DNA from: Patescibacteria group bacterium
GTDB lineage: Bacteria; Patescibacteriota; Patescibacteriia; UBA2591; CALHIP01
Reading direction: 5' to 3'
DNA length: 64,000 nucleotides
Assembly: GCA_026417895.1 (NCBI GenBank)
Contig: JAOACJ010000014.1
Span: 63 to 64,062 of the forward strand
In this document: positions 1 through 64,000 of the stretch, piece by piece
Position numbering within the stretch: the first letter of the stretch is position 1
Layout: the number at the start of each line of letters is the position of its first letter
Program-made: the position numbers and the translations under genes
The notes under the pieces: generated by a model
Database searches by the model: none
Told to the model about the DNA's origin: nothing
What the model saw: only the letters and a program-made list of their open reading frames with translations

Positions 1-1
1 T

Positions 2-286
2 AGAGAAAAGAAATTTTATATTGCAGATGTTTTTCCAAAAGAAGCAGAAGAAGGGTTAAAAAAAATCATAAATGGTTTAATACAGACAAAAATAATTCCC
101 AAATTTAACTCGGTTGGTGCTACAGATAAAAACAGCAGAATTTTAATTTTAGATTACGAAGAAGGTCAAGGAACGGATCTTAAATTTGGTAGAGAAGCTA
201 CCTTAAAGGAAATTTTAGGTGAAGAATTCTTTAATAAATTAGAAAATAACTATCGAATTACTATTTGGCCCAGGAGATATTTTTAA
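2..286 (+). CDS. 3' end of a CDS whose 5' end lies off-window (hypothetical protein)
   Basis: Open frame from base 2 to the TAA stop at 284-286. No recognisable motif. Confidence 0.3.
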   Translation, partial: REKKFYIADVFPKEAEEGLKKIINGLIQTKIIPKFNSVGATDKNSRILILDYEEGQGTDLKFGREATLKEILGEEFFNKLENNYRITIWPRRYF

Positions 287-451
287 GTAAATATTAGTAT
301 TTAGTATAAAATATATATTTTTATTAGTTATTCTCGAAAAATTTTTGAGTAAAAATTTTGAAATCTAATTCAAAAATCGGGACGAAGCACGGAGAGTGAC
401 CGATTTTCCAAACCACCAAAAGAAAAGTCGAGGAATTAATAAATAAAAATT

Positions 452-928
452 ATGTTATTTGATCCAGAAAACATTTTAAAAGGAAGAATGGCTGAAAGTT
501 TGGTTGAGGAGTTGCTAAAGCAATGTGGTAATAAAGTTTATCGTTTTGGCTATGAAGCGGTTTTACAGAACTTAACACAATTAGAAGATCAATTTGATAG
601 AAAAAGCGAAGTTGGACAAAGAATTAGATCAATTCCTGATTTTATTGTTATAAGACAAAAAAAGATTTTTCTGGTTGAAGTAAAATTCCGTGGCAGTCCT
701 ACAATTTATAATGAGGATTTAAAGATGTTGAATCTTATTGAGAAGTTTTGGCGGGCAAAAATAATTTGGGTAACTGTCACTAAACCATATTTTCGAATTT
801 CAGTCGCACCGTATTTTAACAAAAAAGGTGAACTCAACGCGATGCCCTTAGAGGCAGATTCTGATTTAGGAATCATGCCAGAGATTTTAAAACAATTTAA
901 CGAATTAGTAGAAAAATATTATTGTTAA
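452..928 (+). CDS. YraN/UPF0102-like PD-(D/E)xK nuclease-fold protein
   Basis: The motif 'IPDFIVIRQKKIFLVEVKFRG' gives D...E-V-K spacing typical of the PD-(D/E)xK restriction-endonuclease fold. The N-terminal 'GRMAESLVEELLKQCG' resembles YraN/Hjc-like proteins. Confidence 0.5.
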   Translation: MLFDPENILKGRMAESLVEELLKQCGNKVYRFGYEAVLQNLTQLEDQFDRKSEVGQRIRSIPDFIVIRQKKIFLVEVKFRGSPTIYNEDLKMLNLIEKFWRAKIIWVTVTKPYFRISVAPYFNKKGELNAMPLEADSDLGIMPEILKQFNELVEKYYC

Positions 929-1093
929 CTCAAGGGTGGCGGAGAAATTATTTGTTCATGAGTAGAAATAATTTAAATTTCAAATGGGTAAGATACGCTA
1001 ACATTCTTGAGAATGTGAGAATGTTGTCTTTGGCGAAAATTGAAAATTGGAGAAAATTAAATTAAAATTAACTAACCGTTAATTTTTGATTTT

Positions 1094-1549
1094 ATGGAAA
1101 ATTTTGAAATTTGCATTAGAGCAATTATTCAAAACAAAGGAAAAATTTTAATTTGCCAATACAAAGAAAAAGGATATTATTTTTTTCCGGGCGGGCATTT
1201 GGAATTTGGAGAAAAAATTGAAAAAGCACTTTCAAGAGAAATTAAAGAAGAACTCAATTTAAAGATTAAAAAATTTTCCCTCATTGGGTTAGTGGATAAT
1301 ATATATAAAGAAGATAAACAAAAACATCATGAAATTAATTTAGTATTTGATGTTAAGGTTGATAAAATCAACCTAAAGAGTAGGGAAGATCATATTATTT
1401 TTTATTTCTTTGATAAAATTAAATTTAAAAGAGAAAAAATTTTCCCCATTGCTTTACAAAAGGCAATTTTAAAGTGGATTAAAGATAAAAAATTTTTCTG
1501 GGCAAGTCAATATTACAAAAAGTCCTTTTTGATGAAAAATAAAACTTGA
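1094..1549 (+). CDS. NUDIX hydrolase
   Basis: Nudix box 'GGHLEFGEKIEKALSREIKEELNL' (Gx5Ex7REUxEExGU). Confidence 0.75.
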   Translation: MENFEICIRAIIQNKGKILICQYKEKGYYFFPGGHLEFGEKIEKALSREIKEELNLKIKKFSLIGLVDNIYKEDKQKHHEINLVFDVKVDKINLKSREDHIIFYFFDKIKFKREKIFPIALQKAILKWIKDKKFFWASQYYKKSFLMKNKT

Positions 1550-1629
1550 GGAAATGATTAAAAAACAATAAAATTAAAAGAATTTAATTTATCAAAAAGT
1601 CAAAAAAGTTTAAATAAAAATTAAAAAAT

Positions 1630-2361
1630 ATGGAACAAGTAAAAAATAATCAGTTTTTAGTTAAACCTGCTTTAATTTTGGGGATTTGTTTTTTGCTTGG
1701 TTTTTTTGCTTTATCTTTGGCCCTCTACCAAACCAGACAAGAAAAAGATATGCTTTCTGTTACAGGCTCAGCAAAACAGAAAGTGATTTCAGATGTGGTT
1801 AAATGGAAGAGTGAGTTTACTAATCAAGTTTTAATTTCAGAACTTGCTCAGGGATACAATAAAATGAAAAACGATGAAAAAATGGTGGTGGATTTTTTGA
1901 AAGAAAACGGGGTTAAGGAAGGGGAAATGACAATTTTACCGGTTTTTGCTACCGAAGTTTGGAGACCTGAGGGAGGAGGGCCTCGGCAATATCTTTTGCG
2001 TCAAACAGTAGAAATAAATTCAAATGATGTACAAAAAATTACCGAACTTTCAAAAAATGTACAAAAAATTGTTGACAAAGGAGTAGTGTTTTCCACAATT
2101 TCTCTAGAATATTATTATTCAAAACTCCCAGATTTGAGAATTAGTTTACTTTCTTTGGCAGTAGAGGATGCAAAAAAGAGAGCAGAACAGATTGGAAGGG
2201 CTAGCGGGAAGAAGGTTGGTTCAATTAAGTCAGCCACCATGGGTGTAGTGCAGGTTTTAGCACCAAATTCAGTAGAAATTTCAGATTATGGAACTTATGA
2301 TACAGGAAGTATTGAAAAAGAAGTAATGGTAACAGTAAAAGCAACTTTTCAACTAGAGTAA
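1630..2361 (+). CDS. SIMPL (DUF541) domain periplasmic protein
   Basis: N-terminal TM helix, about 240 aa. Size and C-terminal beta-rich region are consistent with the BP26/SIMPL family. Confidence 0.5.
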   Translation: MEQVKNNQFLVKPALILGICFLLGFFALSLALYQTRQEKDMLSVTGSAKQKVISDVVKWKSEFTNQVLISELAQGYNKMKNDEKMVVDFLKENGVKEGEMTILPVFATEVWRPEGGGPRQYLLRQTVEINSNDVQKITELSKNVQKIVDKGVVFSTISLEYYYSKLPDLRISLLSLAVEDAKKRAEQIGRASGKKVGSIKSATMGVVQVLAPNSVEISDYGTYDTGSIEKEVMVTVKATFQLE

Positions 2362-2375
2362 GATTTACTTTTATA

Positions 2376-3113
2376 ATGTTTAAATATTTTGTTTTAGGAA
2401 TTTTGCAGGGGATTTTTGAGTGGCTTCCTATTTCAAGCGAGGGGATTGTTTCATTATTCGGTAGTTTTTTAATTAAAGGATTCAATCCCGTTGATATAGC
2501 TCTTTTTTTACATCTTGGCACATTGTTGGCTTGCATTTTTTATTTTTGGAAAGATTTAAAAGAAATTATTTTTTTAAAAAACAAAACAATGTTTCAATTT
2601 TTAGCAATTTCTACTATTGTTTCATTAGCGATTGGCTTTCCTTTATATAAAATAGTGAGAGAGATGGCCTTAGGAAATTTTTTGTTAATATTGGTTGGTT
2701 TTGGTTTACTTTTTACGGCCTATTTTCATCAAAAAAAAGTTTTTTTTGAACTTGATTTTAAAAGGTTAGCTCTCTTGTCTGGTATTTTACAAGGATTAGC
2801 GGTAATTCCTGGACTTTCAAGGTCTGGGGCAACTATTTTTGCTCTTTCCTTTTCTAAATTAAAACCCGATGAAATTTTAAAAATTTCTTATTTGATGTCT
2901 ATTCCAGTAGTGCTCCTTTCCAGCCTTTACTTATTTTTAGAAAACAAAAGTATCATTGTAGAATCTTGGCCAGCCTTAATTTCTAGTTTTATAATAGGCC
3001 TTTTAACTTTAAAAATTTTAATTTCTTTTTCCAAAAAAATAAATTTTTCTAAATTTGCTCTTCTTTTTGCTATTCTTTGTTTTTTGGGTGCGATCATAAA
3101 TTTCATCCTTTAA
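2376..3113 (+). CDS. uppP: undecaprenyl-diphosphatase
   Basis: N-terminus 'ILQGIFEWLPISSEGIVSLFG', 'GLSRSGATI' motif and a multi-TM topology typical of BacA/UppP. Confidence 0.8.
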   Translation: MFKYFVLGILQGIFEWLPISSEGIVSLFGSFLIKGFNPVDIALFLHLGTLLACIFYFWKDLKEIIFLKNKTMFQFLAISTIVSLAIGFPLYKIVREMALGNFLLILVGFGLLFTAYFHQKKVFFELDFKRLALLSGILQGLAVIPGLSRSGATIFALSFSKLKPDEILKISYLMSIPVVLLSSLYLFLENKSIIVESWPALISSFIIGLLTLKILISFSKKINFSKFALLFAILCFLGAIINFIL

Positions 3114-3157
3114 TTTTTTAAAAGAAAGAGTGTAAAAAAAATTAAAAGAAAATTTTT

Positions 3158-3487
3158 ATGCGGATTTGGGATGTGCCAATAGATTGTTTGTGTCGTAATC
3201 ATCTTTTAGGCGAACATAGAGAATTACATGCCATTTGGAATATTTTGATAAAAAAGAAAAAGGGGTTTTCCAAACATCCAGAAACATTAAGGTGGCGAGG
3301 AAAATTAAAGGCTCTTTACCTTAAACACGAAGCAATAGTTAGAGAGATGAAAAAACGAGGTTATCAACATCGATCATCTTTAAATAAAAAATTAGCCAAA
3401 GGTAAAGCTCAGCAATATGAATTTTGGCAGTCCAAGGAAGCACAAAAGATAATTTTAAAAAGAAAGTGTCGGCAGTGCGGAGTCTAA
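3158..3487 (+). CDS. pyrimidine-dimer DNA glycosylase-like (T4 endonuclease V family), short form
   Basis: The N-terminus 'MRIWDVPIDCLCRNHLLGEHRELHAIW' parallels T4 DenV '[28 protein letters not shown]'. The catalytic Glu of the 'REL' motif is conserved. Confidence 0.5.
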   Translation: MRIWDVPIDCLCRNHLLGEHRELHAIWNILIKKKKGFSKHPETLRWRGKLKALYLKHEAIVREMKKRGYQHRSSLNKKLAKGKAQQYEFWQSKEAQKIILKRKCRQCGV

Positions 3488-3505
3488 AAAGTTATCCACA
3501 GGGCT

Positions 3506-3534
3506 AATTTGACAAATAGTTTATTGCGATTAAA
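3506..3534 (+). promoter_or_regulatory. sigma70-like promoter (TTGACA-16-TAAAAT) upstream of the fur-like gene
   Basis: Near-consensus -35 and -10 hexamers with 16-17 nt spacing, read directly from the sequence. Confidence 0.3.
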
Positions 3535-3546
3535 ATCTAAATAGGA

Positions 3547-3924
3547 ATGATTACTAATAAAAAAGAAAAGTTAACCTCGCAAAAAAAATTGATTTTAGAT
3601 TACTTGAGATCAGTTAAGACTCACCCTTCGGCTAAAGAGATTTTTAAGACGATAAGAAAAAAATTGCCTCGCATTAGTTTAAGTACCGTCTATCGAATTT
3701 TAAATAATTTGAAAGAAAAAAATCAAATTTTTGAAATTCCGATTGAGACAAGCCGTTTTGATGGCGACCTTTCTCCTCATGCACATTTTATTTGCCAAAA
3801 GTGTCGGAAAATCTTTGATATTTTTGAAAAATTACCATCTTTAAGAATAAAGAAAATAAAAATTGGTTTCGTAAAAAATTATCAAATTTATTTTTATGGC
3901 CTCTGTCAAAAATGTCAAAAATAA
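3547..3924 (+). CDS. Fur-family transcriptional regulator (PerR-like)
   Basis: Winged-helix N-terminus and two CxxC pairs ('HFICQKC', 'GLCQKCQK'). Sits beside peroxide-stress genes. Confidence 0.75.
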   Translation: MITNKKEKLTSQKKLILDYLRSVKTHPSAKEIFKTIRKKLPRISLSTVYRILNNLKEKNQIFEIPIETSRFDGDLSPHAHFICQKCRKIFDIFEKLPSLRIKKIKIGFVKNYQIYFYGLCQKCQK

Positions 3925-4201
3925 AAATTATTGTTGGGACTGTAAAAAAGAAATTAAGTTTAAGGAAAAAGAGATAAAAAATGGGCGAATGCTGACTTAT
4001 GAAACTGGCAGAGAAAAAGTAACTATTTTTAAATGTAATGATTGTTTTTCAAAAAGCAAGGAATTAAAAAATTTTCAAACCTGCGAAGTTTATTCAAGAG
4101 TCGTTGGTTATTTAAGACCAGTCCAACAATGGAATATTGGTAAGCAAAAAGAATTCGAAGAAAGAAAAGAATTCAATCAAAGGTCGAAAATTAAAAATTA
4201 A
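3896..4201 (+). CDS. stand-alone NrdD C-terminal-like protein (zinc ribbon plus glycyl-radical motif)
   Basis: 'CWDC...CNDC' zinc ribbon followed by 'SRVVGYLRPVQQWNIGKQKEFEERKEF'. This matches the E. coli NrdD C-terminus 'CYEC..CPKCGN..TRRVCGYLGSPDARPFNAGKQEEVKRR', including the radical glycine motif. No catalytic barrel is attached. Confidence 0.55.
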   Translation: MASVKNVKNKNYCWDCKKEIKFKEKEIKNGRMLTYETGREKVTIFKCNDCFSKSKELKNFQTCEVYSRVVGYLRPVQQWNIGKQKEFEERKEFNQRSKIKN

Positions 4202-4221
4202 AAATTAAAAATTAAAAATTT

Positions 4222-4791
4222 ATGCCTATGAAAGATCCATTAACTGTTTCTGATCCTAAACCAGTTAAGAAAGGATCAAAAACTTATGAAAATTTATGGA
4301 AAGCATTTGCTGGCGAGGCGCAGGCAAGAAATAAATATACTTACTTTGCTAAAATTGCTCGAGAACAGGGGATGCACCATATAGCAGGAATTTTTGAAGA
4401 AACCGCCAATCATGAATTAGAGCATGCGAAAATGATCTGGAAATTGTTAGGTGAATGGTCGGAGACAAAGGAAAATTTGAAAAAGGCGATTGAAGGAGAG
4501 AATTACGAGCACACGACAATGTATCCGGAATTTAAAAAAGTAGCCAAAGATGAGGGTTTTGAAGATGCAGTCAAATTTTTCACTGAAGTGGCTGAGGTTG
4601 AGGAACAACATGAAAAAAGATATAAAAGATTGTTGGAAGAATTAGAAAAAGGAATGGTTTTCAAAAAAGAAGAAAAGGTGATGTGGGTTTGTCGAAATTG
4701 TGGCTACCTTCACTGGGGAACCGAGGCGCCAAAAGAATGTCCGAACTGTCGACATCCGCAAAGTTACTTTGAGGTTAGGTGTCAGTATTAA
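4222..4791 (+). CDS. rbr: rubrerythrin with C-terminal rubredoxin-like domain
   Basis: Di-iron ExxH motifs ('EAQARNKY', 'ELEHAKM', 'EVEEQHE') and C-terminal 'CRNCGY...CPNC'. Confidence 0.85.
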
Positions 4792-4801
4792 AGTAAAAAA
4801 T

Positions 4802-5194
4802 ATGGTCCAATTAAAACAGATTTATCGTTGTTCAATTTGCGGCAATGTTGTTGAAGTATTGCATGCTAGTGTTGGCCAATTAGTTTGCTGCGGAAAGCCA
4901 ATGGAACTATTGATAGAGAAAACGAAAGATATAGGAGCAGAGAAGCACGTGCCGATTATTGAAAAGAAAGAGGGTGGAATAAAGGTCAGAGTTGGTTCTA
5001 TTCCTCATCCGATGGAAGAGAAGCACTATCTTGAATGGATAGAATTAGTGGTTGACGGAAAGAGTTTTCGTCAGTTTCTCCATCCCGATCAAAAGGCCGA
5101 AGCTGAATTTTTAGTAAAAGTTGAAGAAGGAAGTAAAATTTTTGCTAGAGAATATTGTAATCTTCACGGTCTTTGGAAGGGGTTTGAGAGTTAG
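4802..5194 (+). CDS. dfx: desulfoferrodoxin / superoxide reductase
   Basis: N-terminal desulforedoxin '[11 protein letters not shown]...CCG' and centre II 'EKHVP...[14 protein letters not shown]'. The ORF-track upstream extension (from 4700) overlaps rbr and is rejected. Confidence 0.8.
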
Positions 5195-5293
5195 TCTTGT
5201 CTTCAAATTAGCCCAGATAATTTATTTTAGGGTGAAAGTTTGATTACTACACTAATTTTTCCTATTTTTTAAAGATGATTTATTTAATATAAA

Positions 5294-5506
5294 ATGAAAG
5301 ATAATATGGGAAAGATTAGTAAAAAAAGAAGAAAATTTTTAATCAAACTTAAGCAAGCAAGAAAAAAGAAAATCAGAAAATTACAGGAGAAATATATACT
5401 TGCTAAAAATGAAACCGAAAGAGAAAAAATAATTGAAAAAGCATTGAAGATAAACCCTTTTTTGACGAGAGAAGAATTTCTTGCTCAAATCGGGCAGAAA
5501 AATTAA
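5294..5506 (+). CDS. hypothetical small lysine-rich protein
   Basis: ORF only. Followed by a terminator. Confidence 0.3.
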   Translation: MKDNMGKISKKRRKFLIKLKQARKKKIRKLQEKYILAKNETEREKIIEKALKINPFLTREEFLAQIGQKN

Positions 5507-5536
5507 GTCGATCTTTCATCAAAGGTTTTATCATAG

Positions 5537-5559
5537 AAGGCTCCGGCCTTTTTGTTTTT
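5537..5559 (+). terminator. rho-independent terminator
   Basis: Hairpin 'aaggc-tccg-gcctt' followed by 'tttgttttt'. Confidence 0.5.
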
Positions 5560-5622
5560 CATATCCAAAAGTTTAATTAAAAATAATATTTTTGATTGAC
5601 GGATTAAACAAAAAATGATAGA

Positions 5623-6780
5623 ATGATTAAAATGGCAAGTAATAATTTAAAAATTTCTGTTGTTTTGCCTTGTTTGAATGAAGAAAAAACCATCGGTGTT
5701 TGTTTGGAAAAAATAAAAAAGGCATTTGAAAAATATCATTTGGATGGCGAGATTATTGTTGTTGACAACGGTTCGACCGATCGGTCAGGAGAGATTGCTA
5801 AAAATTTAGGAGCAATTGTTGTTTTTGAGCCGAAAAGGGGATATGGTAATGCCTATCATCGAGGCATCGCCATGGCCAAAGGTGATTTTATTATTATTGG
5901 TGATGCTGATAATACTTATGATTTCGGCGAAATTGATAAATTTATTGGACCACTGAAAGAAGGTTATGATTTGGTCATAGGTAATCGTTTTTCCGGGTTA
6001 ATGAAAAAAAGAGCGATGGGGTTTTGGTCAAGAATTGGTAACCCAATTTTATCTAGCCTTTTGCGTCTATTTTTTCGAACAAAAATTCATGATGCTCACT
6101 GTGGAATGAGGGCTTTTACTAGAACAGCCTATGATAAATTGAATTTACAAACTACTGGGATGGAGTATGCTTCAGAAATGATTGTCAAAGCCATTTGGCA
6201 AAATTTAAAAATAAAAGAAGTACCGATTACTTATTATCCGCGAGTAGGCGAGTCAAAACTTTCTCCTTGGCGCGATGGTTGGCGTCATTTAAAATTTATG
6301 TTAATTTATGCTCCTAATTGGCTTTTTCTTGGGCCCGGGATATTTTTATTTTCCATTGGCCTGTTTCTTTTAATAGCGATGACTTTTGGTGAATTAAGGA
6401 TTGGCAAAGTAATTTTGCACCTTCATCCGATGTTCTTAGGCGCGCTTTTGGTTTTGCTAGGCTATCAAGTTTTTTCTTTTGGTCTTTTAACTAAACTTTA
6501 CGCTTATTCACAAAAATTAATGCCGCGCAGTAAATTAGTTGATTTTTATCTAAAATATTTTTCTTTGGAAAAATTAATTTTTATTGGTCTGTTATTTTTT
6601 TTTGTCGGCCTAGGTTTAGGCATCTCTGTTTATCTTATTTGGGCGCGCGGTGGTTTTGGGGCTTTGTTTGAAGTGAGAAAATCACTAACCTCGATTACTT
6701 TAATGATTCTGGGAATGCAAATTATTTTTACTGGTTTCTTTTATCATATTTTAAGAATCGGTCTGAAGGGACACGAATAA
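5623..6780 (+). CDS. family 2 glycosyltransferase with C-terminal membrane domain (DPM/GtrB-like)
   Basis: 'ISVVLPCLNEEKTIG', 'VVDNGSTDRS', 'GDAD' DxD-like motif, C-terminal TM helices. Confidence 0.75.
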   Translation: MIKMASNNLKISVVLPCLNEEKTIGVCLEKIKKAFEKYHLDGEIIVVDNGSTDRSGEIAKNLGAIVVFEPKRGYGNAYHRGIAMAKGDFIIIGDADNTYDFGEIDKFIGPLKEGYDLVIGNRFSGLMKKRAMGFWSRIGNPILSSLLRLFFRTKIHDAHCGMRAFTRTAYDKLNLQTTGMEYASEMIVKAIWQNLKIKEVPITYYPRVGESKLSPWRDGWRHLKFMLIYAPNWLFLGPGIFLFSIGLFLLIAMTFGELRIGKVILHLHPMFLGALLVLLGYQVFSFGLLTKLYAYSQKLMPRSKLVDFYLKYFSLEKLIFIGLLFFFVGLGLGISVYLIWARGGFGALFEVRKSLTSITLMILGMQIIFTGFFYHILRIGLKGHE

Positions 6781-6790
6781 ATTCAAAAAA

Positions 6791-7318
6791 ATGATTCCAT
6801 TATCTTTTATTTTTCTTTTCTTAAAGTTATTATTGGTTGTTTTTGTTATTATTTTACTTCTAACCTTTTCGCTGCCATTTTTTGGTGGCGTACCTTATGT
6901 ACCAACCCCAGAAAAAAGAGTCAAAAAAATGTTAGAATTGGCTCAATTGAAACAAGGTGAAAAGTTAGTTGATTTAGGTTCGGGCGATGGCCGGATCTTA
7001 ATTGAGGCGGCGAGAATAGGAGCGGAGGCTGTTGGTTATGAAATTGATCCTTTATTAGTTTTGACAAGTAAGAAACTGATAAAAAAGGAAGGATTAGAAA
7101 ATAAAATAAAAATTTATCGAAAAAGTTTTTGGCAGGCCGATTTAAAAGATGCTGACGTGGTGACCTTTTATGGTATCACGGGTATTATGGGGCGGATGGA
7201 AAAAAAATTATTAAGAGAATTAAAGCCAGGCGCTCGTGTTTGTTCTTATGTTTTTGCTTTTCCGCGATGGGAGCCGGTTCGTTACGAATCAGGAATTTTT
7301 TTATATCAAAAATCTTAA
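6791..7318 (+). CDS. class I SAM-dependent methyltransferase
   Basis: Motif I 'LVDLGSGDGRILIEAA', N-terminal TM segment. Confidence 0.6.
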   Translation: MIPLSFIFLFLKLLLVVFVIILLLTFSLPFFGGVPYVPTPEKRVKKMLELAQLKQGEKLVDLGSGDGRILIEAARIGAEAVGYEIDPLLVLTSKKLIKKEGLENKIKIYRKSFWQADLKDADVVTFYGITGIMGRMEKKLLRELKPGARVCSYVFAFPRWEPVRYESGIFLYQKS

Positions 7319-7458
7319 ATTTTAAAAAAGTTATCCACAAATTAATTTTTTTTGACTTATTTTTTATTTTTTTTATAATTACAAAATGATTAAACAATTT
7401 AGCCAAAATTTAGCCAAAGAGAAAAAACTTTCTTGATTTACCAAAAAAATTTTCTGAC

Positions 7459-8286
7459 TTTAAAAAATTAAAAATAGTTATCATCAGTTTTCCTTTTGAA
7501 AAAAACGTCAAGTTATCTTAAAGGTTCAAAACTTGGACCGGAAAAAATTATTGAAACTTCTTCACAAGTTGAATTATGGGATGAAGAATTGTAGTTTGCG
7601 CCTTATCAAATTGGTATTTCTACTCTCAAAATTCAACCATCTAAAGGCCATTTTCAGGCATTAAAGCAATTAGAAAATATTGTTACTAAAATTATTGATG
7701 ATTCTAAGTTGCCCATTGTTTTAGGCGGTGAACATTCAATAACTTTAGGTTCGTTAAAGGCATTGATTAAAAAAACAAAAAAATTAACCATCTGTCAATT
7801 TGATACTCACGCTGACTTAAGAGAAAGTTGGTTGGGCTCAAAATTATCTCATGCGGCAGTCATGCACCGTTGTTTAGAAGTTGATAAAGAAATTAATTTA
7901 GTCCAGATTGGCATCAGAAATATTTCTGAAGAAGAATTGCCGTTTCTTGAAAAGAATAAAAGAAGAATCAAAACTTTTTGGGCTAAAGATAAAAAAATTG
8001 GTCAACTAAAGAAATTATAAAATTTTGTCAAGAAAATATTTTTTTAACTTTTGATTTTGATGTTTTAGATCTTTCCATTATGCCAGCAGTTGGTACACCA
8101 GAATCAAATGGATTAGAATGGAACGAAGTTTTAAGATTATTTAAATCCTTTTCTCAAAAGAGAAAAGTAGTCGGTATTGATTTCGTTGAATTGTGTTCTA
8201 TAAACAAATTAGTGGCACCAGATTTCTTAGCCGCTAAATTGATTTATAAATTTATCTCTTATTTAGTTAAATTTCAACGCCTATGA
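7459..8286 (+). pseudogene. speB: agmatinase/arginase-family (ureohydrolase) gene disrupted by two frameshifts and an in-frame TAG
   Basis: Fragments 'VIISFPFEK', 'KTSSYLKGSKLGPEKIIETSSQVELWDEEL*' (TAG at 7592-7594), 'PIVLGGEHSITLG...FDTHADL' and 'FLTFDFDVLD...MPAVGTPESNGL' lie in three frames. Shifts occur at A-runs near 7500 and 7995. Confidence 0.6.
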
Positions 8287-9341
8287 AGGAACTTAAAAAA
8301 TTTCTTACCAAAAAAGTTAGAGCTATTAAAATTAAAACACCAAAAAAAATTTCTCAGCTTTTAGAAGAAATGAAGAGAACCGGTTTTCAGGGGCGAAAAT
8401 TAGCCGAAGTGACAGAAATTTGGGAGAAAATGATTAAAGACAAAAACGTAACCATTTTCTTTGGCTATACTGGTTCGCTTTCCACTACCGGACAGTGGAA
8501 AATTATTAATTGGTTGATAGAGAATCATTTTATTGATGTCCTTGTTTCTACTGGGGCAAACATTTCTGAGGATATTGTTGGGGCAATGGGAAAGAATTAT
8601 TGGCAAGGCCATCATTTGGTTCAAGATGATTTACTTTTCAAAGTCGGTCTAAATCGTTATTATGACGTTTATGGTCGCGAAGACGATTATCTGGAAATGA
8701 CAGAGTTGATTGCTGATTTTATAATGACACTCAAAGAGAAATATAACTATTCCTCTCGAGAATTTTTATTTCTCTTTGGTCAATGGCTTTGGCAAAAAGG
8801 AATCAAAAGTATTGTTGCCACCGCCGCCAAGAATAAAGTACCGGTTTTTTGTCCGGCTATTGTTGATAGTCCCTATGGTGATGCTGGCCTGCTGGCTAAA
8901 AGTCGAGGCTTTAATCTTATTCTTGACAATATGAAAGATTATTTTGAGTTTATGAAATTAGCTGAGCAGACTAAAGAGACGGCGGTTATCTATATCGGTG
9001 GTGGCGTACCTAAGGACTTTATTCAACTTTTAGCCGTGACAAGTGATCTCTTATATAAAGATAAAAATATTCCTGGTAAAAAGGGCAGGAAACGTCTTTT
9101 AACTAATGAGAGTTATTATCCTCATAAATATGCTATTCAAATTACTACTGATTCGCCGCAATGGGGAGGGCTTTCAGGGGCGACTTTAGACGAAGGTGTT
9201 TCTTGGGGTAAAGAATTACCTGCGGAGGGAAATTATGCCCAATGCTATTGTGACGCAACAATTGCTTTACCAATTATTGCTCAGGCTTTAGCTGAGAGAA
9301 AATTAAAAAGGAAAGGAAGAATTTTAACTTTTGAAGACTAA
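8283..9341 (+). CDS. deoxyhypusine synthase-like protein
   Basis: 'FFGYTGSLSTTGQWKIINWLIENHFIDVLVSTGANISEDIV' is typical of the DHS family. Confidence 0.8.
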   Translation: MKELKKFLTKKVRAIKIKTPKKISQLLEEMKRTGFQGRKLAEVTEIWEKMIKDKNVTIFFGYTGSLSTTGQWKIINWLIENHFIDVLVSTGANISEDIVGAMGKNYWQGHHLVQDDLLFKVGLNRYYDVYGREDDYLEMTELIADFIMTLKEKYNYSSREFLFLFGQWLWQKGIKSIVATAAKNKVPVFCPAIVDSPYGDAGLLAKSRGFNLILDNMKDYFEFMKLAEQTKETAVIYIGGGVPKDFIQLLAVTSDLLYKDKNIPGKKGRKRLLTNESYYPHKYAIQITTDSPQWGGLSGATLDEGVSWGKELPAEGNYAQCYCDATIALPIIAQALAERKLKRKGRILTFED

Positions 9342-10158
9342 TTGTATGGTCTTTATTGTTAAAGCTAATGGCCAGAGACAAGAATTTTCACTAGAAAAAG
9401 TGAGAAGAAGTTGCCTCAGGGCCGGTGCTTCTCCAACTTTGGCTCAAGAGATTAGCCGGAAAATTTCTCATCAGGTCAGAAATGGTATGACGACATTGGA
9501 AATTAGACGATTAATTTTTCGTTATTTAAATAAAGAAGAACCAAAAACAGCCTCTCTTTATTCTCTAAAGGAAGCAATTTTTCGTTTAGGACCGCAAGGT
9601 TTTTATTTTGAAAAAATAGTCGCCGAAATTTTTCAGCGAGAAGGTTACCAAGTAGAAATAGATAAAATTTTTTCGGGAGCCTGTGTTGAACACGAGATTG
9701 ATATTACGGCAAAAAAAGAACAAGAAAAATTAATGATTGAGTGTAAATTTCATCATCAGCCAGGCCTTTATACAGAATTAAAAGATGTGCTTTATGTCTG
9801 GGCAAGGTTTTTAGATTTAAAAGAAGGGGGTTGCGATTTTACTCAACCAGTTTTAGTTTCCAACACAAAATTTTCTGAATCAGTAAAAAAATACGCCCTT
9901 TGTAAGAATTTTCCTTTAATTGGCTGGTCCTACCCAGAAGAAAAAAATCTTCAATATTTTATTGAGAAATATCAACTTTACCCAATTACTGTACTCAGAC
10001 GATTAGAAAAATATTATCAGGAAAAACTTCTGCGCTACGGCATTGTTTCTTGTCAAGATTTATTAAAAATTGAACCAAGAAAACTGCAAAGAGAAACTGG
10101 TCTTGATGTGAAAAAAATCAACATCCTCCGGTCAGAAGTTCTGTCACTAATCCGATAA
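9331..10158 (+). CDS. ATP-cone domain fused to Mrr-like restriction endonuclease (PD-(D/E)xK) core, with C-terminal HhH-like tail
   Basis: N-terminal 'VFIVKANGQRQEFSLEKVRRSCLRAG...TLEIRRLIFRYL' looks like an ATP-cone. 'FEKIVAEIFQREGYQVEI...EHEIDITAKKEQEKLMIECKFH' matches the Mrr_cat pattern (G..FE..V...L...Gy.v...D.GIDi...QcK). Confidence 0.6.
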   Translation: MKTNCMVFIVKANGQRQEFSLEKVRRSCLRAGASPTLAQEISRKISHQVRNGMTTLEIRRLIFRYLNKEEPKTASLYSLKEAIFRLGPQGFYFEKIVAEIFQREGYQVEIDKIFSGACVEHEIDITAKKEQEKLMIECKFHHQPGLYTELKDVLYVWARFLDLKEGGCDFTQPVLVSNTKFSESVKKYALCKNFPLIGWSYPEEKNLQYFIEKYQLYPITVLRRLEKYYQEKLLRYGIVSCQDLLKIEPRKLQRETGLDVKKINILRSEVLSLIR

Positions 10159-10402
10159 TAAGATACGAATTGACGAATATATGCGAATGTTACTGATGGC
10201 GAAGGGGTAATATTAACTGGATGCATTGTCTTTTAAAGTAAAATAAAAATAGACAAAAAAGAGTTATAAACTTAATAAAAACTATACTCTTCTTGTCTAA
10301 TTTTTATTATGATAAGATAATCCTATAGACTTATTTTATTTGTATTTAATTTTAATTTATAAGGAATTTGGGTTATTACGAAAATCTACGAAAATACGAA
10401 AG

Positions 10403-11176
10403 ATGCGGCAAGTAATCAAGATTTTTATTATCTTTCTTCTACCCTTTCTTCTCTATTTTCTATTCTTTCTAAGACCATGTTTAGCTTTAGATTCAGATAA
10501 CGATCGGGTGAGTGATGAAGACGAGACAAAGGTTTATTATACTAATCCATTCAACCATGATACCGATGGCGACGGCTATGATGACTATACGGAAATAAAA
10601 AATGGTTATTCGCCACATCAATTAAAATTGAAAATGAGTCAAACAGACCTTGATCAGGATGGTTTAAGTGATAAACAAGAAAGACTATTAGGTACAGATT
10701 TAGGCAATGGTGATACTGATAACGATGGTTATCAAGACGGCGAAGAAATTTTTTCCGGCCACGATCCAAAAAATCCAAAAAGAGGAGCACGGATGAGTGG
10801 GAAAATTATTGAAATCAGTATTCAAGATCAGTTGCTGCGTTATAGAATCGGTAAAGTTATTTTAGGCGAATACAGGGTTTCAACTGGCTCCGTTCGATAT
10901 CCTACGCCTTTAGGTGAATTTTTAATCGATAAAAAAGAAAAAAGGGCTTATTCAAAAAAATGGCGACTTTGGATGCCCTATTTTTTATCAATGAAAAATG
11001 GTTTGTTTGGTATTCATGAATTACCAGAATGGTCAGACGGAAGAAAAGAAGGTGAAAATCATCTCGGGCAAAGAGTTTCTCATGGCTGTATTCGCTTAGG
11101 TGTTGGTCCAGCTAAAAAAATTTATGACTGGGCTGATGTCGGGACAAAAGTTATAATTAAAAAACATTGGCCATAA
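10403..11176 (+). CDS. L,D-transpeptidase (YkuD) with four N-terminal thrombospondin-type-3-like Ca-binding repeats
   Basis: Signal peptide. Repeats 'DSDNDRVSDEDE', 'DTDGDGYDDYTE', 'DLDQDGLSDKQE', 'DTDNDGYQDGEE'. YkuD catalytic 'SHGCIRL'. Confidence 0.75.
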   Translation: MRQVIKIFIIFLLPFLLYFLFFLRPCLALDSDNDRVSDEDETKVYYTNPFNHDTDGDGYDDYTEIKNGYSPHQLKLKMSQTDLDQDGLSDKQERLLGTDLGNGDTDNDGYQDGEEIFSGHDPKNPKRGARMSGKIIEISIQDQLLRYRIGKVILGEYRVSTGSVRYPTPLGEFLIDKKEKRAYSKKWRLWMPYFLSMKNGLFGIHELPEWSDGRKEGENHLGQRVSHGCIRLGVGPAKKIYDWADVGTKVIIKKHWP

Positions 11177-11455
11177 AGCCTTGCCAATTTTCCAATCATT
11201 TGATAATTTAAAGAAAGAGACTGTATTGAAGCAGGTCAACCAGTCATGTTGGTGAAAAATGTTGTTGAGGGTTAAAAAGAGTTCATGCTTGTGAAATGAA
11301 TTCTTGAGGAAGCGAATATCCTTTTCTGATTTCGTTAAGTTTTATTGCCTTGCTTGCGGTAATAGAATTTGTGATTATCTTAGGAATTCATATAATCGTC
11401 CCCAAGACCGCAACAGGTAAGAAGATGAATTTATTAAGTTTATTAATTTAAATTT

Positions 11456-12898
11456 ATGACAAAAGTAACAATTATTATCATTCTCATCTTTCTTATTCTT
11501 TTTGGCTTATTTTTTTTAAAACCAGTTTTAGCGCAAGAGATTTTTCCTGAGGAGCTAGAAGTGAAAACACCACTGGTTTTGCCAGACAGCAATATTTATT
11601 TTTTCAAAGATTTTTTTCGACAATTGAGATTAGTCTTTACTTTTTCACCCATAAAGAGAGCGGAATTAAGACTGAGAATGGCAAATGAAAAGTTAATAGA
11701 GGTTAAAAAATTGACTGAGAAAGAGACAAAACAGGAATTCATTGAAAGGGCCCTAACGAGTTATCAGCAGGAATTAGAAAAATTAAAAAATCAGATTGAG
11801 AAATTACCTGAAAGCGAAAAGGAGAAATTTTTAGAAAAATATGTTCGTCAGAGTTTAAAACAACAAATGGTTTTGGAAAACATTGCTTCGCAAGTTAAGG
11901 GTGAAGTTTATGAAAAAATTTTAGTCAACCGGGAGAAACACTTAGAGAGGTTTAAAGAAGTGATGGAAAAGATTCAAAACAAAGAGATGGTTCAAGAAAA
12001 AATTCGTCAGGCAGTTTTAGATGTCTTTTATGTTTCACCACCTCGAGCGATAAAAATTTTAGAGTCAATCGAAGAAATAAAAGAAAATTTGCCGGAAGAA
12101 TTGAAAGAAAAAATTGAAGAGATAAAAATAGAAATGATCAAAAAAGCCAAAGAGACATTTCAGGTTTTTCCAACCAAAACTCAAGTGCAAAAAATTGAAG
12201 AACAGCTCAGAACCTTTGCCAATCCTTTAATGGCGCAAAAAATTATTGAAGAAATAAAAGAAAAAGATGTGGTCGTACCACCAGAAGAGGTGAGAATTTT
12301 GCCCCAAGAGATTCTTCAAGAGAAGTTAACTCCTTTATCCGAAGAAAAACAGATTGAAGTTTTAGAAAAAATAGTTAATCAGAGAATTCAACATTTAGAA
12401 AAATTAGAGGAGATTAAAGAAAAGTTAGAAAAATTACCTGAATCAGCCCAAGCTTCAGGGGTGTTAAAAAAAGTTATTGAGAGGCAGATGGAAAAATTAG
12501 AAAAAAAGATAGAGAAAATTGAAGGTCTACCCGAGACTATTCGCGATCAATTAAAAGAAGAATTAAAGGCAAGTCCAAAAATCAGAAAAGAAATAATGAA
12601 AAGAGTGCCGGGGGTAATGGAAAAACTTGAATCAAAAATAGAATCTAAAGAAATCGAAATAAAACCACCCTTAGAGGCGTCTCGGCAAGCCAGGCTTTCT
12701 GGTTTTTGTGGTTGGGCAACTTATGCCTTATGTAAGACTAATGAAGATTGTTTAAGTGGCGGTTGTTCTCATCAAATCTGTCATGGAAAAAATGAGGAGA
12801 GGACGATTACTACTTGTGAGTGGCGAGATTGTTATAAAGCTGAGGCTTATGGCCTGAAATGTGGTTGTTTTCAAGGAAAATGTCAGTGGGGAAAATAA
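11456..12898 (+). CDS. secreted coiled-coil protein with C-terminal cysteine-rich domain
   Basis: Signal/TM N-terminus, long E/K-rich helical repeats. The C-terminal about 65 aa carry 11 Cys ('GFCGWATYALCKTNEDCLSGGCSHQICHG...CGCFQGKCQWGK'). Confidence 0.4.
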   Translation: MTKVTIIIILIFLILFGLFFLKPVLAQEIFPEELEVKTPLVLPDSNIYFFKDFFRQLRLVFTFSPIKRAELRLRMANEKLIEVKKLTEKETKQEFIERALTSYQQELEKLKNQIEKLPESEKEKFLEKYVRQSLKQQMVLENIASQVKGEVYEKILVNREKHLERFKEVMEKIQNKEMVQEKIRQAVLDVFYVSPPRAIKILESIEEIKENLPEELKEKIEEIKIEMIKKAKETFQVFPTKTQVQKIEEQLRTFANPLMAQKIIEEIKEKDVVVPPEEVRILPQEILQEKLTPLSEEKQIEVLEKIVNQRIQHLEKLEEIKEKLEKLPESAQASGVLKKVIERQMEKLEKKIEKIEGLPETIRDQLKEELKASPKIRKEIMKRVPGVMEKLESKIESKEIEIKPPLEASRQARLSGFCGWATYALCKTNEDCLSGGCSHQICHGKNEERTITTCEWRDCYKAEAYGLKCGCFQGKCQWGK

Positions 12899-12944
12899 TT
12901 TTAGAAATTAGAGCCTAGAGAATAGAAAAATAGTATTTTCTATT

Positions 12945-13436
12945 ATGTTTCAGCTATCTGAAAAAGAGATCCAAACGAAAATCATTTTGTCTAACGAAAA
13001 AATTTTGGCTCAGTTTGGCATAGCCAAAACCTATGTTCATTTTTGGATTGTTTTAGGAGTTTTGATTTTAATTATTTCGATGCTTATATCTTTATTTTTT
13101 ATTTCTGATTTTTGGCTGGCCATTCTTTTAGGTTTAGCCATCATTGGCTATGCCTTTTATTTGTCGTTGGCTTATTTTTATTTTTTAACCGATCAGAGGA
13201 TAATTTTTTATTACCGATTTTTCCATACTCATTTAGTTTCAATTAATTACAAAGATATTACAGATCTTAATGTCCGAGAAAGTTTTTTTGAAAAGATATT
13301 TTTTGATTCAGGTAATTTAGTCATCAACACAGCTGGCACACCACAGGAAGAAATCATTTTTTTGCATATTGCTCAACCCCACTTGATTAAAAGAAAGATA
13401 GAAGAAATAAAATTAAAAGATGAAAAATCTTTCTAA
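12945..13436 (+). CDS. bacterial PH-domain (YdbS/YdbT-like) membrane protein
   Basis: Two TM helices followed by 'LTDQRIIFYYRFF...VINTAGT', which resembles bPH_2. Confidence 0.45.
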   Translation: MFQLSEKEIQTKIILSNEKILAQFGIAKTYVHFWIVLGVLILIISMLISLFFISDFWLAILLGLAIIGYAFYLSLAYFYFLTDQRIIFYYRFFHTHLVSINYKDITDLNVRESFFEKIFFDSGNLVINTAGTPQEEIIFLHIAQPHLIKRKIEEIKLKDEKSF

Positions 13437-14016
13437 AATTGGGGTCTTAGGTGGGGCCTTCAATCCACCTCATTGTGGTCATTTATTAATTGCCAAAAAG
13501 GCAATCAAAGAATTAGGGTTGAAAAAAATCATTTTGATGGTAACTGGCAAGCCCGCCCTCAAAAAGAATGATTTGGCACCAATCAAAGAAAGAATGGCTA
13601 TGGCCAAAATTTTAACTTCTTATAATCATCGCTTAGAAATTTCAGATCTGGAGGTGAAAAAAGCAAAAAAGGGAAAAACCTCTTATACTACCGAGACGAT
13701 TCGAGACTTACAGAAAAAATATCCATTAACGGAAATTTATTGGCTGATTGGCGAAGATTCTTTACAAGAAATACTCCAGGGAAAATGGCGGGGGGGTTTG
13801 TCAATATTTAATCAGGCAAAGTTTATTGTTTTTCAGAGACCTGGCATTAAAGTTAAAATTCCCAAAAATATTTTCAAAAAAATAAAAAATATTAAATTAA
13901 AGGTTTCTATTTCTTCCACTGAAATCAGAGAAAAAATTAAAAATGGTAAAGATGTTTCTAAAATGGTACCAAAAAAAATTTTAGGATACATTAAAAAGAA
14001 AAAACTTTATTTATGA
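13420..14016 (+). CDS. nadD: nicotinate-nucleotide adenylyltransferase
   Basis: 'GVLGGAFNPPHCGHL' (HxGH). Confidence 0.8.
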   Translation: MKNLSKIGVLGGAFNPPHCGHLLIAKKAIKELGLKKIILMVTGKPALKKNDLAPIKERMAMAKILTSYNHRLEISDLEVKKAKKGKTSYTTETIRDLQKKYPLTEIYWLIGEDSLQEILQGKWRGGLSIFNQAKFIVFQRPGIKVKIPKNIFKKIKNIKLKVSISSTEIREKIKNGKDVSKMVPKKILGYIKKKKLYL

Positions 14017-14828
14017 AAATTCCAAAACATTTAAAAATTGATAAGCAAAGAGCACGGAAGATGATTAAAGATAAAGTCAAAGAAATAAGGAATTATTTTA
14101 AAAAATCTGGTTTTAAAAAGGGGGTGATCGGTCTTTCTGGTGGTCTTGATTCGGCCCTTGCTTGTTATTTAGCTGTCCGGGCATTAGAGGCAAAAAATGT
14201 TTATGTGGTGATGATGCCTTATTATGGAATCAGCGATAAAAATTCAATCATTGATGCCTTAAAGTTGATTGAGAATTTAAAGATCCCAAAAAAGAATATT
14301 TTACTCTTGCCAGTCAATAAACCAGTCGAAGCATCTTGGCAGATTCTTAAAAAATATAAAGGGAAAGAAAAAATCAGAAAAGGTAATTTAATGGCCCGTG
14401 AAAGAATGAAAATTTTATTTGACTTGTCACAAGTTTTCAATGCTATGGTCGTTGGTACCGAAGATAGAACTGAAGAAGAACTAGGTTATTATACTTTATG
14501 GGGGGACGAGGCTTCGGGCATTGAACCAATTAGGAATTTGTGGAAAACACAAGTTTCTCAATTAGCCAGTCATTGCAAAGAGATTCCTAAAGAAATTTTA
14601 AACAAAGAACCTTCGCCAGGACTTTGGAAAAATCATTCGGCTAAAAACGAACTAGGCTTTTCTCACCTCGAAGCTGATATTGTTTTATCAGCCTTCAAAG
14701 ACTTAAAAATGAAGCCGATAGAGATTAATAGAAAATTTGAAATTTCAAAGAAAAAAATTGATTTAATTTTGAAACGCACAGAGGTGGGTCAAATAAAAAA
14801 AACAATACCATATATTTTAAAAAAATAA
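14013..14828 (+). CDS. nadE: NH3-dependent NAD+ synthetase
   Basis: PP-loop 'GLSGGLDSAL'. Overlaps the nadD stop. Confidence 0.85.
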   Translation: MKIPKHLKIDKQRARKMIKDKVKEIRNYFKKSGFKKGVIGLSGGLDSALACYLAVRALEAKNVYVVMMPYYGISDKNSIIDALKLIENLKIPKKNILLLPVNKPVEASWQILKKYKGKEKIRKGNLMARERMKILFDLSQVFNAMVVGTEDRTEEELGYYTLWGDEASGIEPIRNLWKTQVSQLASHCKEIPKEILNKEPSPGLWKNHSAKNELGFSHLEADIVLSAFKDLKMKPIEINRKFEISKKKIDLILKRTEVGQIKKTIPYILKK

Positions 14829-14877
14829 TCTCCAATACCAATTCTACGGATGACATTTAAATAGTACGAATCGAAAT

Positions 14878-15192
14878 TTGAAAAAGATGAATGAAAATAA
14901 AGAAGAACAAAGAGAGAAAATGATAAGACAAATTCGAGATCAAGAAGTGGAGAAAATTTTAGCTATGACAAAAGAAGAGAGAAAGGGTTTAATTGATGCT
15001 TGTTTAGAATATCAAAAAAAAGAAGCAGTAGGAGCTAGTTTAGGAAGAATAGAAGTCTTAGCAGTTGATTCTAGCCATCCAAGTTTATACAGAGTCAAAG
15101 GTGGATTTGGAGAACATGGTTTAGGGGGATTAGAAGTTCAACAAGCAATTATTCGGAAAGAAGGGTGGAGGGGATACGAGGAAGAGGGTTGA
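14878..15192 (+). CDS. hypothetical protein
   Basis: ORF only. Gly-rich C-terminus, atypical composition. Confidence 0.3.
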   Translation: MKKMNENKEEQREKMIRQIRDQEVEKILAMTKEERKGLIDACLEYQKKEAVGASLGRIEVLAVDSSHPSLYRVKGGFGEHGLGGLEVQQAIIRKEGWRGYEEEG

Positions 15193-15415
15193 AGAATTTT
15201 ACACGGCATAGTTAATAAGATTGAAGGATTTCAATCGAAAATTATTAGAATGAATATTCGGCCAACAGTTTTAAAAGACGAAAGAGAAAAAAAGATTGTA
15301 TAGAAAGGATAAAAAAAGTTTGGTTATGCCTTAAAGAAAAAGAACTAGACTGGATTTTAATTGACTCTGATGGGAATCCTTTTGAAGAATATCTCAGAGA
15401 AAAATAGAATTTTAA

Positions 15416-17491
<2,076 letters not shown>

Positions 17492-17851
17492 TTAATGTTT
17501 CCTAAAGACCTCAGACAGAATTCGCTTTATACCTCTCCCCCCTTTCTCTCTCTTTCCTTCTAACTCTTTTACCTTTCTCCAAAATTCGCTTAAACCTCTC
17601 ATCTCTTTGGGCGGAATAATTTTGACACTCCACTTGCCTCTTTCCAAGCTTCGATGATAAGAAGAATCTGTTTCTCCTTCACTTCTTATCAACGGAATTT
17701 CTTCTATCTGAATATTAAATTCTTTTCCTACTTCTCTCAGAATATCTAACATATATCTTCGAGTCTTATCATATGTAATTTTAACCTCTTTTGGCTTAAG
17801 ATTTTCATCACGAAGTGCTTCATATGGGAAGAATCGTTCTCCTCTGTTCAT
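17492..17851 (-). CDS. hypothetical protein
   Basis: ORF convergent with ligA, zero spacing. No recognised motif. Confidence 0.35.
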   Translation of the reverse strand: MNRGERFFPYEALRDENLKPKEVKITYDKTRRYMLDILREVGKEFNIQIEEIPLIRSEGETDSSYHRSLERGKWSVKIIPPKEMRGLSEFWRKVKELEGKREKGGRGIKRILSEVFRKH

Positions 17852-18073
17852 AATATTTTGTATTAAAGATAAATTTATAATTGAAATTTTCGACCTTTAT
17901 CACTTTCATTTTACTACTACTTCTTCTTGTCAAGATAGGGGGCGTGAATAAATTTTTCTTGGAATTCAAAATAGATTTTTGTAGGCCGAAGGTACCCAAT
18001 CATTGGTACCTTTAGTTCATAAATAAGAAAAATTCCCTTGTTTTTTTATTTTAAAATTCTATAATTAAATCGT

Positions 18074-18349
18074 ATGGCCATTTCAAACAAACAAGTTGAA
18101 CACATTGCTTATTTGGCGAGACTAAAATTGAATGAAAAAGAGAAAAAGAAATTTTCCAAAGAACTTTCACAGATTTTGGATTTTATCGAAAAATTAAAAG
18201 AAGCTGAAACTTCACAGATTGAGCCATTTTCTTCTGATTTAAAAAATGTTTTCAGAAAAGACGAAATAAAGGGGCAAAAATCTGAAGACCTACTTGAACA
18301 AGTGCCAGAAAAAGAGGGAAATTTTATTAAAACCAAACCTATATTTTAA
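18074..18349 (+). CDS. gatC: Asp/Glu-tRNA amidotransferase subunit C
   Basis: 'VEHIAYLARLKLNEKEKKKFSKELSQILDFIEKL'. Confidence 0.8.
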   Translation: MAISNKQVEHIAYLARLKLNEKEKKKFSKELSQILDFIEKLKEAETSQIEPFSSDLKNVFRKDEIKGQKSEDLLEQVPEKEGNFIKTKPIF

Positions 18350-18387
18350 TTTTAGAATCTAGAATCTATAGTCTATGATTTAGCAAT

Positions 18388-19809
18388 ATGTCCTTTAACC
18401 AACTGACAATTAAAGAGGCAATTAATGGATTAAAAAAGAAAAAATTTTCTTGTCAAGAATTGGCTAAAGATTGTTTGAAAGAAATTGAAAAAAGAGATAA
18501 AGAGATTAACGCTTTTATTAGCTTAAATGAAAAAATTATTGAGGAAGCAAGAGAAATTGATAAAAAAATGATGCGAGGCGAGAAATTAGGTGAGTTGGCT
18601 GGTATACCTTTAGCTATTAAAGATAATATTTTGGTGAAGGGTTTAAGATGTACAGCTGGTTCAAAAATGTTAGAGAATTATTTTGCCTCTTATAATGCGA
18701 CAGTGATTGAAAAATTAAAAAAAGAAGATGCTCTAATTATTGGTAAGACAAACCTTGATGAATTTGCCATGGGTTCATCAGGCGAATATTCGGCTTTTGG
18801 TTTTACAAGAAATCCTTATGATTTAAAGCGAGTAGCTGGTGGTTCTTCTTCTGGCTCAGCGGCTGCTGTGGCAGCAAATTTCTGTTTAGGCGCTTTAGGC
18901 TCTGATACAGGCGGTTCAATTCGTCAACCAGCAGCTTTTTGTGGTCTGGTTGGCTTGAAGCCAACTTATGGAAGTGTTTCACGATACGGATTGATTGCTA
19001 CGGCTTCTTCTTTAGACCAAATTGGACCAATAACTAAAACAGTTGAAGATTGCCAGCTTATTTTTGAGATTATTAGAGGGAGGGATGAATTTGATTCAAC
19101 CAGTATGGAGATAAATTCTAAAGTTCAGCGTCAAAAATTGACAGTGGGTTTACCCCGAGAATATTTTGCGGAAGGACCGGAGAGGGAAATAAAAGACAAA
19201 ATTAAAGAGATAGTTAAGAAATTAGAAGATCAAAGAATTGAGATAAAAGAAGTTTCCTTGCCTCATACAGACTATGCCCTATCTTGCTATTATGTTATTA
19301 TGCCTTCAGAAGTGAGTGCTAATTTGGCGAGATACGATGGCATAAGATATGGACGATTAAATTTCCAATCTCAAATGTCAAGCCTCAAATCTGTATTTGA
19401 TTTATATTTAAAAAATAGAAGTGAGGGGTTTGGTGATGAAGTGAAAAGGAGAATTATGTTAGGAACATATTCTCTTTCAGCCGGCTATTTTGAAGCTTAC
19501 TATTTAAAAGCTATGAAGGTGAGAAATCTAATTAAAGATGATTTTGAAAAAGTGTTTAAACAAGTTGATTTGATCATTACTCCAACCACACCAACCACTG
19601 CCTTTAAAATTGGCGAAAAACAAAAACCTTTAGAAATGTATCTTTCTGATATTTTTACTGTTCCGACTAATTTGGCTGGCTTACCTGCCCTTTCTTTGCC
19701 CATTGGCTTCTCGTCAGAAAAATTACCATTAGCAATGCAAATTATCGGACCATCTTTTTCAGAATCTGAAATTTTCAGATTGGCTAAACTGGTTGAAGGG
19801 TTAAAGTAG
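18388..19809 (+). CDS. gatA: Asp/Glu-tRNA amidotransferase subunit A
   Basis: Amidase signature 'GGSSSGSAAAVAA'. Confidence 0.9.
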   Translation: MSFNQLTIKEAINGLKKKKFSCQELAKDCLKEIEKRDKEINAFISLNEKIIEEAREIDKKMMRGEKLGELAGIPLAIKDNILVKGLRCTAGSKMLENYFASYNATVIEKLKKEDALIIGKTNLDEFAMGSSGEYSAFGFTRNPYDLKRVAGGSSSGSAAAVAANFCLGALGSDTGGSIRQPAAFCGLVGLKPTYGSVSRYGLIATASSLDQIGPITKTVEDCQLIFEIIRGRDEFDSTSMEINSKVQRQKLTVGLPREYFAEGPEREIKDKIKEIVKKLEDQRIEIKEVSLPHTDYALSCYYVIMPSEVSANLARYDGIRYGRLNFQSQMSSLKSVFDLYLKNRSEGFGDEVKRRIMLGTYSLSAGYFEAYYLKAMKVRNLIKDDFEKVFKQVDLIITPTTPTTAFKIGEKQKPLEMYLSDIFTVPTNLAGLPALSLPIGFSSEKLPLAMQIIGPSFSESEIFRLAKLVEGLK

Positions 19810-19870
19810 CCTTTGACCATTTTTTTTAATTTGATATTATTTTAATAATTAAAATATTTAATTTTTTATT

Positions 19871-20908
19871 ATGTTTGACAAAATTTTTAGTCATTTTAGC
19901 AAGGATGTCGGCCTTGATTTAGGAACAACCAATACCAGGATTTATCTTAAGGGGAGGGGTTTAGTTATCAACCAACCATCGCTTGTAGCGATTAATACAA
20001 GAGTTGATCAATTGATTGCTATTGGTTTCGGAGCAAAAAAAATGTTGGGTAAGGCGCCAACCTATGTTTCTTTAGTTAAACCGATTGAAAACGGGGTGGT
20101 TACGGATTTTGAAGTGACGGAAAAAATGCTGCGCCACGCTTTTAATAAAATTTATACAGGTTTTTTTTCTCTTACTAGACCACGAGCCATTGTTGCCGTG
20201 CCTCTTGATATTACTGAGGTAGAAAAAAAGTCCTTTGAAGACGTTATTATCCAAGCTGGGGCGAGAGAAGTTTTTTTGGTTGAAAGACCGGTTGCTGCTG
20301 CCATTGGCATGAGACTACCAGTTAACGAATCGGTTGGTAATTTAGTGGCGGAAATTGGTGGTGGTCTAACGGAAGTGGCGGTCATTGCTTTAAATGGCAT
20401 TGTTGCCTGGAAATCTTTAAAAATTGGTGGTGAAACTTGGAGTAGAAATATCTGGCAATATGTCAAAGAGAAGTTTAATCTTTTACTTGGTGAACAAACA
20501 ATTGAAGAAATCAAAATTAAAATTGGTTCAGCTTTTCCTCAAAAAGAAAAAAGAGAAATGAAAGTAAAGGGTAGAGATTTGATTACTGGTTTACCAAAAG
20601 AAATTTCTTTGACTGATGAAGAAATCAGGGAGGCAATTTCACCGTCAGTCAACTTAATTGTCGAAGCTATTTCTGACACGATTGAAAAAACGCCACCTGA
20701 ATTAGTAGCGGACATTCTTAATCGGGGCATCCTTCTTTCTGGTGGTGGAGCAATGCTTAAAGGTTTAGATCAATTGGTTAATAAAAAAGTTAAAATTCCG
20801 ACCCATCTTACCGACGATCCATTAACTTCGGTGGTAAGAGGATTAGGTTTCATTTTAGAAGATTTTGAAAACTTAAAAACAGTTTTACTTCCTTCGTCAA
20901 GAGAATGA
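19871..20908 (+). CDS. mreB: rod shape-determining protein MreB
   Basis: 'DVGLDLGTTNTRIY', actin-fold motifs. Confidence 0.9.
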   Translation: MFDKIFSHFSKDVGLDLGTTNTRIYLKGRGLVINQPSLVAINTRVDQLIAIGFGAKKMLGKAPTYVSLVKPIENGVVTDFEVTEKMLRHAFNKIYTGFFSLTRPRAIVAVPLDITEVEKKSFEDVIIQAGAREVFLVERPVAAAIGMRLPVNESVGNLVAEIGGGLTEVAVIALNGIVAWKSLKIGGETWSRNIWQYVKEKFNLLLGEQTIEEIKIKIGSAFPQKEKREMKVKGRDLITGLPKEISLTDEEIREAISPSVNLIVEAISDTIEKTPPELVADILNRGILLSGGGAMLKGLDQLVNKKVKIPTHLTDDPLTSVVRGLGFILEDFENLKTVLLPSSRE

Positions 20909-20920
20909 AATTATTAGATT

Positions 20921-21709
20921 ATGGTTTCCAGGAAAATTAAGTATTTTGTTTTTTTCATTCTTGTTTTATTATTGATTGTTTTCTATAGACTTGGTTGGCT
21001 TTTTTTTATTGGCCAAATAATGCTACCTTTCCAGAAATTGTTTTTTCAATCAGAAAGCAAATCTTGGCAACAAAAAATAGTTAGAGAAGAAGAAAAATTA
21101 AAAAATGAAATTGAAAGGTTAACCTTGGAAAATATTAAACTTAAACTTTTAGAAAAAGAAAATGAAGAATTAAAGAAAGAATTAGGATATCAAAAAAATA
21201 GTTCTTATCGAAGAAAAGTATGCCGTCTTATTGGCCGTCAGACAGAGGCAGGTGTCACTTGGTTTATTTTAGATCAGGGAGAGGAAGAAGGTATAAAAAT
21301 TGGTCAGGCAGTTGTCAGTGGCGATGTTGTCGTTGGTAAGATAGCTAAAGTAACAAAATATTTTTCCTATCTTTTACCGCTGACCGATGAAAGAACAACT
21401 TTCTCTGCCTTAACTATATCTTCGGAAGGAAAGATTAAAGAAGAAAACAAGGTCAGTGGATTGGTGAGGGGAAAATGGGGGCTGTCTTTAGAAATGGACT
21501 GGATTCCTTTGGCAAAGAAAATAAATGTTGGTGATTATGTTATTACCGCTGGCCTTGAAGAAAATATTCCTCAAGGATTGTTGATTGGTCGGATTGGAAG
21601 CATTGAAAATAAAGTCGGGGCGATTTTTCAAAAAGCCGTTGTTTTACCAGAGAAAAAAATTGAAGATCTTAATATCGTGAGTGTTATTGTTATGAACAGT
21701 CGTCAGTAA
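20921..21709 (+). CDS. mreC: rod shape-determining protein MreC
   Basis: TM, coiled coil, beta domain. Position after mreB. Confidence 0.65.
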   Translation: MVSRKIKYFVFFILVLLLIVFYRLGWLFFIGQIMLPFQKLFFQSESKSWQQKIVREEEKLKNEIERLTLENIKLKLLEKENEELKKELGYQKNSSYRRKVCRLIGRQTEAGVTWFILDQGEEEGIKIGQAVVSGDVVVGKIAKVTKYFSYLLPLTDERTTFSALTISSEGKIKEENKVSGLVRGKWGLSLEMDWIPLAKKINVGDYVITAGLEENIPQGLLIGRIGSIENKVGAIFQKAVVLPEKKIEDLNIVSVIVMNSRQ

Positions 21710-21737
21710 GTGGCGAGTTTTCACAAATTTTACTTCT

Positions 21738-22238
21738 ATGATTACAATCATCTTCAATGTCATACTCGCATTTTTACTCGCGATGGTTCAATTAGCGATT
21801 ATTCCTACTAATGAAATTTTTCTTAACCTTACTCTCTGTTTAATTATTTATTTTACTCTTTACAATTTTTCTTTTGCTTTAATTCTGTCAATTCTGACCG
21901 GTCTTTTTCTGGATATTTTTTCAATTTTTGACTTCCCTCTTTTTACCCTTTCTTTTTTATCGACGCTCTTGATAACTTATTTTTTAGTTCATCGCTTTTT
22001 TACCCTAGAGAATTTTTGGTCGTTTTTGATTGTCTCCTTCGTTGGGATAATAGCCTATCATCTTAGTTTTTTGATTTTAAATCGTTTCTTCTCTCTTTTC
22101 AAAACTACCGAAATGATAATTTTTTTCAATAAAAAATACTTTTTTTATTTAATTTCTACGACTTTAATTAATTTAGGTTTTATTTCTCTACTCTTAATTA
22201 TAACGAATAGAAAAAAAGAAAAATTTTTAATAAAATGA
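21738..22238 (+). CDS. mreD: MreD-like membrane protein
   Basis: Small polytopic membrane protein between mreC and PBP2. Call rests on position. Confidence 0.4.
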   Translation: MITIIFNVILAFLLAMVQLAIIPTNEIFLNLTLCLIIYFTLYNFSFALILSILTGLFLDIFSIFDFPLFTLSFLSTLLITYFLVHRFFTLENFWSFLIVSFVGIIAYHLSFLILNRFFSLFKTTEMIIFFNKKYFFYLISTTLINLGFISLLLIITNRKKEKFLIK

Positions 22239-24112
22239 ATATCGATTTTAACTTTCCTGAAGAAAAAATAAAAGAGAGGGTAATAAAAAATTTTTCTCAT
22301 CGTGATTTTGCCGGCGAAGAATATTCCCCGTCTTTAGACGGCGAGGCACGACGAATTGCAATTAATAAAAAAATATTTGATCTTATCCTTATTCTGTTAT
22401 TTTTCTTTATTTTTTTAAATATAATTCAATTATTCAATCTTCAAATTGTCAAAGGTAATTATTATCTAAAAGTTGCCAGAGAAAATTCTGTGCGGATTGA
22501 GCCAATTAAAGCCGGACGTGGAATTATTTACGACCGTCAGTTAAGACCATTAGTTAGAAATATTCCAAAATTTTCTCTTTTTTGGGTTCCGACAAAAATT
22601 TCTCAACAAAGAAAAGAGGAAATGATTGAAAAACTGGCTGGTATTTTGAATCAAGAAAAGGAAGAGTTATCTTTCCTACTTCAAAAAACAACTTCCCATC
22701 AACCCGTTTTAGTCAAAGAAAGTTTAAATTACGAAGCAGCACTTCTTTTTGAGATAGAAAAGGAAAACTTTCCGGGTTTAATCCTACAAATTGAACAAGG
22801 TCGTCAATATTTAATGGGCCCTGAATTTTCCCACCTCTTGGGTTATACGGGTAAGATTTCTCCAGTGGAATTGGAAAGAGAAATAGGTTATTCGTATACT
22901 GACGAAATTGGTAAAGATGGGATAGAAAAATATTATGAAAAAAAACTCCGTGGTCGAGATGGTCGAAAAAGAGTTGAAACCGATCTTAAGGGGAGAGAGG
23001 TGGTCGTTGCTCAAGAACCAGCCAAAAATGGCGAAGACGTTATTTTAACCATTGATCTTGATTGGCAAAAGAAATTAGCCGAAATTCTTGCCAGACAAAT
23101 TAAAAGTGCTGGTGCTAATAGAGGAGCGGCTATTATTTTAAATCCAAAGAATGGAGAAATTTTAGCTTTGATCAGTTATCCTTACTTTGACAATAATCTT
23201 TTTAGTCAAGGTCTTTCAAAAAAAGAATTTGAAAAGATCAGACAGGATCCTAATCAGCCACTTTTTTTCCGGAGTATTGCTGGCGAATACATGTCTGGCT
23301 CAACAATAAAACCAGTTCTAGCCTTAGGAGCTTTAGAAGAGGGGATTATTGATGAACAAACAACGATCATAAGTACTGGCGCCCTTCAAGTCGGTAACCA
23401 ATTTTATTCTGATTGGAAGAAGGGTGGACATGGACCTACTCAAGTTAAAAAGGCTTTAGCCGAATCGGTTAATACTTTTTTCTATTTGATCGGTGGCGGT
23501 GATAAAAAATTTTTAGGCTTAGGACCAGAAAAAATGAATTTTTATCTCAACCAGTTTGGCTTGGGTAAAAAAACTAACATTGATCTCCCAGGAGAAAGAG
23601 ATGGTTTTTTGCCTTCGCCGGCATGGAAAAAAACAGCAAAAAATGAGGATTGGTACATTGGCGATTCTTATAATTTATCCATTGGTCATGGCGAAATTAG
23701 GACCACCCCTCTACAGATTGCTTATTTGACGGGTCTGATTGCTAACGAAGGCCAACTATTTCAACCTCATCTTCTCAAGGAAAATTCTCTAAATCAAGAA
23801 TTTTCTACTCTCCCGTTTAAAAAAGAAAACTTTAAAATTGTTAAAGAAGGAATGAGAGAGGCGGTGATTTACGGTACCGCTAAGGCTCTAAATAATTTAT
23901 CCATCAAGGTGGCTGGTAAAACCGGAACTGTTGAGACAAATGATGGTCGACCCCATTCTTGGTTTACTTGTTTTTTTCCTTACGATGATCCGAGAGTCGT
24001 TATGACAGTTTTAATCGAAAACGGTGGCGAGGGGAGTGGTCCGGCTTTGAGAACGGTCAAAGAATTTTTAGAATGGTATATTAAAAATGAAAATTCAAGA
24101 TCAAAATTTTAA
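22235..24112 (+). CDS. mrdA: penicillin-binding protein 2 (transpeptidase)
   Basis: 'SGSTIKP' (SxxK), 'KTGT'. Confidence 0.8.
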   Translation: MNIDFNFPEEKIKERVIKNFSHRDFAGEEYSPSLDGEARRIAINKKIFDLILILLFFFIFLNIIQLFNLQIVKGNYYLKVARENSVRIEPIKAGRGIIYDRQLRPLVRNIPKFSLFWVPTKISQQRKEEMIEKLAGILNQEKEELSFLLQKTTSHQPVLVKESLNYEAALLFEIEKENFPGLILQIEQGRQYLMGPEFSHLLGYTGKISPVELEREIGYSYTDEIGKDGIEKYYEKKLRGRDGRKRVETDLKGREVVVAQEPAKNGEDVILTIDLDWQKKLAEILARQIKSAGANRGAAIILNPKNGEILALISYPYFDNNLFSQGLSKKEFEKIRQDPNQPLFFRSIAGEYMSGSTIKPVLALGALEEGIIDEQTTIISTGALQVGNQFYSDWKKGGHGPTQVKKALAESVNTFFYLIGGGDKKFLGLGPEKMNFYLNQFGLGKKTNIDLPGERDGFLPSPAWKKTAKNEDWYIGDSYNLSIGHGEIRTTPLQIAYLTGLIANEGQLFQPHLLKENSLNQEFSTLPFKKENFKIVKEGMREAVIYGTAKALNNLSIKVAGKTGTVETNDGRPHSWFTCFFPYDDPRVVMTVLIENGGEGSGPALRTVKEFLEWYIKNENSRSKF

Positions 24113-24132
24113 AATTTAAGATTAATTTTTTT

Positions 24133-24807
24133 ATGAAAAAAATTGTTATCAGTTTAGGCGGTTCCTTAATTGTGCCAAAGGTTGGTTTTTTAGATTTAAA
24201 TTTTATTAAAAAATTTAAAAATTTAATTTTAAAATTTGCCCGAAAATATAGAATTTTTATTGTTGTAGGTGGAGGGAAATTGGCTCGTTTTTATCAGCAA
24301 GAGGCCAGACATTTAAAAATTAAAAGAACCGATTTAGATTGGTTAGGTATTTTCGCTTCGCGATTGAATACTCAGTTTGTTAAAAGCTTTTTTGACCAGC
24401 AATCATTTTCGGAAATTGTTACCTCTCCTTTAAAGAAAATAAAAACAAAAAAAATCGTTTTCTTGAGTGGCTGGAAGCCGGGTTGGACCACTGATTTTGT
24501 TGCCACGAAGATTTGTCAAGTCTATAAAGTAAAAGAGATTCTTAATTTGACTAATGTTGATTATATTTACGACCGAGATCCAAGAAAAAATAAAAAAGCA
24601 AAACCATTAAAAAAAATTTCTTGGTCTGATTACCTAAAAATTATTGGTCGAAGATTTAAACCCGGCGGAAACTATCCTTTTGATCCGGTGGCAAGTTTAT
24701 TGGCCAAAAAACTAAAAATTAAGTTAATCAGCCTGAATGGTAAAAATTTAAAGGCTGTGGATAACTATTTGACAGGAAAAAAATTTATTGGTAGTATTAT
24801 AAAATAG
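24133..24807 (+). CDS. pyrH: UMP kinase, archaeal-type
   Basis: 'ISLGGSLIVP', 'VVGGGKLAR'. Similar to Pyrococcus UMPK along its length. Confidence 0.7.
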   Translation: MKKIVISLGGSLIVPKVGFLDLNFIKKFKNLILKFARKYRIFIVVGGGKLARFYQQEARHLKIKRTDLDWLGIFASRLNTQFVKSFFDQQSFSEIVTSPLKKIKTKKIVFLSGWKPGWTTDFVATKICQVYKVKEILNLTNVDYIYDRDPRKNKKAKPLKKISWSDYLKIIGRRFKPGGNYPFDPVASLLAKKLKIKLISLNGKNLKAVDNYLTGKKFIGSIIK

Positions 24808-24883
24808 CCGTAGACAAGAGGTTTCGCCACGAAAGCGGATTAAAATCCTCTCGAGGCTTTGAAGATTTTATTCTTGTCTACGG
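24808..24883 (+). promoter_or_regulatory. long hairpin (12-bp perfect stem) in the rplJ 5' leader; candidate L10-leader autoregulatory element or terminator
   Basis: 'ccgtagacaaga...tcttgtctacgg' encloses an inner 'gagg-tt-tcgc-cacgaaa-gcgg-...-cctc' hairpin. Lies 23 nt upstream of the rplJ ATG. Confidence 0.3.
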
Positions 24884-24905
24884 TTCAGGTAGACAAATTT
24901 TCTTT

Positions 24906-25427
24906 ATGGCCAAAACAAGGGAACAAAAAAAAGAGATTTTAAAGAAATTGGAAGAAAAAATTTCTCAAGCCAAATCTTTGGTTTTAGTTGGCTATCAAAA
25001 AATCAAGAGTAAAGATCAGGAAAGGTTAAGAAAGATGGCCAAGGAAAGAGGTGGTGAGTTTATGGTTGTCAAAAAAAACCTTTTCAAATTAGCCTGGCAA
25101 AGATTAAATTTAGAAAAAGAATGGTTGGAAAAAATTGATCAAGAAATAGGCTTAGTTCTTGGTTATCAAGATGAAATTCTCCCGGCTAAAATTTGTGTTG
25201 ATTTTAATCGAGAGAATGAAAATTTAAAAATTAAAGCTGGTTTTTTTAATCGTCGCCTTATCGATCTCTCGGAAATTAAATTTTTAGCCATCCTGCCTTC
25301 AAAAGAAGTTCTTTTGCGACAATTATTATTTTCAATTAGAGCCCCTTTAGATAAATTTATCAACGTTTTAAGAGGTAATCTAAAATCTTTTGTCTATCTT
25401 CTACATTTAATCTCTCAAAAAAGTTAA
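24906..25427 (+). CDS. rplJ: 50S ribosomal protein L10
   Basis: '[31 protein letters not shown]'. Confidence 0.85.
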
Positions 25428-25437
25428 ATTTTTTCTT

Positions 25438-25851
25438 ATGAGCGAAGAAAAAAAACAAAAAGAAGTAAAAACTCCTGAAAAATTCAAAGATTTGGTGGAG
25501 AAAATTGAAAAGCTCTCTGTTCTAGAATTGGCTGAATTGGTAAAAATTTTAGAAGAAAAATTTGGTGTCTCGACTCAAGCCGCCGTTGTGGCGCCAGCCA
25601 GTGCCGTTACGCCAACTGAAGTTAAAAAAGAAGAAGAAAAAAATTCTTTTGACATTGAATTAACTGAAGTTGGAGCGAATAAAATCGCCGTTATCAAAAT
25701 TGTTCGCGATCTGAGTGGTAAAGGTCTAAAAGAAGCAAAAGATCTAGTAGATACGGCACCAAAAATTATCAAAGAAAAAGCAAGTAAAGAAGAGGCAGAG
25801 GAAATAAAGAAAAAATTAGAAGAGGTAGGGGCTAAAGTGACTTTAAAGTAG
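25438..25851 (+). CDS. rplL: 50S ribosomal protein L7/L12
   Basis: '[19 protein letters not shown]...[20 protein letters not shown]'. Confidence 0.9.
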
Positions 25852-25894
25852 TTTGCCCCTTTCATCAAGAAACAATGGATTGTATGAATTATAA

Positions 25895-25927
25895 AAACCG
25901 CCAATTGCGGAGGCAGTTTTTGATTTA
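25895..25927. terminator. bidirectional rho-independent terminator between convergent rplL and a minus-strand gene
   Basis: 'aaaaaccgcc-aattgcgga-ggcagttttt'. Confidence 0.5.
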
Positions 25928-25956
25928 ATTGCCTTTTACATTTCTATCTTCACAAT

Positions 25957-28014
25957 TTATAATTCTATCTCAACAATCTGTGACCTATTAAGCAGCCAGA
26001 TCTTTGTTTCTTTTTCGTCAACAAAAAGATCTTTTAGATCAGTAAATTTTTCCGAAGTGATTTGTTTGATCAATTTTCCGTTTTTATCTAAAAGAACAAT
26101 TCTTTTATTTTCCGGTTCTAAGAGATAAATATATTTAAAATCTGGCTGAGTAAGAATCTTCGTCACTTTTTTTATTTCTGGATAAACCCTTTCTTGATCA
26201 AATTTTGATTTTCTACCTAAATAAAATTTTAAAATTTCACCATTCTCTTTTAAAAGATAAATTGAACCATCAATAGTCAATGAAACGATGTTTTTTAAAT
26301 CTACTTTTTCTTTTAACCAATTTGATTCTTGACCAAAACCTTCTTCTAATTTTAAATATTTAAAAATTTGATTATTTTTTTGATCTAGAATATAAAGTTT
26401 ATGGTCGTAGATTTCTAAATCACTGATTGATAACTCTTTTTGTTTGGTTTCTAATTTTAAGGGAGAGATTTTTTTATTTCTTTGATTAAAAAGATAAATT
26501 TTATTCCCTGCCAATAAAATCAATTCGTCTGTTGTATAATTTAAAAATTTTTGTAGAGACAAATCTAATTTGACCAGCGAAGAGGCCCTTCCTATTTTTT
26601 GATCAAAGTCATAAATTTCTTTTAATCTTTTATTAAAAACAAAAAATTTATTATTTTGGAAAGAAAAATTTTCAAACTGACCATTTTTATCCAGAGAAGA
26701 AAGGCTAGTGACTATTTTTGGCTCAGCAATTTTTTCAATTTTATAAAGTTTCTCTAAACTTTCTTCAAAATTATTTTTTAGATTGTTAAAAATTTCTTTT
26801 TCCCAGACTGATTTGGGTTTCAGAAAAATAATTTTATCTTCTATCTCCTTGGCGAGAGTTAAAGCATTTTTTTGGTCAGCATAAATAAGGCTGGCCTTAA
26901 GAAGAGTAATTTTTTCTTGAACCTCCTGAAAGGTTTGGAAAAACTTGGGATTAATTCGGTCTCTATTAACTAAATGAAGGAAATTAAGAATCATCATAAC
27001 GATTAGAATGGTCAATAGAAAAGAGGTAAATTTAATTTTAGGGCGTGGCATTTGCTTGAAAAGGGAGAGAAAAGCATTGAAAATTGGAGGGAAAAAAGAG
27101 AGAGAGATTTTCGGAAGTTTTAGGCTTGGTTTTTTTTCTGGTTTTTTAAAGGGCTCTTCTTTCTTATTGCCATGAATAAAAATTTCTTTTACTTCTTCCT
27201 TGGTCGACTGAACGATGATTTTTGTTGGTACACTAACTGGTTTTATTTCTTCGGTCAAAATTTTTGGCTTTTCTTTTTCTTCGGTGACAAGAGTGGCGAT
27301 TTCCTTTGTTTTTCTCTCTTTCTCTTTTTTAATTAAAAAAACACCGATAGAAATTTCTTCTTTTAAATTTTCTAACGATCTTTCTAAATTTTTCATAGCC
27401 ATCGCCATAGGCGATTTAAATAAACAGTCCCTCAATTTTTCAAAATTAAAATAATCTAAAAAATTGTCCGTAGCAAAAATGAGGAGATCATTTTTTTCTA
27501 AACTGCCACTGATGATTTGGGTGAAGGTTTTAAATGATGTCTGATAACTCTTCTCAGCTGGCTGATAGAGAGGAAGCATTTTATCTTTTCTTAAAATAAA
27601 AGCTTGCATCAGACCAACGGGTGAGAAATAAATTTTTTCTTCTTTGATGACAGCGACGATGGCATTAAGATTTCTAACTAATTTTTCAAAAATTTTTGAA
27701 CCGATAATTTCTTGAGAAATGAGACGGTTAACTTTTTGTAAAGCATTTTCTAAAACTATTTCGACATTATCTGACTCTTTTAAATTTTCAGGTGTGTAAT
27801 AGTTAGTTTTTAAACCATTAATAATAATTTCGGAAACCTCTTTGGTTAAAGAATGAATATTTTTTTCTAGATTAGGCGGAATAGCTAATTGAATTAAAAA
27901 AATAGTTTCTCCTAAAAGTTTTTTATGAAGAGTTGGTGGGACAAAATGCTGTGATTCGACAACGAGATTATTTTTTTTAGGATTAGACAAACAAAATTTT
28001 GAAATTTCTAGCAT
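25957..28014 (-). CDS. hypothetical membrane protein (N-terminal cytoplasmic domain, central TM, C-terminal beta-rich domain)
   Basis: ORF with internal TM 'FTSFLLTILIVMMILNFL'. No confident family. Confidence 0.4.
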   Translation of the reverse strand: MLEISKFCLSNPKKNNLVVESQHFVPPTLHKKLLGETIFLIQLAIPPNLEKNIHSLTKEVSEIIINGLKTNYYTPENLKESDNVEIVLENALQKVNRLISQEIIGSKIFEKLVRNLNAIVAVIKEEKIYFSPVGLMQAFILRKDKMLPLYQPAEKSYQTSFKTFTQIISGSLEKNDLLIFATDNFLDYFNFEKLRDCLFKSPMAMAMKNLERSLENLKEEISIGVFLIKKEKERKTKEIATLVTEEKEKPKILTEEIKPVSVPTKIIVQSTKEEVKEIFIHGNKKEEPFKKPEKKPSLKLPKISLSFFPPIFNAFLSLFKQMPRPKIKFTSFLLTILIVMMILNFLHLVNRDRINPKFFQTFQEVQEKITLLKASLIYADQKNALTLAKEIEDKIIFLKPKSVWEKEIFNNLKNNFEESLEKLYKIEKIAEPKIVTSLSSLDKNGQFENFSFQNNKFFVFNKRLKEIYDFDQKIGRASSLVKLDLSLQKFLNYTTDELILLAGNKIYLFNQRNKKISPLKLETKQKELSISDLEIYDHKLYILDQKNNQIFKYLKLEEGFGQESNWLKEKVDLKNIVSLTIDGSIYLLKENGEILKFYLGRKSKFDQERVYPEIKKVTKILTQPDFKYIYLLEPENKRIVLLDKNGKLIKQITSEKFTDLKDLFVDEKETKIWLLNRSQIVEIEL

Positions 28015-28087
28015 AACTATTGCTTTATTTTCATTATTTATATATTATTATAAATAATTATAAATAAAAATATTTTTCCAGTCAATT

Positions 28088-28468
28088 ATGATTTTAGTTA
28101 TTAATACTTCGATAAAACCGTATTTTATTGCCTCAGCGACAAAGAGAAAGATAAAAATTTTTTATCTTAAAGATGAAGATCTCAACATTTTAGTTCAATT
28201 AGAACAATTTTTAAAGAAAAACCAAATTAAATGGAATCAAATTTCTGGTCTTGTTATAGTTCCCGATTATCTTTCTTTTACTCGACAAAGAATTATAATT
28301 ACAGTGGCTAATATTTTGGGTATTTTTTTAAATTTAGCCGTGGGTTTAGTCAATCAAAACGAATTTCAAAATATGGAAGAATTAATCAAGATCGGACAGA
28401 AGAGGTTGAGAAGAGGAACGATTCCTTTAGTTTATCATAAAGAGCCAAACATTACTACCAGTCGTTAG
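28088..28468 (+). CDS. TsaB/YeaZ-like N-terminal domain protein (short)
   Basis: 'MILVINTS' and 'GLVIVPDYLSFTRQRIIITVANILG' resemble the TsaB GPGSFTGxRIG region. Confidence 0.4.
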   Translation: MILVINTSIKPYFIASATKRKIKIFYLKDEDLNILVQLEQFLKKNQIKWNQISGLVIVPDYLSFTRQRIIITVANILGIFLNLAVGLVNQNEFQNMEELIKIGQKRLRRGTIPLVYHKEPNITTSR

Positions 28469-28495
28469 GTTTTTGCCTTAATAATTTTATTTTGA

Positions 28496-28525
28496 TTTTT
28501 AACCCGAAAAGGGTTAATTTTTTAT
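28496..28525. terminator. hairpin terminator 'ttaaccc-gaaaa-gggttaa' flanked by A/T runs
   Basis: Seen directly in the sequence. Confidence 0.4.
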
Positions 28526-28617
28526 CCCCAAATTATCCACAACCCAAAATTGACTAGTGGAAAAAAATGGGGTATTGTGTATTCGATGAATATAATTGTG
28601 GATAAATGTGGGGATAA
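28522..28617. promoter_or_regulatory. cluster of DnaA-box-like 9-mers (TTATCCCCA, TTATCCACA, TGTGGATAA, TGTGGGGATAA)
   Basis: One perfect TTATCCACA on the plus strand and one on the minus strand, plus two one-off variants, all within 96 bp. An AT-rich stretch lies upstream. Confidence 0.4.
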
Positions 28618-28679
28618 GTCAGCGAAATTGTGAATAAGTGCCGATTTTGTCTGAACGTTAGTGAAGATACAGAATCGAG

Positions 28680-28797
28680 CACCCCGCCCTTATTCCAACA
28701 ATAAACTTACAAAATATAGAAAGTAAAAGGCGAAGCCGCCTTACAGTTTTCATCTTTGTAAATCACAAGTTTTTCGAGAGAATAAGTGCGGGGTACG
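28680..28797 (+). ncRNA. conserved structured element, copy 1 (mraZ leader)
   Basis: 5' 'caccccgcccttattcc...aaaaggcgaagccgcc' and a 3' complementary arm 'gaataagtgcggggtacgg'. About 80% identical to the minus-strand element at 39226-39311. Confidence 0.35.
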
Positions 28798-28860
28798 GAA
28801 TTTTGTCCTAAAATTTCCATCGCTCTGCTCTGCGCGCTCGTAAATTTTAACCAAATTCGT

Positions 28861-29292
28861 ATGTTTATTGGCGAATACCACTATAAACTTGATGAAAAGG
28901 GAAGGTTAGCTATTCCTCCTAAATTTCGTTTAAGCTTTAAAAAGGGAACGGTTGTGACACGGGGCCTTGATAATTGTCTTTTTCTCTACCCAAAACCAGA
29001 ATGGCAAAAATTGGCTTTAAAGCTTTCTCAATTGCCTATTAGTAAAGCAAAAACAAGAGCTTTTGGTCGCTTAATGTTAGCCGGAGCAATGGATGTGATT
29101 TTAGATCGTCAGGGGAGAATTATTTTACCTGACTATTTAAGAAACTATGCCAAAATCAAAAAAAATGTTGTCATTGCTGGTCTCTATAACCGATTAGAAA
29201 TTTGGGATGAAAAAGAATGGGAGGAGTATAAAAGACAGTCAGAAAGAGAAAGTAGGGATATTGCCGAAACTCTAGGTGAATTAGGTGTCTAA
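28861..29292 (+). CDS. mraZ: transcriptional regulator MraZ
   Basis: 'MFIGEYHYKLDEKGRLAIPPKFR', duplicated SpoVT-AbrB-like halves. The ORF-track start at 28786 is rejected. Confidence 0.85.
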   Translation: MFIGEYHYKLDEKGRLAIPPKFRLSFKKGTVVTRGLDNCLFLYPKPEWQKLALKLSQLPISKAKTRAFGRLMLAGAMDVILDRQGRIILPDYLRNYAKIKKNVVIAGLYNRLEIWDEKEWEEYKRQSERESRDIAETLGELGV

Positions 29293-29301
29293 CGAAAATT
29301 T

Positions 29302-30198
29302 ATGTCTCATCAACCCGTTCTTTTACAAGAGGTAATTGCCTATCTCTCGCCCCAACCGAATCAAAATTTTATTGATTGTACAATTGGTGGTGGTGGGCAT
29401 GCTTTCGCTATTTTAGAAAAGACAACACCCTTAGGAAAAGTTTTGGGTATTGATTTAAATTCTGAAACTATTCAACAATTAAATTGCAAAATTCAAACCT
29501 CAAATTTCAAATCGAGATTGATATTAGTGAATGATAATTTCATCAATTTATCAAAGATCGTTGAAAAATATAATTTTTATCCGGTTCATGGAATTTTACT
29601 TGATTTAGGACTTTCAACCGATCTATTAGAAAAAAGTGGCAGAGGTTTTAGTTTTCAAGAAGATGAATTTTTAGATATGAGATATGGTCAAAAAGGCAAG
29701 ACTGCTTACGAGATTATTAATCAATGGCCAGAGGAGGAATTAAAAAAAATTTTAAAAGAATATGGGGAAGAAAAACTCGCTTGGCCAATCGCTAGAAATA
29801 TTTTTAAGAGACGCCAAAAAGAAAAAATCAGGACAACCAGAGAGTTAGTAGAGGTAATTAACGATGTCTTAAAAAAATTTAAAGTTTATAACCAGAAATT
29901 TAAAATTAAAACTTTAGCCAGAGTTTTTCAAGCTTTCAGGATTGCTGTCAATGATGAATTAGAAAATTTAAAAAAAGTTCTACCGTCAGCAATAAAAATT
30001 TTAGAAAAAGATGGATGTCTTTTAGTCATTTCTTATCACTCTTTAGAAGACAAAATTGTCAAAGATTTTTTCAAAACCCAAGAAAAAGAAAAACTTTTAA
30101 AAATTTTAACCAAAAAACCCGTTCAGCCAACCGACGAAGAAATAAAATTAAATCCGCGCAGTCGTTCAGCCAAACTGCGCGCCGGACTCAAACTATAA
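29302..30198 (+). CDS. rsmH: 16S rRNA (cytosine1402-N4)-methyltransferase
   Basis: 'HQPVLLQEV...DCTIGGGGH'. Confidence 0.9.
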   Translation: MSHQPVLLQEVIAYLSPQPNQNFIDCTIGGGGHAFAILEKTTPLGKVLGIDLNSETIQQLNCKIQTSNFKSRLILVNDNFINLSKIVEKYNFYPVHGILLDLGLSTDLLEKSGRGFSFQEDEFLDMRYGQKGKTAYEIINQWPEEELKKILKEYGEEKLAWPIARNIFKRRQKEKIRTTRELVEVINDVLKKFKVYNQKFKIKTLARVFQAFRIAVNDELENLKKVLPSAIKILEKDGCLLVISYHSLEDKIVKDFFKTQEKEKLLKILTKKPVQPTDEEIKLNPRSRSAKLRAGLKL

Positions 30199-30231
30199 AA
30201 CCAATAAAATAACCAATAACTAATTAAAAAT

Positions 30232-30600
30232 ATGTCTCCCTACGCCAAAAATTTTATCCAAACCCACTCCTTGCCTCTTTCTGTGAAAGAAAATAAATTT
30301 TTTTCTCTGAAGGTCTTTAAAAAACCATTTGTCTTAAATGTCGTTTTACTTTCTTTTATTTTATTGCTTATTATCTTTCAGTTTATTCTTGTCAATAGAA
30401 TGGTGGTTTATAGCTTTAAGAGAAATGAGCTAGAAGAAGAAAAAAGAATGTTAGAACAAGAAAAGAGGAATCTAGAATTAGAAATAATAAAAATAAAATC
30501 AACCGAGGGAACAAAAGATTCTTTTAAAAATTTTAATCTTGTTCAGGTAGAAGAAATAGAATATTTAAAACCAATCAGTGGCACAATGGCTGAAAAATAG
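30232..30600 (+). CDS. ftsL: FtsL-like cell division protein
   Basis: Single TM plus coiled coil, positioned between rsmH and ftsI. Confidence 0.4.
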   Translation: MSPYAKNFIQTHSLPLSVKENKFFSLKVFKKPFVLNVVLLSFILLLIIFQFILVNRMVVYSFKRNELEEEKRMLEQEKRNLELEIIKIKSTEGTKDSFKNFNLVQVEEIEYLKPISGTMAEK

Positions 30601-30615
30601 TTTAATTTTTTATAT

Positions 30616-32361
30616 ATGTTTGTTAAAAAAACTCGACAGAGATCGAAAACGAGTTTTTTCCGTTTTTATTTTTTAGCTATTATTTTTTTTATTTTTGGCA
30701 GCTTGATTATTTTAAGATTGATTCAACTTCAAATTTTAGATTATCGGTATTATCAAAACAAAGCCCTAGAAATTAGAACTTTTGAGAAGGAGGTTCAACC
30801 AAAGAGGGGAGAAATTTTTATCGAAGAAGAGGGAGGGAAGAGACCTGTGGCGATTAATATTGACTCTTATAATCTTTATGCTGTGCCGAAAGAAATCGAT
30901 GAGCCAATAAAAACGGCTGAAAAAATTGCCCCTTTGATTGGTATTTCATTATCAAATAAAAATGATGAATTAACTAATTTAATTAAAAAACTTTCTAAAG
31001 AAAACGACTGGTATGAAATTTTAAAAAAAGATATTAGTCAAGAAGAGGTAGATGCTATTAACAAACTCTCTCTCAAAGGGATAAAAATTGAGACGGTAAC
31101 TAAAAGGTTTTATCCCGAGAAAAAATATTTTGCTCATCTTCTTGGTTTTGTCGGCTTTAGCGGCGATCAACAGGTTGGTCGCTACGGTTTAGAAAATTAT
31201 TACGAAAATATTCTTTCTGGAAAAGAGGGGTTATTAAAAGGAGAAAAAACGCAAGGTGGCGTTCTTATTGCTACTGCTCAAACAACAACCATCAAACCGA
31301 AGGATGGAGCAGACCTTATTTTAACGATTGATCGAAATATTCAAATTAAAACTTGTCAAATTTTAGAAGAGGCGATTAAAAAATATCAGGCTGAAAAAGG
31401 AAATATTATTGTTTTGGAACCAAAAAGTGGACAAATTTTAGCTCTTTGTAATTGGCCATCTTTTGACCCTAATCAATACAACGAAGTCAAAGATAGTCGT
31501 CTTTTTCTTAACGAAGCCGTCTCTTCGCAATATGAGCCTGGCTCTATTTTTAAAACTATCACCTTTGCCGCCGCTTTGGAAGAAGGAAAAATCACACCTG
31601 AGACTACCTATGAAGATAAAGGTTTAGTAAAAATCGGCGGTTATACAATTAAAAACGCTGGTAAAAAGGTCTATGGTTTTAGGACAATGAAAGAAGTTTT
31701 AGAAAAGTCAATTAATACTGGCGCCATTTTCGCTGCTCAAAAATTAGGTTTAGAAAAATTTCGCCAGTATGTCGAAAAATTTGGTTTCGGTTCTCTAACT
31801 GGCGTAGATTTGCCAACTGAAGCAAAAGGCAATATTAAGAATTTATCAGAAAAAAAAGAAATCTATTTAGCTACTGCCTCATTTGGTCAGGGTTTATCTG
31901 TGACACCACTACAAATGGTCACTGCTTTTGCTGCTCTAGCCAATCATGGTAAATTAATGAAGCCTTATTTAGTCAAAAAAATAATTTCTGACGGTTTTGT
32001 GACTGAAATTAAACCGGAAGAAAGAGCTCAAGTGATTTCTCCAACGAGCGCAGAAATTTTGAAAGAAATGCTTATTTCGGTGGTAAAAAATGGTTGGGGG
32101 AAAAGAGCGGCTGTTAAAGGTTATCTAGTGGCTGGTAAAACTGGAACAGCCCAGGTTGCTTATTTGAAAGGTTATTCCGAAAAGACAATCCACTCTTTTG
32201 CTGGCTTTGCTCCGGCCAATGATCCAAGGTTTGTCGCTTTAGTCAAATTAGATAATCCGAAGTTAGAAAGATTTAGTGATCGAACGGCTGCTCCAGTTTT
32301 TGGTCAACTAGCCGACTTTTTGCTTAAATATTTTGCCATTCCACCAACAGAAATAGAATGA
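30616..32361 (+). CDS. ftsI: penicillin-binding protein (FtsI/PBP3-like transpeptidase)
   Basis: 'SIFK' SxxK, 'KTGTAQ'. dcw-cluster position. Confidence 0.8.
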   Translation: MFVKKTRQRSKTSFFRFYFLAIIFFIFGSLIILRLIQLQILDYRYYQNKALEIRTFEKEVQPKRGEIFIEEEGGKRPVAINIDSYNLYAVPKEIDEPIKTAEKIAPLIGISLSNKNDELTNLIKKLSKENDWYEILKKDISQEEVDAINKLSLKGIKIETVTKRFYPEKKYFAHLLGFVGFSGDQQVGRYGLENYYENILSGKEGLLKGEKTQGGVLIATAQTTTIKPKDGADLILTIDRNIQIKTCQILEEAIKKYQAEKGNIIVLEPKSGQILALCNWPSFDPNQYNEVKDSRLFLNEAVSSQYEPGSIFKTITFAAALEEGKITPETTYEDKGLVKIGGYTIKNAGKKVYGFRTMKEVLEKSINTGAIFAAQKLGLEKFRQYVEKFGFGSLTGVDLPTEAKGNIKNLSEKKEIYLATASFGQGLSVTPLQMVTAFAALANHGKLMKPYLVKKIISDGFVTEIKPEERAQVISPTSAEILKEMLISVVKNGWGKRAAVKGYLVAGKTGTAQVAYLKGYSEKTIHSFAGFAPANDPRFVALVKLDNPKLERFSDRTAAPVFGQLADFLLKYFAIPPTEIE

Positions 32362-32373
32362 ATATTATGAAAA

Positions 32374-33681
32374 ATGAATATTATGAAAAAAGTTATTGAA
32401 AGAATATTAGGATTCTTAGCCAAAGCCATTATTAGAAAGTATAAACCATTTATTATTGGTCTTACTGGTAGTTTTGGCAAAACTTCGACTAAAGAAGCGA
32501 TAGCTTTAGTCTTAAAAAAGAAATTTTTTCTTCGTGCCTCACCAAAAAATTATAATAATGAAATTGGTCTTCCTTTAACCATTATTAATGCCCTGGCTCC
32601 AGGTAAATCTTTATTTGGCTGGTTGAGAATTTTTCTGAAAGGAATTTTTCAAATTGTTTTTCCAGTCAAATTTCCAAAAGTTTTAGTTCTAGAAATGGCA
32701 GCTGATAAGCCGGGCGATATCAGATATTTGACTAAAATTGCTCCTTGTCAAATCGGTCTTATTACAGCCATTGGCCCTGTCCATCTAGAAAAATTTAAAA
32801 GTTTAGAAAATATCTTTAATGAGAAAAAAATTATCCTGACCCATCTTTCTTCCCATGACTTGGCTATTTTTAATGCCGACGACCAATATCTTTCAAGGTT
32901 AAAAAATCAATTAAAAGCAAAGACTCTAACCTTTGGCTTTTCCAGCCAGGCTGACCTGCGGGCTCTAGAAGCCAAAATTGACCAAGAAATTACAGAAAAG
33001 GGTGAATTGAAAATTTATGGTCTAAAGTTCAAAGTAGCCTATCAAGGTAATGTCGTGCCAATTTGTCTGCCTAAAATTTTAGCTAAACATCAGATTTACT
33101 CTGTCCTGGCCGCACTGAGCGTTGGGTTGGTCAAAGGATTAAATTTGATTGAGATGGCAGAAATTTTAAAAGAATTTGAAGCACCGCCAGGAAGAATGAA
33201 GCTAATCAATGGTTTAAAAGAAAGCTATATCATTGATGATTCATATAATTCGTCACCTCGGGCTGTTTTGGCGGCTTTAGAAACTCTGAATGAGATTTTA
33301 ACTATTCCTGGTCGAAGAAAAATTTTAGTCTTGGGCGAGATGCTAGAACTTGGTTCAATAGCCCAGCAATCCCATTATGAGATTGGTCAAAAGATTGCCG
33401 ATTTTAACTTTGATCTTTTGATCACCGTCGGTCAATTGGCCCAAAAAATTGCCCAAGGAGCAAGAGAAAACGGTTTTCGGGATGAAATGATTTTTGAGTT
33501 TCAAAAATCAGAAGAGGCGGCTCAGTTTCTGAAAGAAAAAATTAATTATGGTGATTTAATTTTAATTAAAGGTTCGCAGGGCGTGAGAATGGAAAAAATT
33601 GTTAAAGAAATTATGGCTGAACCAGAAAGAGCCAAAGAACTTCTAGTACGACAGGATAAAAGATGGAAAGAAATGGTGTAG
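32374..33681 (+). CDS. murF: Mur ligase (UDP-MurNAc-tripeptide D-Ala-D-Ala ligase-like)
   Basis: 'GLTGSFGKTSTKE' P-loop of Mur ligases. Only one Mur ligase is present in this cluster. Confidence 0.6.
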   Translation: MNIMKKVIERILGFLAKAIIRKYKPFIIGLTGSFGKTSTKEAIALVLKKKFFLRASPKNYNNEIGLPLTIINALAPGKSLFGWLRIFLKGIFQIVFPVKFPKVLVLEMAADKPGDIRYLTKIAPCQIGLITAIGPVHLEKFKSLENIFNEKKIILTHLSSHDLAIFNADDQYLSRLKNQLKAKTLTFGFSSQADLRALEAKIDQEITEKGELKIYGLKFKVAYQGNVVPICLPKILAKHQIYSVLAALSVGLVKGLNLIEMAEILKEFEAPPGRMKLINGLKESYIIDDSYNSSPRAVLAALETLNEILTIPGRRKILVLGEMLELGSIAQQSHYEIGQKIADFNFDLLITVGQLAQKIAQGARENGFRDEMIFEFQKSEEAAQFLKEKINYGDLILIKGSQGVRMEKIVKEIMAEPERAKELLVRQDKRWKEMV

Positions 33682-33744
33682 AATCTAGAAGACAGGAGAA
33701 AGCAGCTCATTGTCAAAAAGAAAGGATTGATTAAAATAAAAAAT

Positions 33745-33817
33745 GGCCCTGTCATCTAGTGGTTTAGGATACATGGTTCTCAACCATGTCACACGGGTTC
33801 GAATCCCGTCAGGGCTA
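33745..33817 (+). tRNA. tRNA-Glu (anticodon CUC)
   Basis: Manual fold. Acceptor ggccctg/cagggct (G1·U72), T-arm 'acggg-ttcgaat-cccgt', anticodon arm 'catgg-ttCTCaa-ccatg', 4-nt variable loop. CCA is not encoded. Confidence 0.75.
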
Positions 33818-34588
33818 AATTGATTTCTGGTGAAAAATTATTTTTAAAAAGAACATTAAAGAAAGACCAAGTACAATAAAAACAAATTGGATGAATGATT
33901 TCTTGAGAGAAGTTTCTTTTTTTAATTCCGGAATTAAATCTGAACCAGCCAAGTAAAGAAAACCGCCAGCGGCAAAAGGCAGCAGATAATTAACTAAAAA
34001 ACCTAAGGCGTTGCTCAATAATAAAGTGATGACTGCCCCTAAAAAGGCACTTAAGGCAGAGAGAAAATTGAAAAATAAAGCCCGCCATTTAGAAAATCCA
34101 CCATAGATTAAAACACCAAAATCACCAATTTCTTGAGGAATTTCGTGAAAAATTACAGCCAAGGTTGTACTAAGACCCAAAGGAAAACTTATTAAATAAG
34201 CTCCAGCCATAATACTGCCATCAATAAAATTGTGAACGGCATCACCAATAATATTGAGATAGGTAAGAGGGTGTGGATGACTAGCGGTAGTAGGCAGGTG
34301 ACAATGTCGCCAGCCAATAAATTTTTCTAAAATAAAAAAACCCAAAAGACCAATCAAAAGTAAAAAGGCCGTTCTTTTGCCAAAACCAAATTCTTCAACT
34401 GCTTCAGGGATTAAATGGAAAAAGGCACTGCCAAATAAACTACCGACTGAAAAACTGACTAAAAAAAGTAAAATTTTTTTTAATTTCTCCTCACTGATGG
34501 CAAAGGTAAAAACACCAATTAGTGAGACGAGACTGATAATTAAAACGGAGATAAAAACTGTTAACCAAATCATATAAATTAAAACCAT
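33815..34588 (-). CDS. ZIP-family metal transporter (ZupT-like)
   Basis: 'HEIPQEIGDFGVLIYGG', His-rich TM helices. Confidence 0.75.
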   Translation of the reverse strand: MVLIYMIWLTVFISVLIISLVSLIGVFTFAISEEKLKKILLFLVSFSVGSLFGSAFFHLIPEAVEEFGFGKRTAFLLLIGLLGFFILEKFIGWRHCHLPTTASHPHPLTYLNIIGDAVHNFIDGSIMAGAYLISFPLGLSTTLAVIFHEIPQEIGDFGVLIYGGFSKWRALFFNFLSALSAFLGAVITLLLSNALGFLVNYLLPFAAGGFLYLAGSDLIPELKKETSLKKSFIQFVFIVLGLSLMFFLKIIFHQKSI

Positions 34589-35733
34589 TTTAGAAGAAGA
34601 CCGAGGGCTAAAATTAACAAGATTAAACCTGAGGCAAGACGCATATATTTTTTAAACTTGGCTCGCCAAACTTCCATTTGATCAGCCTTTTCAATAGCCA
34701 CTGATACCAAGGCCATCATCAGTAACAGTGGCACGATAAAGAAAAAATTATACCAAAAGAGATATGGAAAAATATATTTTGTTCTTTCCGCTAAGATTGT
34801 CACATAGACCAGCGGAATACCTGAAGAACAGGGTAATTCTACCAGCGAGCTAAAGAAAGCCAAAATAATAGCACTTGGCATTGTCCCTTTTTGAATTAAT
34901 TTTTGAATAACAAAACGAGACTTAGTCGGAATTTCTAAAGAAACAAATTTATTATAAAAAAAGAAATCTTTCAGCATTAATAAAGCCACAATCAGAGCCA
35001 AGAAACCAATAATCATTTTAACAGTTGAAATTAAACCAATAAAATGGAATAAGTTAAAGATACCATACATAAAAAGGAAATAAACTATAAAGACCGTCAG
35101 GACAAAAACCAAACCAAGACCTATCGCCCTTTTTTTTGAGCCAATGGCTAAGAGATAGGTTAATAAAAATAAAAAGACCATCAACAGACAAGGGTTGATA
35201 CCGTCAATCAAGCCGAGAATCATACCTAAAAAAAGTGTTGATTTTTTTAAACTAAAAGTAATTTCTTTGCCCAAAAAATTAATTTTTGTTTGATCGCTTT
35301 TAACTGGAACAATCTCTTTTGGTTTAGGCATTTGTAACAATGTCTGCTCAATTTGATGAACCGGACAGGTATAATTTGGGTCCTTGAGACACTCTTGAAT
35401 AGTCTTTTCTAAATTGTTTCGAATGGCGGTTGAACCAATAAAATATTGATGACCGACAAAGAGAACCGGGACAACGGCCATTTTAATTTTGTATAATTCC
35501 CTCAATTTATCATAAAGTTTGACACTCAATTCTTCTGTTAAAGAATGTTCCTCAAAGATGATATTATATTTTTCTGCCATGGCTTTAACAAAAGGTTTAA
35601 TCTCTTGACAATGAGGACAGCTGGGCAAGGTAAAGAGATGAATAAAAATTGGTTCATTAGCTTGACTATAAAAAGGAAGAAAAAAGGAAAACAGAAAAGA
35701 GGAAAGAGAAATAACAAAAAGTATTTTCTTCAT
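34579..35733 (-). CDS. thioredoxin-like domain fused to DsbD/CcdA-type membrane disulfide transporter
   Basis: N-terminal 'LPSCPHCQE' CxxC, then a polytopic domain with 'GINPC' and 'LPCSSGIP' cysteines. Confidence 0.6.
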   Translation of the reverse strand: MKKILFVISLSSFLFSFFLPFYSQANEPIFIHLFTLPSCPHCQEIKPFVKAMAEKYNIIFEEHSLTEELSVKLYDKLRELYKIKMAVVPVLFVGHQYFIGSTAIRNNLEKTIQECLKDPNYTCPVHQIEQTLLQMPKPKEIVPVKSDQTKINFLGKEITFSLKKSTLFLGMILGLIDGINPCLLMVFLFLLTYLLAIGSKKRAIGLGLVFVLTVFIVYFLFMYGIFNLFHFIGLISTVKMIIGFLALIVALLMLKDFFFYNKFVSLEIPTKSRFVIQKLIQKGTMPSAIILAFFSSLVELPCSSGIPLVYVTILAERTKYIFPYLFWYNFFFIVPLLLMMALVSVAIEKADQMEVWRAKFKKYMRLASGLILLILALGLLLKWF

Positions 35734-35797
35734 AACCTTCTATTTTAAAGAAAAATAAAAATTTGACAAGAGAAGAATGGTTGATTAAAATATTAAG

Positions 35798-36277
35798 ATG
35801 ACCTTTACTCTTAAAAAATATCCTGATCCAATTCTTAGAAAAAAAGCCGAGGCTATCAAAGAAATCAACGAAGAAATAAAAAAAATTGCTCAGCTCATGA
35901 TCGAAGTAAAAGAAAACAGTCAAGGCCTTGGTTTAGCCGGCCCTCAAATAGGTATTTTAAAGAGAATTATTGCTGTAACGACAGAAAAGGGTCCTCAAAT
36001 TTTTCTTAATCCGGAGATTTTAGCCAAAAGTAAGAGACAAGAAATAATGGAAGAAGGTTGCTTGAGCTTTCCTGGTTTATATTTAAAAATAAAAAGACCG
36101 ATTGAAGTTGAAATTAAAGCCCTCAACTTAAATGGTCGAGAATTAAAGTTTAAGGTCCAAGGCTTAACGGCTAGAATTTTCCAGCATGAAATAGATCATT
36201 TAAACGGGGTGCTTTTTATCGACCGATTGCCTTGGTGGCAAAGAGCAAAACTAAAAATAAAAAGACTGCGGGATTAG
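35798..36277 (+). CDS. def: peptide deformylase
   Basis: 'EGCLSFPG', 'QHEIDHLNG'. Confidence 0.9.
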   Translation: MTFTLKKYPDPILRKKAEAIKEINEEIKKIAQLMIEVKENSQGLGLAGPQIGILKRIIAVTTEKGPQIFLNPEILAKSKRQEIMEEGCLSFPGLYLKIKRPIEVEIKALNLNGRELKFKVQGLTARIFQHEIDHLNGVLFIDRLPWWQRAKLKIKRLRD

Positions 36278-36338
36278 TATAGTGGCAGTACGCTTGCTTC
36301 CCAAGCAAGAGGCGCCAGTTCGATTCTGGTATCCCGCT
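36268..36338 (+). tRNA. tRNA-Gly (anticodon CCC)
   Basis: Manual fold. Acceptor gcgggat/atcccgc, D-arm gtat/gtac, anticodon arm 'cttgc-ttCCCaa-gcaag', T-arm 'gccag-ttcgatt-ctggt', discriminator U. The 5' end overlaps the last 10 nt of def. Confidence 0.75.
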
Positions 36339-36350
36339 TTTTGTTTTCTT

Positions 36351-36839
36351 TTATCGCGTGATGGAAATATTCGTCGCTGGTGCCTCGGCTCCACAGGCCC
36401 CAACCGTTACTCGACCACCTTCTACTTTTACCGCATAATAGCTAGTATTAGCTGTGCCATTAACTGGATCTGACGGTCGGGTGGAAAGGTAGGTGGGGAC
36501 AAGGGCACTGATAAAATCTTGACCGGTACATCCTTTATTGATAGTGCCAAGATCACCTTTACTACAATCAATGTTGCATTCAGCGGCAGAGGTAGCATTG
36601 CCAATGACTTTTGCGTCTGAGGTTAAACCAGATGGCCAGGAACCGTTATTGTCAATATAATACTGAAAAATGGCATTGAGGATAGCCAAGATATCATTTC
36701 TTCGAGCAGCATTTCTTGCTTGAGCTAATTGCCTGGTCGGATTAACAGCGACAATGACAATGCCGGTCAAAATTGAAATAATGCCAATGACAACCAGAAG
36801 TTCGATAAGAGTAAAACCCTTTTTCTTTTTCATACTCAT
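36351..36839 (-). CDS. type IV pilin (major pilin candidate)
   Basis: Canonical prepilin leader 'MSMKKKKG|FTLIELLVVIGII'. Confidence 0.75.
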   Translation of the reverse strand: MSMKKKKGFTLIELLVVIGIISILTGIVIVAVNPTRQLAQARNAARRNDILAILNAIFQYYIDNNGSWPSGLTSDAKVIGNATSAAECNIDCSKGDLGTINKGCTGQDFISALVPTYLSTRPSDPVNGTANTSYYAVKVEGGRVTVGACGAEAPATNISITR

Positions 36840-36844
36840 AATTT

Positions 36845-37921
36845 TTATTTCTTCAATAGATTTATCTCGACTTTTTGAAAATCTTTTTCTAAGGCTCTCA
36901 GAGCCAAACCGATAACATTAGCCGATAAAATTCTTTTTTCTTCTTGAGCCAAAAAATCACCCTTGATATTTGTTAATGGTTCGCCCCTCGTTGTCTCCAA
37001 ACCAAGTTTTTTTTGAAAATAAGCACTAATGCCTGGCAGTAAACTTGAACCACCAGCCAGAATAATTTTTTTAACTTGATGGTAGGTCGTCTGCTGGTAA
37101 AAGATTAAAATCCTTCTTGCTTCATCAATAATTGGTAGCGCTTCCTTTTTCAAAACTTGTTCTACCTTGGGATATTTCTGAGGACGAAAGCCTTCTGCCA
37201 CTTTTATTTTTTCTGCCTCTTCAAAAGATAAACCAAGAGCTTCTGAGACTTTTTTAGTAAAAAGATTACCAGCGACACGAAGATAATGGTTGAAAACTAA
37301 TCCTCTTTCGTCAAAAAGACTAAAAACACTTGTTCTCTGACCAATATCAATAATCAATATACCTTCATCCTTTGGAATCTCTTTGATTAAAGCTCGTCTC
37401 AAAGAAAGCGGTTCTAAATCAAAAACTATTGGTGTTAAATGAGCAATTTTCAAGGTTTCTTGCCAGTCATCAATTAACTCTTTTCGACAACCAGCAAAAA
37501 AGACTTGTTGGATTTTATTTATTTTACCAATAATTTGAAAATCTGTGTAGAGTTGGGATGTGGATAAAGGAAAAACTTGTTCGGCTTCATAGATTAAGGC
37601 TTCGGAAAGCTCTTTCTGAGTTAAATTGGCGGGTAGTTGAAAAAGATAAGTAAAAACCTGAGAGCTGGGTAAAGAAAGCAAACAAAATTTTTCTTTAATT
37701 GGCCTTGGTTTCGCTTGATCGAGAACCTCTCTAATGTTTTTCGCTAACTCATTTTTTTCTTTAATTAAACCATTTTCTACTAACTGAGCTGATGGTAATT
37801 CTTTATGACCATAACTTTCAATTTCTATTTTACTTCCTTTTCTTTTTAAAATTAAAGCTTCAATCGAGGTATCAGAAACATCTAAACCAAAAGCTTGTTT
37901 TTTTTGGAAACCAAATAACAT
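36845..37921 (-). CDS. pilM: type IV pilus assembly protein PilM
   Basis: Actin-like ATPase fold, 'FGLDVSDTSIEALIL'. Confidence 0.75.
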   Translation of the reverse strand: MLFGFQKKQAFGLDVSDTSIEALILKRKGSKIEIESYGHKELPSAQLVENGLIKEKNELAKNIREVLDQAKPRPIKEKFCLLSLPSSQVFTYLFQLPANLTQKELSEALIYEAEQVFPLSTSQLYTDFQIIGKINKIQQVFFAGCRKELIDDWQETLKIAHLTPIVFDLEPLSLRRALIKEIPKDEGILIIDIGQRTSVFSLFDERGLVFNHYLRVAGNLFTKKVSEALGLSFEEAEKIKVAEGFRPQKYPKVEQVLKKEALPIIDEARRILIFYQQTTYHQVKKIILAGGSSLLPGISAYFQKKLGLETTRGEPLTNIKGDFLAQEEKRILSANVIGLALRALEKDFQKVEINLLKK

Positions 37922-37955
37922 AAATTAGCAATGGGAATTTGAATATTGTCTTATC

Positions 37956-39161
37956 TTATTGTCCTATTTGCCCAATAAATTGATAAATTGGCAGAATAAT
38001 GGAAACGGCTAAGAGACCAACACCCAGACCAATAATAATCAGTAAAATTGGTTCAAGGACACTGGTTAAATTTTTAATCGTTCGATCAACCTCAGTTTCA
38101 TAGAAATCAGCTAAATAATGAAAAGAATCTTCAAGGTTACCAGTTTTTTCCCCGACATTCAAAATTTTTGCTACTGATAAAGGAAATTCTTGGGGAAAGT
38201 TTTCTAAATTTGAGGCAAGGGTTTCGCCGCGTCGAAGAGCGGGAATAATTTTTTCTAAAGTTTTTTTATAAACTTCGTTACCGATTGTTTCAGCGACAAC
38301 TTCAAGAGATTTCGGTAGAGTCAGTCCACTTTTTAAAAGCGTCTCACTCGTTCGGGCAAATTGAGCCAAATTATTATTTTTTGTCAATCGACCAAAAATG
38401 GGTAGTTTAAGATAAAGAATGTGCAAAATCGATTTTATTCTCCTCAGTTGAGAGAGAAACCGAAAAACAATGACTAAGAGGATTAGACCAATAAGAATAA
38501 AAAGTGTATTTTTAGCGAGAAAGTTCATAATAGAGAGAAAAATTTTAGTAATCAGAGGAATAGAAACATCAAGTTTCGCAAAAAGACTAAGAATTTTTGG
38601 TAAAAGAAACTGAGAAAGTGCCAAAGAAAGAAGAATAGCCACGATCACCACAATCGTTGGGTAGGTGAGACTGGCTTTGACCTTTTTTTTCAATTCATAT
38701 GATTTTTCTAATTGTTCAGCCAGATAGACAAGAGAAGATTCTAAAGTACCACTTGACTCAGCTGTTTTAATGACACCAATAAAAAGAGGAGAGAAGTATT
38801 TTGGATAAAGAGCAAAAGAAGAGGATAAAACTTCTCCTTGCTCAACCCTTTTTTGAATTTCCGCCAGAATAGTTTTTAATTTTAAATTTACAGTTTGTTC
38901 AGAAAGAGTTTTTAAAGATTCGCTCAAAGAGAGGCCACTCTTAATCATCATCTGTAAATTTCTGACTAAATTGATTTTTTCTAATTCTGAAATGCGACCA
39001 AAACTGAAAAGAGGTTGTCTTTTCACCCTCTTTGGTATTAAAGAAATAATAATCAAGTCTTGGACTAAAAGCATTTTGGCGGCTTCATCTTTATTAGCTG
39101 CCTCAATTTCTCCTTTTTTTATTTGTCCGGCTTTAGTGGAAACAGTGTATTGAAAAAGCAT
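37956..39161 (-). CDS. pilC: type IV pilus platform protein PilC (GspF family)
   Basis: Two GspF repeats, three TM segments. Confidence 0.85.
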   Translation of the reverse strand: MLFQYTVSTKAGQIKKGEIEAANKDEAAKMLLVQDLIIISLIPKRVKRQPLFSFGRISELEKINLVRNLQMMIKSGLSLSESLKTLSEQTVNLKLKTILAEIQKRVEQGEVLSSSFALYPKYFSPLFIGVIKTAESSGTLESSLVYLAEQLEKSYELKKKVKASLTYPTIVVIVAILLSLALSQFLLPKILSLFAKLDVSIPLITKIFLSIMNFLAKNTLFILIGLILLVIVFRFLSQLRRIKSILHILYLKLPIFGRLTKNNNLAQFARTSETLLKSGLTLPKSLEVVAETIGNEVYKKTLEKIIPALRRGETLASNLENFPQEFPLSVAKILNVGEKTGNLEDSFHYLADFYETEVDRTIKNLTSVLEPILLIIIGLGVGLLAVSIILPIYQFIGQIGQ

Positions 39162-39225
39162 ACCAATTTTCTTATCTCTTAAAAATTTTAAGATATCATT
39201 GAAAAAATTTTTACTAGAAAATTGA

Positions 39226-39311
39226 GTACCCGCGTACAGGGCCGTTAGGCGGTTTCGCCTTTAGTCTTTCTCTGTCGGAAGTTTATCGCTGGAATAAGTG
39301 CGGGGTAAGGG
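39226..39311 (-). ncRNA. conserved structured element, copy 2 (pilB-pilC intergenic)
   Basis: The minus strand reads 'cccttaccccgcacttattccagcgataaacttcc...aaaggcgaaaccgcctaacgg...gtacgcgggtac'. Same orientation relative to its downstream gene as copy 1. Confidence 0.35.
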
Positions 39312-39364
39312 TTTTCTGGATAAATTTTCTACAACTTTTGTCTTGAAAATTTATATAAAATTCT

Positions 39365-41056
39365 TTATTTAGTTACTCTTAAAACCTCTTCAACTGTTGT
39401 TAAACCCAAAAAGACTTTTTCTAATCCATCTTCAATCATCGTCGTCATTCCTTTTTGACAAGCCAGAGTTCTTATTTCGTCGGTATTTGCCTTTTGCATA
39501 ATTCTTTCTTTAATTTCTTCTTCTGGTTCCAACACTTCAAAGATACCAGTTCGTCCTGCATAACCAGTTTGATGACAAGCTTCACAACCAAGACCATGGT
39601 AAATTCTTATTTTTTCCTTATTTTGAATTGATTTTAAAAAGCGAGTTGGTAAATTACCAACACCGCTGAGTAAACTAAGAAATTCTTTCTGACTAATTTC
39701 TTCACTGACAATACACTTTCGACAGATAAGCCTGACTAGTCTTTGGGCAATGATGACATTGACTGTCGAAGCAATTAAAAACGGCTCAATGCCCATATCC
39801 ATTAGCCTAACTATGGTTGTCGGCGCATCATTGGTGTGCATCGTCGAAAGAACAAGATGGCCGGTCAAGGCGGCATTAACAGCAATGCCAGCTGTTTCTT
39901 GATCTCGAATTTCACCAACCATTAGAATATCGGGGTCTTGTCTAACTAAAGCCCTTAACCCTTGAGCAAAGGTTAAATTTGTTTTTGGATTAACTTGAAT
40001 CTGATTAACGCCCTCAATGTCATATTCAACCGGATCTTCAATAGTGGCAATATTAATATCTCTTTTATTGAGAATTTTTAAAATGGCGTAAAGGGTAGTG
40101 GTTTTACCACAACCAGTTGGTCCGGTAGCTAAAATCATTCCCCACGGCTTTTCAATATTAGCTCGGACAACTTTTTCATCTTTTGCTAAAAAACCAAGAT
40201 CTTCTAAATTAAAACGTCTGATCTTTTCGGAAAGCAATCTTAAAACTGCCTTTTCTCCTTTAGTCACCGGAACAATCGAAACACGGATATCAACTTTTTC
40301 ATTTTCGAATGTTTCTGAAAATCGACCGTCTTGAGCGGCAAAATGCTCATCAGTTCTGAGTTTAGCCAAAAGTTTAATTCGGGAAATAATATAATCATGA
40401 ATATCTTTTGGCAATTCTAAAACATCATGAAGAATTCCGTCAATTCTGAATCGGACAACTGTTTTTTTCTCAAATGGTTCGAAGTGAATATCTGAAACTC
40501 GATTTTGATAAGCGTAATTAATAATTGTGTCTAAAATTTTAATGATCGGCAACTCTTTTTCCTCCTCTTCTGCTTTTTTAGTATATTCTTCAATCAGATT
40601 TTGAAATTCTTGCTTTAATCCCTTTTTGTATCGGACTAGATTTTCTTTTAAATCTTTTTCGGTCGCATAATAAGGGATAACTTTAAAACCAGTCTTTTTT
40701 TCGATTAAAGAAATAATCTCTAAATCTCCCGGATTATTCATTGCTAGCTTAATTTTCATTCCTTTTAGATCTTGACCGAAGGCCATTACCTTTTGTTTTT
40801 TAGCCACCACTTCTGGAATTATATTTAAATCATCTTCTTTAATAATTTCTTTTTTTAAATTGACAAAAGGATAGCCAAGAAATTCTGCTTTGAGTTGTCC
40901 TAACTGTTCATCGCTCATTTTGCCTGAGCTGATAATTAACTCCTCTAAATTTTTGTTTTCTTCTTGAGCTTGTTTCTCTAAATTTTGAAAATCTTCAGGA
41001 CTTAAAAATCCCGGCTCAACTAGAATTTTCTTCAATTGTTCACTTGTTAGTTCCAT
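39365..41056 (-). CDS. pilB: type IV pilus assembly ATPase PilB (GspE family)
   Basis: Walker A 'GPTGCGKTTT', tetracysteine 'CRKC...CEAC'. Confidence 0.9.
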   Translation of the reverse strand: MELTSEQLKKILVEPGFLSPEDFQNLEKQAQEENKNLEELIISSGKMSDEQLGQLKAEFLGYPFVNLKKEIIKEDDLNIIPEVVAKKQKVMAFGQDLKGMKIKLAMNNPGDLEIISLIEKKTGFKVIPYYATEKDLKENLVRYKKGLKQEFQNLIEEYTKKAEEEEKELPIIKILDTIINYAYQNRVSDIHFEPFEKKTVVRFRIDGILHDVLELPKDIHDYIISRIKLLAKLRTDEHFAAQDGRFSETFENEKVDIRVSIVPVTKGEKAVLRLLSEKIRRFNLEDLGFLAKDEKVVRANIEKPWGMILATGPTGCGKTTTLYAILKILNKRDINIATIEDPVEYDIEGVNQIQVNPKTNLTFAQGLRALVRQDPDILMVGEIRDQETAGIAVNAALTGHLVLSTMHTNDAPTTIVRLMDMGIEPFLIASTVNVIIAQRLVRLICRKCIVSEEISQKEFLSLLSGVGNLPTRFLKSIQNKEKIRIYHGLGCEACHQTGYAGRTGIFEVLEPEEEIKERIMQKANTDEIRTLACQKGMTTMIEDGLEKVFLGLTTVEEVLRVTK

Positions 41057-41057
41057 A

Positions 41058-41426
41058 TTAAAGGTGTTTTTTTATTCTTTCCACTACTTCCGGCAGTGAT
41101 TGTTGAGATTTAACAAGATAATCAACGGCGCCAAATTTCAAAGCTTTTTCCCGATCTTGTTCTTGACCCAAACAGGAAAGAATGATAATTTTTGTTTCTT
41201 TTATCTTATCACTTTTTTGTTTTTCGGCCAAAAATTCAAAACCATCCTTTTGGGGCAAAATCAAATCAAGGACAATCAAATCATATTTTTTTTCTTGAAT
41301 TTTTTTTAGGGCCTCTTCACCATTAAAAGCTGTTTCAACCTCTAAATTAGTCTCAGAACTAGCTAACTTTGAGGCCAAAAGTTTGGCCAAAAATTGATCA
41401 TCCTCAACAATAAGAATTTTTTTCAT
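41058..41426 (-). CDS. response regulator, receiver domain only (PilH/CheY-like)
   Basis: 'ILIVEDDQF...DLIVLDLILPQKDG'. Confidence 0.8.
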   Translation of the reverse strand: MKKILIVEDDQFLAKLLASKLASSETNLEVETAFNGEEALKKIQEKKYDLIVLDLILPQKDGFEFLAEKQKSDKIKETKIIILSCLGQEQDREKALKFGAVDYLVKSQQSLPEVVERIKKHL

Positions 41427-41487
41427 ATTGCGATACTAATACACCTGAGAGAAGCTAATGATGCGAATTTTTATCATCAATATTCAT

Positions 41488-42708
41488 TTATTTGTTGGTA
41501 TCGATTTGGTCTTTTAATTTCGTCTTTTCGTAGGGGAGGGTAAAATAGAAAGTTGAGCCCTTATTTTCTTCTGATTCAAACCAAATTTTGCCTTTTAAAT
41601 CATCGATAAGTTTTTTAACAATATAAAGGCCCAAACCAGTACCGTCGGGTTGATAACGAAGAGCATTGGGTGCCCGAAAGAATTTTTGAAAAATATCTTT
41701 TTGTTTATCTTTAGGAATACCAATCCCTTCATCTTTGATAGAAATTATAATTTCTGTATCAGTTTTTCCGGCAGTAATTTTAATTTTTCCGCCTGGTCGA
41801 GAATAATTGATGGCATTTGAAAGAATATTATTAAAAATAATCTCTAAGAATTTCTGGTCCAAGAAAACTTTAGGTAAAAACTGCTTTTCAAAAATAATTT
41901 TTAATCCCTTTCCCTCGATTAAAAAATTAAACTGTTTAATTTTTTCTTCTAAAAAGAGATTAAGGTCTGTCTCTTGACTTCTGGTTTTAATTGGTTTTCC
42001 ATCTAAATCAGTAATGGCTAAAAGATCGTTCACTGATTTCATCATTTTTATCTGGGCGCGCTTAATTTCTTCCAGATATTCTCTTTTTTCTACGTCAACT
42101 TTTTTATTCTCAAGTAATTCGTCGGTGATCCAACCAATTGAAGAAATCGGCCCACGTAACTGATGACTGGCAATGGTAATAAACTCACTCTTTTTTTCGT
42201 CAAGTTCTTTCAAAAAATCAATTTCTTTTTTAGCTTGAAGGGCAAGAAGAAAACTTAAATAACTAATAATCGCCACCGAAGAAAGACTTAAAAAAACGAA
42301 ATCAAGAAAAAACGAAATTTTTAACCAGATACTTAAACCAAACATTAAAAGATAATAAAAAACAATAATGATTAATAAACCAATGAGAGCTGGAATATGG
42401 GCAGTGGAAGCGGCGGCTAATAAAGGTAAAAAAATAAAAGGAAAAAGCGGGCTTTGGAAAGAACCGCTGAAGTGGATAAATAAAAGGATAAAAAGGGTAT
42501 AAAAACCTAAATCAATAAAAAATTTTTCATAACGCCAATATCTTTTTGAGATGAAAAATAAACTGATGAACGAATAAAAAGTCATGGCAACGATGATAGA
42601 TAGAAACCAGAGAGATTCTTTAGGTGGGAAAAAATAAAACCAAACGAGGAGAATCAAAATTAAAATTGGCACTACTAAACGAAAAATTTTATGATACTGT
42701 TCGTACAT
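41488..42708 (-). CDS. sensor histidine kinase (polytopic N-terminus, PilS-like)
   Basis: H-box 'ASHQLRGPISS', HATPase 'GTGLGLYIVKKLIDDLKGKIW'. Confidence 0.8.
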   Translation of the reverse strand: MYEQYHKIFRLVVPILILILLVWFYFFPPKESLWFLSIIVAMTFYSFISLFFISKRYWRYEKFFIDLGFYTLFILLFIHFSGSFQSPLFPFIFLPLLAAASTAHIPALIGLLIIIVFYYLLMFGLSIWLKISFFLDFVFLSLSSVAIISYLSFLLALQAKKEIDFLKELDEKKSEFITIASHQLRGPISSIGWITDELLENKKVDVEKREYLEEIKRAQIKMMKSVNDLLAITDLDGKPIKTRSQETDLNLFLEEKIKQFNFLIEGKGLKIIFEKQFLPKVFLDQKFLEIIFNNILSNAINYSRPGGKIKITAGKTDTEIIISIKDEGIGIPKDKQKDIFQKFFRAPNALRYQPDGTGLGLYIVKKLIDDLKGKIWFESEENKGSTFYFTLPYEKTKLKDQIDTNK

Positions 42709-42866
42709 ATTTAAATTTAAAGTTCAGAATCAACTCGCCAAAGTATCAATGTCTTTGATAAACATTATATCATAGAATTTCTTTAATGTCTAATTTTATC
42801 CACAGGACGGCAATTAAAAACGATGGTAAAATGAAATATCAATAAAAAAATTCCACCAGTTATTCT

Positions 42867-43334
42867 ATGAGTATATTCTCATACTTTCGTAAAATTTTCA
42901 TATTTCGCAAAAGCCTCTCTTTTTCCTTTCTCGAAGGTCTTCTGGTTATTGCCATTTTAGGTATTATTTTTTCCTTAAGCACCATTGCTTTCATTCGTTT
43001 CCAAAAAACTTACGAATTGAAAACAACAGCTAATGAATTGTTTCAGAATTTAAAAAGGGCGCAGGCTAAAGCCATGTCCCAAGAACAAGATAAAAATTGG
43101 GGGATAAAATTTGAGCCAGAAAACAAAAAATATTATCTTTGTTCGGATAATTGCACGACTAATCTTGAAACGTTTACTTATTCAACGAACATCAATCTGA
43201 CTTCTTCTCTCAATCCAATTATTTTCCAAAAACTTTCGGGTACACTGACGACGGCTGGCACCATCAATCTTAATCTTGATTCTCAGACTAAAACGATTAC
43301 TATTACGACAGCTGGTTTGATTATTCTTAATTAA
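42867..43334 (+). CDS. prepilin-like protein (atypical, Ser at -1)
   Basis: 'KSLS|FSFLEGLLVIAILGII' has Phe+1, Glu+5 and a hydrophobic helix. Confidence 0.45.
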   Translation: MSIFSYFRKIFIFRKSLSFSFLEGLLVIAILGIIFSLSTIAFIRFQKTYELKTTANELFQNLKRAQAKAMSQEQDKNWGIKFEPENKKYYLCSDNCTTNLETFTYSTNINLTSSLNPIIFQKLSGTLTTAGTINLNLDSQTKTITITTAGLIILN

Positions 43335-43404
43335 AGTTTTCCACAACTAAATTCTAGATTGTCAAAAAAATAATTTGTTCTATAATTAAACCGAAGGTAA
43401 GAAT

Positions 43405-43752
43405 ATGAAAAAGACTAATCTAAAAAAGACTAATGTAAAAAAGACTAAGAAATATACCACCGATGAGGTCAAAAGATATATGAAGATTTTGGCTGAGGAT
43501 TTTGAGGTCAAGGTGAAGGTTATTGCTGAGCAATATTTGAATATCAAAAAGACCCTTGATCAACACACCAAAATTCTTGATTCTCATAGCGCCATTTTAG
43601 CTTCTCATACTGAAACATTAGAAATTATGAAAATTGATATCCAATTCATCAAAAACTCTCTTAAAGAAAAAGAAAAAGTTGATCTGCAAGAATTTAAAGC
43701 CCTGGAAAGGCGAGTGGCTCTTCTTGAAGCAAAGATAAGAGTTTTAAAATAA
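43405..43752 (+). CDS. small helical protein, paralog 1 (T[KT]D[DE]-R-M-L-E family)
   Basis: 'TTDEVKRYMKILAE' aligns with paralog 2 'TKDDMREIMEMLEG'. Confidence 0.35.
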   Translation: MKKTNLKKTNVKKTKKYTTDEVKRYMKILAEDFEVKVKVIAEQYLNIKKTLDQHTKILDSHSAILASHTETLEIMKIDIQFIKNSLKEKEKVDLQEFKALERRVALLEAKIRVLK

Positions 43753-43762
43753 AAAAATAATT

Positions 43763-44674
43763 ATGAAAAGATCTTTTTCTCTCATTGAATTAATGGTTGC
43801 TTTGGGCGTTTTTGTTTTGGTGGCGAGCGCCATCATTTTTTTAGTCATTGGTAGTCAGCAATGGCAAAAGGTTTCTCAAGAAAGAGCAGTTGCTATCCAA
43901 CTGGCTCAAGAGGCGATGGAAGCAGTTCGTTCGATTCGTGACCGCGATTGGAACGAATTAAAAACAGATTCGCGGTGTAGTGAGCAAAATCTAAGAACAC
44001 GAACTTATGGTTTAAAAATTGTCAATAATGCTTGGACTTTAAGTACGCTTGAAATTGATAAAAAAGTGACCCTTAACAACAAAGAATATACCCGCCTCAT
44101 TAAAGTAGATTGTGTTTTTGAAAATGGCATTGCCAATCCAGACAAGAAAAAAATTACCGTTGAAGTTTCCTGGGGTGTCCTACCTGGTCGGTCAATTAGT
44201 TTAGTTTCTTATTTGACCAACTGGCGATCTGCTGATTTTGCCACTAAAACCAAAGGCGATTTTGAAGCCGGCGTTTTTGAAAACACTAAATTAATTGATG
44301 GCAACAATCCGATTATCAAACTTGATGATTTGGCTGGTGCCACCATCCGAGCTAATGAGTTTTTTATTGATGGTTTTACCAACACTTCAGAAATTACCAC
44401 TAACAAAAAAATCTCCTTCCGTTTTACCGCCCAAAACAACAAGACTCCTAATCAGGTCAAATTTTATATTAATCAAGTTTCTCAGCCTGGTACTTTTCGG
44501 GCTGGTTTACAGAACAATGCTAATGGTCAGCCATCCGGCACTTGGCTTTGTTCAAATATCTTTTCGGTCCAACAAAATTTCATCGGTTGGCAAACAGTTA
44601 ATCTTTCCGGTTGCCCAGCAATCGGTCCTAATACCGATTATAAAATTGTCCATCTCGTCATTGAGCCACAATAA
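43763..44674 (+). CDS. prepilin-type minor pilin / pseudopilin (303 aa)
   Basis: 'MKRS|FSLIELMVALGVFVLV'. Confidence 0.65.
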   Translation: MKRSFSLIELMVALGVFVLVASAIIFLVIGSQQWQKVSQERAVAIQLAQEAMEAVRSIRDRDWNELKTDSRCSEQNLRTRTYGLKIVNNAWTLSTLEIDKKVTLNNKEYTRLIKVDCVFENGIANPDKKKITVEVSWGVLPGRSISLVSYLTNWRSADFATKTKGDFEAGVFENTKLIDGNNPIIKLDDLAGATIRANEFFIDGFTNTSEITTNKKISFRFTAQNNKTPNQVKFYINQVSQPGTFRAGLQNNANGQPSGTWLCSNIFSVQQNFIGWQTVNLSGCPAIGPNTDYKIVHLVIEPQ

Positions 44675-44714
44675 AAGCCCTTTCTCAGCATTTAAAAATT
44701 AAAAATTTTAAAGT

Positions 44715-44963
44715 ATGCCTCAAGATAAAATTATTTTAAAATTATTAGAGCATGATGAACGATTAGAGAGAATCGAGGAGAAAATGGCAACAAAAGACGA
44801 TATGAGAGAAATTATGGAAATGCTGGAGGGAATTACCACCATTGCTCAGCGCCTTGATCAAGAAAGAATTTTTACGGCTGAATGGGTTAAGCGCATCGAG
44901 AAAGAAGTTGAAGAACATCGCCAGGAAATTATCAAAATTAAAAAAGTTTTAAAAATTACTTAA
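44715..44963 (+). CDS. small helical protein, paralog 2
   Basis: See paralog 1. Confidence 0.35.
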   Translation: MPQDKIILKLLEHDERLERIEEKMATKDDMREIMEMLEGITTIAQRLDQERIFTAEWVKRIEKEVEEHRQEIIKIKKVLKIT

Positions 44964-44990
44964 AATCTCAATCAATCTCTTTTGTAATTT

Positions 44991-47900
44991 ATGAGGAAAA
45001 AAATTTTTAAAATTTTGTTGCCGGGTTTGGTTACTTTAACCCTCATTTTTTCTTTTTTTGAATTTAACCTTCACTCTTTTTTTCTTCAGGCTCAAGAGGC
45101 AATGAAAATTGAAGTACCAATTGAAATGGTTGACTATGGCTTGGCTTCGTCAAGAGAAGCGACTCTTTTTAATCGGACAAAAATCTTTCTTGACCCCAAT
45201 GATTATCAAGCTGATTCAACCAATTACTTTTTTGAAATCGTGGCTATAAATACAGATGAAAGAGAGGGAAGAGTTGTCTTGGTTGATTCTAAGAAGCAAC
45301 CAGTCGCCGAGATTACTGTACCACCCCAGACCAATCAACCAGCCCGTTTTAGAACAAAAGAGCCTTTTAGTTTATCTCAGGATGAATATCTTATTATACT
45401 GGAAGGAACCTCAGCAGAGAATCAACTTCAGGTTTATGCCGCCAGAATTATTATTCAACAAACGAATCCTCAAGTAACAAGAATCCAAATTCCCTTAACC
45501 AGCGGTCCAGATGATAGTTATTCTTTTAAAGAGACAGCAATTGATCAAGTAGAAAGTGGAAATTATATTCAGCCACAACCTCAATTTTACCATCTCTGGT
45601 CCTATCGTTCTCTTGATTGGGTGAGTTTAGCTGAGAGTAATCCTTTTACCTTAGAAGCTGTTTTAGCCGGCGATATTAGTGCTGCACTTTTTGATCAAAA
45701 TAATCAAATAGTTAGTGGTTCAGAAATTTCTGTCTCCAGCCAAACTCCTCTTTTGATGCAAAAAGATTTTACTGATTTAGTTGATGCTACTTATCAGTTA
45801 AAAATTAGAGGTAGAGAAGGCTTAATTTATCGGGCTGCTCTTTATCTGAGATTAACCAATCCAATAGCTTTAGAAATTTATTATCGTTATCAAAGAATGA
45901 GACAGTCTCAGACAGCTGAAATTAGAAGCTATCAAAGAGTGCTTTATGATGCCAGCCAATTTCCTGAGCATCAGATTTATCATGAAGCAACCGGTCAAGG
46001 GCAAAACCTAATGGCTGTCATTTACGACCATAGTCAAAATGAGAGCGGTACTACCAATGGCAACAACATTGAATCTTCAGCTATTAATTTTAACTCATCA
46101 GAGAAAATATTAATGCGGACTTCTCCTTTTTCTCTAACCTCTGGCAACCGCTTTATTTATTCTGTTCTTGGCGAAAGTGGCGATTTAATTTTAACCAGCG
46201 CCTCAATAGTCATTAAAATTGGTCAGCCAAAAATTGACCAGACCCACTATCGCTGGCGCAATGATAATGGTGGAGAATTGGGCGGTAATTTTGAGGTAGT
46301 TACACTTTTGCCCAATGGTAATGGTGACGAAATTACTTGGACCCCTTATCCTAATACTCCCAATCATTATACTTTAGTCGCTGACGAAAGTGATAACTCA
46401 TACGTTTATAAAACCATTCAGACCGATCTGGCCATTTTCCGTTTCGGTCTTAAAGAAAGTAATGGTTCTGTCTCTAGTTTTTCTGTTACTTTGACAGGAG
46501 ATTATGCTGAGTATTCTTATCAATGGAGTGTTAAACCATCAAATGGTCAGCCTTGGACACCTAGCGCGATTAATGATTTACAGATTGGGGTGGCCTATAA
46601 TATACTTGAAGAAATACCAATACCAGGTAAAGGAGAGATACCTGAAGAAAAAGAAGAATTAGAAGAGTCGTTTCATATTGCAGACCTTTCTTTACCTACT
46701 GGTGTTGTCATTGATTATGTTAAAGTCTTTGTCCGGGCTAAAAGGGTCTGTCGTGTAGGTCCTGAATGGCCTCCAACTTATAATTGTACTGCTTTTACGG
46801 CGAAAATGTGGGCAGAGGTTAAGTATTATCCCGGCGCGACCTATAAAGCTGACGAGGATACGCCCGTGACCAATCAAGTAAAAAATAAAAATGTCCGTTT
46901 AAGATTTTCTTTGAAGAATACCGGCTCAGCTCCAGCGGTTAATTATCAATATCGCCTCCAAGTGGCTCCAAAAGGTACGGCTAGTAGTTGCCTAGAAGTG
47001 CCGCCTGAAAATTATACGGATGTGCCAACAGCTGGGAACTGTGGTTCAGCTGTTGCTTGTATGGCTGATTCTTCATATCTTGATGATGGCCAAGCAACAA
47101 CCTGGCAACTGAGTGGGCCGGGTGAAGATTGGACTTGGGCAGACGGTAAAATAGTTGAAAGGCCTTCTAATCAGACATCTCAATTTACTTTAGAAACGAA
47201 ATCTTTTACGGAATTTGAATATAATTTTCAATTCACTAATAATGCTATTGGCGGCGCTACCTACTGTTTTCGGTTATCAAATGCTGGTGAAGGTTTGGAT
47301 AATTATAATCAAATCGCGGCTATTACCTTATTACAAACACTACCATCTTTCCGTCTTAGAGTCTCCACACCCTTAAATTATAAACAGCCCTATAATCATT
47401 CTGAGCCGGCTAAAAATTTTAATGACTCCGCTTCTAATGTGCTTTATTGGAACGGCTCGTCTTGGCTGGTTCAAAACCAACAACCGATTTATCTTATTGG
47501 TTTTAGCGATGGTAGTTTTGAGGGAAATCCGTATGATGAAGAGAATCAAACCGATAACCAGATTAATAGTTCTTCAATAAAAATTGGTCAACAATTTACC
47601 GTGCCAGCTGGAGCAGCAACTCAAAAAGTCATTCAGACTAGCTTTTATCTTAAAAAGACAGGCAACCCACCAGATCTTCTTCTTACTTTAGAAAAAGTTG
47701 GTGGTAGTTCGGTTACAAAAACTATTTCTGCCAATACCGTCTCTAATCAATATGCTTGGGTCGAAGCACCAGCTTTTGATGAAGCCTTTAATTTAGAAGC
47801 CAATGCCACTTACCGCCTTTATCTTTCTTGTGCTGGCTGTAGTGCAAACAATTATTATCAAGTCAAAAGATTAAAAACAATGAGTGGAATCAATAGTCTG

Positions 47901-50309
47901 ACTTATGATGGTGGCATTGATTCAGGATTAATTTATACTACCACAGGTACCTTTGGCAACCCTATAAATAACGAAGATACTCTTTTCCGTCTTAAAGAAT
48001 TTGCTGGCTTTCCAACTACTGGCAATTATATTTCTGCCCAAACATCTACCGGTAGCACAGCTACTACTTATTCTCATCTTGATTGGAAACAAGAAATTCC
48101 GAGCGGTGAAGTTTGTCCCACCGATCCAGTTCGTTTTCAAATTGGCACCGCTAACTTAGTCAGTGGTAGTTGTCCAGCCAGTCCGAATGCCTATTCCTAT
48201 TATGGCCCAAATGGTATCGGTGGTCCAATGTGGTGGTATGAAGAAAACGGTGTTCGTTGGAAAAAACGGCGTTCGATTACTATCAATAATCCCAGTGGTC
48301 AGGAATTAAAAAATTATCAAATTCTGTTGACTATAAATACCGCCGAATTAATCTCGGCTGGCGAATTACAAAGTGATTGCGATGATCTTCGATTTACCAG
48401 TTTATCTGGTGCCAGTCTAAATTATTGGCTCGAATCTGGTTGTAATACCTCTCAAACAAAAATCTGGGTGAAAATTCCTTATCTTCCTGCTACTCCCACC
48501 TCTAACACTACTAAAATTTATCTTTATTACGGCAACGCCAATGCCTCCTCTGCCAGCAACGGCGATGCGACGTTTATTTTCTTTGATGATTTCAACGGCA
48601 CGAGTTTGGATACGAGCAAATGGACAGAGCAAAAAGGTGGGACAACGAGTTTAAGTGTTAATAATGGTCAGATTACTTTTCATCATCCAGCCGTCCAGGG
48701 TAATTATATTTGGATCTATTCTAATAATAAATTTTCTTACCCAGTTTGGCAGGAGGTGAGATGGATTTCTTTTGACATCAGCGATGCCACGCCTCGATTT
48801 GGACAATCAACGACTACCAATTTAAGGACGAATGGTAATTATTATAATAATTATTCTGCTGATGTGGGTTTCAACTCGGCATATAGAATTGTCGGCGACA
48901 ATTCAAATAGTGGTTGGACTGTTTCTTCTACTTCAGTGAGTGGCCAGCGGCCTGAGATTTGGAGTTTTGCCTGGCCAGCCACTGGTTCGCAAATTTTTAG
49001 AAAAAATTACTCTTTACTATTGACCGGCAGTGATAATATAAACACTATCGCCGATTATTATCTTTATTTAGGCATAGCAGAGCGGACGGCAAATCAGACA
49101 GCTGTTGCTGATTGGGTACGTGTCCGTAAGTACGTCTCAGTAGAGCCAACACAGGGAGGATGGGGTGAAGTAGAAACATATAGTCCAGAAGATTATTACG
49201 CCGGCGACCTAAATACCTACTGCCAAAATGTGACCGGTGGTCAATTCTGTTCCCGCGAAATTTGTCCGGATCGACTGGCTGGCTTTCAATATCGCAAAAA
49301 AATTAACTTAACCGGTGCTCAAGGCGCTGGTAATGGCTATCAAGTGAAATTAAAAATTGGCAAAACTTCAGCTGCCATCGGTGAAGATTTTGACCTCAAT
49401 GGTAATGTTCAAGATTCTTTCAATGATATTAGGTTTACTGATGACGATGGTGTGACTTTATTGAATTACTGGATAGAATCAGTGGCTGATAGTGGCGGAA
49501 CGAAATTAGCGACAGTTTGGGTAAAAGTGAATGATAATTTAGATAATAATCAGTCGATTTATATCTATTATGGCAATGCCAATACCTCTTCAGCCAGCAA
49601 TGGTGAAGGTACTTTCGTTCATTTTCAAGATTGGAATAATTCAAATGGCTGGACTTTAAGCAAATCTTCAGTTTCTAATAGTGAACTTTTTCTTGACCCC
49701 GATGGTTTTCAGCCAGCAGCTTCAGCAAGGCGAACCGAGTTGTTGGGGGCAGGCTATGCTTTGCGAAGTCGACTTGACTGGGCTGATGAAGGCGGGCCAT
49801 GGAAAGAACAAGGGTTTGGTTGGGGTGATTTTGATCACTCATACGAATACGGCAATCATCAGGTTCGAAATGGTATTTGGGTAAGATGTTTCTATGGGTC
49901 ACCTTATCCAACTCAGTTTATTACTAAAAAAGACGGCATTGAAACATACACTCAGGTGACTTCTTTTCGGACAGGAGGATACAACACAGTCGAACTTCGT
50001 TGGCCATCTAATACACGAGCAGAGTTTTCTTTAAATGATGATGCGCCGGTTGTTCATACTACTAATATTCCTACTGGTAGTTATTATCAACATCATTGGT
50101 ATCAGTATTTCGGTACCGCTATTCAAAAAGTAGATTGGACTTTAATTCGTAAATATGTTTATCCGGAGCCAGCTATTCAATCAATCGATGCCCAGGAAAT
50201 AGTCTATCCTCATCAGAACCAGCCCTGCCTACGCTACCGATTTTTACTTCTCAACTGTCAAAACAACTCACCAAAAGTTAAGGAAGTCAAAGTCAATTAT
50301 ACACCATAA
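44991..50309 (+). CDS. giant secreted protein (1772 aa) with two DUF2341-like plus LamG/ConA-like modules
   Basis: Signal peptide. Repeated module 'DCDDLRFTS..LNYWLES...KIWVKIPYLP...KIYLYYGNANASSASNG..TFIFFDDFNG' and 'DIRFTDD..LNYWIES...TVWVKVNDNL...IYIYYGNANTSSASNG..TFVHFQDWN'. Confidence 0.55.
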   Translation: MRKKIFKILLPGLVTLTLIFSFFEFNLHSFFLQAQEAMKIEVPIEMVDYGLASSREATLFNRTKIFLDPNDYQADSTNYFFEIVAINTDEREGRVVLVDSKKQPVAEITVPPQTNQPARFRTKEPFSLSQDEYLIILEGTSAENQLQVYAARIIIQQTNPQVTRIQIPLTSGPDDSYSFKETAIDQVESGNYIQPQPQFYHLWSYRSLDWVSLAESNPFTLEAVLAGDISAALFDQNNQIVSGSEISVSSQTPLLMQKDFTDLVDATYQLKIRGREGLIYRAALYLRLTNPIALEIYYRYQRMRQSQTAEIRSYQRVLYDASQFPEHQIYHEATGQGQNLMAVIYDHSQNESGTTNGNNIESSAINFNSSEKILMRTSPFSLTSGNRFIYSVLGESGDLILTSASIVIKIGQPKIDQTHYRWRNDNGGELGGNFEVVTLLPNGNGDEITWTPYPNTPNHYTLVADESDNSYVYKTIQTDLAIFRFGLKESNGSVSSFSVTLTGDYAEYSYQWSVKPSNGQPWTPSAINDLQIGVAYNILEEIPIPGKGEIPEEKEELEESFHIADLSLPTGVVIDYVKVFVRAKRVCRVGPEWPPTYNCTAFTAKMWAEVKYYPGATYKADEDTPVTNQVKNKNVRLRFSLKNTGSAPAVNYQYRLQVAPKGTASSCLEVPPENYTDVPTAGNCGSAVACMADSSYLDDGQATTWQLSGPGEDWTWADGKIVERPSNQTSQFTLETKSFTEFEYNFQFTNNAIGGATYCFRLSNAGEGLDNYNQIAAITLLQTLPSFRLRVSTPLNYKQPYNHSEPAKNFNDSASNVLYWNGSSWLVQNQQPIYLIGFSDGSFEGNPYDEENQTDNQINSSSIKIGQQFTVPAGAATQKVIQTSFYLKKTGNPPDLLLTLEKVGGSSVTKTISANTVSNQYAWVEAPAFDEAFNLEANATYRLYLSCAGCSANNYYQVKRLKTMSGINSLTYDGGIDSGLIYTTTGTFGNPINNEDTLFRLKEFAGFPTTGNYISAQTSTGSTATTYSHLDWKQEIPSGEVCPTDPVRFQIGTANLVSGSCPASPNAYSYYGPNGIGGPMWWYEENGVRWKKRRSITINNPSGQELKNYQILLTINTAELISAGELQSDCDDLRFTSLSGASLNYWLESGCNTSQTKIWVKIPYLPATPTSNTTKIYLYYGNANASSASNGDATFIFFDDFNGTSLDTSKWTEQKGGTTSLSVNNGQITFHHPAVQGNYIWIYSNNKFSYPVWQEVRWISFDISDATPRFGQSTTTNLRTNGNYYNNYSADVGFNSAYRIVGDNSNSGWTVSSTSVSGQRPEIWSFAWPATGSQIFRKNYSLLLTGSDNINTIADYYLYLGIAERTANQTAVADWVRVRKYVSVEPTQGGWGEVETYSPEDYYAGDLNTYCQNVTGGQFCSREICPDRLAGFQYRKKINLTGAQGAGNGYQVKLKIGKTSAAIGEDFDLNGNVQDSFNDIRFTDDDGVTLLNYWIESVADSGGTKLATVWVKVNDNLDNNQSIYIYYGNANTSSASNGEGTFVHFQDWNNSNGWTLSKSSVSNSELFLDPDGFQPAASARRTELLGAGYALRSRLDWADEGGPWKEQGFGWGDFDHSYEYGNHQVRNGIWVRCFYGSPYPTQFITKKDGIETYTQVTSFRTGGYNTVELRWPSNTRAEFSLNDDAPVVHTTNIPTGSYYQHHWYQYFGTAIQKVDWTLIRKYVYPEPAIQSIDAQEIVYPHQNQPCLRYRFLLLNCQNNSPKVKEVKVNYTP

Positions 50310-50372
50310 AATAAAATTTTTAATTTCTAATTTTGAATTTTGAATAAATTTTTAATGGTCTAATTTTGAAAG

Positions 50373-50678
50373 ATGAAGAAATATGATTTAGAAGAGAGAA
50401 CGGCAAATTTCGGTGAAAAGGTAATTAAATTCTGTAAAAATTTAAAACAAGATGCTATTTCTAAACCGATTATCAGTCAATTAATTCGCTCAAGCACGAG
50501 TATCGGTGCCAATTATATGGAAGCTAACGCTGCCAGTTCAAAGAGAGATTTCAAAAATAAAATTTTTATCTGTAAAAAAGAAACTCAAGAAACAAAACAC
50601 TGGTTACGGATGTTGGCTCAATATTTCTCAGAGAGAAGCAGTGAAATCAAAAACTTTGGCAAGAGGCACAAGAGTTGA
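50373..50678 (+). CDS. four-helix-bundle protein (23S rRNA intervening-sequence protein family)
   Basis: 'SQLIRSSTSIGANYMEA...KRDFKNKIFICKKETQETKHWL' matches the family pattern. Confidence 0.65.
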   Translation: MKKYDLEERTANFGEKVIKFCKNLKQDAISKPIISQLIRSSTSIGANYMEANAASSKRDFKNKIFICKKETQETKHWLRMLAQYFSERSSEIKNFGKRHKS

Positions 50679-50718
50679 CTTTAATTTTCGGCAAAATTAT
50701 TGGCTCACTCAATAAAAA

Positions 50719-51459
50719 ATGATTTTTAAAATTCAAAAATTCAAAATTGATTCAAAATTAAAAATTCAGAATTCAGAATTGACAAATAAAGGTTTTACTC
50801 TCATTGAAATTCTCTTATACTTGGCCATTGTTTCGGTAGTGCTGGTTGTCGGCACTATTTTTATTTGGCAGGTCATTGAGGGTGGCGAGCGGGCGAATCA
50901 ATTAGAAGAACTGCGCGAAGCCAGCCGTTTTGTTTTAGAAAAAATCAGTCAAGAGGTAAAAAAAGCTAGAAATGTTTTAGATCCACCGAGTTGTCAGAAA
51001 TTTACCAATCAAACAGATTGTCAAAGTTATTGGGCTTGTCTCTGGCAGAATAACAAATGTTTTGTTACTTGCACTAGATACAACAATCAGCCTGATTGCG
51101 AAAATCATAATTGTATCTGGAGTAACGGTGTCTGCAGTGGCAGTGAGCCAAAAAATCTCTGCCCAGTCGATCCGGAAAACAATAAAGAAACTTGTTTAAC
51201 GATTGCCAAACCTGATGGAACTATGGTTAAATTTTATCGCCAAACTTATACAAATGTGAAAAGGATTGTTCAAAAAACAGGAAACAACGAGCCAGTAGGT
51301 TTGACCTCTGGCTTAGTTGACATTACTTCGTTGAAAATTGCTAATCTTTCACCCGACAAAGGATCAGGCATCATTAGAATCGAAATGACCTTAAAACACA
51401 AAAATAATCCACGTCTAACCTTTACTGCCCAATCTTCTATTTCTTTACGCGATAATTAA
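50719..51459 (+). CDS. prepilin-type protein with Cys-rich globular domain
   Basis: 'TNKG|FTLIEILLYLAIVSVV', then 10 Cys ('CQKFTNQTDCQSYWACLW..CFVTC..'). Confidence 0.6.
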   Translation: MIFKIQKFKIDSKLKIQNSELTNKGFTLIEILLYLAIVSVVLVVGTIFIWQVIEGGERANQLEELREASRFVLEKISQEVKKARNVLDPPSCQKFTNQTDCQSYWACLWQNNKCFVTCTRYNNQPDCENHNCIWSNGVCSGSEPKNLCPVDPENNKETCLTIAKPDGTMVKFYRQTYTNVKRIVQKTGNNEPVGLTSGLVDITSLKIANLSPDKGSGIIRIEMTLKHKNNPRLTFTAQSSISLRDN

Positions 51460-51540
51460 ATCATAGCAATTTTTAATTTTATCAACGCTTGACTGATTCT
51501 TTTTAAAATTATAAAATTAAAAATTAGAAATTTTTCTTCT

Positions 51541-52554
51541 ATGAATAAAAATATTTTTTCTGAAGCGGTCAAGATTATTCTTTTTCTTTTATCATTGCTT
51601 TTTCTTTATTTTATTCGTGATATTATTTTGATTTTTATTGTTTCTTTGATTATTGCTGCCATTTTTAATCCCTTAGTTGATTGGTTGGAGAAGAAAAAAA
51701 TTTCACGCGGGGCAGCAACCATCCTTATTTATTTTATTTTTCTTTTTCTTCTGGTCGGCCTTTTAATTTTAATTGTCCCGAGTTTAACGAAAGATTTAGA
51801 ATTTTTAGGAACAAAAATTTCTTCCTATTATTCAATCTTGAGGTCGTTGTTTGGTCGGGCTCAAGAAATTTTACCTAAAGACTTGTCTTTATTCTCGAGC
51901 TGGCAGACAGGTCTTTCTTCTTTAACGCGTGGTGTTTTTTCTTTACTTGGTGATGTGGCCAATGCGATTTTGGCTATTTTTTTGATACTTATTATCTCTT
52001 TTTATCTTGTCGTAGAAAAAGAGGCCATTGCCAAATTCTTTCTTTCTTTTATTCCGGAAAAACGTCATCAATTTGTTTCTCGTCTCATTTCTCTTTCGCA
52101 AAAGAATTTAAGTAATTGGGGTTGGGGAATGTTGATTTTAATGCTTTTTATCGGTGTCTTGACTTATCTTGGCCTTTTGATCCTTGAGGTTCGTTATGCT
52201 TTATTTTTCGCCATCATCGCTGGTTTGACCGAAGTTATTCCCCGAATCGGCCCTTTTCTTGGCGCTGTACCAGCCGTTGTTTTAACCTTTTTTCAAGCAC
52301 CGATTAAAGCCATTTTTGTCGCTCTCCTTTATTTTCTCATTCAACAAATTGAAGGTTCAATTGTCGTCCCTCAGGTGATGAAAAAAGCTGTTGGGTTAAA
52401 TCCGATTGTTGTCATTCTTGTTCTTCTAATTGGTGCTAAAATTGGTGGTATTTTAGGCGCGATAATTGCTGTACCGGTGACGGCTGTCATTGATATTGTC
52501 ATCAGAGAATATCGGGAATTAAAAAAACAGGAAAGTAACCTAGTTCATTATTAA
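51541..52554 (+). CDS. AI-2E family transporter (PerM/UPF0118)
   Basis: Eight TM helices, 'LTEVIPRIGPFLGAVPAVV'. Confidence 0.8.
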   Translation: MNKNIFSEAVKIILFLLSLLFLYFIRDIILIFIVSLIIAAIFNPLVDWLEKKKISRGAATILIYFIFLFLLVGLLILIVPSLTKDLEFLGTKISSYYSILRSLFGRAQEILPKDLSLFSSWQTGLSSLTRGVFSLLGDVANAILAIFLILIISFYLVVEKEAIAKFFLSFIPEKRHQFVSRLISLSQKNLSNWGWGMLILMLFIGVLTYLGLLILEVRYALFFAIIAGLTEVIPRIGPFLGAVPAVVLTFFQAPIKAIFVALLYFLIQQIEGSIVVPQVMKKAVGLNPIVVILVLLIGAKIGGILGAIIAVPVTAVIDIVIREYRELKKQESNLVHY

Positions 52555-52565
52555 AAGAAGAAAGG

Positions 52566-52958
52566 TTGGTTATGACTAAAAAGAAGAAATCCTTTTTTCA
52601 AATCCTCTTTACTTCTTCTTTTTTGTCTTTGGTCCTATTAATCATTCTAGGCGTAACCCTTACTTTTTCCTTTAAGACCTTTCGTCAGGAAAGAGAGGTG
52701 AGGGGACAAATTTTGGCTTTAGAAAATGAAATTGAAAAGGTTGAAGGCGAAAAATCAAAACTTCTCGAAACATTAGAATATCTCAAATCTGATTTTTATA
52801 AAGAAAAAGAAGCGCGGGAGAAATTTGGTATGCAGCAACCTGGCGAAAAGGTGATCGTCATTTTGCCACCCATTGAAAATCAAGAGAAAAATATGGTCAA
52901 AGAAGAGGAAAATTTACCCATTTTTAAAAAATGGTGGTATTATTTATTTAAAAAATAA
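52566..52958 (+). CDS. septum formation initiator (FtsB/DivIC-like)
   Basis: TM, coiled coil, 'KEKEAREKFGMQQPGEKVIVI'. Confidence 0.5.
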   Translation: MVMTKKKKSFFQILFTSSFLSLVLLIILGVTLTFSFKTFRQEREVRGQILALENEIEKVEGEKSKLLETLEYLKSDFYKEKEAREKFGMQQPGEKVIVILPPIENQEKNMVKEEENLPIFKKWWYYLFKK

Positions 52959-52962
52959 AAAT

Positions 52963-53535
52963 ATGAAATTTTATCCAGAAGAAAATGAAGAAGCAGCAAA
53001 AATCATTGAAAGAAGAAAACAGGAAATACTAAAATTAATTAATTGGTTCTCTCAGCAGATTAAAGATAAAGAATGGAGAATTTTTTTTCAAGAACGTCTT
53101 AAGTTTCAAAGAGATCAATCTCCTTCACTTTTTTTAGCAATCAGCGCCTCAGATTCAGAACAAACCGTTAAATTTGCCTTTGCTAAGACAGAGCAAGAGG
53201 CGAGAGAATTGCTTATTCATCGATTATCTTCAACAGAAAAGAATTTTCCTATTTTTACAGGTAAAGTGATTGAACCACCGCCAAGTTTTTTACCACCATT
53301 TCCTCTTGAATTTCCTTTTCGTATCGTTTCTTTACCGGTCAACCTAGAAGATGCTAGATCAGCACCAGCGGATCCAGTGGAAAGAGAAGAATATATTAAG
53401 GCCATTGAACGAGTCGCTCGTTATTTTCGTGGAAACTATTTTTCTGAGATACCAAACAGTCCGGAAAGAACTCATAATTTGCTAATTCTTGACTCAAACC
53501 TTCATCCTCTTAAAGTGAGTTACGAAAAATTTTAG
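52963..53535 (+). CDS. hypothetical protein
   Basis: ORF. Start chosen at ATG 52963 to avoid overlap with the previous gene. Confidence 0.35.
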   Translation: MKFYPEENEEAAKIIERRKQEILKLINWFSQQIKDKEWRIFFQERLKFQRDQSPSLFLAISASDSEQTVKFAFAKTEQEARELLIHRLSSTEKNFPIFTGKVIEPPPSFLPPFPLEFPFRIVSLPVNLEDARSAPADPVEREEYIKAIERVARYFRGNYFSEIPNSPERTHNLLILDSNLHPLKVSYEKF

Positions 53536-53540
53536 TTTTT

Positions 53541-54199
53541 ATGATTACCGGTCTCCTAGCCATTGGGCTTGGCTATTTGCTTGGCTCAATTTCGCCATCA
53601 TATTTCTTGACTAAATGGCTTAAAGGGGTTGATATTCGCAAACTTGGCGATGGTAATGCTGGCGCAAGAAATGTTTATCACAGTGTCGGACTGGTGCCAG
53701 CCATAATCACCGGATTAATTGATCTTTCAAAAGGGGTGGGAGTTATTTTGATTTCTTCTTTGTTCGCGCCTTTAATTTTCTCTTATCTGGCTGGCTTAGC
53801 AGCAGTCGTTGGTCATATTTTTCCTTTTTATTTAAAATTTCGTGGTGGTCAGGGTGGAGCGACTTTAAGTGGAATTCTACTTTTTTTATTTTTCAACTTC
53901 GTTTTCAAGGCCAAATCTCTTGGTCTTTATTTTTTATTCTCTTAGTGGCGGGTCTAATTTTTATTTATATCACTAAATTAGGTCCCTTTGCCGGACTAGT
54001 CTGTCTGCCATTTCTTATTTTTGGCATTTTAATGGAAACCTCTCTTAATTTAACTACCGGTTTTGTGATATTTTTATTAGCGATAAGCCTCTTTCAACTC
54101 ATTCGTTATTTTTTCTCTCAAGGAAAGATCAGACAATGGATTTTTAAAAAGGAATTAACGATTGAAGAAAAGACAGAGCTCCTTCGTTGGCGAACCTTA
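53541..54199 (+). pseudogene. plsY: glycerol-3-phosphate acyltransferase PlsY, interrupted by a frameshift near 53940
   Basis: Frame 1 runs 'LGSISPSYFLTKWLKGVDIRKLGDGNAGARNV...GGQGGATLSG', then stops. The C-terminal part ('VAGLIFIYITKLGPFAGLV...LIRYFFSQGKIRQW') continues in another frame after a T-run. Confidence 0.55.
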
Positions 54200-54748
54200 A
54201 TGAGACCTTTGGGCGTCTTCATTATTATTTTTTATTTTTTATTTGGTAAGACGATCATTCTCTTTTTAATTGGTTTGGTCAGTGTAATTTTTATCCTCGT
54301 TGACGTTTCTCGTCTTAGTTTTCAAAAATTTAATATCTTTCTCTTGAAAAATTTATTTATTAAACAAAAAGAAATAAAAATATTTTCCTCAATGAGTCTT
54401 TTTACGAGCGCCTCCTTTATTTTCCTCCTGATTTTTGAAAAAAGAATTGCTTTCTTGGCTATTCTTTATCTTGTTTTCGGTGATCTTTTTGCTAAAGTGA
54501 TTGGTACTTTCTTCGGTCGACAAAAATTTTTTACTAAAACTCTAGAAGGAACACTGGCTTATTTCACCTCTTGTCTACTTTTTGGCTTCTTTTTCAGTTA
54601 TTTTTTTGAAATTTCATCTTTGACAATGATAGTTGGTGCTTTCACTGCTGCTTTTTCCGAAGCTCTGCCTTTGGGTATTGATGATAATTTCAGCGTTGAC
54701 CTTCTCTCTGCTACCACCATGTATTTAGTTAATCTGATCTTCGTATAA
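54200..54748 (+). CDS. CdsA/dolichol-kinase-family (CTP-transferase) membrane protein
   Basis: 'GDLFAKVIGTFFGRQKFFTKTLEGTLAYF' is the signature of the CTP_transf_1 family. The start is uncertain, and the ORF is continuous with the plsY C-terminal frame. Confidence 0.5.
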   Translation: MRPLGVFIIIFYFLFGKTIILFLIGLVSVIFILVDVSRLSFQKFNIFLLKNLFIKQKEIKIFSSMSLFTSASFIFLLIFEKRIAFLAILYLVFGDLFAKVIGTFFGRQKFFTKTLEGTLAYFTSCLLFGFFFSYFFEISSLTMIVGAFTAAFSEALPLGIDDNFSVDLLSATTMYLVNLIFV

Positions 54749-55020
54749 ACCGTCTTATTTTTTAATGCGGTCGTTGGTAAATTTAAGACGGAGAATGGCT
54801 AAAGATTGATAAAAATGAGGTGAAAAAATGAAAAAATAAGTGAATTGACCATTTCTAAAATTCATTTATAATAGAAAAAATTCAATTTTGATTTGTAATA
54901 AAATAAAAGCAAGAGACGGAAACTTAACATTCTCATGTTTTTAAGAATGCTAGAATATTGAGAAAGTATAAAAATAAAATTGGAAATTAAATAATTTAAT
55001 CAAATTTTAAGTAAAATCAT

Positions 55021-58000
55021 ATGATCAAAGAAGCAATGAAGAAAATTTTATCCTGGTTTTTATCAGGAGTTCTGATTTTTTCAGGATTCTTTGTTGTTTT
55101 GGAAAAACCAGTCAGAGCGGAATGGGCGAATTATGTGGTTATTAGTGAGTTTGCGACCCGCGGTTCAACTAGTGCCTATGATGAGTTTGTTGAATTATAT
55201 AATCCGACTGAAAATATTGTTGATATCAGTGGTTGGAAATTACAATATTGGGGCGGCAGTACCTGGACCACCAAATTAACAATTCCGTCTGGAACAAAAA
55301 TTTTACCCCACCGGTATTATTTAATGTCTTCTTCGTCTCAATATTTTACTACCACAGTTTCTGATCTAACCCATAATTCATATTTGGCTCTGGCTGATGG
55401 CACAGCAGGAGATCCGCGAGGGATCAGAATAATTACTGCTGATAATATGGTAATAGATACAATAATATACGAAGCGGACGGCGGAACTGATAATTCCCTT
55501 GCGGAGGGTGGGAAGACAGCTCCTGCCCCTAATTATCGTGCCAACACTTATAACAGAAGCGTAGAAAGAAAGCCTGGTGGAGAAAGTGGCAACGGACAAG
55601 ATACAAATATCAATGGTCATGATTTTTTTGTAAGAGATCAAAGGGACCCAACGAACTCTCAAGCCTTACCTCGACCACCAATTGAGCAACCACCGTCGTC
55701 GCAACCGCAATGCGGAAACGGTACCTGTGAAACAGGAGAAAGTTCAGAAAACTGTCCCCAAGATTGTCAGTTAAATCAACCAGTTTGCGGTAATAATCTT
55801 AAAGAAGAAAAGGAAGAATGTGACAAGACTGATTTGGCCGGCCAAACTTGTATGACGCTCGGCTTTGTGAGTGGCACTTTAAGCTGTAATAATAATTGTA
55901 CTTTTAATACCTCTCAATGTACTTCTGGCGGTAGCTATCCACCGCCGATAGTTGAACAAGTCAAGCCAGGCGATATTGCTATTAATGAATTTGTTTCTGA
56001 TCCGGTTGATGGTGAAGAGGAGTGGATTGAGCTCTATAATAACACTGACAAAGAAATTGATTTAACAAATTGGCAAATTGAAGAAGGATCGGGGGTACGA
56101 ACAACTTTGTCCGGCACAATTAGTTCAAAGAGTTTTTTTGTTGTTGAAAAAATTAAAGGTTATTTAAACAACTCAGGTGACATTATTATTTTAAGAGGGG
56201 CCAATGGTCGAATTATTGATCAAGTTGTTTATGGCAGTTGGGATGATGGCAATAGAGAAGATAATGCGCCAGCAACCAAAGACCCAAATTCGGTAGCGCG
56301 AGTGGTCGATGGTCAAGATACGGATCGTGACTATTTAGATTTCAAAATTTCCACTTTACCAACAAAAAATGCACCTAATAAATTTGAAGAAGAGAAAGAA
56401 TATCCTTTTGGTGTAATTTTTAACGAACTTTTACCAAATCCTAAGGGCGATGATTCGGAAAATGAATTTATTGAATTAAAAAATCTCAATGATTTTGAAG
56501 TTAATTTAGAAAATTGGCGATTAGAAGACGCCAGTGGGACAAAATTTGTTATTTCTTCACAAAAATTATCTTCGACGAAAATTCCAGGACGTGGCTTTTT
56601 TATCCTTTGGCGTCGGGATTCAAAAATCGCTTTAAATAATTCTGGCAGTGAAAGAGTAAAACTCTATCAACCAAATGATAATTTAGTTGATGAAATCAGC
56701 TACAGCGGGACAGTTGCTGAAGACATTGCCTATGCCAAAGAGGAAACAAAAAATTGGTTTTTGACTACACAACCAACACCAGGACAAGAGAATATTATTA
56801 AGAAGGTTAATCAGAAACCAAAGGCGGTAATCTCGGCACCGAATAAAGCCTTGGTCAACGAAGAAATAATTTTTGATGCTTCTGATTCTTACGATCCAGA
56901 TGGTGATGGTTTAACTTATCTTTGGGATTTTGGTGACCAGACAAGGAGTAACGAGGTGGTGGCTAAACATTTTTATAAAAAAACAGGCAAATTTAATGTC
57001 AAACTTGAAGTTAAGGACAGTCTTGGCGAAAGCGAGGTGGTGAAATTAAGTCTTGAAATTTTACCTAACGAAAAAAAATTTTCTTATAGTCCACTTGAGG
57101 CAGAAATTTTTATCAGCGAATTTTTACCTAATCCAAAAGGGAGAGACGAGGCAGAATGGATAGAAATTTTTAATAATGGCGACAGAGAAGTCGATTTGTC
57201 GGGTTGGTTTTTAGATGACATGGATGGGGGAAGTAAACCGTATCAAATAAAAGAAGGGATAAAAATTTTGCCAGGTGAACATTTACTTTTTGAACGCAAA
57301 GAGACAAAAATTGCTTTAAATAATAATTTTGATTCTGTCAGAATTTTAGATCCAGAAGGAAATTTATTTTTTGAAGTCACCTACGAAAAACCAAAAGAAG
57401 GGTTTTCTTATGCTTTAGATGAAAATAGTGAATGGCGGTGGACATCGCTTTTAACCCCTGGTCAGAAAAATTTATTTAGTAGTGAAGAAGAGATAAAAAC
57501 AAAAAAGTCTTCAGCTAAAATAGCTGGCGAAGGGGAAAAATTTTTAGAAACTCCTTTATCAGAAGTAAGAAATCAAGAGATTGGTGATTTAGTTAAAACC
57601 CAAGGTATTGTTTCGGTTGAACCTGGTATTTTAGGAAAACAAATTTTTTATCTGGCTGGCTCAGGAATCCAAATTTATTCTTATCAGAAAGATTTTCCTT
57701 CTCTTAAACTCGGTGATCAAATTGAAGTAAGAGGTGAATTGGCCGAATATAAAAACGAAACGAGAATTAAAATTGCTTCCAAAGATGACATTAAAATTTT
57801 GGAAAGTAAAACTCCGCCCGAGCCAAAAAAAGTTAAAACTGGCGAGGTTGACGAAAGTTTAGAAGGAAATCTGGTGCTTATTGAAGGACAGTTAATCGAA
57901 TCGAGAACGAATTATTTTTATTTAGATGATGGCTCCGGCGAAGTTAAAGTTTATCTCAAAGCAACAGCCGGTCTTAAAAAACCAAAAATGAAAGAAGGTA

Positions 58001-58275
58001 ATTGGCTAAGGGTTATTGGCATTGTTGGACAGTATGGCGAAGAATATCGACTTTATCCACGCTATCAAAGTGATTTAGAAATAATTCAAAAACCAGAGGA
58101 AGATGTGGTGCTGACAACCGCTTCATTATCTGAAACGAAACCTCTTTTTGAAAGAATTAATCCTTTTTCAAAAAGCAGCCAATCAGAAAAAATCAAATAT
58201 CTTTCTTTAAGTGCTTTAACTTTGTTGATTATTTTAATTAGTCTTTTACTTCGAAGTCGAAGAAAAAAATATTGA
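55021..58275 (+). CDS. cell-surface protein with four lamin-tail-domain repeats, a PKD domain, a C-terminal OB-fold-like domain and a TM anchor
   Basis: Repeats 'VISEFATRGS..DEFVELYNPT', 'INEFVSDPVDGEEEWIELYNNT', 'IFNELLPNPKGDDSENEFIELKNL', 'FISEFLPNPKGRDEAEWIEIFNNG'. PKD 'DASDSYDPDGDGLTYLWDFGD'. C-terminal hydrophobic anchor plus 'RSRRKKY'. Confidence 0.6.
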   Translation: MIKEAMKKILSWFLSGVLIFSGFFVVLEKPVRAEWANYVVISEFATRGSTSAYDEFVELYNPTENIVDISGWKLQYWGGSTWTTKLTIPSGTKILPHRYYLMSSSSQYFTTTVSDLTHNSYLALADGTAGDPRGIRIITADNMVIDTIIYEADGGTDNSLAEGGKTAPAPNYRANTYNRSVERKPGGESGNGQDTNINGHDFFVRDQRDPTNSQALPRPPIEQPPSSQPQCGNGTCETGESSENCPQDCQLNQPVCGNNLKEEKEECDKTDLAGQTCMTLGFVSGTLSCNNNCTFNTSQCTSGGSYPPPIVEQVKPGDIAINEFVSDPVDGEEEWIELYNNTDKEIDLTNWQIEEGSGVRTTLSGTISSKSFFVVEKIKGYLNNSGDIIILRGANGRIIDQVVYGSWDDGNREDNAPATKDPNSVARVVDGQDTDRDYLDFKISTLPTKNAPNKFEEEKEYPFGVIFNELLPNPKGDDSENEFIELKNLNDFEVNLENWRLEDASGTKFVISSQKLSSTKIPGRGFFILWRRDSKIALNNSGSERVKLYQPNDNLVDEISYSGTVAEDIAYAKEETKNWFLTTQPTPGQENIIKKVNQKPKAVISAPNKALVNEEIIFDASDSYDPDGDGLTYLWDFGDQTRSNEVVAKHFYKKTGKFNVKLEVKDSLGESEVVKLSLEILPNEKKFSYSPLEAEIFISEFLPNPKGRDEAEWIEIFNNGDREVDLSGWFLDDMDGGSKPYQIKEGIKILPGEHLLFERKETKIALNNNFDSVRILDPEGNLFFEVTYEKPKEGFSYALDENSEWRWTSLLTPGQKNLFSSEEEIKTKKSSAKIAGEGEKFLETPLSEVRNQEIGDLVKTQGIVSVEPGILGKQIFYLAGSGIQIYSYQKDFPSLKLGDQIEVRGELAEYKNETRIKIASKDDIKILESKTPPEPKKVKTGEVDESLEGNLVLIEGQLIESRTNYFYLDDGSGEVKVYLKATAGLKKPKMKEGNWLRVIGIVGQYGEEYRLYPRYQSDLEIIQKPEEDVVLTTASLSETKPLFERINPFSKSSQSEKIKYLSLSALTLLIILISLLLRSRRKKY

Positions 58276-58387
58276 AATAGTCTTCTTATGATCCAATATC
58301 CTTATTGTGGCATTGTGGCGAATAAAATTTAAGAAAGTGATGAGAAAAAGTCTTAAAACAAAAAAATAATTTAAATCTATAGCTTGA

Positions 58388-59123
58388 ATTTTTTGGACAC
58401 CTTTTATTATCATTGTCGTCTGGTTTTTGGCTGGTTTGCGAGTCGTTCAACAATACGAAAGGGGTGTTGTTTTAACTCTTGGCCGTTATTCTTCAACTCG
58501 TTTGCCGGGGCTAAATTGGATTCTGGTTGGTATTCAAAAAATGATCAAGGTTGATGTCCGAGTCAGAACTATTGATATTCCTAGACAGGAAGTCATTACT
58601 TCTGATAATGTCACTGTTGGTATTAACGCCGTAGTTTTTGTTAGAGTAGAACGAGCCGAAGATGCGGTTTTAAAAGTTCAGGACCATGTCTATGTCATTT
58701 CTCAATATGCCTTAGGTGCCTTGCGTGATGTCATTGGTGGCGTAGAACTTGATGTTTTATTAACCCAAAGAGAGAGAATTGCCGAAGAGATTAAAAAAAA
58801 TTGTTGACCAAGCCACTGAGCCTTGGGGAATTGATGTACCGGAAATTAAAATTCAAGACATTGAACTACCGGCCGAAATAAAAAGAGCCTTGGCAAAGCA
58901 AGCCGAGGCGGAAAGAGAAAGACGGGCGGTAATTATTAAAGCCGAAGGTGAATTAAAAGCTTCAGAAAATTTATCGGCAGCAGCGGCAAAATTAGCTAGT
59001 ATGCCTGGCGGCTTAACTTTAAGAACTTTAAAAACGATTGAACAGATTAATCCCGATCCTTCAAAAACTGTTATTTTCGCTTTACCGATAGAAATTATTG
59101 AAGCCTTGAAAAAAAATTGGTAG
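58388..59123 (+). pseudogene. SPFH/band-7 (stomatin-like) gene with a frameshift in an A8 run and no standard start before the TM helix
   Basis: 'VVQQYERGVVLTLGR...' in frame 1 and 'IVDQATEPWGIDV...' in frame 2 join if one A is removed at 58793-58800. Confidence 0.55.
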
Positions 59124-59834
59124 TCAGAAGTAATTTTATCTCATTTCTTTCAAAAACTCTGTGGCTAATTTCGCAGTTTCGGTTATGCTTTGATAATATG
59201 CTTTGATAAAACGATTTCCAAACAATAACGATATCGACGTCGTTAAAAATTGCCCGTTGTACTTCTTGAATTGTGTTACCGCCAGCTAAAGCCAGCAAAA
59301 TATCATATTGACCTTTAATTCTAGCAATCTCATGATAAGGAATTGACTTGTTTTATGCTTCTTTGTCTACACCACAATGAATAATCACGGCGGTGGGTAA
59401 TTTCTTAAGTTTTCGCAAAACAGAAAAAGAGAATTCAAAATTTATCATGTCAATCATTGAATCGATTTTGAATTCCTGACAAGCCTCAACAAAAGTATTA
59501 AGGGTTGATATGGGAGCTACGCCAAACGCCACGACGGCTGAGGCACCAGCCTGAGTCGCCAATTTGACTTCTGTTTTGTTCGGCCGCGATCCATCGTTTT
59601 CAAATCAGCCACAACATAAGGAAAACCTTGAAAACCAACAAGGCGAGCCGCCCACCAATTTCTCAGTCGACTAATGGCATTCAGCCCGTAAGTTTTAATC
59701 AAGGGTGTGCCGGCTTCGATAATAATACGATCAGAAACTGGTAACTGGCTAATAATTTTTCCTGCTTCTTCTAAAGTTGAATTGAGGGCGATTTGGAGAT
59801 ACTGTTTTTTGCGATTAAGCTTGAAACTTTCCAT
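59095..59834 (-). pseudogene. 3-hexulose-6-phosphate synthase / KGPDC-family gene split into three frames
   Basis: 'LQIALNSTLEEAGKI...IIEAGTPLIKTYGL...ADLKTMD' and 'LATQAGASAVVAFGV...HCGVDKEA' and 'LALAGGNTIQEVQRA' are collinear with HPS but lie in three different frames. Confidence 0.55.
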
Positions 59835-59858
59835 ATTTTTTTATCTATCATAACAAAT

Positions 59859-60749
59859 ATGCCAGAAATTTCCATTGTCATTTTGACAAAAAATGCCGGA
59901 CGACGATTCAAAAAAGTTCTGAAGGCGATTTTTGAACAGGTAATAGAAAAAAAATTTGAAGTCATTATTATTGATTCTGGTTCAAAGGATAAAACTTTAA
60001 AAATTGCTCATCAGTTTTCGGTAGCAAAAATTTTAGAAATCAAGCCAGAGACTTTTGAACACGGCAAAACCAGAAACCTATCCCTTGCTCTTTGTCAGGG
60101 AAAATATATTGTCTTTCTCAGTCAAGACGCCTTGCCCGTTAATCATCTTTGGCTAAAGAATTTAATCAACCCTTTATCTGATGATAAAGTAGCAGCCACC
60201 TTTTCTCGTCAAATTCCTTATGTCCAAACCAATCTTTTTCAGAAATACTATCAGTCTTTTCTTTATCCAAAAGAAAAAGAACCACTTTTAGGTTCTCTCT
60301 TTTTTTCTAATGTTTCAGCCGCCATCAAAAAAGAAGTTTTGGAAAAAATAAAATTTCCCGAAAATTTACCAATGAGTGAGGATCAAGCTTGGGCAAAAGC
60401 GGTCGTAGAGAATGGTTATCAAATAGTTTACTGTCCAGAGGCACCAGTCTTTCATTCACATAATTATAGTTTTTGGAAAAATTTTAAAAGAAATTTTGAT
60501 TCCGGATTAAGTTTAAAGAAATTAGGTTTAATTCAAGAAAAAAAATTTTTTGTTAAATTGCCAAAGTATCTTTTGGGTGAAATTTGGTTCCTTTTCAAAA
60601 AAAGATTAATTTTTGCTTTTCTTTATTTGCCCTCTATGTTTATCTACGAATTTTTTCGTTTTTTCGGTTTCTGGCTCGGTAGTCACTACCAAATTTTACC
60701 CCTCTCTTGGCGAAAGAAATTTTCTTTACATAATAAAAACTTAGATTAA
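59859..60749 (+). CDS. family 2 glycosyltransferase
   Basis: 'ISIVILTKNAGRRF...IIIDSGSKDKT'. 'SQDA' DxD-like motif. Confidence 0.75.
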   Translation: MPEISIVILTKNAGRRFKKVLKAIFEQVIEKKFEVIIIDSGSKDKTLKIAHQFSVAKILEIKPETFEHGKTRNLSLALCQGKYIVFLSQDALPVNHLWLKNLINPLSDDKVAATFSRQIPYVQTNLFQKYYQSFLYPKEKEPLLGSLFFSNVSAAIKKEVLEKIKFPENLPMSEDQAWAKAVVENGYQIVYCPEAPVFHSHNYSFWKNFKRNFDSGLSLKKLGLIQEKKFFVKLPKYLLGEIWFLFKKRLIFAFLYLPSMFIYEFFRFFGFWLGSHYQILPLSWRKKFSLHNKNLD

Positions 60750-60765
60750 AATTACAATGTAATCT

Positions 60766-61929
60766 ATGAGAATTGCCCATATCGTCTCAACCTTTCCACC
60801 TTATCAGGGAGGGATGGGAAATGTCTGCTATTATCAAGCCAAAGAGTTAGCTGAACTTGGTCATCAGGTTACAGTTTTTACTCCCTGGCGAGGAGAAAGG
60901 TTTAAAATAACAAATGAAAAATTTAAGATTCAGTATCTCTGGCCATTATTGAAATATGGTAATGCTGCCTTCGTGCCAGAAATTTTTATCCATCTAGAAA
61001 ATTTTGACCTTATTCATCTTCATTATCCTTTTATTGGTGGAGCAGAAATCATTTTTTTTAAAAAAATCTTTTCTCTTATTCCTATTATTCTTCAATATCA
61101 AATGGACCTTTCTTTACCCGGTCCATGGTCTCTAGTCTCCCGTCTTTATAACCGAAGTTTTAATTGGTGGATTATTGAAAAGGTGGAAAAAATTATTGTC
61201 TCTTCTTATGATTATGCACAGAGCTCGAAGTATCTTTCCTATCTATTAGAAAAAGAAAAGGAAAAGATAATTGAAATTCCTCACGGTGTTGATACAGATT
61301 GGTTTAAGCCAAGAGAAAAAGATAAAAAATTTTTGAAGAAACATCATCTTTCTCTCAAAGATAAAATTATTTTATTTGTCGGCGGCTTAGACCGAGCTCA
61401 TTACTTTAAGGGTTTAGAGGTGCTACTCAAAGCAGTGGTAGATTTAAGATCTATGTCTTTAGATTTAAGATTACTAATTGTTGGTGAAGGAAATTTGCGA
61501 CTAAAATATGAAAAAGAAGTCGAAAAATTAAAAATAAAAGATAAGGTTATTTTTGCTGGCCAGGTCTCAAGAGAAGATTTACCGACTTACTATAATTTAG
61601 CTGACCTTTTCGTTTTGCCATCGATTAATCGTAACGAATCTTTTGGTTTGGTTTTATTAGAAGCTATGGCTTGTGCTAAACCTTGTTTAGCCTCGGACTT
61701 ACCAGGCGTGAGAACGGTGGTGAGTAATTATAAAACCGGTCTTCTCTTTAAGACTGGCCATTCTGATGATCTGGCAGAAAAAATGAAAATTTTACTGCTT
61801 AACGATGATTTGGCTAAAAAAATGGGAGAGAGGGGTAGAGAAAGGGTCGAAATAGAATATGATTGGAAGGTTATCGTTAAAAAATTAGAAACATTATATG
61901 GAAATGTGGCCAAGTATTGGCGAAAATAA
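60766..61929 (+). CDS. family 4 glycosyltransferase (GT-B)
   Basis: 'MRIAHIVSTFPPYQGGMG', 'ESFGLVLLEAMACAKPCLASDLPG'. Confidence 0.8.
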   Translation: MRIAHIVSTFPPYQGGMGNVCYYQAKELAELGHQVTVFTPWRGERFKITNEKFKIQYLWPLLKYGNAAFVPEIFIHLENFDLIHLHYPFIGGAEIIFFKKIFSLIPIILQYQMDLSLPGPWSLVSRLYNRSFNWWIIEKVEKIIVSSYDYAQSSKYLSYLLEKEKEKIIEIPHGVDTDWFKPREKDKKFLKKHHLSLKDKIILFVGGLDRAHYFKGLEVLLKAVVDLRSMSLDLRLLIVGEGNLRLKYEKEVEKLKIKDKVIFAGQVSREDLPTYYNLADLFVLPSINRNESFGLVLLEAMACAKPCLASDLPGVRTVVSNYKTGLLFKTGHSDDLAEKMKILLLNDDLAKKMGERGRERVEIEYDWKVIVKKLETLYGNVAKYWRK

Positions 61930-64000
61930 AAAATTTCTTTTGACCGGTCTATCAATTTTGTTTTTAATCATTCTTTTCTTTAATATCTCGTTTTGGCAAA
62001 GTATTTTGATCGGTCTTCTATTTTCTATTTCCTACTTTCTTGTTTCTGGTCTTTGGTTGGGTAAAATTTTAGGTAAAATTTTAAACTTAGATACAGAATG
62101 GCGATTTCTATTTGGCTTATTTCTTCTTCTTTATTTAATAGCTTTTAGTCTGGCTCTACCAGCTGTTTTTTACAAAATCACGCCAGTCTATTTCTATGTT
62201 TTTCTATTGTTACTGACATTAACTATTAGTTTCGTTAATCATTTTTTGAACAGAAAAACAAAAATTCAAAATGACAAACTCCAAATTCCAAAAAATGGCC
62301 AAGATTCTCAATGTTTTTTTAAAAATTTAAAATTAAAAATTAAAAATTTCATTCCCTATCTTCTCTATTCCATTTTCTATATTCCAGCCTTCTTGCTACT
62401 GATCAAAGCTAGGACTGGTCAATACTTAGATTCGCCTTGGCAAGTTATTTCACCTCTTTATCTTATTTTTTTCTCTTTTATTTTTTTTCTTACCGTTTTG
62501 TTCATTTTTTCTCAAAAAAAACCTTTTACAATTTTAATTTTTATTATCTTGGCCTCTTTTTTACTTCATGCTTATTTACCAATTGTTCATGAAAATAATT
62601 TTGGCGTTGACCGCTGGCGTCAGTTAGGGGCAGAAAGAAGACTAATGGCTGGTCAAATCGAAGCACCGGCTCTTTTTGGCGGAGTGATAAAATATAAAAA
62701 AATTGGCCCCCTTCAAATTCCCGAAGTTTTTTTTGCTGCTAATAAATTTTCTTACGCCAGTAATTGGGGTCTAACAATTGGTTTAAGTTGGCTCACTGGC
62801 ATTGACATTTTTTATCTTGATTTATTTTTAATTTTGATTCTTTGGTCGGTTTTTTTACCAATTTTTACTTTTCAGTTAGTTAATTTAATTTTTAAAAATG
62901 AAAAAATTGCTCTTCTTTCTAGTCTTGCCGTTCTTCTTCCTTTTCCATTCCAAACAGATGGAGCGATTACTTTACCAAAAACTGTCAGTTTTCTTTTCTT
63001 TGTTTTTGCCTTGATCGTTATTTTCCAATATCTAAAAGGTCAAAAAAAACTTTTGCCCCTAATTATTTTTTTCTTTCTTATTCTTTCTTTCCATTACATT
63101 CTTTTCTTGATTTTATCTCTAGAAATTTTTATTTTTGGTCTAGTCCTGAAAACTCAGCCAAAAAAAATATGTTTAAAAAAAATTTTTTTATTTTTATTTT
63201 TTATTATTTTTTCCTTAAGTCTAATTTTTTTAGATCGAATTTCTGAAACAAGCTTTTTTCAGTATAAACTTTCCGAAATACCTCAAGTTTTTCCTTCAAA
63301 AGTTAAAGATTTTTTAAAAAAAATTCTTCTTGGCCAATATTTCTATTATTTTGAACAAGGTCAACCCCTTTTTCCTTTAAAACCTAATTTCTTTTTTGTC
63401 CTTTTTGTTTGGTCTTTGGTCATTGTTGGTTTAATAAAAAGCTGGAAAAAAGATAGGTGGATAAAAATTTTAGCCATCTTTCTATTAATTTTAATAATCA
63501 ACCAGTTTTTGAGTCTCTCTTTAATGAAAAATTATCGACTTTTAGCCAGACGGTCGTCGATGATAACTATTTTTCTTCTCGTTATCTTTTTTTCTGTTGG
63601 TCTCATTGAATTGATAGAAATTAAATTGATAGAAAAAGTAAATTTTAAGCCAAAGTTAATTACCATTCTACTCAGCGTCTTTTTGACTATTTTTGCCAGT
63701 ACCACTTATGCCTCTGGACCATATAATTTAGGCACAGTAACGCGTAGCGAACTTGGGGTGGCAAGATTCCTTTGGCAAGAAATAAAAAAAGAACCAAAAA
63801 AAAGGTTTTGTATTTTTGATTCAAGTTGGCGACTTTTGGCTTTAGAGGCAGAGTCAGGTATCATTGCTGGCAATTTTCCTTTTCATCCCATTGACTTTGT
63901 TCAAAAAGAAAAAGATGAATTATATCGACAAATGCTTAAAAATCCTTCCAGAGAAATTTTAAATCAAACTTTAGAAATCACTGGTGCAGAAAAATGTTTT
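61898..64000 (+). CDS. large polytopic membrane protein, 3'-truncated by the window edge (possible glycan polymerase or membrane glycosyltransferase)
   Basis: An open frame of about 700 codons with many predicted TM helices. The call rests on its position after GT2 and GT4. Confidence 0.35.
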   Translation, partial: MEMWPSIGENKKFLLTGLSILFLIILFFNISFWQSILIGLLFSISYFLVSGLWLGKILGKILNLDTEWRFLFGLFLLLYLIAFSLALPAVFYKITPVYFYVFLLLLTLTISFVNHFLNRKTKIQNDKLQIPKNGQDSQCFFKNLKLKIKNFIPYLLYSIFYIPAFLLLIKARTGQYLDSPWQVISPLYLIFFSFIFFLTVLFIFSQKKPFTILIFIILASFLLHAYLPIVHENNFGVDRWRQLGAERRLMAGQIEAPALFGGVIKYKKIGPLQIPEVFFAANKFSYASNWGLTIGLSWLTGIDIFYLDLFLILILWSVFLPIFTFQLVNLIFKNEKIALLSSLAVLLPFPFQTDGAITLPKTVSFLFFVFALIVIFQYLKGQKKLLPLIIFFFLILSFHYILFLILSLEIFIFGLVLKTQPKKICLKKIFLFLFFIIFSLSLIFLDRISETSFFQYKLSEIPQVFPSKVKDFLKKILLGQYFYYFEQGQPLFPLKPNFFFVLFVWSLVIVGLIKSWKKDRWIKILAIFLLILIINQFLSLSLMKNYRLLARRSSMITIFLLVIFFSVGLIELIEIKLIEKVNFKPKLITILLSVFLTIFASTTYASGPYNLGTVTRSELGVARFLWQEIKKEPKKRFCIFDSSWRLLALEAESGIIAGNFPFHPIDFVQKEKDELYRQMLKNPSREILNQTLEITGAEKCF

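Follow-up and report, generated by a model that had tools for sequence, protein, structure and literature searches.

The minor-pilin operon of Pseudomonas aeruginosa, fimU-pilVWXY1Y2E, contains pilY1. Proteins of the PilY1/PilC1-PilC2 type are large, Sec-exported non-pilins encoded within minor-pilin operons and have been proposed to act as tip adhesins and as partners of the priming complex. Four-gene cassettes of the Verru_Chthon type likewise encode, besides prepilin-like proteins, a single very large one, protein A. In archaeal Epd-like loci (arCOG03508), a large DUF2341 protein, predicted to be a tip or accessory component, is encoded among the pilin genes, and such giants recur in the type IV filament (Epd) loci of Methanococci (PMC4858521, PMC10133366). 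The giant secreted proteins of Omnitrophota carry attachment and carbohydrate-binding modules, and their genes follow T2SS/T4P-like loci that contain class III signal-peptide genes, with small pilin-like genes nearby (bioRxiv 10.1101/2023.11.21.568195). In Nanosynbacter lyticus TM7x, whose envelope has no outer membrane, the pili T4P-1 and T4P-2 are built without a secretin from PilB, PilC, PilM, a small major pilin and several elaborated minor pilins with lectin-like extra domains, and a role in host-glycan binding has been proposed (PMC11623550).

Features of these systems are found in a locus within a 64-kb stretch of DNA (the window), taken from a contig labelled at NCBI as Patescibacteria group bacterium. 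All 13 genes were found at the coordinates given in a preliminary description, and profile searches bore out their identities. The minus arm encodes a pilin, PilM, PilC, PilB, a receiver-only regulator and a histidine kinase with six transmembrane (TM) segments, in agreement with Pfam profiles; the plus arm encodes three minor pilins, two small helical proteins, a 1772-aa DUF2341 protein and a four-helix-bundle (4HB) protein. The results support a monoderm/CPR-style (ComG/T4aP-like) chromosomal type IV pilus cluster of a Patescibacteria host without an outer membrane, as had been proposed. PilN, PilO, secretin, PilD and PilT domains were absent from the ORFs of the locus and from ORFs of at least 200 aa lying wholly inside the window, a set to which an ORF of approximately 701 aa at 61898, running off the window end, does not belong. 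The reported lack of pilN, pilO and pilQ thus held, and pilD and pilT, which the earlier description proposed to look for elsewhere, were not among the scanned ORFs either. A motif scan of the window revealed no prepilin beyond the four of the locus. PilD, PilT and a fourth minor pilin may be encoded elsewhere in the genome. The explanation that we prefer, at a probability of about 0.5, is a rearranged CPR pilus cluster together with a giant surface adhesin that binds glycans and is expressed in concert with the pilus.

The core machinery lies on the minus strand, and its four ORFs are intact and full length. The candidate major pilin (36351..36839, 162 aa; N_methyl 1.1e-9) has the leader MSMKKKKG|FTLIE with Gly at -1 and a single, N-terminal hydrophobic helix; its top NCBIfam matches are GspG/ComGC-type N-termini under the cut-offs, and it shares 41% identity with the pilin that ends a relative's operon (L005). 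PilM (36845..37921; PilM_2 1.1e-44, FtsA 1e-12), an actin-like cytoplasmic assembly protein, ends in ...VEINLLKK and shows no hydrophobic or TM segment by hydropathy, while the platform protein PilC (37956..39161; T2SSF in two stretches, 1.2e-51) shows three strong TM segments. The PilB-type extension ATPase (39365..41056; T2SSE 9e-130) has MshEN (6.6e-10) as its N-domain, contains a CxxC...CxxC motif and is 59% identical to PilB of Parcubacteria DG_74_3. Judging from their families, PilB, PilC and PilM would polymerise the 162-aa pilin, primed by the three minor pilins (H/D-like, I/V/E-like and J/W/F-like).

The start of pilB is separated by 1 nt from the gene of a receiver-only response regulator (41058..41426, minus strand, 122 aa; Response_reg 1.2e-24), in which Pfam detected no output domain. 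Beside it lies the histidine kinase gene (41488..42708, minus strand; HisKA 8.7e-9, HATPase_c 9.2e-29). By family, the membrane-embedded kinase would phosphorylate the regulator, and since the receiver gene abuts pilB, the regulator most likely works through protein contact rather than transcription. It resembles PilG and PilH as a single-domain receiver, but no Chp chemosensory genes are present, and it differs from PilR in having neither AAA+/sigma-54 nor HTH domains. The kinase had been called PilS-like. This is true of its topology only: hydropathy indicates a membrane-embedded N-terminal domain with approximately six hydrophobic segments within the first 160 aa and, as in PilS, no extracytoplasmic domain, but a PAS domain is missing and the top NCBIfam matches are the cores of PnpS, WalK and PhoR rather than PilS. 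In 7 of 80 genome loci, including four CPR loci, pilB has a receiver gene at a distance of 150 nt or less, and the kinase-receiver pair or the receiver alone stands inside or beside the pil operon in six relatives (L004, L005, L006, L010, L017 and L094). This recurrence supports the assignment of the pair to the pilus cluster and agrees with the earlier view of a pilus locus with its own two-component system. The two-component system occurs here and in Parcubacteria-type relatives, whereas the text on the TM7x pili mentions none (PMC11623550).

The divergent intergenic region between the arms (42709..42866) holds the top minus-strand promoter-like site (42792-42764, TAGACA-17-TATAAT with TG), a match to consensus at 11/12. 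The plus arm begins with mp155 (42867..43334), a GspH/ComGD/FimU-like minor pilin whose NCBIfam scores for ComGD (2.5e-8) and GspH (3.5e-7) are both under the cut-offs; GspH in Pfam reaches 0.0033. The PilV/ComGE/GspI-like mp303 (43763..44674, plus strand, 303 aa; N_methyl 3.5e-4, ComGE 6.9e-7) has a sub-threshold DUF4082/Big_7 match. Its AF2 model is confident for a helix (4-61) and a sheet (80-152), of low confidence at 157-228, where two segments have pLDDT <50, and contains an extra C-terminal beta module at approximately 229-303 (pLDDT 62-86). The PilW/ComGF/GspJ-like mp246 (50719..51459, plus strand; N_methyl 7e-6) carries a Cys-rich insert and matches ComGF (1.4e-4), PRK10557 (7e-5) and, above its cut-off, TIGR02532 in NCBIfam. 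The ComG-family scores of the minor pilins all lie below curated cut-offs and cover mainly the N-terminal helix. The beta module of mp303 and the insert of mp246 recall the extra domains of the TM7x minor pilins. The weak matches of mp155 and mp246 to Verru_Chthon proteins D (TIGR02596) and C (TIGR02599) are confined to the N-terminal helix, at 17-25 bits against cut-offs of 70 and 256. The true start of mp246 is more likely the in-frame TTG at 50779, the leader then being MTNKG|FTLIE; the 25-residue leader from ATG 50719 is a translated arm of an AT-rich inverted repeat. As previously read, two of the four prepilins, mp155 and mp303, have Ser instead of Gly at -1 (KSLS|FSFLE and MKRS|FSLIE), and the closest homologue of mp303 (P0018) has Ala.

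The nearest relatives available are distant (PilB 41-59% identical), and their operons (L004-L007, L010, L017, L093 and L094) are colinear, in the order pilB-pilC-three minor pilins-fourth, cap-like minor pilin-pilM-pilin, with neither the giant gene nor the small helical genes. Homologues of mp155 stand directly after pilC (L004-L007, L017, L093), those of mp246 come directly after the mp303 homologue (L004-L006), and the three genes overlap or lie at most 21 nt apart. In the window, this block is relocated and inverted, the mp155-mp303 gap is 428 nt and the mp303-mp246 gap approximately 6 kb, so that both pilin-pilin junctions, tight in relatives, are broken by non-pilin genes. The fourth (cap-type) minor pilin, 32-62% identical across six relatives, gives no tblastn match better than E = 1.7 anywhere in the 64 kb. 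The "two-armed" layout is thus, by comparison of gene order, a lineage-specific rearrangement. The comparison shows a single colinear operon, pilB-pilC-four minor pilins-pilM-pilin, as the ancestral state, whose minor-pilin block moved and inverted in this lineage to its present place, divergent upstream of the kinase; its junctions were interrupted by the two helical proteins, a frameshifted 4HB cassette and the 1772-aa gene.

The mp155-mp303 junction is split by the gene of hel115 (43405..43752, plus strand, 115 aa), a small cytoplasmic helical orphan with no family in Pfam, NCBIfam or PHROG and no relative among the fetched loci, phages and metagenome contigs. Just upstream of it is the top plus-strand promoter-like site (43359-43386), again an 11/12 match to consensus only. 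The second small helical protein, hel82 (44715..44963, plus strand, 82 aa), belongs to a conserved Patescibacteria family of 80-82 aa with 30 homologues (45-73% identical) and matches phrog_25353 (2.9e-4). Homologues up to 73% identical stand in contexts unrelated to pilus genes, for example flanked by SPP and ABC-transporter genes in L089 and following pheT in L091, and the family is not pilus-specific. The 4HB cassette (50315..50780, plus strand) contains an ORF (50373-50678) of the 23S-rRNA-IVS-protein family (23S_rRNA_IVP 5e-14; TIGR02436 5.5e-18), which is frameshifted, its last helix ELTLIFGKIIGSLNKK sitting in another frame. In this detail and in the start of mp246, the plus arm departs from the preliminary description, which had otherwise placed its genes correctly. 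The cassette is bracketed by 57-nt AT-rich inverted repeats; the arms of I1, the longest inverted repeat of the window, form a stem in the MFE and the centroid structure alike (z = -0.56), and the 4HB genes of L087 and L045 are flanked by similar repeats. Because hydropathy shows no signal, TM or hydrophobic segment in hel115, hel82 or the 4HB protein, and their genes are missing from the pil loci of all relatives examined, these proteins are not parts of the pilus, contrary to what had been suggested.

The giant secreted mosaic protein (44991..50309, plus strand, 1772 aa) comprises module A (~37-410), module B (~613-782) and two DUF2341 + LamG-like units (~1080-1772; DUF2341 in two stretches, 2.1e-48); LamG is associated with DUF2341 in one homologue. 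Its only hydrophobic segment is N-terminal (5-23), and its homologues have AxA cleavage sites right before a conserved LEVPIEMVDYG. We infer a Sec-type signal, by which the protein would be exported; the proposed TM7x adhesins PilX1 and PilX2, in contrast, are pilins. No NCBIfam model, no sequence match in the PDB and no full-length homologue in 1.8 billion representatives was found. The AF2 model of module A is all-beta (pLDDT 92), with Foldseek matches to CBM-bearing enzymes, SGBP-B, BcsB and Vip3/Cry domains at a TM of only ~0.2. From these low-TM, domain-level matches, the protein reads as a lectin-like, sugar-binding-like beta-sandwich mosaic. A link to the pilus is plausible. Its GC3 (0.296) falls in the range of the window's genes (0.23-0.36), the rise in GC over the gene stemming from codon positions 1 and 2. 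The gene shares its strand with the two minor-pilin genes between which it lies, and only 27-63 nt separate it from the adjoining genes, an arrangement that suggests co-transcription with the minor pilins, and the protein may act as a glycan-binding surface adhesin expressed together with the pilus. A strong promoter-like site before hel115 and AT-rich repeats around the 4HB gene speak against co-transcription. Relative to the Omnitrophota giants, the protein is much smaller and has no SecA-like domain, its host is a monoderm CPR, and its gene lies inside a minor-pilin operon rather than downstream of a secretion locus.

As no cell-wall or membrane anchor is recognisable beyond the signal peptide, the giant protein needs some partner to remain on the cell. 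This favours the possibility that it docks on the minor-pilin priming complex as a PilY1-like non-pilin at the pilus tip, fills the cap position of the missing fourth (ComGG/GspK/PilX-like) pilin, conserved in six relatives, and binds host-cell glycans. The gene position and Sec-type rather than prepilin signal recall pilY1, DUF2341 proteins are predicted tip components of Epd pili (PMC4858521), and transformation-defective mutants of M. maripaludis had hits in a DUF2341 gene of the epd locus (PMC10133366). Prepilin N-termini occur in two module-A proteins (P0124, P0184), and TM7x pili bind the host by lectin-like modular minor pilins (PMC11623550). In a Dehalococcoidia MAG (L022), pilB, pilC and a pilin-like gene precede an ORF that codes for 2468 aa or more; its product begins like a pilin and contains PKD repeats as well as two DUF2341 domains. 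This is, however, the only one of 160 sampled bacterial PilB loci with DUF2341, and both a giant gene and DUF2341 are absent from all of the approximately 19 CPR-type PilB loci, near which the large ORFs are LigA, EF-G, RNR, an ABC transporter and Wzy_C. The giant gene was thus not syntenic with pilus genes in any relative at the range sampled. CPR-like DUF2341 giants (P0064, P0050) adjoin Sec-secreted cohesin/WxL-like surface proteins, not pilins, module A occurs mainly in lipoproteins and secreted enzymes without pilus context, and the genes inserted next to the giant are demonstrably unrelated to pili. The likeness to PilY1 is one of gene position and signal type; no relationship in sequence or fold was found, and the PilY1/Neisseria_PilC propeller and vWA domains are absent. 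The Epd loci differ in that the machinery here is bacterial PilB/PilC and the two DUF2341 units are joined to modules A and B, unrelated to the archaeal proteins. We regard the earlier proposal of a giant-tipped pilus as possible, but less likely than the preferred reading.

Doubtful, in our view, is a pseudopilus that serves mainly ComG-like DNA uptake and not adhesion or motility, in which the giant is unrelated cargo of the rearrangement. The top NCBIfam matches of the three minor pilins (ComGD, ComGE and ComGF), the absence of PilT from the window and a 1084-aa LTD x4-PKD-OB-fold protein 3.5 kb downstream would fit this function, and Patescibacteria pil clusters have been interpreted as DNA-uptake pseudopili (PMC11809585). 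These ComG matches are sub-threshold, however, PilM is a T4aP and not a ComG feature, a ComGG-like pilin is missing, neither ComEC nor ComEA was identified in the window, and TM7x T4P-2 mutants lost host binding yet stayed competent (PMC11623550). The loss of the fourth minor pilin from the window, the two interrupted junctions, the frameshifted 4HB neighbour and Ser at -1 in place of the Gly or Ala of relatives could also mean that the relocated arm is in decay and has ceased to form a working priming complex. This is improbable: the three minor pilins, like the pilin, PilB, PilC and PilM, are intact and full length, the prepilins retain F+1, E+5 and the hydrophobic helix, a high-confidence pilin fold is predicted for mp303, and the sole frameshift affects a gene that has nothing to do with the pilus. 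Small residues (G/A/S) at -1 are known to be tolerated in class III signals of archaea and, in part, by PilD of bacteria. The rearranged cluster with a pilus-coupled surface adhesin remains the preferred reading.

The 203-nt spacer between pilB and pilC (39162..39364) contains a GC-rich 70-nt element for which Rfam gave no match. It is one copy of the direct repeat D13 (28748-28817 and 39260-39329), which has the exact 17-nt core GGAATAAGTGCGGGGTA and whose second copy stands upstream of mraZ.

The open reading frames mapped between positions 36351 and 51459 bore out the gene layout that the preliminary description had proposed for the pilus locus. The minus arm encodes (Pfam E-values in brackets) a prepilin of 162 residues that is the candidate major pilin (pilin162; N_methyl, 1.1e-9; leader MSMKKKKG followed by FTLIE), PilM (1.1e-44), a PilC/GspF platform protein (T2SSF, 1.2e-51, in two stretches), an assembly ATPase of the PilB/GspE family (T2SSE, 9.1e-130; MshEN N-domain, 6.6e-10), a response regulator of 122 residues matching Pfam as a receiver only, and a histidine kinase (41488-42708) with HisKA and HATPase_c domains and about six hydrophobic segments within residues 1-160. 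The divergent plus arm encodes three prepilin-like proteins, mp155 (GspH/ComGD-like), mp303 (PilV/ComGE/GspI-like) and the Cys-rich mp246 (PilW/ComGF-like), together with two small helical proteins without a hydrophobic segment (hel115, 115 residues; hel82, 82 residues), the giant protein of 1772 residues (44991-50309) with two DUF2341 domains (PF10102, 2.1e-48) and a four-helix-bundle protein (23S_rRNA_IVP/TIGR02436). The class III prepilin signal, which consists of a basic leader, a small residue at -1, F+1, E+5 and a hydrophobic helix, is present in four proteins of the locus. Two of these pass the N_methyl cut-off, and mp303 reached 20.5 bits against a cut-off of 21.2. Direct reading verified a Ser at -1 in two of the four, as had been described, and a motif scan of the window found no further prepilins. 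The AlphaFold2 model of mp303 has high pLDDT over residues 4-152, and we infer a modular pilin whose fold is predicted confidently and whose C-terminal beta module is predicted with moderate confidence.

The noted absence of PilN, PilO and a secretin also held for the locus and for the ORFs of at least 200 residues lying wholly inside the window, a set that leaves out an ORF of about 701 residues at 61898 running off the window end. The same set contained neither the prepilin peptidase PilD (Peptidase_A24) nor a second T2SSE protein that could represent PilT, the retraction ATPase of T4aP systems; in three of the relatives' PilB loci (L062, L063, L071) a second T2SSE protein adjoins pilB. An Rfam scan of the locus at E up to 1 returned tRNA only. 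The gene setting is that of a housekeeping chromosome (LigA, GatA, MreBC, PBP2, MraZ/MraW, FtsI, a Mur ligase, Def and two tRNAs), and the NCBI label of the contig is Patescibacteria. Judged by the sequence features of its ATPase, platform protein, prepilin and PilM, the core of the locus belongs to the type IV filament superfamily. From what is known of the family, PilB, PilC and PilM would build the filament from pilin162, with the H/I/J-like minor pilins priming assembly. The ComG equivalog models scored the minor pilins below cut-off throughout (ComGD 34 bits versus 70, ComGE 29 versus 49, ComGF 22 versus 80) and the window lacks a ComGG-like fourth pilin; on these predicted proteins the locus does not belong with the ComG equivalogs. 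Type IV pilus loci of CPR bacteria are already a well-described class, and the unusual part here is the rearranged minor-pilin operon.

This operon departs from an ancestral colinear order: it has been rearranged, the fourth minor pilin of relatives (mp4) is absent from the window and the junctions between the remaining genes are interrupted. For the comparison, 80 loci each were collected from species-representative genomes and from metagenomes with PilB as the query. The closest PilB proteins are those of Parcubacteria DG_74_3 (L004, 59% identical), L005 (57%), L006 (56%), L093 (55%) and L007 (50%). No closer relatives for a synteny test were found in these collections, in which the best PilB matches were 59% (genomes) and 55% (metagenomes) identical, and the lineage is therefore poorly sampled. 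The best homologue of mp303 is 50% identical and lies on a 1-kb contig. Seven of the relatives (L004, L005, L006, L007, L017, L010 and L094) carry a single colinear operon with the order pilB-pilC-mp155-mp303-mp246-mp4-pilM-pilin. In the window, the minor-pilin block does not lie between pilC and pilM, and is inverted and divergent from the kinase gene. The mp4 protein of relatives has 135 residues, is of the cap type (ComGG/GspK/PilX-like, without Glu5) and is 32-62% identical among six relatives. It gave no tblastn match with E <1.7 across the 64 kb, while mp155, mp303 and mp246 were readily detected between the window and the relatives that carry mp4. The three minor-pilin genes of relatives are spaced by at most 21 nt or overlap; the spacing of the same genes in the window is 428 nt, with hel115 inside, and about 6 kb, with hel82, the giant and the four-helix-bundle gene inside.

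The small inserted genes are absent from every relative's pilus locus examined, and neither a signal peptide nor a transmembrane segment was found in the hel115, hel82 or four-helix-bundle proteins. Non-pilus contexts show that hel82 is not pilus-specific: its family comprises well-conserved Patescibacteria proteins of 80-82 residues (30 matches, up to 73% identity), whose genes have a signal-peptide-peptidase gene on one side and an ABC transporter on the other (L089) or follow pheT (L091). No relatives of hel115 were detected in Pfam, NCBIfam, PHROGs, the fetched loci, phages or metagenome contigs. The two small proteins have no mutual similarity and were rejected as paralogues.

The four-helix-bundle product (50373-50678) scored 52.9 bits against PF05635 (cut-off 33.8) and 65.2 bits against TIGR02436 (cut-off 24), with only profile positions 3-82 matched. 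Its ORF is frameshifted, the last helix lying in another frame, where its end would overlap the annotated start of mp246 in an ATGA. It is bracketed by the longest inverted repeat of the window (57 nt, 77% complementary, AT-rich and periodic), whose arms pair in both the MFE and the centroid folds, the overall energy being not unusual (z = -0.56). All three four-helix-bundle ORFs encountered (window 50315-50780; L087, 22071-22543; L045, 9293-9759) sit inside protein-coding operons of three different lineages and are bracketed, just outside the ORF, by AT-rich, periodic inverted repeats of 31-57 nt that could close a long stem. Stem-enclosed ORFs are contained in 23S rRNA intervening sequences, which these cassettes resemble but from which they differ in their location inside protein-coding operons. 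The arrangement points to a cassette capable of inserting between genes. The odd 25-residue 'leader' of mp246 is explained by the right repeat arm; with the in-frame TTG at 50779 as start, the canonical leader MTNKG followed by FTLIE is obtained. The Avd protein of diversity-generating retroelements is a relative of the four-helix-bundle family; such an element, with an Avd-like role for the protein, was rejected as the scanned ORFs contain no reverse transcriptase domain and the window no long direct repeat and no template/variable repeat pair. Further AAAATT-type periodic A-tract repeats were observed in intergenic regions at 4175-4227, 51500-51533 and 62310-62353. They are mutually similar or complementary to the arms around the four-helix-bundle gene and could be AT-rich signals of intergenic regions in general, not specific to the cassette.

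The giant is modular. No full-length homologue was found among 5.8 billion protein clusters or 1.8 billion representatives, and its modules alone recur. Since its only hydrophobic segment (residues 5-23) aligns with signal peptides of homologues that end in AxA directly before a conserved LEVPIEMVDYG, the giant is predicted to be Sec-type secreted or N-anchored by a putative signal and not a prepilin. A cryptic prepilin N-terminus was rejected on the same alignment, in which the Sec signals of the homologues end in AxA before LEVPIEM. Homologues of module A (residues ~37-410, window 45099-46220) number in the hundreds; most are lipoproteins or secreted multi-domain proteins that contain beta-helix, GLUG or fn3 domains. 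The module made up about half of the best 150 matches listed among the 1.8 billion representatives. It is extracellular, about 380 residues long and widespread, occurring alone or fused to such proteins, and Pfam has no model for it. Its AlphaFold2 model is all-beta (pLDDT 92, pTM 0.91), and Foldseek returned domain-level likeness, at low global TM, to CBM-bearing glycosidases, B. thetaiotaomicron SGBP-B, BcsB, tandem CBM22 and the Vip3/Cry receptor-binding domains. Module B (~613-782) is a repeat often seen in giant proteins, and several of those contain DUF2341 too. The C-terminal 700 residues contain the two DUF2341 units; in one homologue a LamG/concanavalin-like region comes after DUF2341. 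Neither a C-terminal transmembrane segment nor a sortase-type motif was found in the giant. Binding of glycans and retention on the cell through the pilus are both speculative. The higher GC content of the gene (0.39-0.42) had suggested recent horizontal transfer. This was unsupported: the excess resides in codon positions 1 and 2, and GC3 is 0.296, inside the range of the window genes (0.23-0.36), so that the composition gives no sign of such an event.

The preliminary description had read the giant as the tip or a decoration of the pilus, a partnership that should be visible as synteny of the giant and the small genes with pilus genes in relatives. Over the phylogenetic range sampled, this synteny was not found, given that the giant gene occurs in none of about 19 CPR-type PilB loci and the DUF2341 HMM was positive in one of 160 PilB loci (L022). 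The giant is a DUF2341 protein whose relatives do not conserve pilus synteny: no pilus genes were found around the module-A and DUF2341 homologues at L001-L003 and L084-L088, and two CPR-like DUF2341 giants (P0064 and P0050, at L087 and L088) have Sec-secreted cohesin/WxL-like proteins as neighbours and no pilins nearby. Module-A proteins without pilus context, and the genes inserted beside the giant that are unrelated to pili, likewise argue against a tip adhesin. The reading preferred here claims less: following a lineage-specific rearrangement, the giant would be expressed together with the minor pilins and act as a lectin-like adhesin on the cell surface.

A tip adhesin is nevertheless favored by the position of the gene, which lies on the same strand as its neighbors, 27-63 nt from them and between two minor pilins. 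In proteobacterial minor-pilin operons, such a position is held by pilY1, and the giant matches it. Like PilY1, the giant is a non-pilin with predicted Sec export encoded within a minor-pilin operon; however, the C-terminal beta-propeller of PilY1/Neisseria PilC was not found, DUF2341 is the sole Pfam match of the giant and there is no PDB sequence match. Lacking the propeller, the giant falls outside the PilY1 family. It has no anchor of its own, and the cap pilin is missing within the window. Precedents come from archaea, in which large DUF2341 proteins were proposed as tip components of Epd pili (Makarova et al., PMC4858521) and a DUF2341 gene of the Methanococcus maripaludis epd locus was repeatedly struck in transformation-defective mutants (PMC10133366). 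Among bacteria, a Dehalococcoidia MAG (L022) has pilB, pilC and a pilin-like gene, and next to these an ORF whose product, at least 2468 residues long, has a pilin-like N-terminus, nine PKD and two DUF2341 domains. Two module-A proteins have canonical prepilin N-termini. Giant genes of Omnitrophota likewise have T2SS/T4P-like loci before them (bioRxiv 10.1101/2023.11.21.568195), and TM7x binds its host via lectin-like minor pilins (PMC11623550). These distant convergent cases keep the tip adhesin alive as a possible but rather unlikely reading. A bolder version is more doubtful still, namely that a Sec-exported, anchorless multi-lectin protein of 1772 residues replaced the capping minor pilin (ComGG/GspK/PilX-type) of a monoderm CPR pilus and that the three minor pilins still present carry it at the tip.

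For host contact in CPR bacteria, type IV pili are the organelles with the best support, and it is probably the proteins at their tips that set host range. The locus represents a natural experiment, in which a conserved, tight four-gene minor-pilin operon has lost its cap pilin, at least from the 64 kb, and gained a giant lectin-like protein between two of the remaining pilins. Were the giant pilus-borne, a tip adhesin could be swapped by gene insertion instead of pilin-domain fusion, and bacterial DUF2341 proteins would be linked to the pilus-associated ones of archaea. Replacement of the cap would further provide an independently evolved bacterial counterpart of archaeal Epd DUF2341 proteins and PilY1, and would mean that horizontally shuffled adhesin modules can take over the tip position of a type IV filament. 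If the giant is not pilus-borne, the locus calls for caution: operons of CPR bacteria receive small selfish-looking cassettes and surface-protein genes, and gene adjacency is therefore weak evidence of function there.

The locus had also been credited with its own two-component system. The kinase and receiver do go with the pilus genes, but they are not peculiar to the window: one or both genes lie inside the pil operon or directly upstream of pilB in L004, L005, L006, L007, L017, L010 and L094, which makes them a conserved trait of the clade. In PilS-PilR systems, the regulator combines a receiver with an AAA+ sigma-54 activator and an HTH domain, and the kinase has six transmembrane segments, PAS, HisKA and HATPase domains. 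The regulator of the window is a 122-residue receiver without the output domains, and the kinase, with its approximately six hydrophobic segments, HisKA and HATPase_c, lacks PAS and did not match a PilS-specific model. From this predicted domain content, the pair is not a member of PilS-PilR. Drawing on family knowledge, the kinase would sense a membrane or envelope signal and phosphorylate the regulator, which probably acts on the motor via protein contact, since it has no output domain and its gene lies 1 nt from pilB. The kinase counterparts in L004 (11691-12413) and L005 (9132-9848) are soluble HisKA-HATPase cores of 238-240 residues without a sensor domain, while the kinase at 41488-42708 has the N-terminus with about six transmembrane segments.

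Several minor observations were made in the compared loci and around the pilus genes. Paralogous minor pilins encoded in the same operon carry near-identical C-terminal modules in relatives (L005, 3282-6425; L006, 12729-13793 and 15037-16035), which suggests recent copying of modules between tip pilins. Two pilins of L005 have an identical Cys-rich module of about 168 residues and a third a diverged copy; in L006, a 197-residue module is common to mp155 and mp4 at 95% identity. A similar motif, CxxxNQxxC...CxW, is found in the Cys-rich insert of the window's mp246. The C-terminus of PilM (36845-36870, ...VEINLLKK) resembles the PilM-binding INLLP peptide of PilN, and is followed by neither a transmembrane segment nor a PilN gene. 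The PilM ORF of L005 runs on into a transmembrane segment and an extracellular domain, in a sequence that contains Ns. Large ORFs beside the pilins of relatives were considered as unrecognised adhesins and rejected, as they encode LigA, EF-G, RNR, an ABC transporter and Wzy_C. The Wzy_C protein, an O-antigen-ligase-like membrane protein encoded directly after the pilin gene of a Doudnabacteria pilus locus (L026, 15912-17984), may be a pilin glycosylation enzyme. A protein of 1084 residues encoded 3.5 kb downstream of the pilus locus (55021-58275), with four lamin-tail domains, a PKD domain and a C-terminal DUF5689-like OB-fold of the nucleic-acid-binding kind, may bind DNA outside the cell, which would bear on DNA uptake. 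Finally, a GC-rich element of 70 nt without a match in Rfam is present in the 203-nt pilB-pilC spacer (39260-39329) and just upstream of mraZ (28748-28817). Its absolute orientation is identical at both sites and hence opposite to the pil genes, and the two copies share an exact core of 17 nt (GGAATAAGTGCGGGGTA), a match for which about 0.06 occurrences would be expected by chance on a rough estimate.

Follow-up and report, generated by a model that had tools for sequence, protein, structure and literature searches.

MITEs are defined as small (<~400 bp) and non-coding elements (PMC3184786), and they are further characterised by terminal inverted repeats, by a target-site duplication, by several copies at differing sites in related genomes, by long stable stem-loops and by a cognate transposase that acts in trans and stems from an IS with matching ends. 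ERIC repeats (enterobacterial repetitive intergenic consensus, ~127 bp) are MITE-class imperfect palindromes over their whole length that are non-coding, lie between the genes of operons and are co-transcribed. TA flanks both termini of ERIC-like repeats, with a TA target-site duplication, and co-transcribed ERIC copies can alter the mRNA decay of neighbouring cistrons (PMC3184786). The Correia elements of Neisseria (CREE/NEMIS) are small non-autonomous repeats with terminal inverted repeats (TIRs) of 26 bp and defined sequence, are often located by gene starts, occur in full-length and internally deleted classes, and carry an IHF site and proven promoters. Differences in site among strains have been taken as evidence of their mobility (PMC3184786). 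The pneumococcal BOX and RUP repeats are modular, hairpin-forming and non-coding, and they occupy intergenic positions in the operons of a small AT-rich genome, BOX being a boxA-(boxB)n-boxC array. REP/BIME/REPIN elements are mobilised by RAYT, and REP units are GC-rich palindromes of 20-40 nt. Palindrome-associated elements derived from IS200/IS605 have subterminal hairpins at ends that are not inverted copies, make no duplication and insert 3' of a fixed tetra- or pentanucleotide; an orientation bias would be natural for single-strand (HUH) transposition. Structured mRNA leaders and riboswitches appear as GC-rich structured islands in AT-rich 5' or intercistronic regions, on the sense strand and with covarying helices.

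In this study, we analysed a stretch of 64,000 nt of Patescibacteria DNA, called the window hereafter, together with related sequences designated L002, L003 and so on. The 64-kb window holds two copies of a repeat family, one in the pilB-pilC spacer and one in the mraZ leader (Table 1). With a probability of roughly 80%, we consider that the pilB-pilC spacer is a non-autonomous, MITE-like mobile repeat belonging to a new ERIC/Correia-like family in a Patescibacteria clade; as far as sampled, the family is restricted to this one clade.

Table 1. Coordinates of the repeat copies, their modules and flanking genes in the window, and the insertion sites of the family.
Feature	Position	Strand	Description
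Whole repeat unit, copy 2 (W_A)	39163..39365	-	203 nt, fills the entire pilB-pilC spacer
5' terminal AT-rich hairpin module of W_A	39308..39365	-	Inverted twin of the 3' module; MFE hairpin
Central module of W_A	39228..39307	-	The stretch flagged by the initial annotation
Apex hairpin AGGCGAAACCGCCU of W_A	39247..39260	-	Conserved in sequence, without covariation
3' terminal AT-rich hairpin module of W_A	39163..39227	-	Covariance model match 39159-39233, 66.8 bits
pilC (T2SSF)	37956..39161	-	Intact, downstream of the insertion; homologues at 100% coverage
pilB (T2SSE ATPase)	39365..41056	-	Upstream of the insertion
Copy 1 (W_B)	28637..28859	+	223 nt, full length; mraZ leader, from the third GTGGATAA-type box to the mraZ ATG (28861)
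Site A			pilB-pilC junction; filled in the window and L002
Site B			mraZ leader; filled in the window, L006, L023 and L024
Site C			After a 384-aa gene; filled in L002, empty in the window (34574-34581)
Site D			Upstream of the mraZ promoter; filled in L022, empty in L023 and the window
Site E			After the mraZ stop codon; filled in L023, empty in L022 and L024
Site F			pilC-pilM junction; filled in L003 (305-nt variant)

The stretch 39226-39311 is a GC-rich island in the AT-rich DNA of the window. The initial annotation had described it as the second copy of a conserved structured element whose first copy lies upstream of mraZ, and this relationship was borne out by alignment: ~65 nt are common to 39226-39311 (-) and 28681-28795 (+), where chance expectation is 0, and copy 2 lies on the strand of its flanking genes. 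The block shared by the two copies reads ACCCCGCnCTTATTCCAnCnATAAACTT...AAAGGCGAAnCCGCCTnAC. A 27-nt 5' block, CCCCGCnCTTATTCCAnCnATAAACTT, recurs at 28682-28708 (+) and 39279-39305 (-) with 0 mismatches (0.00 in window shuffles), and the apex hairpin motif AAAGGCGAAnCCGCCT occurs in the window at these two copies only, with 0.09 expected. The homology runs outward to the pilB stop codon and to the pilC and mraZ start codons.

The full unit of the family is ~205-305 nt long, non-coding and an imperfect palindrome over its whole length; the self-reverse-complement z was 2.6-6.6 in four of the five copies and 1.7 in L006. Folds of the full copies (z -4.6 to -8.4) and RNAalifold on five copies showed three consecutive hairpins, namely an AT-rich 5' hairpin of ~50-60 nt, a central hairpin closed by ACCCCGC.../...GCGGGGUAC (ACCCC(G)C.../...G(C)GGGGUAC) with the apex AAAGGCGAAGCCGCCUU, and an AT-rich 3' hairpin of ~60 nt. 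A single long hairpin formed by the whole unit was considered and rejected, because RNAalifold and the covariation counts support the three-hairpin fold instead. The element ends read AAGARTTTTGTTCAAAATT..., and the central arm differs in sequence among copies (GTGCTGGGTAC, GGAGGCGGGGTCC, GTGAGGGGGCAC). The two terminal modules repeat one another in inverted form, and each folds into a hairpin. The covariance model of the 3' module found the 5' modules on the opposite strand in L022 (47.8 bits) and L003 (53.5 bits), and more weakly in W_B (15.3 bits) and L006 (21.4 bits). The five-copy structure pairs 89% of cells, compared with 32-48% when partners are slid, and 23 of its 56 pairs are double-changed, compared with 4-6 in the slid controls; these pairing and double-change values were reached in 0/500 shuffles. 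In the 3' module, compensatory changes affect 12 of the 20 pairs (8 copies), and they are also seen in the stems when the modules of L002 and the window are compared. Covariation of this kind is equally expected for a DNA palindrome and for an RNA structure, and the counts of G-U and A-C mismatches showed no strand preference.

Copy 2 (W_A) was matched at 39362-39159 by nhmmer with a five-copy profile (E 2e-40). The copy begins on the last base of the pilB stop codon (TAA), terminates 1 nt 5' of the pilC ATG and has TA at both junctions. The 3'-module covariance model recognised the 5' module of W_A at 39300-39369 on the opposite strand (45.9 bits, E 9e-9). The outer stem of the W_A 3' module is CAAUUUUCU/AGAAAAUUG, and its end lies 2-3 nt 5' of the pilC AUG. 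In the central module, a conserved interior and the apex hairpin lie between the 5' arm UACCCCGCACUUAUUCC and a 3' arm that is truncated; the module is closed by UACCCCGC at 39307-39300 and GCGGGUA at 39234-39228. When W_A is aligned with copy 1 and the other full copies, ~34 nt are missing from the 3' half of its central hairpin. This loss accounts for the shorter closing helix, which the initial annotation had correctly noted, and for the weak fold of the copy. Relative to shuffles, W_A on its own shows no significant structure, with z = -0.59 in the core and -1.68 over the entire spacer; the values for copy 1 were -5.0 (core) and -4.6 (whole unit). The hairpin architecture of the family, in contrast to the fold of this single copy, is supported by covariation. 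Read on the + strand, W_A has a T-rich run after its apex hairpin and looks terminator-like there.

On the one hand, the closest relative, L002 (PilC 77% identical), has the same gene order and shares the pilB-pilC insertion. On the other hand, the pilB-pilC spacer of L016-L019 (PilB 62-63% identical) is 7-10 nt long and holds no element. The gap of 203 nt in the window is abnormally long, as the initial annotation had stated, but the empty junctions of these relatives, with the insertion shared by L002 only, speak against its proposal of a conserved element for the differential control of pilC; lack of the element in relatives was the very observation by which that proposal was to be judged. 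L022 and L023 have flanks that are 99.8-100% identical, yet they differ at sites B, D and E. In addition, the short-read contigs L002 (at both ends) and L023 break inside copies, L002 having the 3' end of its site-A copy at one end and the 5' part of its site-C copy at the other. The six sites, the differences between filled and empty sites in near-identical strains and the contig breaks together identify a multi-copy mobile repeat. Accordingly, the comparison argues for a mobile insertion at pilB-pilC and against a regulator of pilC that is conserved there. A scan of metagenome contigs revealed one true relative, L006; a scan of a genome collection with a two-block pattern, which was probably too strict, gave only a chance match in an Acidobacteria coding region (L001), and a search with PilB homologues returned no close relative.

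The first 12 nt of L002 (ACCCCGACCGCG) have no confident alignment, possibly as an assembly edge effect. Positions 1-20 of L002 form a perfect 20-nt palindrome, ACCCCGACCGCGGTCGGGGT, immediately 5' of the 3' module. Either the central hairpin is strongly shortened in that genome, or the palindrome is an artefact of the assembly at the contig edge.

The surroundings of the pilus genes also differ among these genomes. In the relatives L016 and L018, pilB-pilC-pilM-pilin is flanked by the PBP2 gene on one side and the amino-acid kinase/L10 genes on the other. The window (19871-24807) has the kinase (24133) directly after PBP2 (22235-24112), and its pilus genes (36351-42708) are encoded on the opposite strand at a distance of ~12 kb, where a histidine kinase/response regulator pair precedes them; judging from gene order, the pilus operon is relocated in the window. 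In L003 (GCA_964450195.1, 2664-4783), pilC is cut to 257 aa and pilM is split into ORFs of 127 aa and 172 aa, and the pilus operon appears to be decaying in this genome.

With the termini aligned, TA was found at 9/9 left and 7/7 right junctions, where the element boundaries were set by eye in AT-rich DNA, in which TA is common. The left junctions read ...TA/AAGARTTTT... (sites A, C, E and F) or ...TA/AGTGCCGATTTTG (site B), and the right junctions ...TTGG/TAtg or ...TTCG/TAtg, the slash marking the element boundary. At sites A, E and F, the upstream TAA stop is rebuilt by the first A of the element. The TA on the right overlaps the ATG, and where sites C (window) and E (L022, L024) are empty, a TA marks the precise point of insertion. 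These junctions would be compatible with a TA target-site duplication, no one site combining both junctions with an empty counterpart that is isogenic. If TA was duplicated, site A as reconstructed without the element would have no pilB stop codon.

At all six sites (6/6) the element is co-oriented with the flanking genes, which has a probability of ~1/64 if orientation is random. Where the 3'-module model matches the minus strand at the ends of L002 and L023, it recognises the 5' module, inverted, of a copy in forward orientation; the ACCCC start of the central module comes next. The orientation bias points to strand-specific selection, an RNA-level role or strand-specific transposition. It counts against a cut-and-paste TIR element, since such an element does not predict co-orientation. 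An antisense terminator was also considered as the cause of the bias and was found to be a weak candidate, as the terminator-like feature is absent from other copies.

Copy 1 occupies the mraZ leader. The mraZ gene has a sigma-70-like promoter (TTGACT-17-TATTGT at 28550-28578), and three direct boxes, GTGGATAA, GTGGGGATAAG and GTGAATAAG, follow 3' of it. Promoter and boxes together (28550-28640) are near-invariant in all relatives, and the dcw cluster of this clade probably has its MraZ operator here. From box 3 to the mraZ ATG, ~210 extra nt are present only in the window, L006 and L023/L024. The mraZ leaders of L007, L009, L011, L015, L025 and L108 are without the element, and several relatives with MraZ 87-90% identical have no mraZ copy. 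The copies of the mraZ leader group together (71-88% identical) compared with paralogues (60-70%). Between the window (28637-28859) and L006 (519-724), the leader copies are 88% identical over 204 nt; the corresponding identities are 84% for the promoter/operator block, 68% for RsmH, 72% for PBP and 55% at the third codon positions (synonymous) of mraZ. The differences in mraZ begin at the very first codons, and recent recombination is thus an unlikely source of the 88% identity. These comparisons indicate that the mraZ-leader copy evolves far slower than neutral DNA, which is unexpected for junk DNA. In the L006 copy, changes in the apex break the structure, and the arm has lost 12 nt.

In L022, the mraZ-leader site (3136-3320) holds a different, GC-rich long hairpin of 185 nt with TA...TA flanks, the arms GGGTAGTTGC / GCAACATACCC, an MFE of -54 kcal/mol and no Rfam match. 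It may represent a second repeat family using the same hot spot.

When the family is set beside the described systems, the copies (203-305 nt, non-coding) agree with MITEs in size and in lacking genes. They also agree in having terminal inverted repeats, as recognised by the 3'-module model on the 5' modules, and several copies at differing sites in related genomes (sites A-F). Long stable stem-loops are formed by the full copies, W_A reaching only z = -1.7. With ERIC, the family shares the imperfect whole-length palindrome, the intergenic position in operons, the lack of coding sequence, the TA flanks and, most likely, co-transcription. It differs from ERIC in phylum, in having no sequence similarity, in length (~205-305 nt versus 127), in the three-hairpin build with AT-rich terminal hairpins, and in the strict sense orientation at six sites. 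In common with Correia elements, it is a small, non-autonomous TIR repeat, often by gene starts, with a full-length and an internally deleted class (223 versus 203 nt, with the 34-nt internal loss). Unlike Correia elements, it has hairpin modules of ~60 nt as inverted termini, no promoter consensus and an unrelated sequence; we take the family termini (AAGARTTTT.../...AAWTTSG) to be unrelated to the Correia TIR. The likeness to BOX/RUP lies in the modular hairpin-forming build, the non-coding intergenic position in operons and the small AT-rich genome, but the BOX array, compared by description, has no inverted twin ends and no sequence relation to the family. Hairpins at both ends and the 6/6 orientation bias fit an IS200/IS605-type element, whereas inverted-twin ends and TA on both sides do not fit such an element, the ends of which are not inverted copies. 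REP sequences likewise have hairpins near both ends but are much shorter, as stated above. Finally, the family resembles structured leaders and riboswitches in forming GC-rich structured islands with covarying helices on the sense strand of AT-rich 5' or intercistronic regions. Unlike a conserved cis-regulatory RNA, it is absent from the orthologous junction of other relatives, belongs to no RNA family described in Rfam 15 and moves among unrelated loci.

Searches for known components gave the following results. With Rfam 15, the gathering threshold applied to the whole window left only tRNAs, and E-value searches up to 10 with both copies and L022 gave only sub-threshold miRNA-like hairpins or noise. 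The element contains no ORF of at least 25 aa, and the only ORF of at least 20 aa overlapping the pilB-pilC spacer is a 24-aa GTG ORF. Pfam searches of ~50 ORFs of the window detected no transposase or integrase domains and no RAYT/TnpA, and no autonomous element with matching ends was found, the transposase search covering the window ORFs. By blastn, no meaningful match was obtained with plasmids and phages, and there was no match with 20,395 E. coli records (5,426 genomes), which carry ERIC, REP and BIME; hence, by sequence, the element is not ERIC, REP or BIME. Two scans of viral contigs gave only seed-level matches, which nhmmer showed to be due to chance.

Four further features were observed elsewhere in the window. 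At 50315-50371 and 50724-50780, inverted repeats of 57 nt (77% complementary) flank a small gene of the 23S rRNA-intervening-sequence protein family (50373-50678), beside a pilin-like gene, and 50315-50780 may be another inserted cassette. At 3088-3160, between the bacA-like and pyrimidine-dimer glycosylase genes, the covariance model of the 3' module weakly matched an AT-rich hairpin (19.2 bits, E 0.024), which may be either a module standing alone or just a terminator rich in AT. Runs of short AAAATT/AAATT-type repeats lie in the spacers 4175-4227, 50310-50371 and 62310-62353 (families D1, D5, I3 and I15). A Band_7/SPFH domain is split over the overlapping ORFs 58427-58807 and 58779-59123, and the split may reflect a frameshift, a pseudogene or an error in the sequence.

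Several explanations other than a mobile repeat were considered for the spacer. The element could act in cis as an RNA within the pil mRNA, either dedicated to this role or exapted for it, and its hairpins would set the pilC:pilB ratio via processing, stability or translation; its origin may have been a mobile repeat that selection later retained. We regard this as doubtful, but as having an appreciable chance. Compensatory changes keep the hairpins, all six sites are in sense orientation, and the 3' hairpin ends just before the AUG. The insertion persists in the window and L002 despite 23% divergence of PilC and in streamlined genomes, the 3' module at pilC being 72% identical between the two compared with 55% at the third codon positions of pilC. 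The slow change of the mraZ copy (88% versus 55% at synonymous sites) and the effects of co-transcribed ERIC and Correia repeats on mRNA decay (PMC3184786) are in line with such a role. However, the pilB-pilC junction of all relatives other than L002 is without the element, W_A has lost much of its central hairpin and folds like shuffles, and the L006 copy combines disruptive changes at the apex with the deletion in its arm. Moreover, the mismatch counts (G-U, A-C) are without strand preference, the family also occupies unrelated sites, and no Rfam family is matched. A further reading is that the element serves as a portable operon spacer, with ends that fit the TA of stop and start codons and with sense hairpin RNA as a transferable post-transcriptional control under selection; this seems unlikely to us. 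Its first A rebuilds a TAA stop and its flanking TA keeps the ATG. On this reading, the module would now be under purifying selection in the mraZ leader and retained in the pilus operon, and the sense orientation of all six insertions would be accounted for.

The initial annotation had also suggested an internal promoter, which here would drive pilC-pilM-pilin independently of pilB. This is improbable. TAAAAT or TAAAAA boxes open the 3' module in several copies, outward promoters are known in Correia elements (PMC3184786), and sense orientation at every site would fit. Nevertheless, no sigma-70-like site with 16-18 nt between the hexamers was predicted in 39100-39420 on either strand (0 sites; 0.8 in shuffles) or in the site-B copy of L023, and other copies gave matches no better than those of shuffles, at positions that do not correspond between copies. 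The A/T boxes are paired stem columns, so that pairing explains their conservation, and there is no -35-like hexamer, a GC-rich stem lying upstream. It is very improbable that the element is a DNA-level protein-binding module (e.g., MraZ-type boxes) wiring pilC to the mraZ regulator. The central arms GTGCGGGGTAAG / GAATAAGTGCGGGG resemble the mraZ boxes GTGGGGATAAG / GTGAATAAG, and one copy directly adjoins the mraZ promoter boxes, but the likeness is loose, the arms vary among copies whereas the promoter boxes are near-invariant, and box-like spacing periodicity is absent. The arms concerned (GAATAAGTGCGGGGTAAG/C) lie at 39292-39311 (+) and 28778-28797 (+), and their likeness to the boxes may be a coincidence or an operator-like sequence in the repeat. 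Hardly any probability falls to an independent small RNA gene or antisense terminator on the + strand of the spacer. There, the apex hairpin and T-rich run scored as terminator-like in both window copies, and in W_A the sole terminator-like site is on this strand, at 39247-39260, with no intrinsic terminator on the sense strand. Against this, no promoter lies upstream on the + strand, the feature is absent from the copies at site B of L023, site D of L022 and site F of L003, the stem has only 5-6 bp, and Rfam has no match.

We prefer the mobile repeat as the explanation of the spacer. In this model, the element would move in trans via a presumed transposase with a TA target preference, inserting at TA dinucleotides in very short spacers, often at the TA of a TAA stop or of T-ATG, and it would survive only in the tiny spacers of a compact genome. 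As it is shared with L002, W_A would be an old insertion, which would later have lost ~34 nt of its central hairpin. Most likely, W_A is transcribed through within the pilB-pilC mRNA; no promoter or sense terminator is predicted, and read-through transcription is therefore the simplest reading. A junction of 7-10 nt would thereby have been replaced by 203 nt of hairpin-prone untranslated RNA, and translation of pilC would be expected to become uncoupled from pilB. As a secondary, exapted effect, the insertion may also change how the mRNA is processed or how stable it is locally, through RNase cleavage or decay-barrier sites analogous to those of ERIC and Correia repeats. The codon positions of pilC are 81/89/55% identical between the window and L002, which indicates that pilC downstream of W_A is under purifying selection. 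As pilC is intact and apparently under such selection, the insertion must allow pilC expression. The element may also have a selected regulatory role.

Patescibacteria (CPR) genomes are small and streamlined, and they are usually held to be poor in mobile DNA. In our literature search, no MITE-like repeats were found described for Patescibacteria. Our analysis indicates that a hairpin repeat is tolerated in the tightest junctions of core operons, namely those of dcw/mraZ and the type IV pilus. Such a repeat would explain odd long spacers and contig breaks in CPR assemblies, and it could be used as a marker for strain-level genome dynamics. It also advises caution against calling GC-rich structured islands in CPR genomes riboswitches. 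Should selection lie behind the sense bias and the slow change of the mraZ copy, the family would represent a regulatory RNA spread by transposition in an ultra-small genome.

Follow-up and report, generated by a model that had tools for sequence, protein, structure and literature searches.

A large protein gene within a row of pilin genes

We analyzed a 64,000-nucleotide stretch of DNA from a Patescibacteria group bacterium, referred to here as the window. Its longest open reading frame, 44991..50309 (+), encodes a secreted multi-domain protein of 1772 amino acids. The product is identical to the NCBI entry [quoted passage not shown]. No full-length homolog was found among 5.8 billion proteins. 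An earlier sequence-only reading had picked this out as the largest gene in the window and as one of elevated GC, and both observations hold. The GC content is 0.396, against 0.336 for the window. Most of the excess sits at codon position 2 (0.43 versus about 0.30), while GC3 is 0.30 versus about 0.25. Because codon position 2 accounts for most of the rise, it is attributed to amino acid composition and is not a clear sign of foreign origin. The case for foreign origin from GC was therefore judged weak and rejected.

Three prepilin-type genes share a same-strand row (42867-51459) with this gene. The first gene of the row encodes a GspH/ComGD-like minor pseudopilin (42867..43334, +). A PilV/ComGE-like minor pilin of 303 residues with an extra C-terminal beta domain follows (43763..44674, +), both being assigned by profile searches. 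Downstream of the large gene is the last pilin of the row, a prepilin of 246 residues (...NKG/FTLIE) with a Cys-rich insert (50719..51459, +), recognized from its sequence and by profile searches. The gene was thus rightly placed between a pseudopilin and a further prepilin. It is separated from its neighbors by 27 nt on the upstream side and 63 nt on the downstream side, and the row shows no terminator-like site between genes. Three small unrelated non-pilin ORFs interrupt the pilins. An adjacent gene for a four-helix-bundle (Avd-like) protein had raised the idea of a diversity-generating retroelement (DGR) target, but this was ruled out, as the window contains no template/variable repeat pair. 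Likewise, no near-identical long repeat involving the gene was detected in the window, and no reverse transcriptase in the parts of it examined.

The minor-pilin row is divergent from the genes for the pilus machinery. On the opposite strand, pilM, pilC, pilB, and a probable major pilin (36351-36839) occupy 36351..41056 (-). A receiver-only response regulator and a histidine kinase, assigned from sequence features only, lie between pilB and the row (41058..42708, -), giving the divergent order HK-RR-pilB-pilC-pilM-pilin.

A predicted exported protein of at least six domains

The first 35 residues (44991..45095, +) comprise MRKK, a hydrophobic stretch of ~20 residues, and an end reading ...LQA/QE. 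Hydrophobic 19-residue windows are confined to a single segment, aa 4-27. An N-terminal signal peptide had been claimed, and the hydrophobic segment fits either that or a signal anchor. In homologs, an ordinary signal peptide immediately precedes the module that follows here. The N-terminus, MRKKIFKILLPGLVTLTLIFSFF..., has no prepilin leader, with neither G-F-T-L-I-E nor an F-x-x-x-E motif, and a profile search gave no N_methyl or T2SSG match. The pilin-like helix sought after the signal peptide is absent, and the first beta strand begins at aa 39 in the AlphaFold model. The protein therefore lacks the class III signal peptide, alpha-1 helix, and pilin fold by which type IV pilins and modular pilins are recognized. 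Sortase- or S-layer-type anchoring, the alternative that the sequence-only reading had named, found no support either. The protein contains no LPxTG, no C-terminal hydrophobic segment, and no SLH, S-layer, or cell-wall-binding Pfam domain.

The signal sequence leads into an N-terminal module, or N-module (aa ~36-415; 45096..46235, +), made of three homologous ~125-residue jelly-roll subdomains in one chain. The AF2 model of this module is confident (pLDDT 94.3, pTM 0.91). The homology of the subdomains is supported by hhalign (first to third, E 8e-9; first to second, E 3e-6), and an HMM of the module matches the protein at aa 34-414 with an E of 8e-133. The family is unannotated, with no match in Pfam, NCBIfam, PHROG, or PDB sequences. 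The best PDB structure matches are single-chain C1q, adiponectin, and APRIL-BAFF (TNF-family) trimers, but at a TM of only ~0.2 and an rmsd of ~22 A, so the packing may differ. The sequence-only reading had passed over the N-terminal 1085 residues, including this most distinctive module of the protein.

The N-module family comprises at least 482 cluster representatives. Most are found either in predatory Bdellovibrionota, at one end of long, lipoprotein-anchored Ig/FN3-repeat surface proteins, or on phage contigs. Taxon counts were made with a degenerate DNA pattern encoding 'Q.[NG]ATKT[RK][IVL][QY][IVL]P[LM]', which covers only ~33% of the family, so these counts may be biased. No relatives of a single N-module protein were found among GTDB representatives.

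The middle region (aa 416-1086; 46236..48248, +) is uncharacterized and has no match in Pfam or PDB sequences. It holds a beta-rich domain interrupted by an insert of ~180 residues, which lies between the first strand, 'HYRWRNDNGGE' (aa 416-430), and the remainder (aa ~614-837). The sole homolog of the region, P0009, matches aa 614-834 with an E of 2e-37 and aa 415-429 weakly. Weak PHROG matches fall in the insert. Together with the occurrence of the N-module beside baseplate genes at two loci (L003, L005) and in all 12 matching IMG/VR contigs, these matches could point to a prophage remnant or cargo gene, encoding a tail-fiber-like receptor-binding protein. We regard this origin as extremely unlikely. 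Within the window the gene is surrounded by pilus and housekeeping genes and not by phage genes, and its GC3 is near the value of the genome.

The C-terminal part of the protein contains a tandem repeat. Self-BLAST of the whole protein returned the identity match only, and the repeat was revealed by pairwise BLAST of the two halves. Pfam DUF2341 (PF10102) matches twice, with an E of 2.1e-48 and 163.1 bits against a cutoff of 23.4, and with a purpose-built HMM the copies map to aa 1091-1215 and 1432-1553. Pfam, HMM, BLAST, and the AF2 model together delimit DUF2341 copy 1 as aa 1087-1215 (48249..48635, +) and copy 2 as aa 1431-1553 (49281..49649, +). The two are 38% identical over 126 residues (E 1e-17). 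Each is followed by a jelly roll. Jelly roll 1 (aa 1216-1400; 48636..49190, +), defined by the model, Foldseek, and alignment, has a ConA-like lectin/glucanase fold and ends in 'VADWVRVRKYVSVEP'. Jelly roll 2 (aa 1554-1735; 49650..50195, +), defined by the model and alignment, is modeled with lower confidence and ends in 'KVDWTLIRKYVYPEP'. A tail with two Cys residues (aa 1736-1772; 50196..50306, +; modeled at pLDDT <50) completes the protein. Counting the triple jelly-roll head, the middle region, and the two DUF2341+ConA units, we arrive at six or more domains.

These results agree with the sequence-only reading that a module occurs twice and that DUF2341 is followed by a ConA-like fold. Its boundaries need revision. 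The proposed ranges (1110-1240 and 1480-1590) caught the motif cores, but copy 2 starts ~50 residues earlier. The repeat exists, but the true unit is not ~200 but ~310 residues, made of DUF2341 and a jelly roll of ~180 residues terminating in 'DW.R.RKY..EP'. The description of the modules as LamG-like stands for the modeled jelly-roll fold but not at the level of Pfam, where LamG and Laminin_G_3 (PF13385, PF02210) gave no match at E <= 0.1. Some homologs carry PF13385 beside DUF2341.

The AF2 model of the C-terminal 694 residues consists of beta sandwiches and jelly rolls (pLDDT 81). Among its top 50 Foldseek matches in the PDB, most are GH16 glucanases and laminarinases (E 1.7e-7 to 1e-5; TM (target) 0.5-0.64), and a profile search gave a weak match to 2vy0 (E 0.1). 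A secreted GH16-type glycoside hydrolase that digests the cell-wall polysaccharide of a host might be read from these matches. However, the protein nowhere contains the catalytic motif E-x-D-x(x)-E, Pfam GH16 does not match, and no acidic residue inside the jelly roll is conserved across 42 homologs. We rejected the enzyme reading on the missing motif and consider it very unlikely. The family alignment shows a strongly conserved DUF2341 part and a jelly-roll interior almost free to vary. This pattern fits a constant DUF2341 scaffold or adaptor that would carry a variable specificity domain. No solved structure exists for DUF2341.

Relatives of the modules on pilins and elsewhere

Although the protein is not a pilin, its modules are found on pilins elsewhere. 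The closest relative of unit 1 is P0033 (50% identity, E 4e-88). P0033 and a second protein, P0132, are prepilins, with S/FTLIE, a hydrophobic helix, and a pilin domain, that end in a DUF2341+jelly-roll unit. The genes surrounding both are CPR-like. In three further proteins (P0022, P0025, P0197) the N-module is fused to a T2SSG pseudopilin, and the gene for P0022 closes a row of pilin genes next to pilN, pilO, secretin, pilB, and pilC. Such fusions are occasional, accounting for only 2 of 122 DUF2341 matches and ~4 of ~160 N-module proteins. Most members of both module families lie away from pilus genes (P0002, P0009, P0036, and the Bdellovibrionota and phage loci). We also compared 80 metagenome loci around related pilB genes. 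Gene order is not conserved among them, and neither module was present at any of the 80. The closest locus (L044, 55% identity) has oxidative-stress genes where the pilin row would be. We count the comparison as uninformative and not as a negative.

This distribution bears on an alternative in which the protein is not part of a pilus. It would instead be a glycan-binding protein of the cell surface, either retained in the membrane through an N-terminal anchor that is not cleaved or freely secreted, and merely encoded, perhaps co-regulated, in the pilin row. The hydrophobic segment is long enough for a signal anchor. A pilin-type N-terminus and a known docking domain are both absent, and most relatives of the two modules lie outside pilus loci, including the lipoprotein-anchored proteins of Bdellovibrionota. 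However, the gene is embedded among prepilin genes on one strand, and unit 1 has its nearest relatives among pilins. In addition, a tip-adhesin role has been proposed for similarly placed proteins of TM7x with no predicted PilD signal peptide (PMC11623550). We hold this alternative to be possible but doubtful.

A candidate adhesin at the pilus tip

The sequence-only reading proposed a pilus-associated adhesin or tip protein, and the position in the pilin row, the P0033 and P0132 prepilins, and the N-module-T2SSG fusions support that candidacy, the link to the pilus being circumstantial. Since sugar-binding-type modules like these are fused directly to pilins in other microbes, the protein is a good but unproven candidate for an adhesin that is borne on pili and grips the host. 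Our favored interpretation, to which we give a probability of about one half, is that of a large exported non-pilin that acts as a PilY1-like adhesin at the pilus tip and binds host glycans. Its N-terminal signal peptide would direct export through Sec. Gene packing suggests co-production with the three minor pilins on the same strand. By analogy and from the domain fusions elsewhere, we infer physical association with the pilus, in which the protein would join the minor-pilin priming complex and travel outward at the tip. There, the three-jelly-roll head and the two DUF2341+ConA-like units, whose folds are seen in the models, would bind surface glycans of the host bacterium as their presumed ligands.

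Comparable ideas are already known, from DUF2341 proteins in archaeal pilus loci and from the lectin-like PilX1 and PilX2 of TM7x. We propose that the protein is a functional analog of PilY1 and of PilX1/PilX2. Nanosynbacter lyticus TM7x (Saccharibacteria) belongs to the same superphylum. Neither PilX1, which has a lectin-like jelly roll, nor PilX2 carries a PilD signal, and both have been proposed to be adhesins of the pilus tip. Host binding is influenced by glycans, and PilX2 is needed for it to be efficient (PMC11623550). Like them, the present protein is the largest of a minor-pilin locus and has no predicted PilD signal peptide. It shares a jelly-roll lectin-like domain with PilX1, and both PilX proteins are proposed to bind host cell-wall glycans. 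However, they are much smaller, have a single accessory domain, and are described as pilins, whereas the present protein has no pilin part, and no sequence relation to them surfaced in our general searches.

PilY1 of Pseudomonas and Myxococcus T4aP is likewise a large Sec-exported non-pilin encoded inside a minor-pilin operon (Sec export being predicted here), and is believed to be an adhesin seated on the tip complex of minor pilins. The C-terminal seven-bladed beta-propeller of PilY1/PilC (PF05567) and the vWA domain are absent from the present protein, making it an analog by position only. With no pilin helix, propeller, or vWA domain, its docking to the pilus is not explained by anything known. 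A ConA-like lectin module for glycan binding on a monoderm-type pilus is also seen in Streptococcus sanguinis, whose PilC carries a lectin module and PilB a vWA module (PMC9934059, PMC8179133). P0033 and P0132 share the exact pilin-plus-module layout of such modular type IV pilins. The present protein, with neither class III signal peptide nor pilin module, cannot polymerize into the fiber as they do.

In Methanococcus, Epd pilus loci encode DUF2341 giants proposed as tip adhesins (PMC4858521). These Epd-type proteins (arCOG03508; PMC4858521, PMC10133366) resemble the present one in carrying PF10102, often in tandem with jelly rolls, in large size, and in their type IV pilus loci, but are archaeal and lack the N-module. 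A DUF2341 gene of the M. maripaludis epd locus turned up in a screen for transformation defects (PMC10133366), which could suggest that the pilus-associated cargo is DNA, with the protein serving a competence-type pilus as receptor or accessory. For the neighboring pilins, the top-scoring models are ComGD, ComGE, and ComGF, none of which reaches its cutoff, and 4.7 kb downstream lies a gene for a 1084-residue protein with LTD, PKD, and OB-fold domains. However, no DNA-binding domain was detected in the 1772-residue protein, its folds are lectin- and glucanase-like, and the archaeal phenotype is equally explicable by loss of pili. We therefore think a DNA-binding role unlikely.

As for the N-module, a jelly-roll head capping a long surface protein has its nearest parallel in the MAT fiber proteins of Bdellovibrio, which have trimeric TNF/C1q-like glycan-binding tips (PMC10769870). 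Bdellovibrio attaches to other bacteria, and the N-module family is concentrated in Bdellovibrionota. The MAT tips are true homotrimers on beta-helix fibers, whereas the N-module is one chain of three diverged copies; no sequence relation between them has been shown, and structural similarity to C1q/TNF heads is low, as noted above. Tentatively, the N-module may be a previously undescribed head for cell-surface recognition, in which three jelly rolls form a natural "single-chain trimer". It would be common to three kinds of agent that need to latch onto bacterial cells. Phages would bear it on tail-region proteins, predatory Bdellovibrionota at the tips of their long surface proteins, and epibiotic Patescibacteria, or other bacteria, on type IV pilus tip proteins or as a fusion with them. 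If so, the 1772-residue protein would be a composite host-recognition device that combines an N-module head with DUF2341-lectin units, the latter also being mounted directly on pilins by related Patescibacteria.

The ultrasmall Patescibacteria spend their lives attached to other microbes, and their means of choosing and gripping a host are largely unexplained. Work on TM7x has made type IV pili with lectin-like tip proteins the leading candidates for host grip, and this locus is a concrete and unusually rich candidate for host attachment. Its building blocks appear interchangeable between putative free tip proteins and pilin fusions. The invariant DUF2341 and variable jelly roll raise the testable idea that DUF2341 supports a variable lectin as its scaffold or adaptor. 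The triple jelly-roll family, still without annotation, has hundreds of cluster representatives and is concentrated in predators and phages. It merits formal definition and a solved structure, and could serve generally as a marker of proteins that recognize bacterial cell surfaces.

The 1772-residue protein and its pilus locus

The longest gene in the window (44991-50309, plus strand) encodes a 1772-aa protein identical in sequence to an NCBI entry from a 64-kb contig, 'MAG: DUF2341 domain-containing protein [Patescibacteria group bacterium]'. Among 5.8 billion clustered proteins nothing else matches it over its full length, and its architecture is unique. The sequence-only reading had picked out the gene for its size and its GC content, and both hold (39.6% GC versus 33.6% for the AT-rich window). 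The excess lies at codon position 2 (0.43 versus about 0.30 in neighbours), while GC3 is just 0.30 versus about 0.25. The raised GC therefore reflects a composition rich in Gly, Ser, Thr, Asn and Trp more than foreign origin. The sole hydrophobic stretch is aa 4-27. Sortase-type anchoring was looked for, and neither LPxTG nor a C-terminal anchor occurs anywhere in the 1772 residues.

The gene lies in a tight plus-strand row. Divergent from it, the minus strand encodes a probable major pilin and the pilus genes pilM, pilC and pilB (the last with an MshEN domain), together with a histidine kinase and a response regulator that consists of a receiver only. The row runs from a GspH/ComGD-like pseudopilin through a 115-aa ORF, a 303-aa PilV/ComGE-like pilin, an 82-aa ORF, the large gene and a four-helix-bundle ORF to a 246-aa prepilin. 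The large gene thus sits, as first read, between pilin-type genes. It is separated from the ORFs on either side by 27 and 63 nt, and no site resembling a terminator was found between genes of the row.

The 303-aa minor pilin (43763-44674) carries an extra C-terminal beta domain with weak DUF4082 and Big_7 matches (E about 1e-3), so that one modular pilin is already present in the row. The 115-aa and 82-aa ORFs (43405-43752 and 44715-44963, plus strand), set among the minor-pilin genes, are highly charged and coiled-coil-looking, and have no significant match in Pfam or NCBIfam. In the prepilin (50719-51459, plus strand) the leader, at 25 aa, is unusually long, and a Cys-rich insert has some 10 Cys in a stretch of about 60 aa ('CQKFTNQTDCQSYWACLWQNNKCFVTCTRYNNQPDCENHNCIWSNGVCSG'), which suggests a disulfide-knotted extra domain. 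The plus-strand four-helix-bundle ORF (50373-50678), between the large gene and the prepilin, belongs to the 23S rRNA intervening-sequence protein family (TIGR02436, E 5e-18). Near its 3' end it appears to have undergone a frameshift: continuing in the next frame gives ELTLIFGKIIGSLNKK and would lead to a stop that overlaps the start of the prepilin as ATGA. It is flanked by 57-nt AT-rich inverted repeats (50315-50371 and 50724-50780; 77% complementary), the right arm lying inside the coding sequence of the prepilin leader. Separately, a 70-nt direct repeat (28748-28817 and 39260-39329; 70% identity, common core AATAAGTGCGGGGTA) has its second copy in the pilC-pilB intergenic gap. It is a possible regulatory or RNA motif; no Rfam family matched there at gathering threshold.

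Located 4.7 kb downstream of the large gene, 55021-58275 encodes a protein of 1084 aa that has a signal peptide and is anchored in the membrane, by prediction, at its C-terminus. Its domains are four lamin-tail domains (E 1e-63), a PKD domain and a nucleic-acid-binding OB-fold. By its domains it is an extracellular DNA-binding candidate that could cooperate with the pilus in DNA uptake. A DUF2341 gene in a Methanococcus Epd pilus locus was among those found in a transformation screen (PMC10133366). That the 1772-aa protein is itself a DNA receptor is a less likely reading.

Lectin-type units and an undescribed N-terminal module

Pfam finds DUF2341 twice (E 2.1e-48), and by a custom HMM the two copies span aa 1091-1215 and 1432-1553 (38% identity, E 1e-17). 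A sequence search with aa 1079-1772 returned 719 relatives, many archaeal, in which a ~310-aa unit occurs in one to three tandem copies per protein. The unit comprises DUF2341, which has no solved structure, and ~180 aa starting 'FFDDF.G..LD..KW' and ending 'DW.RVRKY..PEPT'. An AlphaFold2 model from an alignment of 42 of these sequences gave two beta-sandwich plus jelly-roll pairs (pLDDT 81). Its Foldseek matches in the PDB were mostly GH16 laminarinases and glucanases (E 1.7e-7 downward, target TM 0.5-0.64), and the modelled jelly rolls are accordingly assigned a concanavalin-A-like lectin/glucanase fold. The proposed duplication and following jelly rolls are thus borne out; the LamG resemblance holds for the fold, but Pfam LamG models do not match.

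These structural matches would fit a GH16 enzyme, but the catalytic motif is absent, making that reading less likely. Across the homologue alignment DUF2341 keeps near-invariant residues (R1093, Y1109, Q1110, D1132, R1134, F1135, W1146, E1148, W1159, YxYYGN, G1191 and F1195), whereas the jelly-roll interior has almost none. We therefore read DUF2341 as a conserved base carrying a non-catalytic lectin-type domain of variable specificity. The protein belongs to DUF2341 and to the ConA-like fold class, and is not a pilin, a PilY1-family member or a GH16 enzyme. Elsewhere, the 914-aa P0036 (locus L030) carries the unit at 49% identity behind a lipoprotein-type signal and ~600 aa of Cys-rich 'CGxCGxxC...GCE' repeats; its gene adjoins tubulin-like, vWA and ligand-gated-channel-like genes.

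In the middle region (46236-47501, aa 416-837), a beta-rich domain starting 'HYRWRNDNGGE' is split by a ~180-aa insert after its first strand. Its sole homologue, in the 2828-aa P0009 (aa 2063-2616, locus L001), is interrupted at the same point by a different insert, a DUF2341 unit, which suggests a recurrent insertion hot spot.

The sequence-only reading missed the N-terminal module. All strong matches to the first 410 residues fall on this single module; it sits at one or the other terminus of proteins that are otherwise unrelated (beta-helix, LamG, Ig-repeat and F5/8C types). It has no match in Pfam, NCBIfam, PHROG or PDB sequences. When 1.84 billion representatives were searched with its profile, 482 proteins matched at E <= 1e-30. 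AlphaFold2 (aa 31-430) predicts an all-beta body (pLDDT 94.3, pTM 0.91), and profile-profile comparison shows that its ~125-aa thirds are homologous (first and third, 95% probability, E 8e-9; first and second, E 3e-6). The best PDB matches to the model were engineered single-chain C1q, adiponectin and APRIL/BAFF head trimers and a viral triple jelly roll, and ~400-aa 'C1q domain' phage proteins were among the best viral ones. TM-scores were only about 0.2, so three-fold packing of jelly rolls is only a lead.

Distribution was surveyed with a degenerate DNA pattern for the most conserved peptide (~33% family coverage, ~1.7 chance matches expected). In GTDB species representatives it hit 23 loci, 22 truly encoding the module; by this one-third-coverage pattern, about 20 of the 22 were Bdellovibrionota MAGs. 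There the module sits at the very C-terminal end of long Ig/FN3-repeat proteins, some of which have a lipoprotein signal. All 12 matches in IMG/VR viral contigs were true by the same pattern, mostly with the module at or near the N-terminus, and baseplate genes adjoin it in two metagenomic members. A prophage origin for the large gene is nonetheless less likely. The module family is undescribed and widespread, and where it occurs is suggestive.

Proposed attachment to the pilus

The strongest pilus evidence beyond gene position is that the best match to the first DUF2341 plus jelly-roll unit is a prepilin, P0033 (50% identity across the entire unit, E 4e-88). It starts '...YRS/FTLIEFIIVLGIISVLL', continues with a pilin domain and ends in DUF2341 plus jelly roll. 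P0132 has the same layout, and both genes lie in CPR-like neighbourhoods. The N-terminal module is fused to pseudopilins in four members, and the gene of one of them (P0022) closes a row of pilin genes adjoining pilN, pilO, a secretin gene, pilB and pilC. Both module types are therefore pilin-mounted in other organisms; within the window, only the large gene carries either.

Few of the proteins are such pilin fusions (2 of 122 DUF2341 matches; about 4 of about 160 N-terminal-module proteins), and most relatives of either module are not near pilus genes. No close relatives of the whole protein were found, and neighbourhoods of pilB genes differ. Neither a pilin-like N-terminal helix, which had been proposed as a check, nor a PilY1 propeller was found by Pfam or in the AlphaFold2 model. 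The main rival, a glycan-binding surface protein placed elsewhere than on the pilus, is possible but doubtful.

We give about even odds (roughly 0.5) to a PilY1-like role on the minor-pilin complex at the pilus tip, binding host surface glycans; the likeness is one of role, the propeller of PilY1 being absent here. The protein would be exported by Sec, probably with signal-peptide cleavage, and produced together with the minor pilins by presumed co-transcription. It would then dock atop the minor-pilin priming complex and be displayed at the tip, where its N-terminal head and two lectin-type units may bind host glycans. The pilus-adhesin proposal thus stands as a candidate, from gene position and the prepilin relative.

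DUF2341 giants of Methanococcus Epd loci were proposed as tip adhesins by Makarova et al. (PMC4858521), and giant proteins of Patescibacteria have also been noted to contain DUF2341 (PMC11809585). In TM7x, two proteins without PilD signals, PilX1 (jelly roll, L-type-lectin-like) and PilX2, are proposed tip adhesins, and binding is affected by host glycans (PMC11623550). S. sanguinis PilC joins a pilin to a lectin module (PMC9934059), and GlcNAc is bound by the trimeric TNF/C1q-like tips of Bdellovibrio MAT fibres (PMC10769870). The idea of such a pilus adhesin is not new; what is new is the architecture and the N-terminal module family.

Follow-up and report, generated by a model that had tools for sequence, protein, structure and literature searches.

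A patescibacterial lamin-tail protein with a C-terminal twin OB module, a candidate binder of extracellular DNA at the cell envelope

Results and Discussion

The LTD/OB gene and its surroundings

The window that we analysed, a stretch of 64,000 nucleotides from contig JAOACJ010000014.1 of a Patescibacteria group bacterium, harbours a complete open reading frame (55021..58275, + strand) with an ATG start codon, which encodes 1084 aa and ends in a stop codon. NCBI has an identical protein (P0001), named 'MAG: lamin tail domain-containing protein [Patescibacteria group bacterium]'. In the 272-bp gap 5′ of this gene (hereafter the LTD/OB gene) we found a promoter-like site, TTGACC-16 nt-TATAAT (54845..54872, +), a consensus match only, with 11 of 12 matching positions. 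This site suggests that the gene is transcribed independently of the genes upstream of it.

A T4P locus with genes for pilin, PilM, PilC, PilB and minor pilins (36351-51459) lies on the same strand and ends 3,562 bp upstream of the LTD/OB gene. The sequence-only reading had taken this proximity as a clue to function. Since T4P and Com proteins work together when CPR bacteria take up DNA (PMC10633639), the protein might serve the neighbouring T4P and competence machinery as a dedicated accessory, a DNA receptor whose gene belongs to the pilus locus. However, five unrelated genes (encoding an AI-2E transporter, DivIC, an unknown ORF product, PlsY and a membrane protein) intervene, and the LTD/OB gene has a promoter-like site of its own. 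Among seven homolog neighbourhoods that were looked up, none contained T4P or com genes, and within 10 kb of the gene any T4P gene was found at only about 10 of 80 species-representative loci and a PilB-family ATPase gene at 6 of 80, roughly at chance (rough estimate, 6%). Moreover, a block encoding arginase, deoxyhypusine synthase and LigA adjoins the gene in the three closest relatives that were looked up but lies about 40 kb away from it in the window, so that synteny disfavours a tie to the pilus. Co-location with T4P or com genes was therefore rejected as a conserved feature, since neither the seven neighbourhoods nor the 80 loci showed enrichment; the argument from proximity does not stand, and we regard a T4P accessory as very improbable.

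The same seven neighbourhoods and 80 loci revealed no conserved linkage to secreted nuclease genes either, and the surroundings of the gene in the window are not a DNA-degradation locus. An MBL-fold protein is a recurrent neighbour (24 of 80 loci); it has no signal peptide and is thus cytoplasmic, and it was rejected as an extracellular partner as it belongs to a ftsK, MBL, gyrA housekeeping synteny. Lipoprotein SNases were also rejected as a recurrent partner, as they adjoin the gene at only 2 of 80 loci, about chance level.

Domain architecture

The protein begins with a predicted signal peptide (aa 1-33; 55021..55119, +), read from the sequence as a basic n-region and a hydrophobic core followed by VRA|E, where cleavage would take place; aa 2-27 were modelled as a helix. 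Next comes LTD1 (aa 38-215; 55132..55665, +), a divergent lamin-tail domain (LTD) with insertions, modelled as beta strands. It forms the variable distal head, and its region is colinear in just 8-24 of 119 homologs. A Cys-rich spacer follows (aa 231-300; 55711..55920, +), with 10 cysteines in CGNGxCExGE...C..DC-type repeats and no histidine. This spacer had gone unmentioned in the sequence-only reading; it was without any match in the Pfam scan and was modelled with low confidence (pLDDT 41-69, full-length model), and the record of a homolog, P0114, lists DUF4215. The chain continues with LTD2 (aa 315-448; 55963..56364, +), in which N322, E323, P328, E334, E337, N340, N383, N384, G386 and D387 are invariant, LTD3 (aa 465-590; 56413..56790, +), a PKD domain (aa 597-681; 56809..57063, +) and LTD4 (aa 694-812; 57100..57456, +).

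Four LTDs with signature residues and a PKD domain had been proposed from the sequence, and profile scans confirmed them all. The Pfam LTD model (PF00932) matched the whole protein in four stretches (212.8 bits, E=1.1e-63). When scanned separately, LTD1 to LTD4 reached 48.0 (E=1.8e-12), 63.9 (E=2.1e-17), 61.2 (E=1.5e-16) and 61.3 bits (E=1.4e-16), respectively, each above the gathering score of 34.3 bits. LTD3 and LTD4 contain the motif 'I.EF.PNP...DE..EWIEL.N' to the letter, LTD1 and LTD2 in approximate form. The PKD domain was matched by PKD_4 (aa 597-672, 1.7e-18) and PKD (4.5e-11), and its closest PDB sequences are PKD domains of the collagenases ColH/ColG (up to 8e-23; fold TM ~0.9). All stalk domains are strongly acidic, with net charges of -4 to -13 each. 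In the full-length AF2 model the protein is an all-beta, bead-on-string chain consisting of beta-sandwich and OB units only. A disordered tether (aa 1027-1052; 58099..58176, +; pLDDT <50 in both models) leads from the second OB fold to the membrane helix.

The twin OB module

A C-terminal segment of about 150 aa had previously been likened to BOF/tRNA_anti-type OB folds. The OB fold was recovered, not as a single domain but as two, together about 170 aa long, by AlphaFold, Foldseek and PF01336; the AlphaFold model of the C-terminal region shows two beta-barrels (pLDDT 88.9). OB fold 1 (aa 857-929; 57589..57807, +; AF2 model pLDDT >90) carries the conserved motifs QIFY, GIQIY and GE.RIK, with G862, P868, F876, Y877, G882, P893 and G905 invariant and E913, R915 and K917 nearly so. 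OB fold 2 (aa 951-1022; 57871..58086, +), supported by AF2 and Foldseek, was matched by Pfam tRNA_anti-codon with 25.5 bits when scanned alone; here G1000, P1013, R1014 and D1018 are invariant and Y978 and K980 nearly invariant. The tRNA_anti-codon model (PF01336) also matched the whole protein in two stretches (32.2 bits, cutoff 27), the isolated twin-OB module (38.5 bits) and 35 of 35 members of the twin-OB family. The BOF models PF04076 and NF033674 did not match the window protein and matched 5 of 35 family modules weakly (best 3.7e-4), and the architecture is unlike that of a small single-OB periplasmic protein of the BOF/YgiW-YdeI kind. Weak matches to DUF4131, which we take to be the ComEC N-terminal OB domain, were seen in 6 of 35 family members.

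The top Foldseek matches of the OB pair were all OB-fold nucleic-acid binders, with the tandem-OB DNA binders Teb1 AB, POT1, RPA70 A/B, HIN-200 on dsDNA and Thermus SSB as top PDB fold neighbours. Here the fold comparison alone is informative, as the twin-OB profile gave no significant match among PDB sequences (best E 0.044). The two OB units are the sole non-acidic parts of the protein (net charge 0 and +1), and the presence of aromatic and basic residues among their invariant positions speaks for a ligand site. A likeness of this region to extracellular nucleases, already suspected, was also found: in 34 of 35 family members the ExeM_NucH_DNase model NF033681 gave a match with its OB part, positions 33-117 of 546 (best E 8.3e-10). 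The window protein matched the same model positions, to which OB fold 1 aligned (E=1.2e-5 with the full protein, 4.7e-7 with the isolated module).

A surface-nuclease architecture without a nuclease domain

As the sequence-only reading had noted, no nuclease domain is evident: neither Pfam and NCBIfam, run on the whole protein and on eight pieces of it, nor the full-length AF2 fold or Foldseek revealed one. Because the full-length model is all-beta, without any enzyme fold, and the profile scans were empty, a hidden nuclease domain was rejected as well. The Cys-rich spacer, lacking histidine, is neither an HNH nor a His-Me finger domain.

The window protein resembles ExeM, NucH and Xds of Shewanella, Aeromonas and Vibrio in having a signal peptide, an N-terminal LTD followed by an OB region, a C-terminal hydrophobic anchor and an association with the envelope. 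Two OB folds are predicted in ExeM and one is annotated in Xds, and these are homologous to the OB region of the window protein. According to published deletions, ExeM and Xds cannot work without the OB region but can largely do without the LTD (PMC6085458; PMC6746945). In contrast to these enzymes, the window protein has no endonuclease/exonuclease/phosphatase (EEP) catalytic domain (no Pfam match), four LTDs instead of one, and in addition a PKD domain and a Cys-rich spacer. Its OB pair is C-terminal, directly before the anchor, its tail is not a GlyGly-CTERM (rhombosortase) signal, and its host is a monoderm-like CPR bacterium. The whole ExeM/NucH models NF033681 and NF033680 gave only 24.4-29.1 bits (cutoff 300) and 37.8 bits (cutoff 1300).

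A YhcR-type architecture comprises two OB folds, an SNase domain, a 5′-nucleotidase and LPXTG, and is also given in Table 2 of PMC3929857. With YhcR, a wall-anchored sugar-non-specific nuclease of Bacillus subtilis, the window protein shares tandem tRNA_anti-codon-type OB folds and surface anchoring, but it lacks the SNase, 5′-nucleotidase and LPXTG parts and contains LTD and PKD domains, which are absent from YhcR. Several homologs bear the JGI COG-based name 'DNA/RNA endonuclease YhcR with UshA esterase domain'. LTDs recur together with different catalytic folds in surface proteins that process extracellular DNA, such as Hvo_1477 of Haloferax volcanii (PMC3929857) and a 1,049-aa LTD/OB/nuclease protein of Ca. 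Izemoplasma, whose gene lies among genes for nucleases and nucleoside transporters (PMC8289736). Both are surface-anchored and combine LTD with DNA-processing modules like the window protein, but unlike it they possess a nuclease domain. The window protein is proposed to work on the principle of ComEA, the membrane-anchored dsDNA receptor of competence systems, in which DNA is bound by a non-catalytic module tethered on the outer side of the membrane. However, the window protein is about five times larger, is no homolog of ComEA and gave no HHH_3/HhH match; its presumed DNA-binding module is the tandem OB and its anchor is C-terminal.

Conservation and domain fusions

A C-terminal search with a single sequence returned 7 short fragments only, and the spread of the module became visible through a profile search of representatives. 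The twin-OB module was found in 6,597 representative clusters (1,347 at E<=1e-30), mostly from Patescibacteria, and in each of the 132 new top-scoring representatives that we examined it lies at the C-terminus. The region of aa 305-1030 is colinear in 118 of 119 homologs, whereas the N-terminal ~300 aa are variable. The nuclease-free architecture recurs, at 36-71% identity, across over 100 clusters, and dozens of residues are invariant; such conservation indicates that the architecture is under selection. A composition equal to a surface nuclease minus the enzyme could also mean a decayed, functionless ExeM/YhcR-type nuclease gene that has lost its catalytic domain. With an intact ORF of 1084 aa and the conservation and spread just described, this explanation is scarcely credible and effectively refuted.

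In 5 of 259 module-bearing proteins the OB module is combined with a staphylococcal nuclease (SNase), as in YhcR, in the arrangement SP-LTD-SNase-LTD-(twin OB)x2-TM. These fusions were found by local jackhmmer with the S. aureus nuclease, to which P0001 had no match; the catalytic motif was matched in four of the five and is variant in P0210. Another 9 of 259 carry a bona fide ComEA-type HhH at the N-terminus of the same scaffold. Thus, a DNA-specific extra domain is present in only ~5% of module-bearing proteins. The alternative heads of homologs are mostly further LTDs. Carbohydrate-binding heads were detected by scanning in P0008 (CBM96) and P0104 (CBM_4_9), and CBM96 is on record for P0010 and P0013 in precomputed Pfam lists. 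Our literature search found no paper with both 'lamin tail domain' and 'Patescibacteria', and one paper that mentions an LTD protein in a CPR genome in passing.

These heads, together with the Ig-like stalk, keep open the main rival to DNA capture, namely an adhesin or host-attachment fibre. Its Ig-like LTD/PKD chain would hold out the variable distal head toward the surface of a host cell or a particle, and the OB pair would serve only as a membrane-proximal pedestal or bind the cell's own wall polymers (teichoic-acid-like polyanions or peptidoglycan). The best PDB fold matches of the protein are the GhpA grappling hook, the giant adhesins SiiE and MpIBP, and S-layer proteins. The variability of the N-terminal part next to the colinear remainder fits an adhesin as well, and epibiotic Patescibacteria need multiple adhesins (PMC10633639). 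On the other hand, an adhesin leaves unexplained why an OB pair of the nucleic-acid type, homologous to that of ExeM/NucH, should be the module that is always there and the best conserved, and why the scaffold has recurrently gained SNase or ComEA-HhH domains, and the alternative heads are mostly LTDs. Giant adhesins of the SiiE, MpIBP, RTX and Aureispira GhpA type have T1SS/RTX or T9SS features. They too project from the cell as an extended beta-sandwich chain, but the window protein is much shorter, has predicted Sec export and a TM anchor, and contains a nucleic-acid-type OB pair, which none of them is known to have. We consider an adhesin possible, although not probable.

The fold matches include the S-layer proteins SbsB and EA1 and an archaeal S-layer PKD protein. 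Being acidic, repetitive, rich in Ig-like domains and anchored in the membrane, the protein might also be a structural envelope or S-layer-like protein without a specific ligand. This is unlikely, as there is no lattice-forming or SLH-type domain, while the putative ligand site of the OB folds and the SNase and HhH fusions are at odds with it.

Proposed function in capture of extracellular DNA

The protein looks like a surface DNase minus its enzyme part and therefore probably binds, rather than cuts, extracellular DNA. We give roughly even credence to the reading that it is a non-catalytic, envelope-tethered binder or capturer of such DNA. The DNA-binding or substrate-capture role suggested earlier thus remains the best-supported function, now through the homology with the ExeM/NucH OB region and the SNase/HhH fusions instead of T4P proximity; the occurrence of these DNA-handling domains on the same scaffold supports a role in handling extracellular DNA. 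DNA binding itself is deduced from homology and domain fusions.

In CPR bacteria nucleotide synthesis is missing, and ComEC, DprA, ComFC and T4P are conserved (PMC10633639). We propose that the protein would be exported via its Sec-type signal peptide and held on the cytoplasmic membrane by the C-terminal TM helix, with the basic tail toward the cytoplasm. The disordered tether of ~26 residues would place the OB pair, the counterpart of the region by which ExeM and Xds act on DNA, next to the membrane. Outward from it LTD4, PKD, LTD3, LTD2, the presumably disulfide-rich spacer and LTD1 would follow, and this acidic beta-sandwich chain may span the cell wall. DNA, possibly also RNA, could then be captured or held at the envelope, either for surface nucleases encoded by other genes or for uptake through ComEC, in an organism that is unable to make its own nucleotides.

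Several points speak against DNA capture. Oligosaccharides and proteins, too, are among the ligands that OB folds can have, and BOF/YgiW-type matches were seen in the family. The membrane-proximal position of the OB pair under a long stalk is an odd place for first contact with external DNA, and the strongly acidic LTDs would repel DNA unless bridged by cations. In addition, CBM heads occur in some close homologs, and in its overall fold the protein is similar to adhesins and S-layer proteins.

A large part of bacterial diversity belongs to the Patescibacteria, which are unable to synthesise nucleotides, and the Saccharibacteria among them are naturally competent. The LTD/twin-OB family, which keeps the substrate-binding parts of surface DNases, usually without the enzyme and occasionally with SNase or ComEA-type domains, is a concrete candidate for the step in which they catch DNA at the cell surface, and a testable one, because the OB pair is small enough to express. 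It would also bear on the long-unexplained tie of bacterial lamin-tail domains to proteins that process extracellular DNA. A DNA receptor would explain how organisms without nucleotide synthesis scavenge DNA and are naturally competent, and an adhesin would still be a conserved, abundant surface fibre of CPR cells.

A conserved C-terminal tail

The C-terminal TM anchor seen in the sequence-only reading was also predicted by modelling, as a helix of aa 1054-1083 with the tail RSRRKKY. The C-terminal tail KIKYLSLSALTLLIILISLLLRSRRKKY (aa 1057-1084; 58189..58272, +) combines a conserved K-Y-L signature, the TM helix and a basic cluster. The K-Y-L signature with K/R at a fixed +18 is present in 174 of 259 module-bearing proteins. 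Curated sorting-signal models (LPXTG, GlyGly-CTERM, PEP-CTERM and similar) did not match the tail at threshold. The LPXTG_anchor model reached 14 bits (cutoff 15.9) through the TM and basic part only, and the GlyGly-CTERM model matched neither the window tail, which has no GG, nor seven family tails at E<=10. As far as the libraries searched show, the signature thus appears to be undescribed.

More tentatively still, the family could be a so far unrecognised envelope DNA receptor of Patescibacteria, an idea that we hold to be doubtful. In it, a membrane-tethered tandem OB on a wall-spanning LTD stalk would do the job of ComEA, holding or ratcheting incoming DNA at the membrane for ComEC, or would feed surface nucleases, and the K-Y-L/TM/basic tail might act as a sorting signal of a new kind, specific to the family, or as a helix on which a partner docks. 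A 41-aa tail profile searched against 5.8 billion proteins found a single 44-aa fragment, and with a database of this size such a result carries no information. Among 763 ORFs from eight CPR stretches, the LTD-OB genes themselves were the sole matches to the tail. Some module-bearing proteins of other lineages end in LPXTG-like C-terminal motifs, which fit surface display.

Domain organisation and predicted structure of the LTD protein

The lamin-tail domain (LTD) gene at 55021..58275 (+) is an intact ORF with an ATG start. Its 1084-aa product is identical to the database protein P0001, named 'MAG: lamin tail domain-containing protein [Patescibacteria group bacterium]' at NCBI. The window has a G+C content of ~33%, and its other genes encode T4P components, PBPs, Mur ligase, LigA, GatA and deoxyhypusine synthase, a gene content in keeping with a Patescibacteria/CPR genome. 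Pfam searches matched LTD in four stretches of the protein (E=1.1e-63), PKD_4 (1.7e-18) and, in two stretches, the nucleic-acid OB fold tRNA_anti-codon (32.2 bits against a cutoff of 27). From its N-terminus, the forward-strand product comprises a signal peptide (aa 1-33), LTD1 (aa 38-215), a Cys-rich spacer (aa 231-300), LTD2 (aa 315-448), LTD3 (aa 465-590), a PKD domain (aa 597-681), LTD4 (aa 694-812), two OB folds (OB1, aa 857-929; OB2, aa 951-1022), a disordered tether (aa 1027-1052) and a TM helix (aa 1054-1083). When scanned singly, LTD1 to LTD4 scored 48.0, 63.9, 61.2 and 61.3 bits, each above the Pfam cutoff. The four LTDs and the PKD domain proposed in the sequence-only reading are confirmed. 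Pairwise identity among the LTDs is 20-36%, and the LTD signature quoted in that reading occurs literally in LTD3 and LTD4. The spacer, with 10 cysteines and no histidines, was absent from that description.

Across 40 homologues, the invariant residues of LTD2-4 (aa 322-387, 469-540 and 700-768) are, with few exceptions, Asn, Asp, Glu, Pro or Gly and follow the pattern N-E...P...E..E..N ... N-N.G-D. Speculatively, this pattern could form a cation-binding site, and Ca2+ bound at the LTDs might let the acidic domains contact phosphate-rich polymers.

The C-terminal region (aa 835-1084) was modelled with AlphaFold2 from an alignment of 40 sequences (mean pLDDT 88.9, pTM 0.73). In the model, a pair of five-stranded barrels is followed by a disordered segment and a long helix at the C-terminal end. 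The C-terminus is thus a tandem OB fold; the OB-like nature proposed earlier for this segment stands, but not its description as a single domain. The terminal helix, with its tail RSRRKKY, agrees with the C-terminal TM anchor of the same proposal. In Foldseek searches of this model, all top PDB matches were OB-fold nucleic-acid binders, many of them tandem-OB proteins (Teb1 AB, 4.6e-7; POT1; dsDNA-bound HIN-200; RPA70 A/B; Thermus SSB; P. abyssi RPA); single-OB matches included RMI2 and the anticodon-binding domains of Asn-, Lys- and Asp-tRNA synthetases. A search of the OB pair against the PDB by sequence only gave nothing informative.

The full-length AlphaFold2 model (pLDDT 79.2, pTM 0.34) consists of beta-rich units arranged in a string; no long helices occur in it apart from the signal peptide and the TM segment, and the segments unassigned by Pfam are LTD-sandwich extensions or low-confidence linkers. 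Foldseek found no catalytic fold in this model, the matches being Ig-like fibres and collagenase PKD domains. In NCBIfam, ExeM and ExeM_NucH_DNase were matched partially, below threshold, and in the LTD and OB parts only. A hidden nuclease domain was ruled out by Pfam and NCBIfam, the all-beta model and Foldseek, and the earlier remark that no nuclease domain is evident was confirmed. That the protein is the remnant of a dead nuclease seems to us exceedingly improbable.

The OB pair is related to those of DNA-processing surface proteins

Among 35 isolated twin-OB modules, all matched PF01336. NF033681 was matched by 34 (best E 8.3e-10), in its positions 33-117, which correspond to the OB part of the ExeM/NucH nucleases. 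DUF5689 was matched by 31 modules and, weakly, DUF4131 by six; we take the latter to be the ComEC N-terminal OB domain. ExeM consists of a signal peptide, an LTD, a stretch in which two OB folds are predicted, an EEP domain and a C-terminal hydrophobic signal; deletion of its OB region abolished activity, whereas deletion of the LTD only reduced it (PMC6085458). The same outcome was reported for Vibrio Xds (PMC6746945).

Of 50 diverse module-bearing representatives, 38 carry LTDs, five an SNase and one an HhH. In the total set of 259 module-bearing proteins, five show the order signal peptide, LTD, SNase, LTD, two twin-OB modules and TM, and nine start with a canonical ComEA-type HhH that is followed by LTDs, the twin OB and a TM helix. 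The SNase motif DGDT...RLxGIDxPE was matched in 4/5 SNase-bearing relatives, and by eye P0210 has the variant VVDGDIIE...RLIGVDAPE. The loci of a nuclease-less protein (L002, P0036) and an SNase-bearing one (L007, P0138) both lie near PolX and RuvB genes, a hint that nuclease-less and SNase-bearing forms may occupy equivalent positions in different lineages.

The OB units have net charges of 0 and +1, and the stalk domains of -4 to -13 each. F876, Y877, Y886, R915, K917, Y978, K980 and R1014 are among the OB residues that vary hardly or not at all, and form an aromatic and basic set that appears to be of the kind used by OB folds for nucleic acids.

The protein resembles an ExeM- or YhcR-like surface nuclease minus the enzyme. 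It shares a homologous OB region and the LTD with ExeM/NucH but lacks the EEP domain and GlyGly-CTERM; it shares a homologous OB region with YhcR but lacks the SNase, the 5'-nucleotidase and LPXTG; and, unlike ComEA, it has no HhH. The description that suits it best is a new form, lacking the nuclease, of the LTD and OB surface-nuclease type.

The best-supported reading, to which we give about even credence, is that of a non-catalytic, envelope-tethered nucleic-acid-binding protein. The C-terminal helix would anchor the protein with the OB pair beside the membrane, the acidic LTD/PKD stalk would cross the wall, and eDNA would be retained at the envelope and made available to nucleases encoded by other genes or to ComEC-dependent uptake. 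Such DNA retention fits the host group, since Patescibacteria/CPR lack nucleotide biosynthesis and conserve ComEC, DprA, ComFC and T4P (PMC10633639). It is also consistent with the repeated occurrence of LTDs on surface proteins that process eDNA (PMC3929857; PMC8289736). However, OB folds are able to bind ligands other than nucleic acid, and the OB pair is distant from the cell surface. A purely structural role in the envelope is less likely, and we regard it as improbable.

A conserved C-terminal tail

The tail of the protein (58189-58272 (+), aa 1057-1084) carries a conserved signature that is also found among the tails of the module-bearing proteins P0002-P0259. Its geometry is fixed, (E)K-Y-L-(T)-A-(T)-A-G-G-L..I-L.G-L..K/R: K-Y-L is followed by 16 hydrophobic residues (G at +14, often AGG at +5..+7) and K/R at exactly +18. 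The signature was present in 174 of the 259 module-bearing proteins, was confined to LTD-OB genes in 212 kb of CPR DNA, and was matched by none of the curated sorting-signal models. Such a tail is more than a generic anchor and could serve either as a CPR sorting signal not described before or as a helix that docks a partner. Some module-bearing proteins of other lineages have LPXTG-like C-termini, in agreement with display at the surface; in P0128, P0129, P0130, P0132 and P0143, which have 2-6 twin-OB copies, VPETG, MPRTG, LPKAG and LPTTG ends replace the K-Y-L tail.

A widespread family with variable heads

The full-length homology search scored 8,000 candidates, of which 953 proteins reached E<=1e-5. 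Among the matches listed, nearly all came from Patescibacteria sources and had the same Pfam domains (LTD, PKD and OB). The core (aa 305-1030; LTD2, LTD3, PKD, LTD4, OB, OB) was colinear in 118/119 homologues, while the N-terminal ~300 aa could be aligned in only 8-24 of the 119. Of eight alternative heads scanned, the majority were additional, divergent LTDs, in some cases accompanied by PKD or TSP3 modules; carbohydrate-binding heads were CBM96 in P0008 and CBM_4_9 in P0104, and precomputed Pfam lists record CBM96 for P0010 and P0013 as well. Both these heads and the overall shape of the window protein would fit an adhesin, which we consider possible, though doubtful.

Searching a representative library of 1.84 billion proteins with the OB-pair profile A2 gave 6,597 matching clusters at E<=1e-3, of which 1,347 remained at E<=1e-30. 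Each of the 132 new top representatives has the twin-OB module at its C-terminus, followed by no more than 108 residues (median 55), and 23 of them carry 2-6 copies. In species-representative genomes 159 loci were confirmed, the best 80 of which belong to Magasanik-, Falkow-, Buchanan-, Uhr- and Kuenenbacteria, Parcubacteria and Patescibacteria groups, with exceptions where some labels are placeholders or probably mis-binned. L009, L013, L021, L026, L035, L038, L058 and other loci have record titles reading 'uncultured Gammaproteobacteria bacterium' (TPA/binchicken assemblies), and one LTD-OB contig is titled 'Candidatus Methylomirabilis sp.'; one of the oddly titled contigs is an 886-kb chromosome (OZ246416.1). 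On a CPR-type gene, such titles are probably placeholder labels or mis-binned contigs.

Public names are limited to 'lamin tail domain-containing protein', 'PKD repeat protein' and the COG label 'DNA/RNA endonuclease YhcR', the last of which is misleading. Our literature search found no paper naming both 'lamin tail domain' and 'Patescibacteria', and none treating the LTD/twin-OB family, which is widespread in Patescibacteria and uncharacterised.

Gene neighbourhood

The LTD gene starts 3,562 bp past the end of a T4P locus (36351-51459) that encodes a pilin, PilM, PilC, PilB, a response regulator and histidine kinase, and minor pilins including a 1772-aa DUF2341 protein. The gene of the latter (44991-50309 (+)) encodes two DUF2341 domains and is directly followed, between pilin-like genes, by a small gene of the '23S rRNA intervening sequence protein' family (50373-50678 (+)). 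Genes for an AI-2E transporter, DivIC, an unknown ORF, PlsY and a membrane ORF lie between the T4P locus and the LTD gene, and the 272-bp gap upstream of the latter holds a near-consensus candidate promoter-like site.

Proximity to this locus had been an argument for a DNA-binding or substrate-capture protein, with co-occurrence with com/T4P genes in relatives as a proposed check. None of seven homologue neighbourhoods contained pil or com genes. In the three closest, the gene adjoins a block of arginase, deoxyhypusine synthase, ATP-cone/Mrr, DUF5667 and LigA; in the window, the arginase-LigA block is ~40 kb away. Around the best 80 of the 159 loci (1.21 Mb in total), a PilB-family ATPase lay within 10 kb of the LTD-OB gene in 6/80 and any T4P gene in ~10/80, near a chance level roughly estimated at ~6% on the assumption of ~3 PilB-family ATPases per 1-Mb genome and a span of 20 kb. 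The argument from pilus proximity therefore fails, with no linkage in the seven neighbourhoods and no enrichment in the 80 loci. A dedicated T4P accessory is, despite the nearby locus in the window, very unlikely, as the neighbourhoods of relatives show no conserved pilus link.

Unbiased neighbour clustering revealed clade-specific synteny as the sole pattern (~33/80 loci), in the order LTD-OB gene, ftsK, a cytoplasmic MBL-fold protein and gyrA (L011-L087). The gene for FtsK, a DNA translocase, is often directly downstream on the same strand, with gaps down to 7-31 bp (e.g. L080, 2-2548 then 2555-4969). This order looks like housekeeping synteny. Lipoprotein SNase genes adjoin the LTD-OB gene in 2/80 loci, about chance (L009, 518-1369 (+); L049, 4782-5630 (-)); their products have a lipobox (...TGC / ...SGC), the motif DGDT...RYIGIDTPE and a Cys-rich C-terminal extension, and one of the two loci is in the genome of the close homologue P0010.

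Other genes in the window

The SPFH/Band 7 gene is interrupted and consists of two ORFs that overlap (58427-58807 and 58779-59123 (+); profile positions 2-124 and 120-175), which could reflect a frameshift, a sequencing error or a pseudogene. The PlsY-like ORF (53541-53945 (+)) has just 134 aa (profile positions 1-106 of 164) and directly adjoins an ORF of 267 aa (53945-54748 (+)) whose product is a multi-pass membrane protein without a Pfam match; the pair may be a frameshifted or fused gene. A 685-aa ORF (25957-28014 (-)) had no Pfam match at E<=0.01. The similarity of a 105-aa ORF (59517-59834 (-)) to OMP decarboxylase is confined to the first third of the profile (positions 2-69 of 221); the ORF may be a pyrF remnant, which would fit nucleotide-biosynthesis loss.
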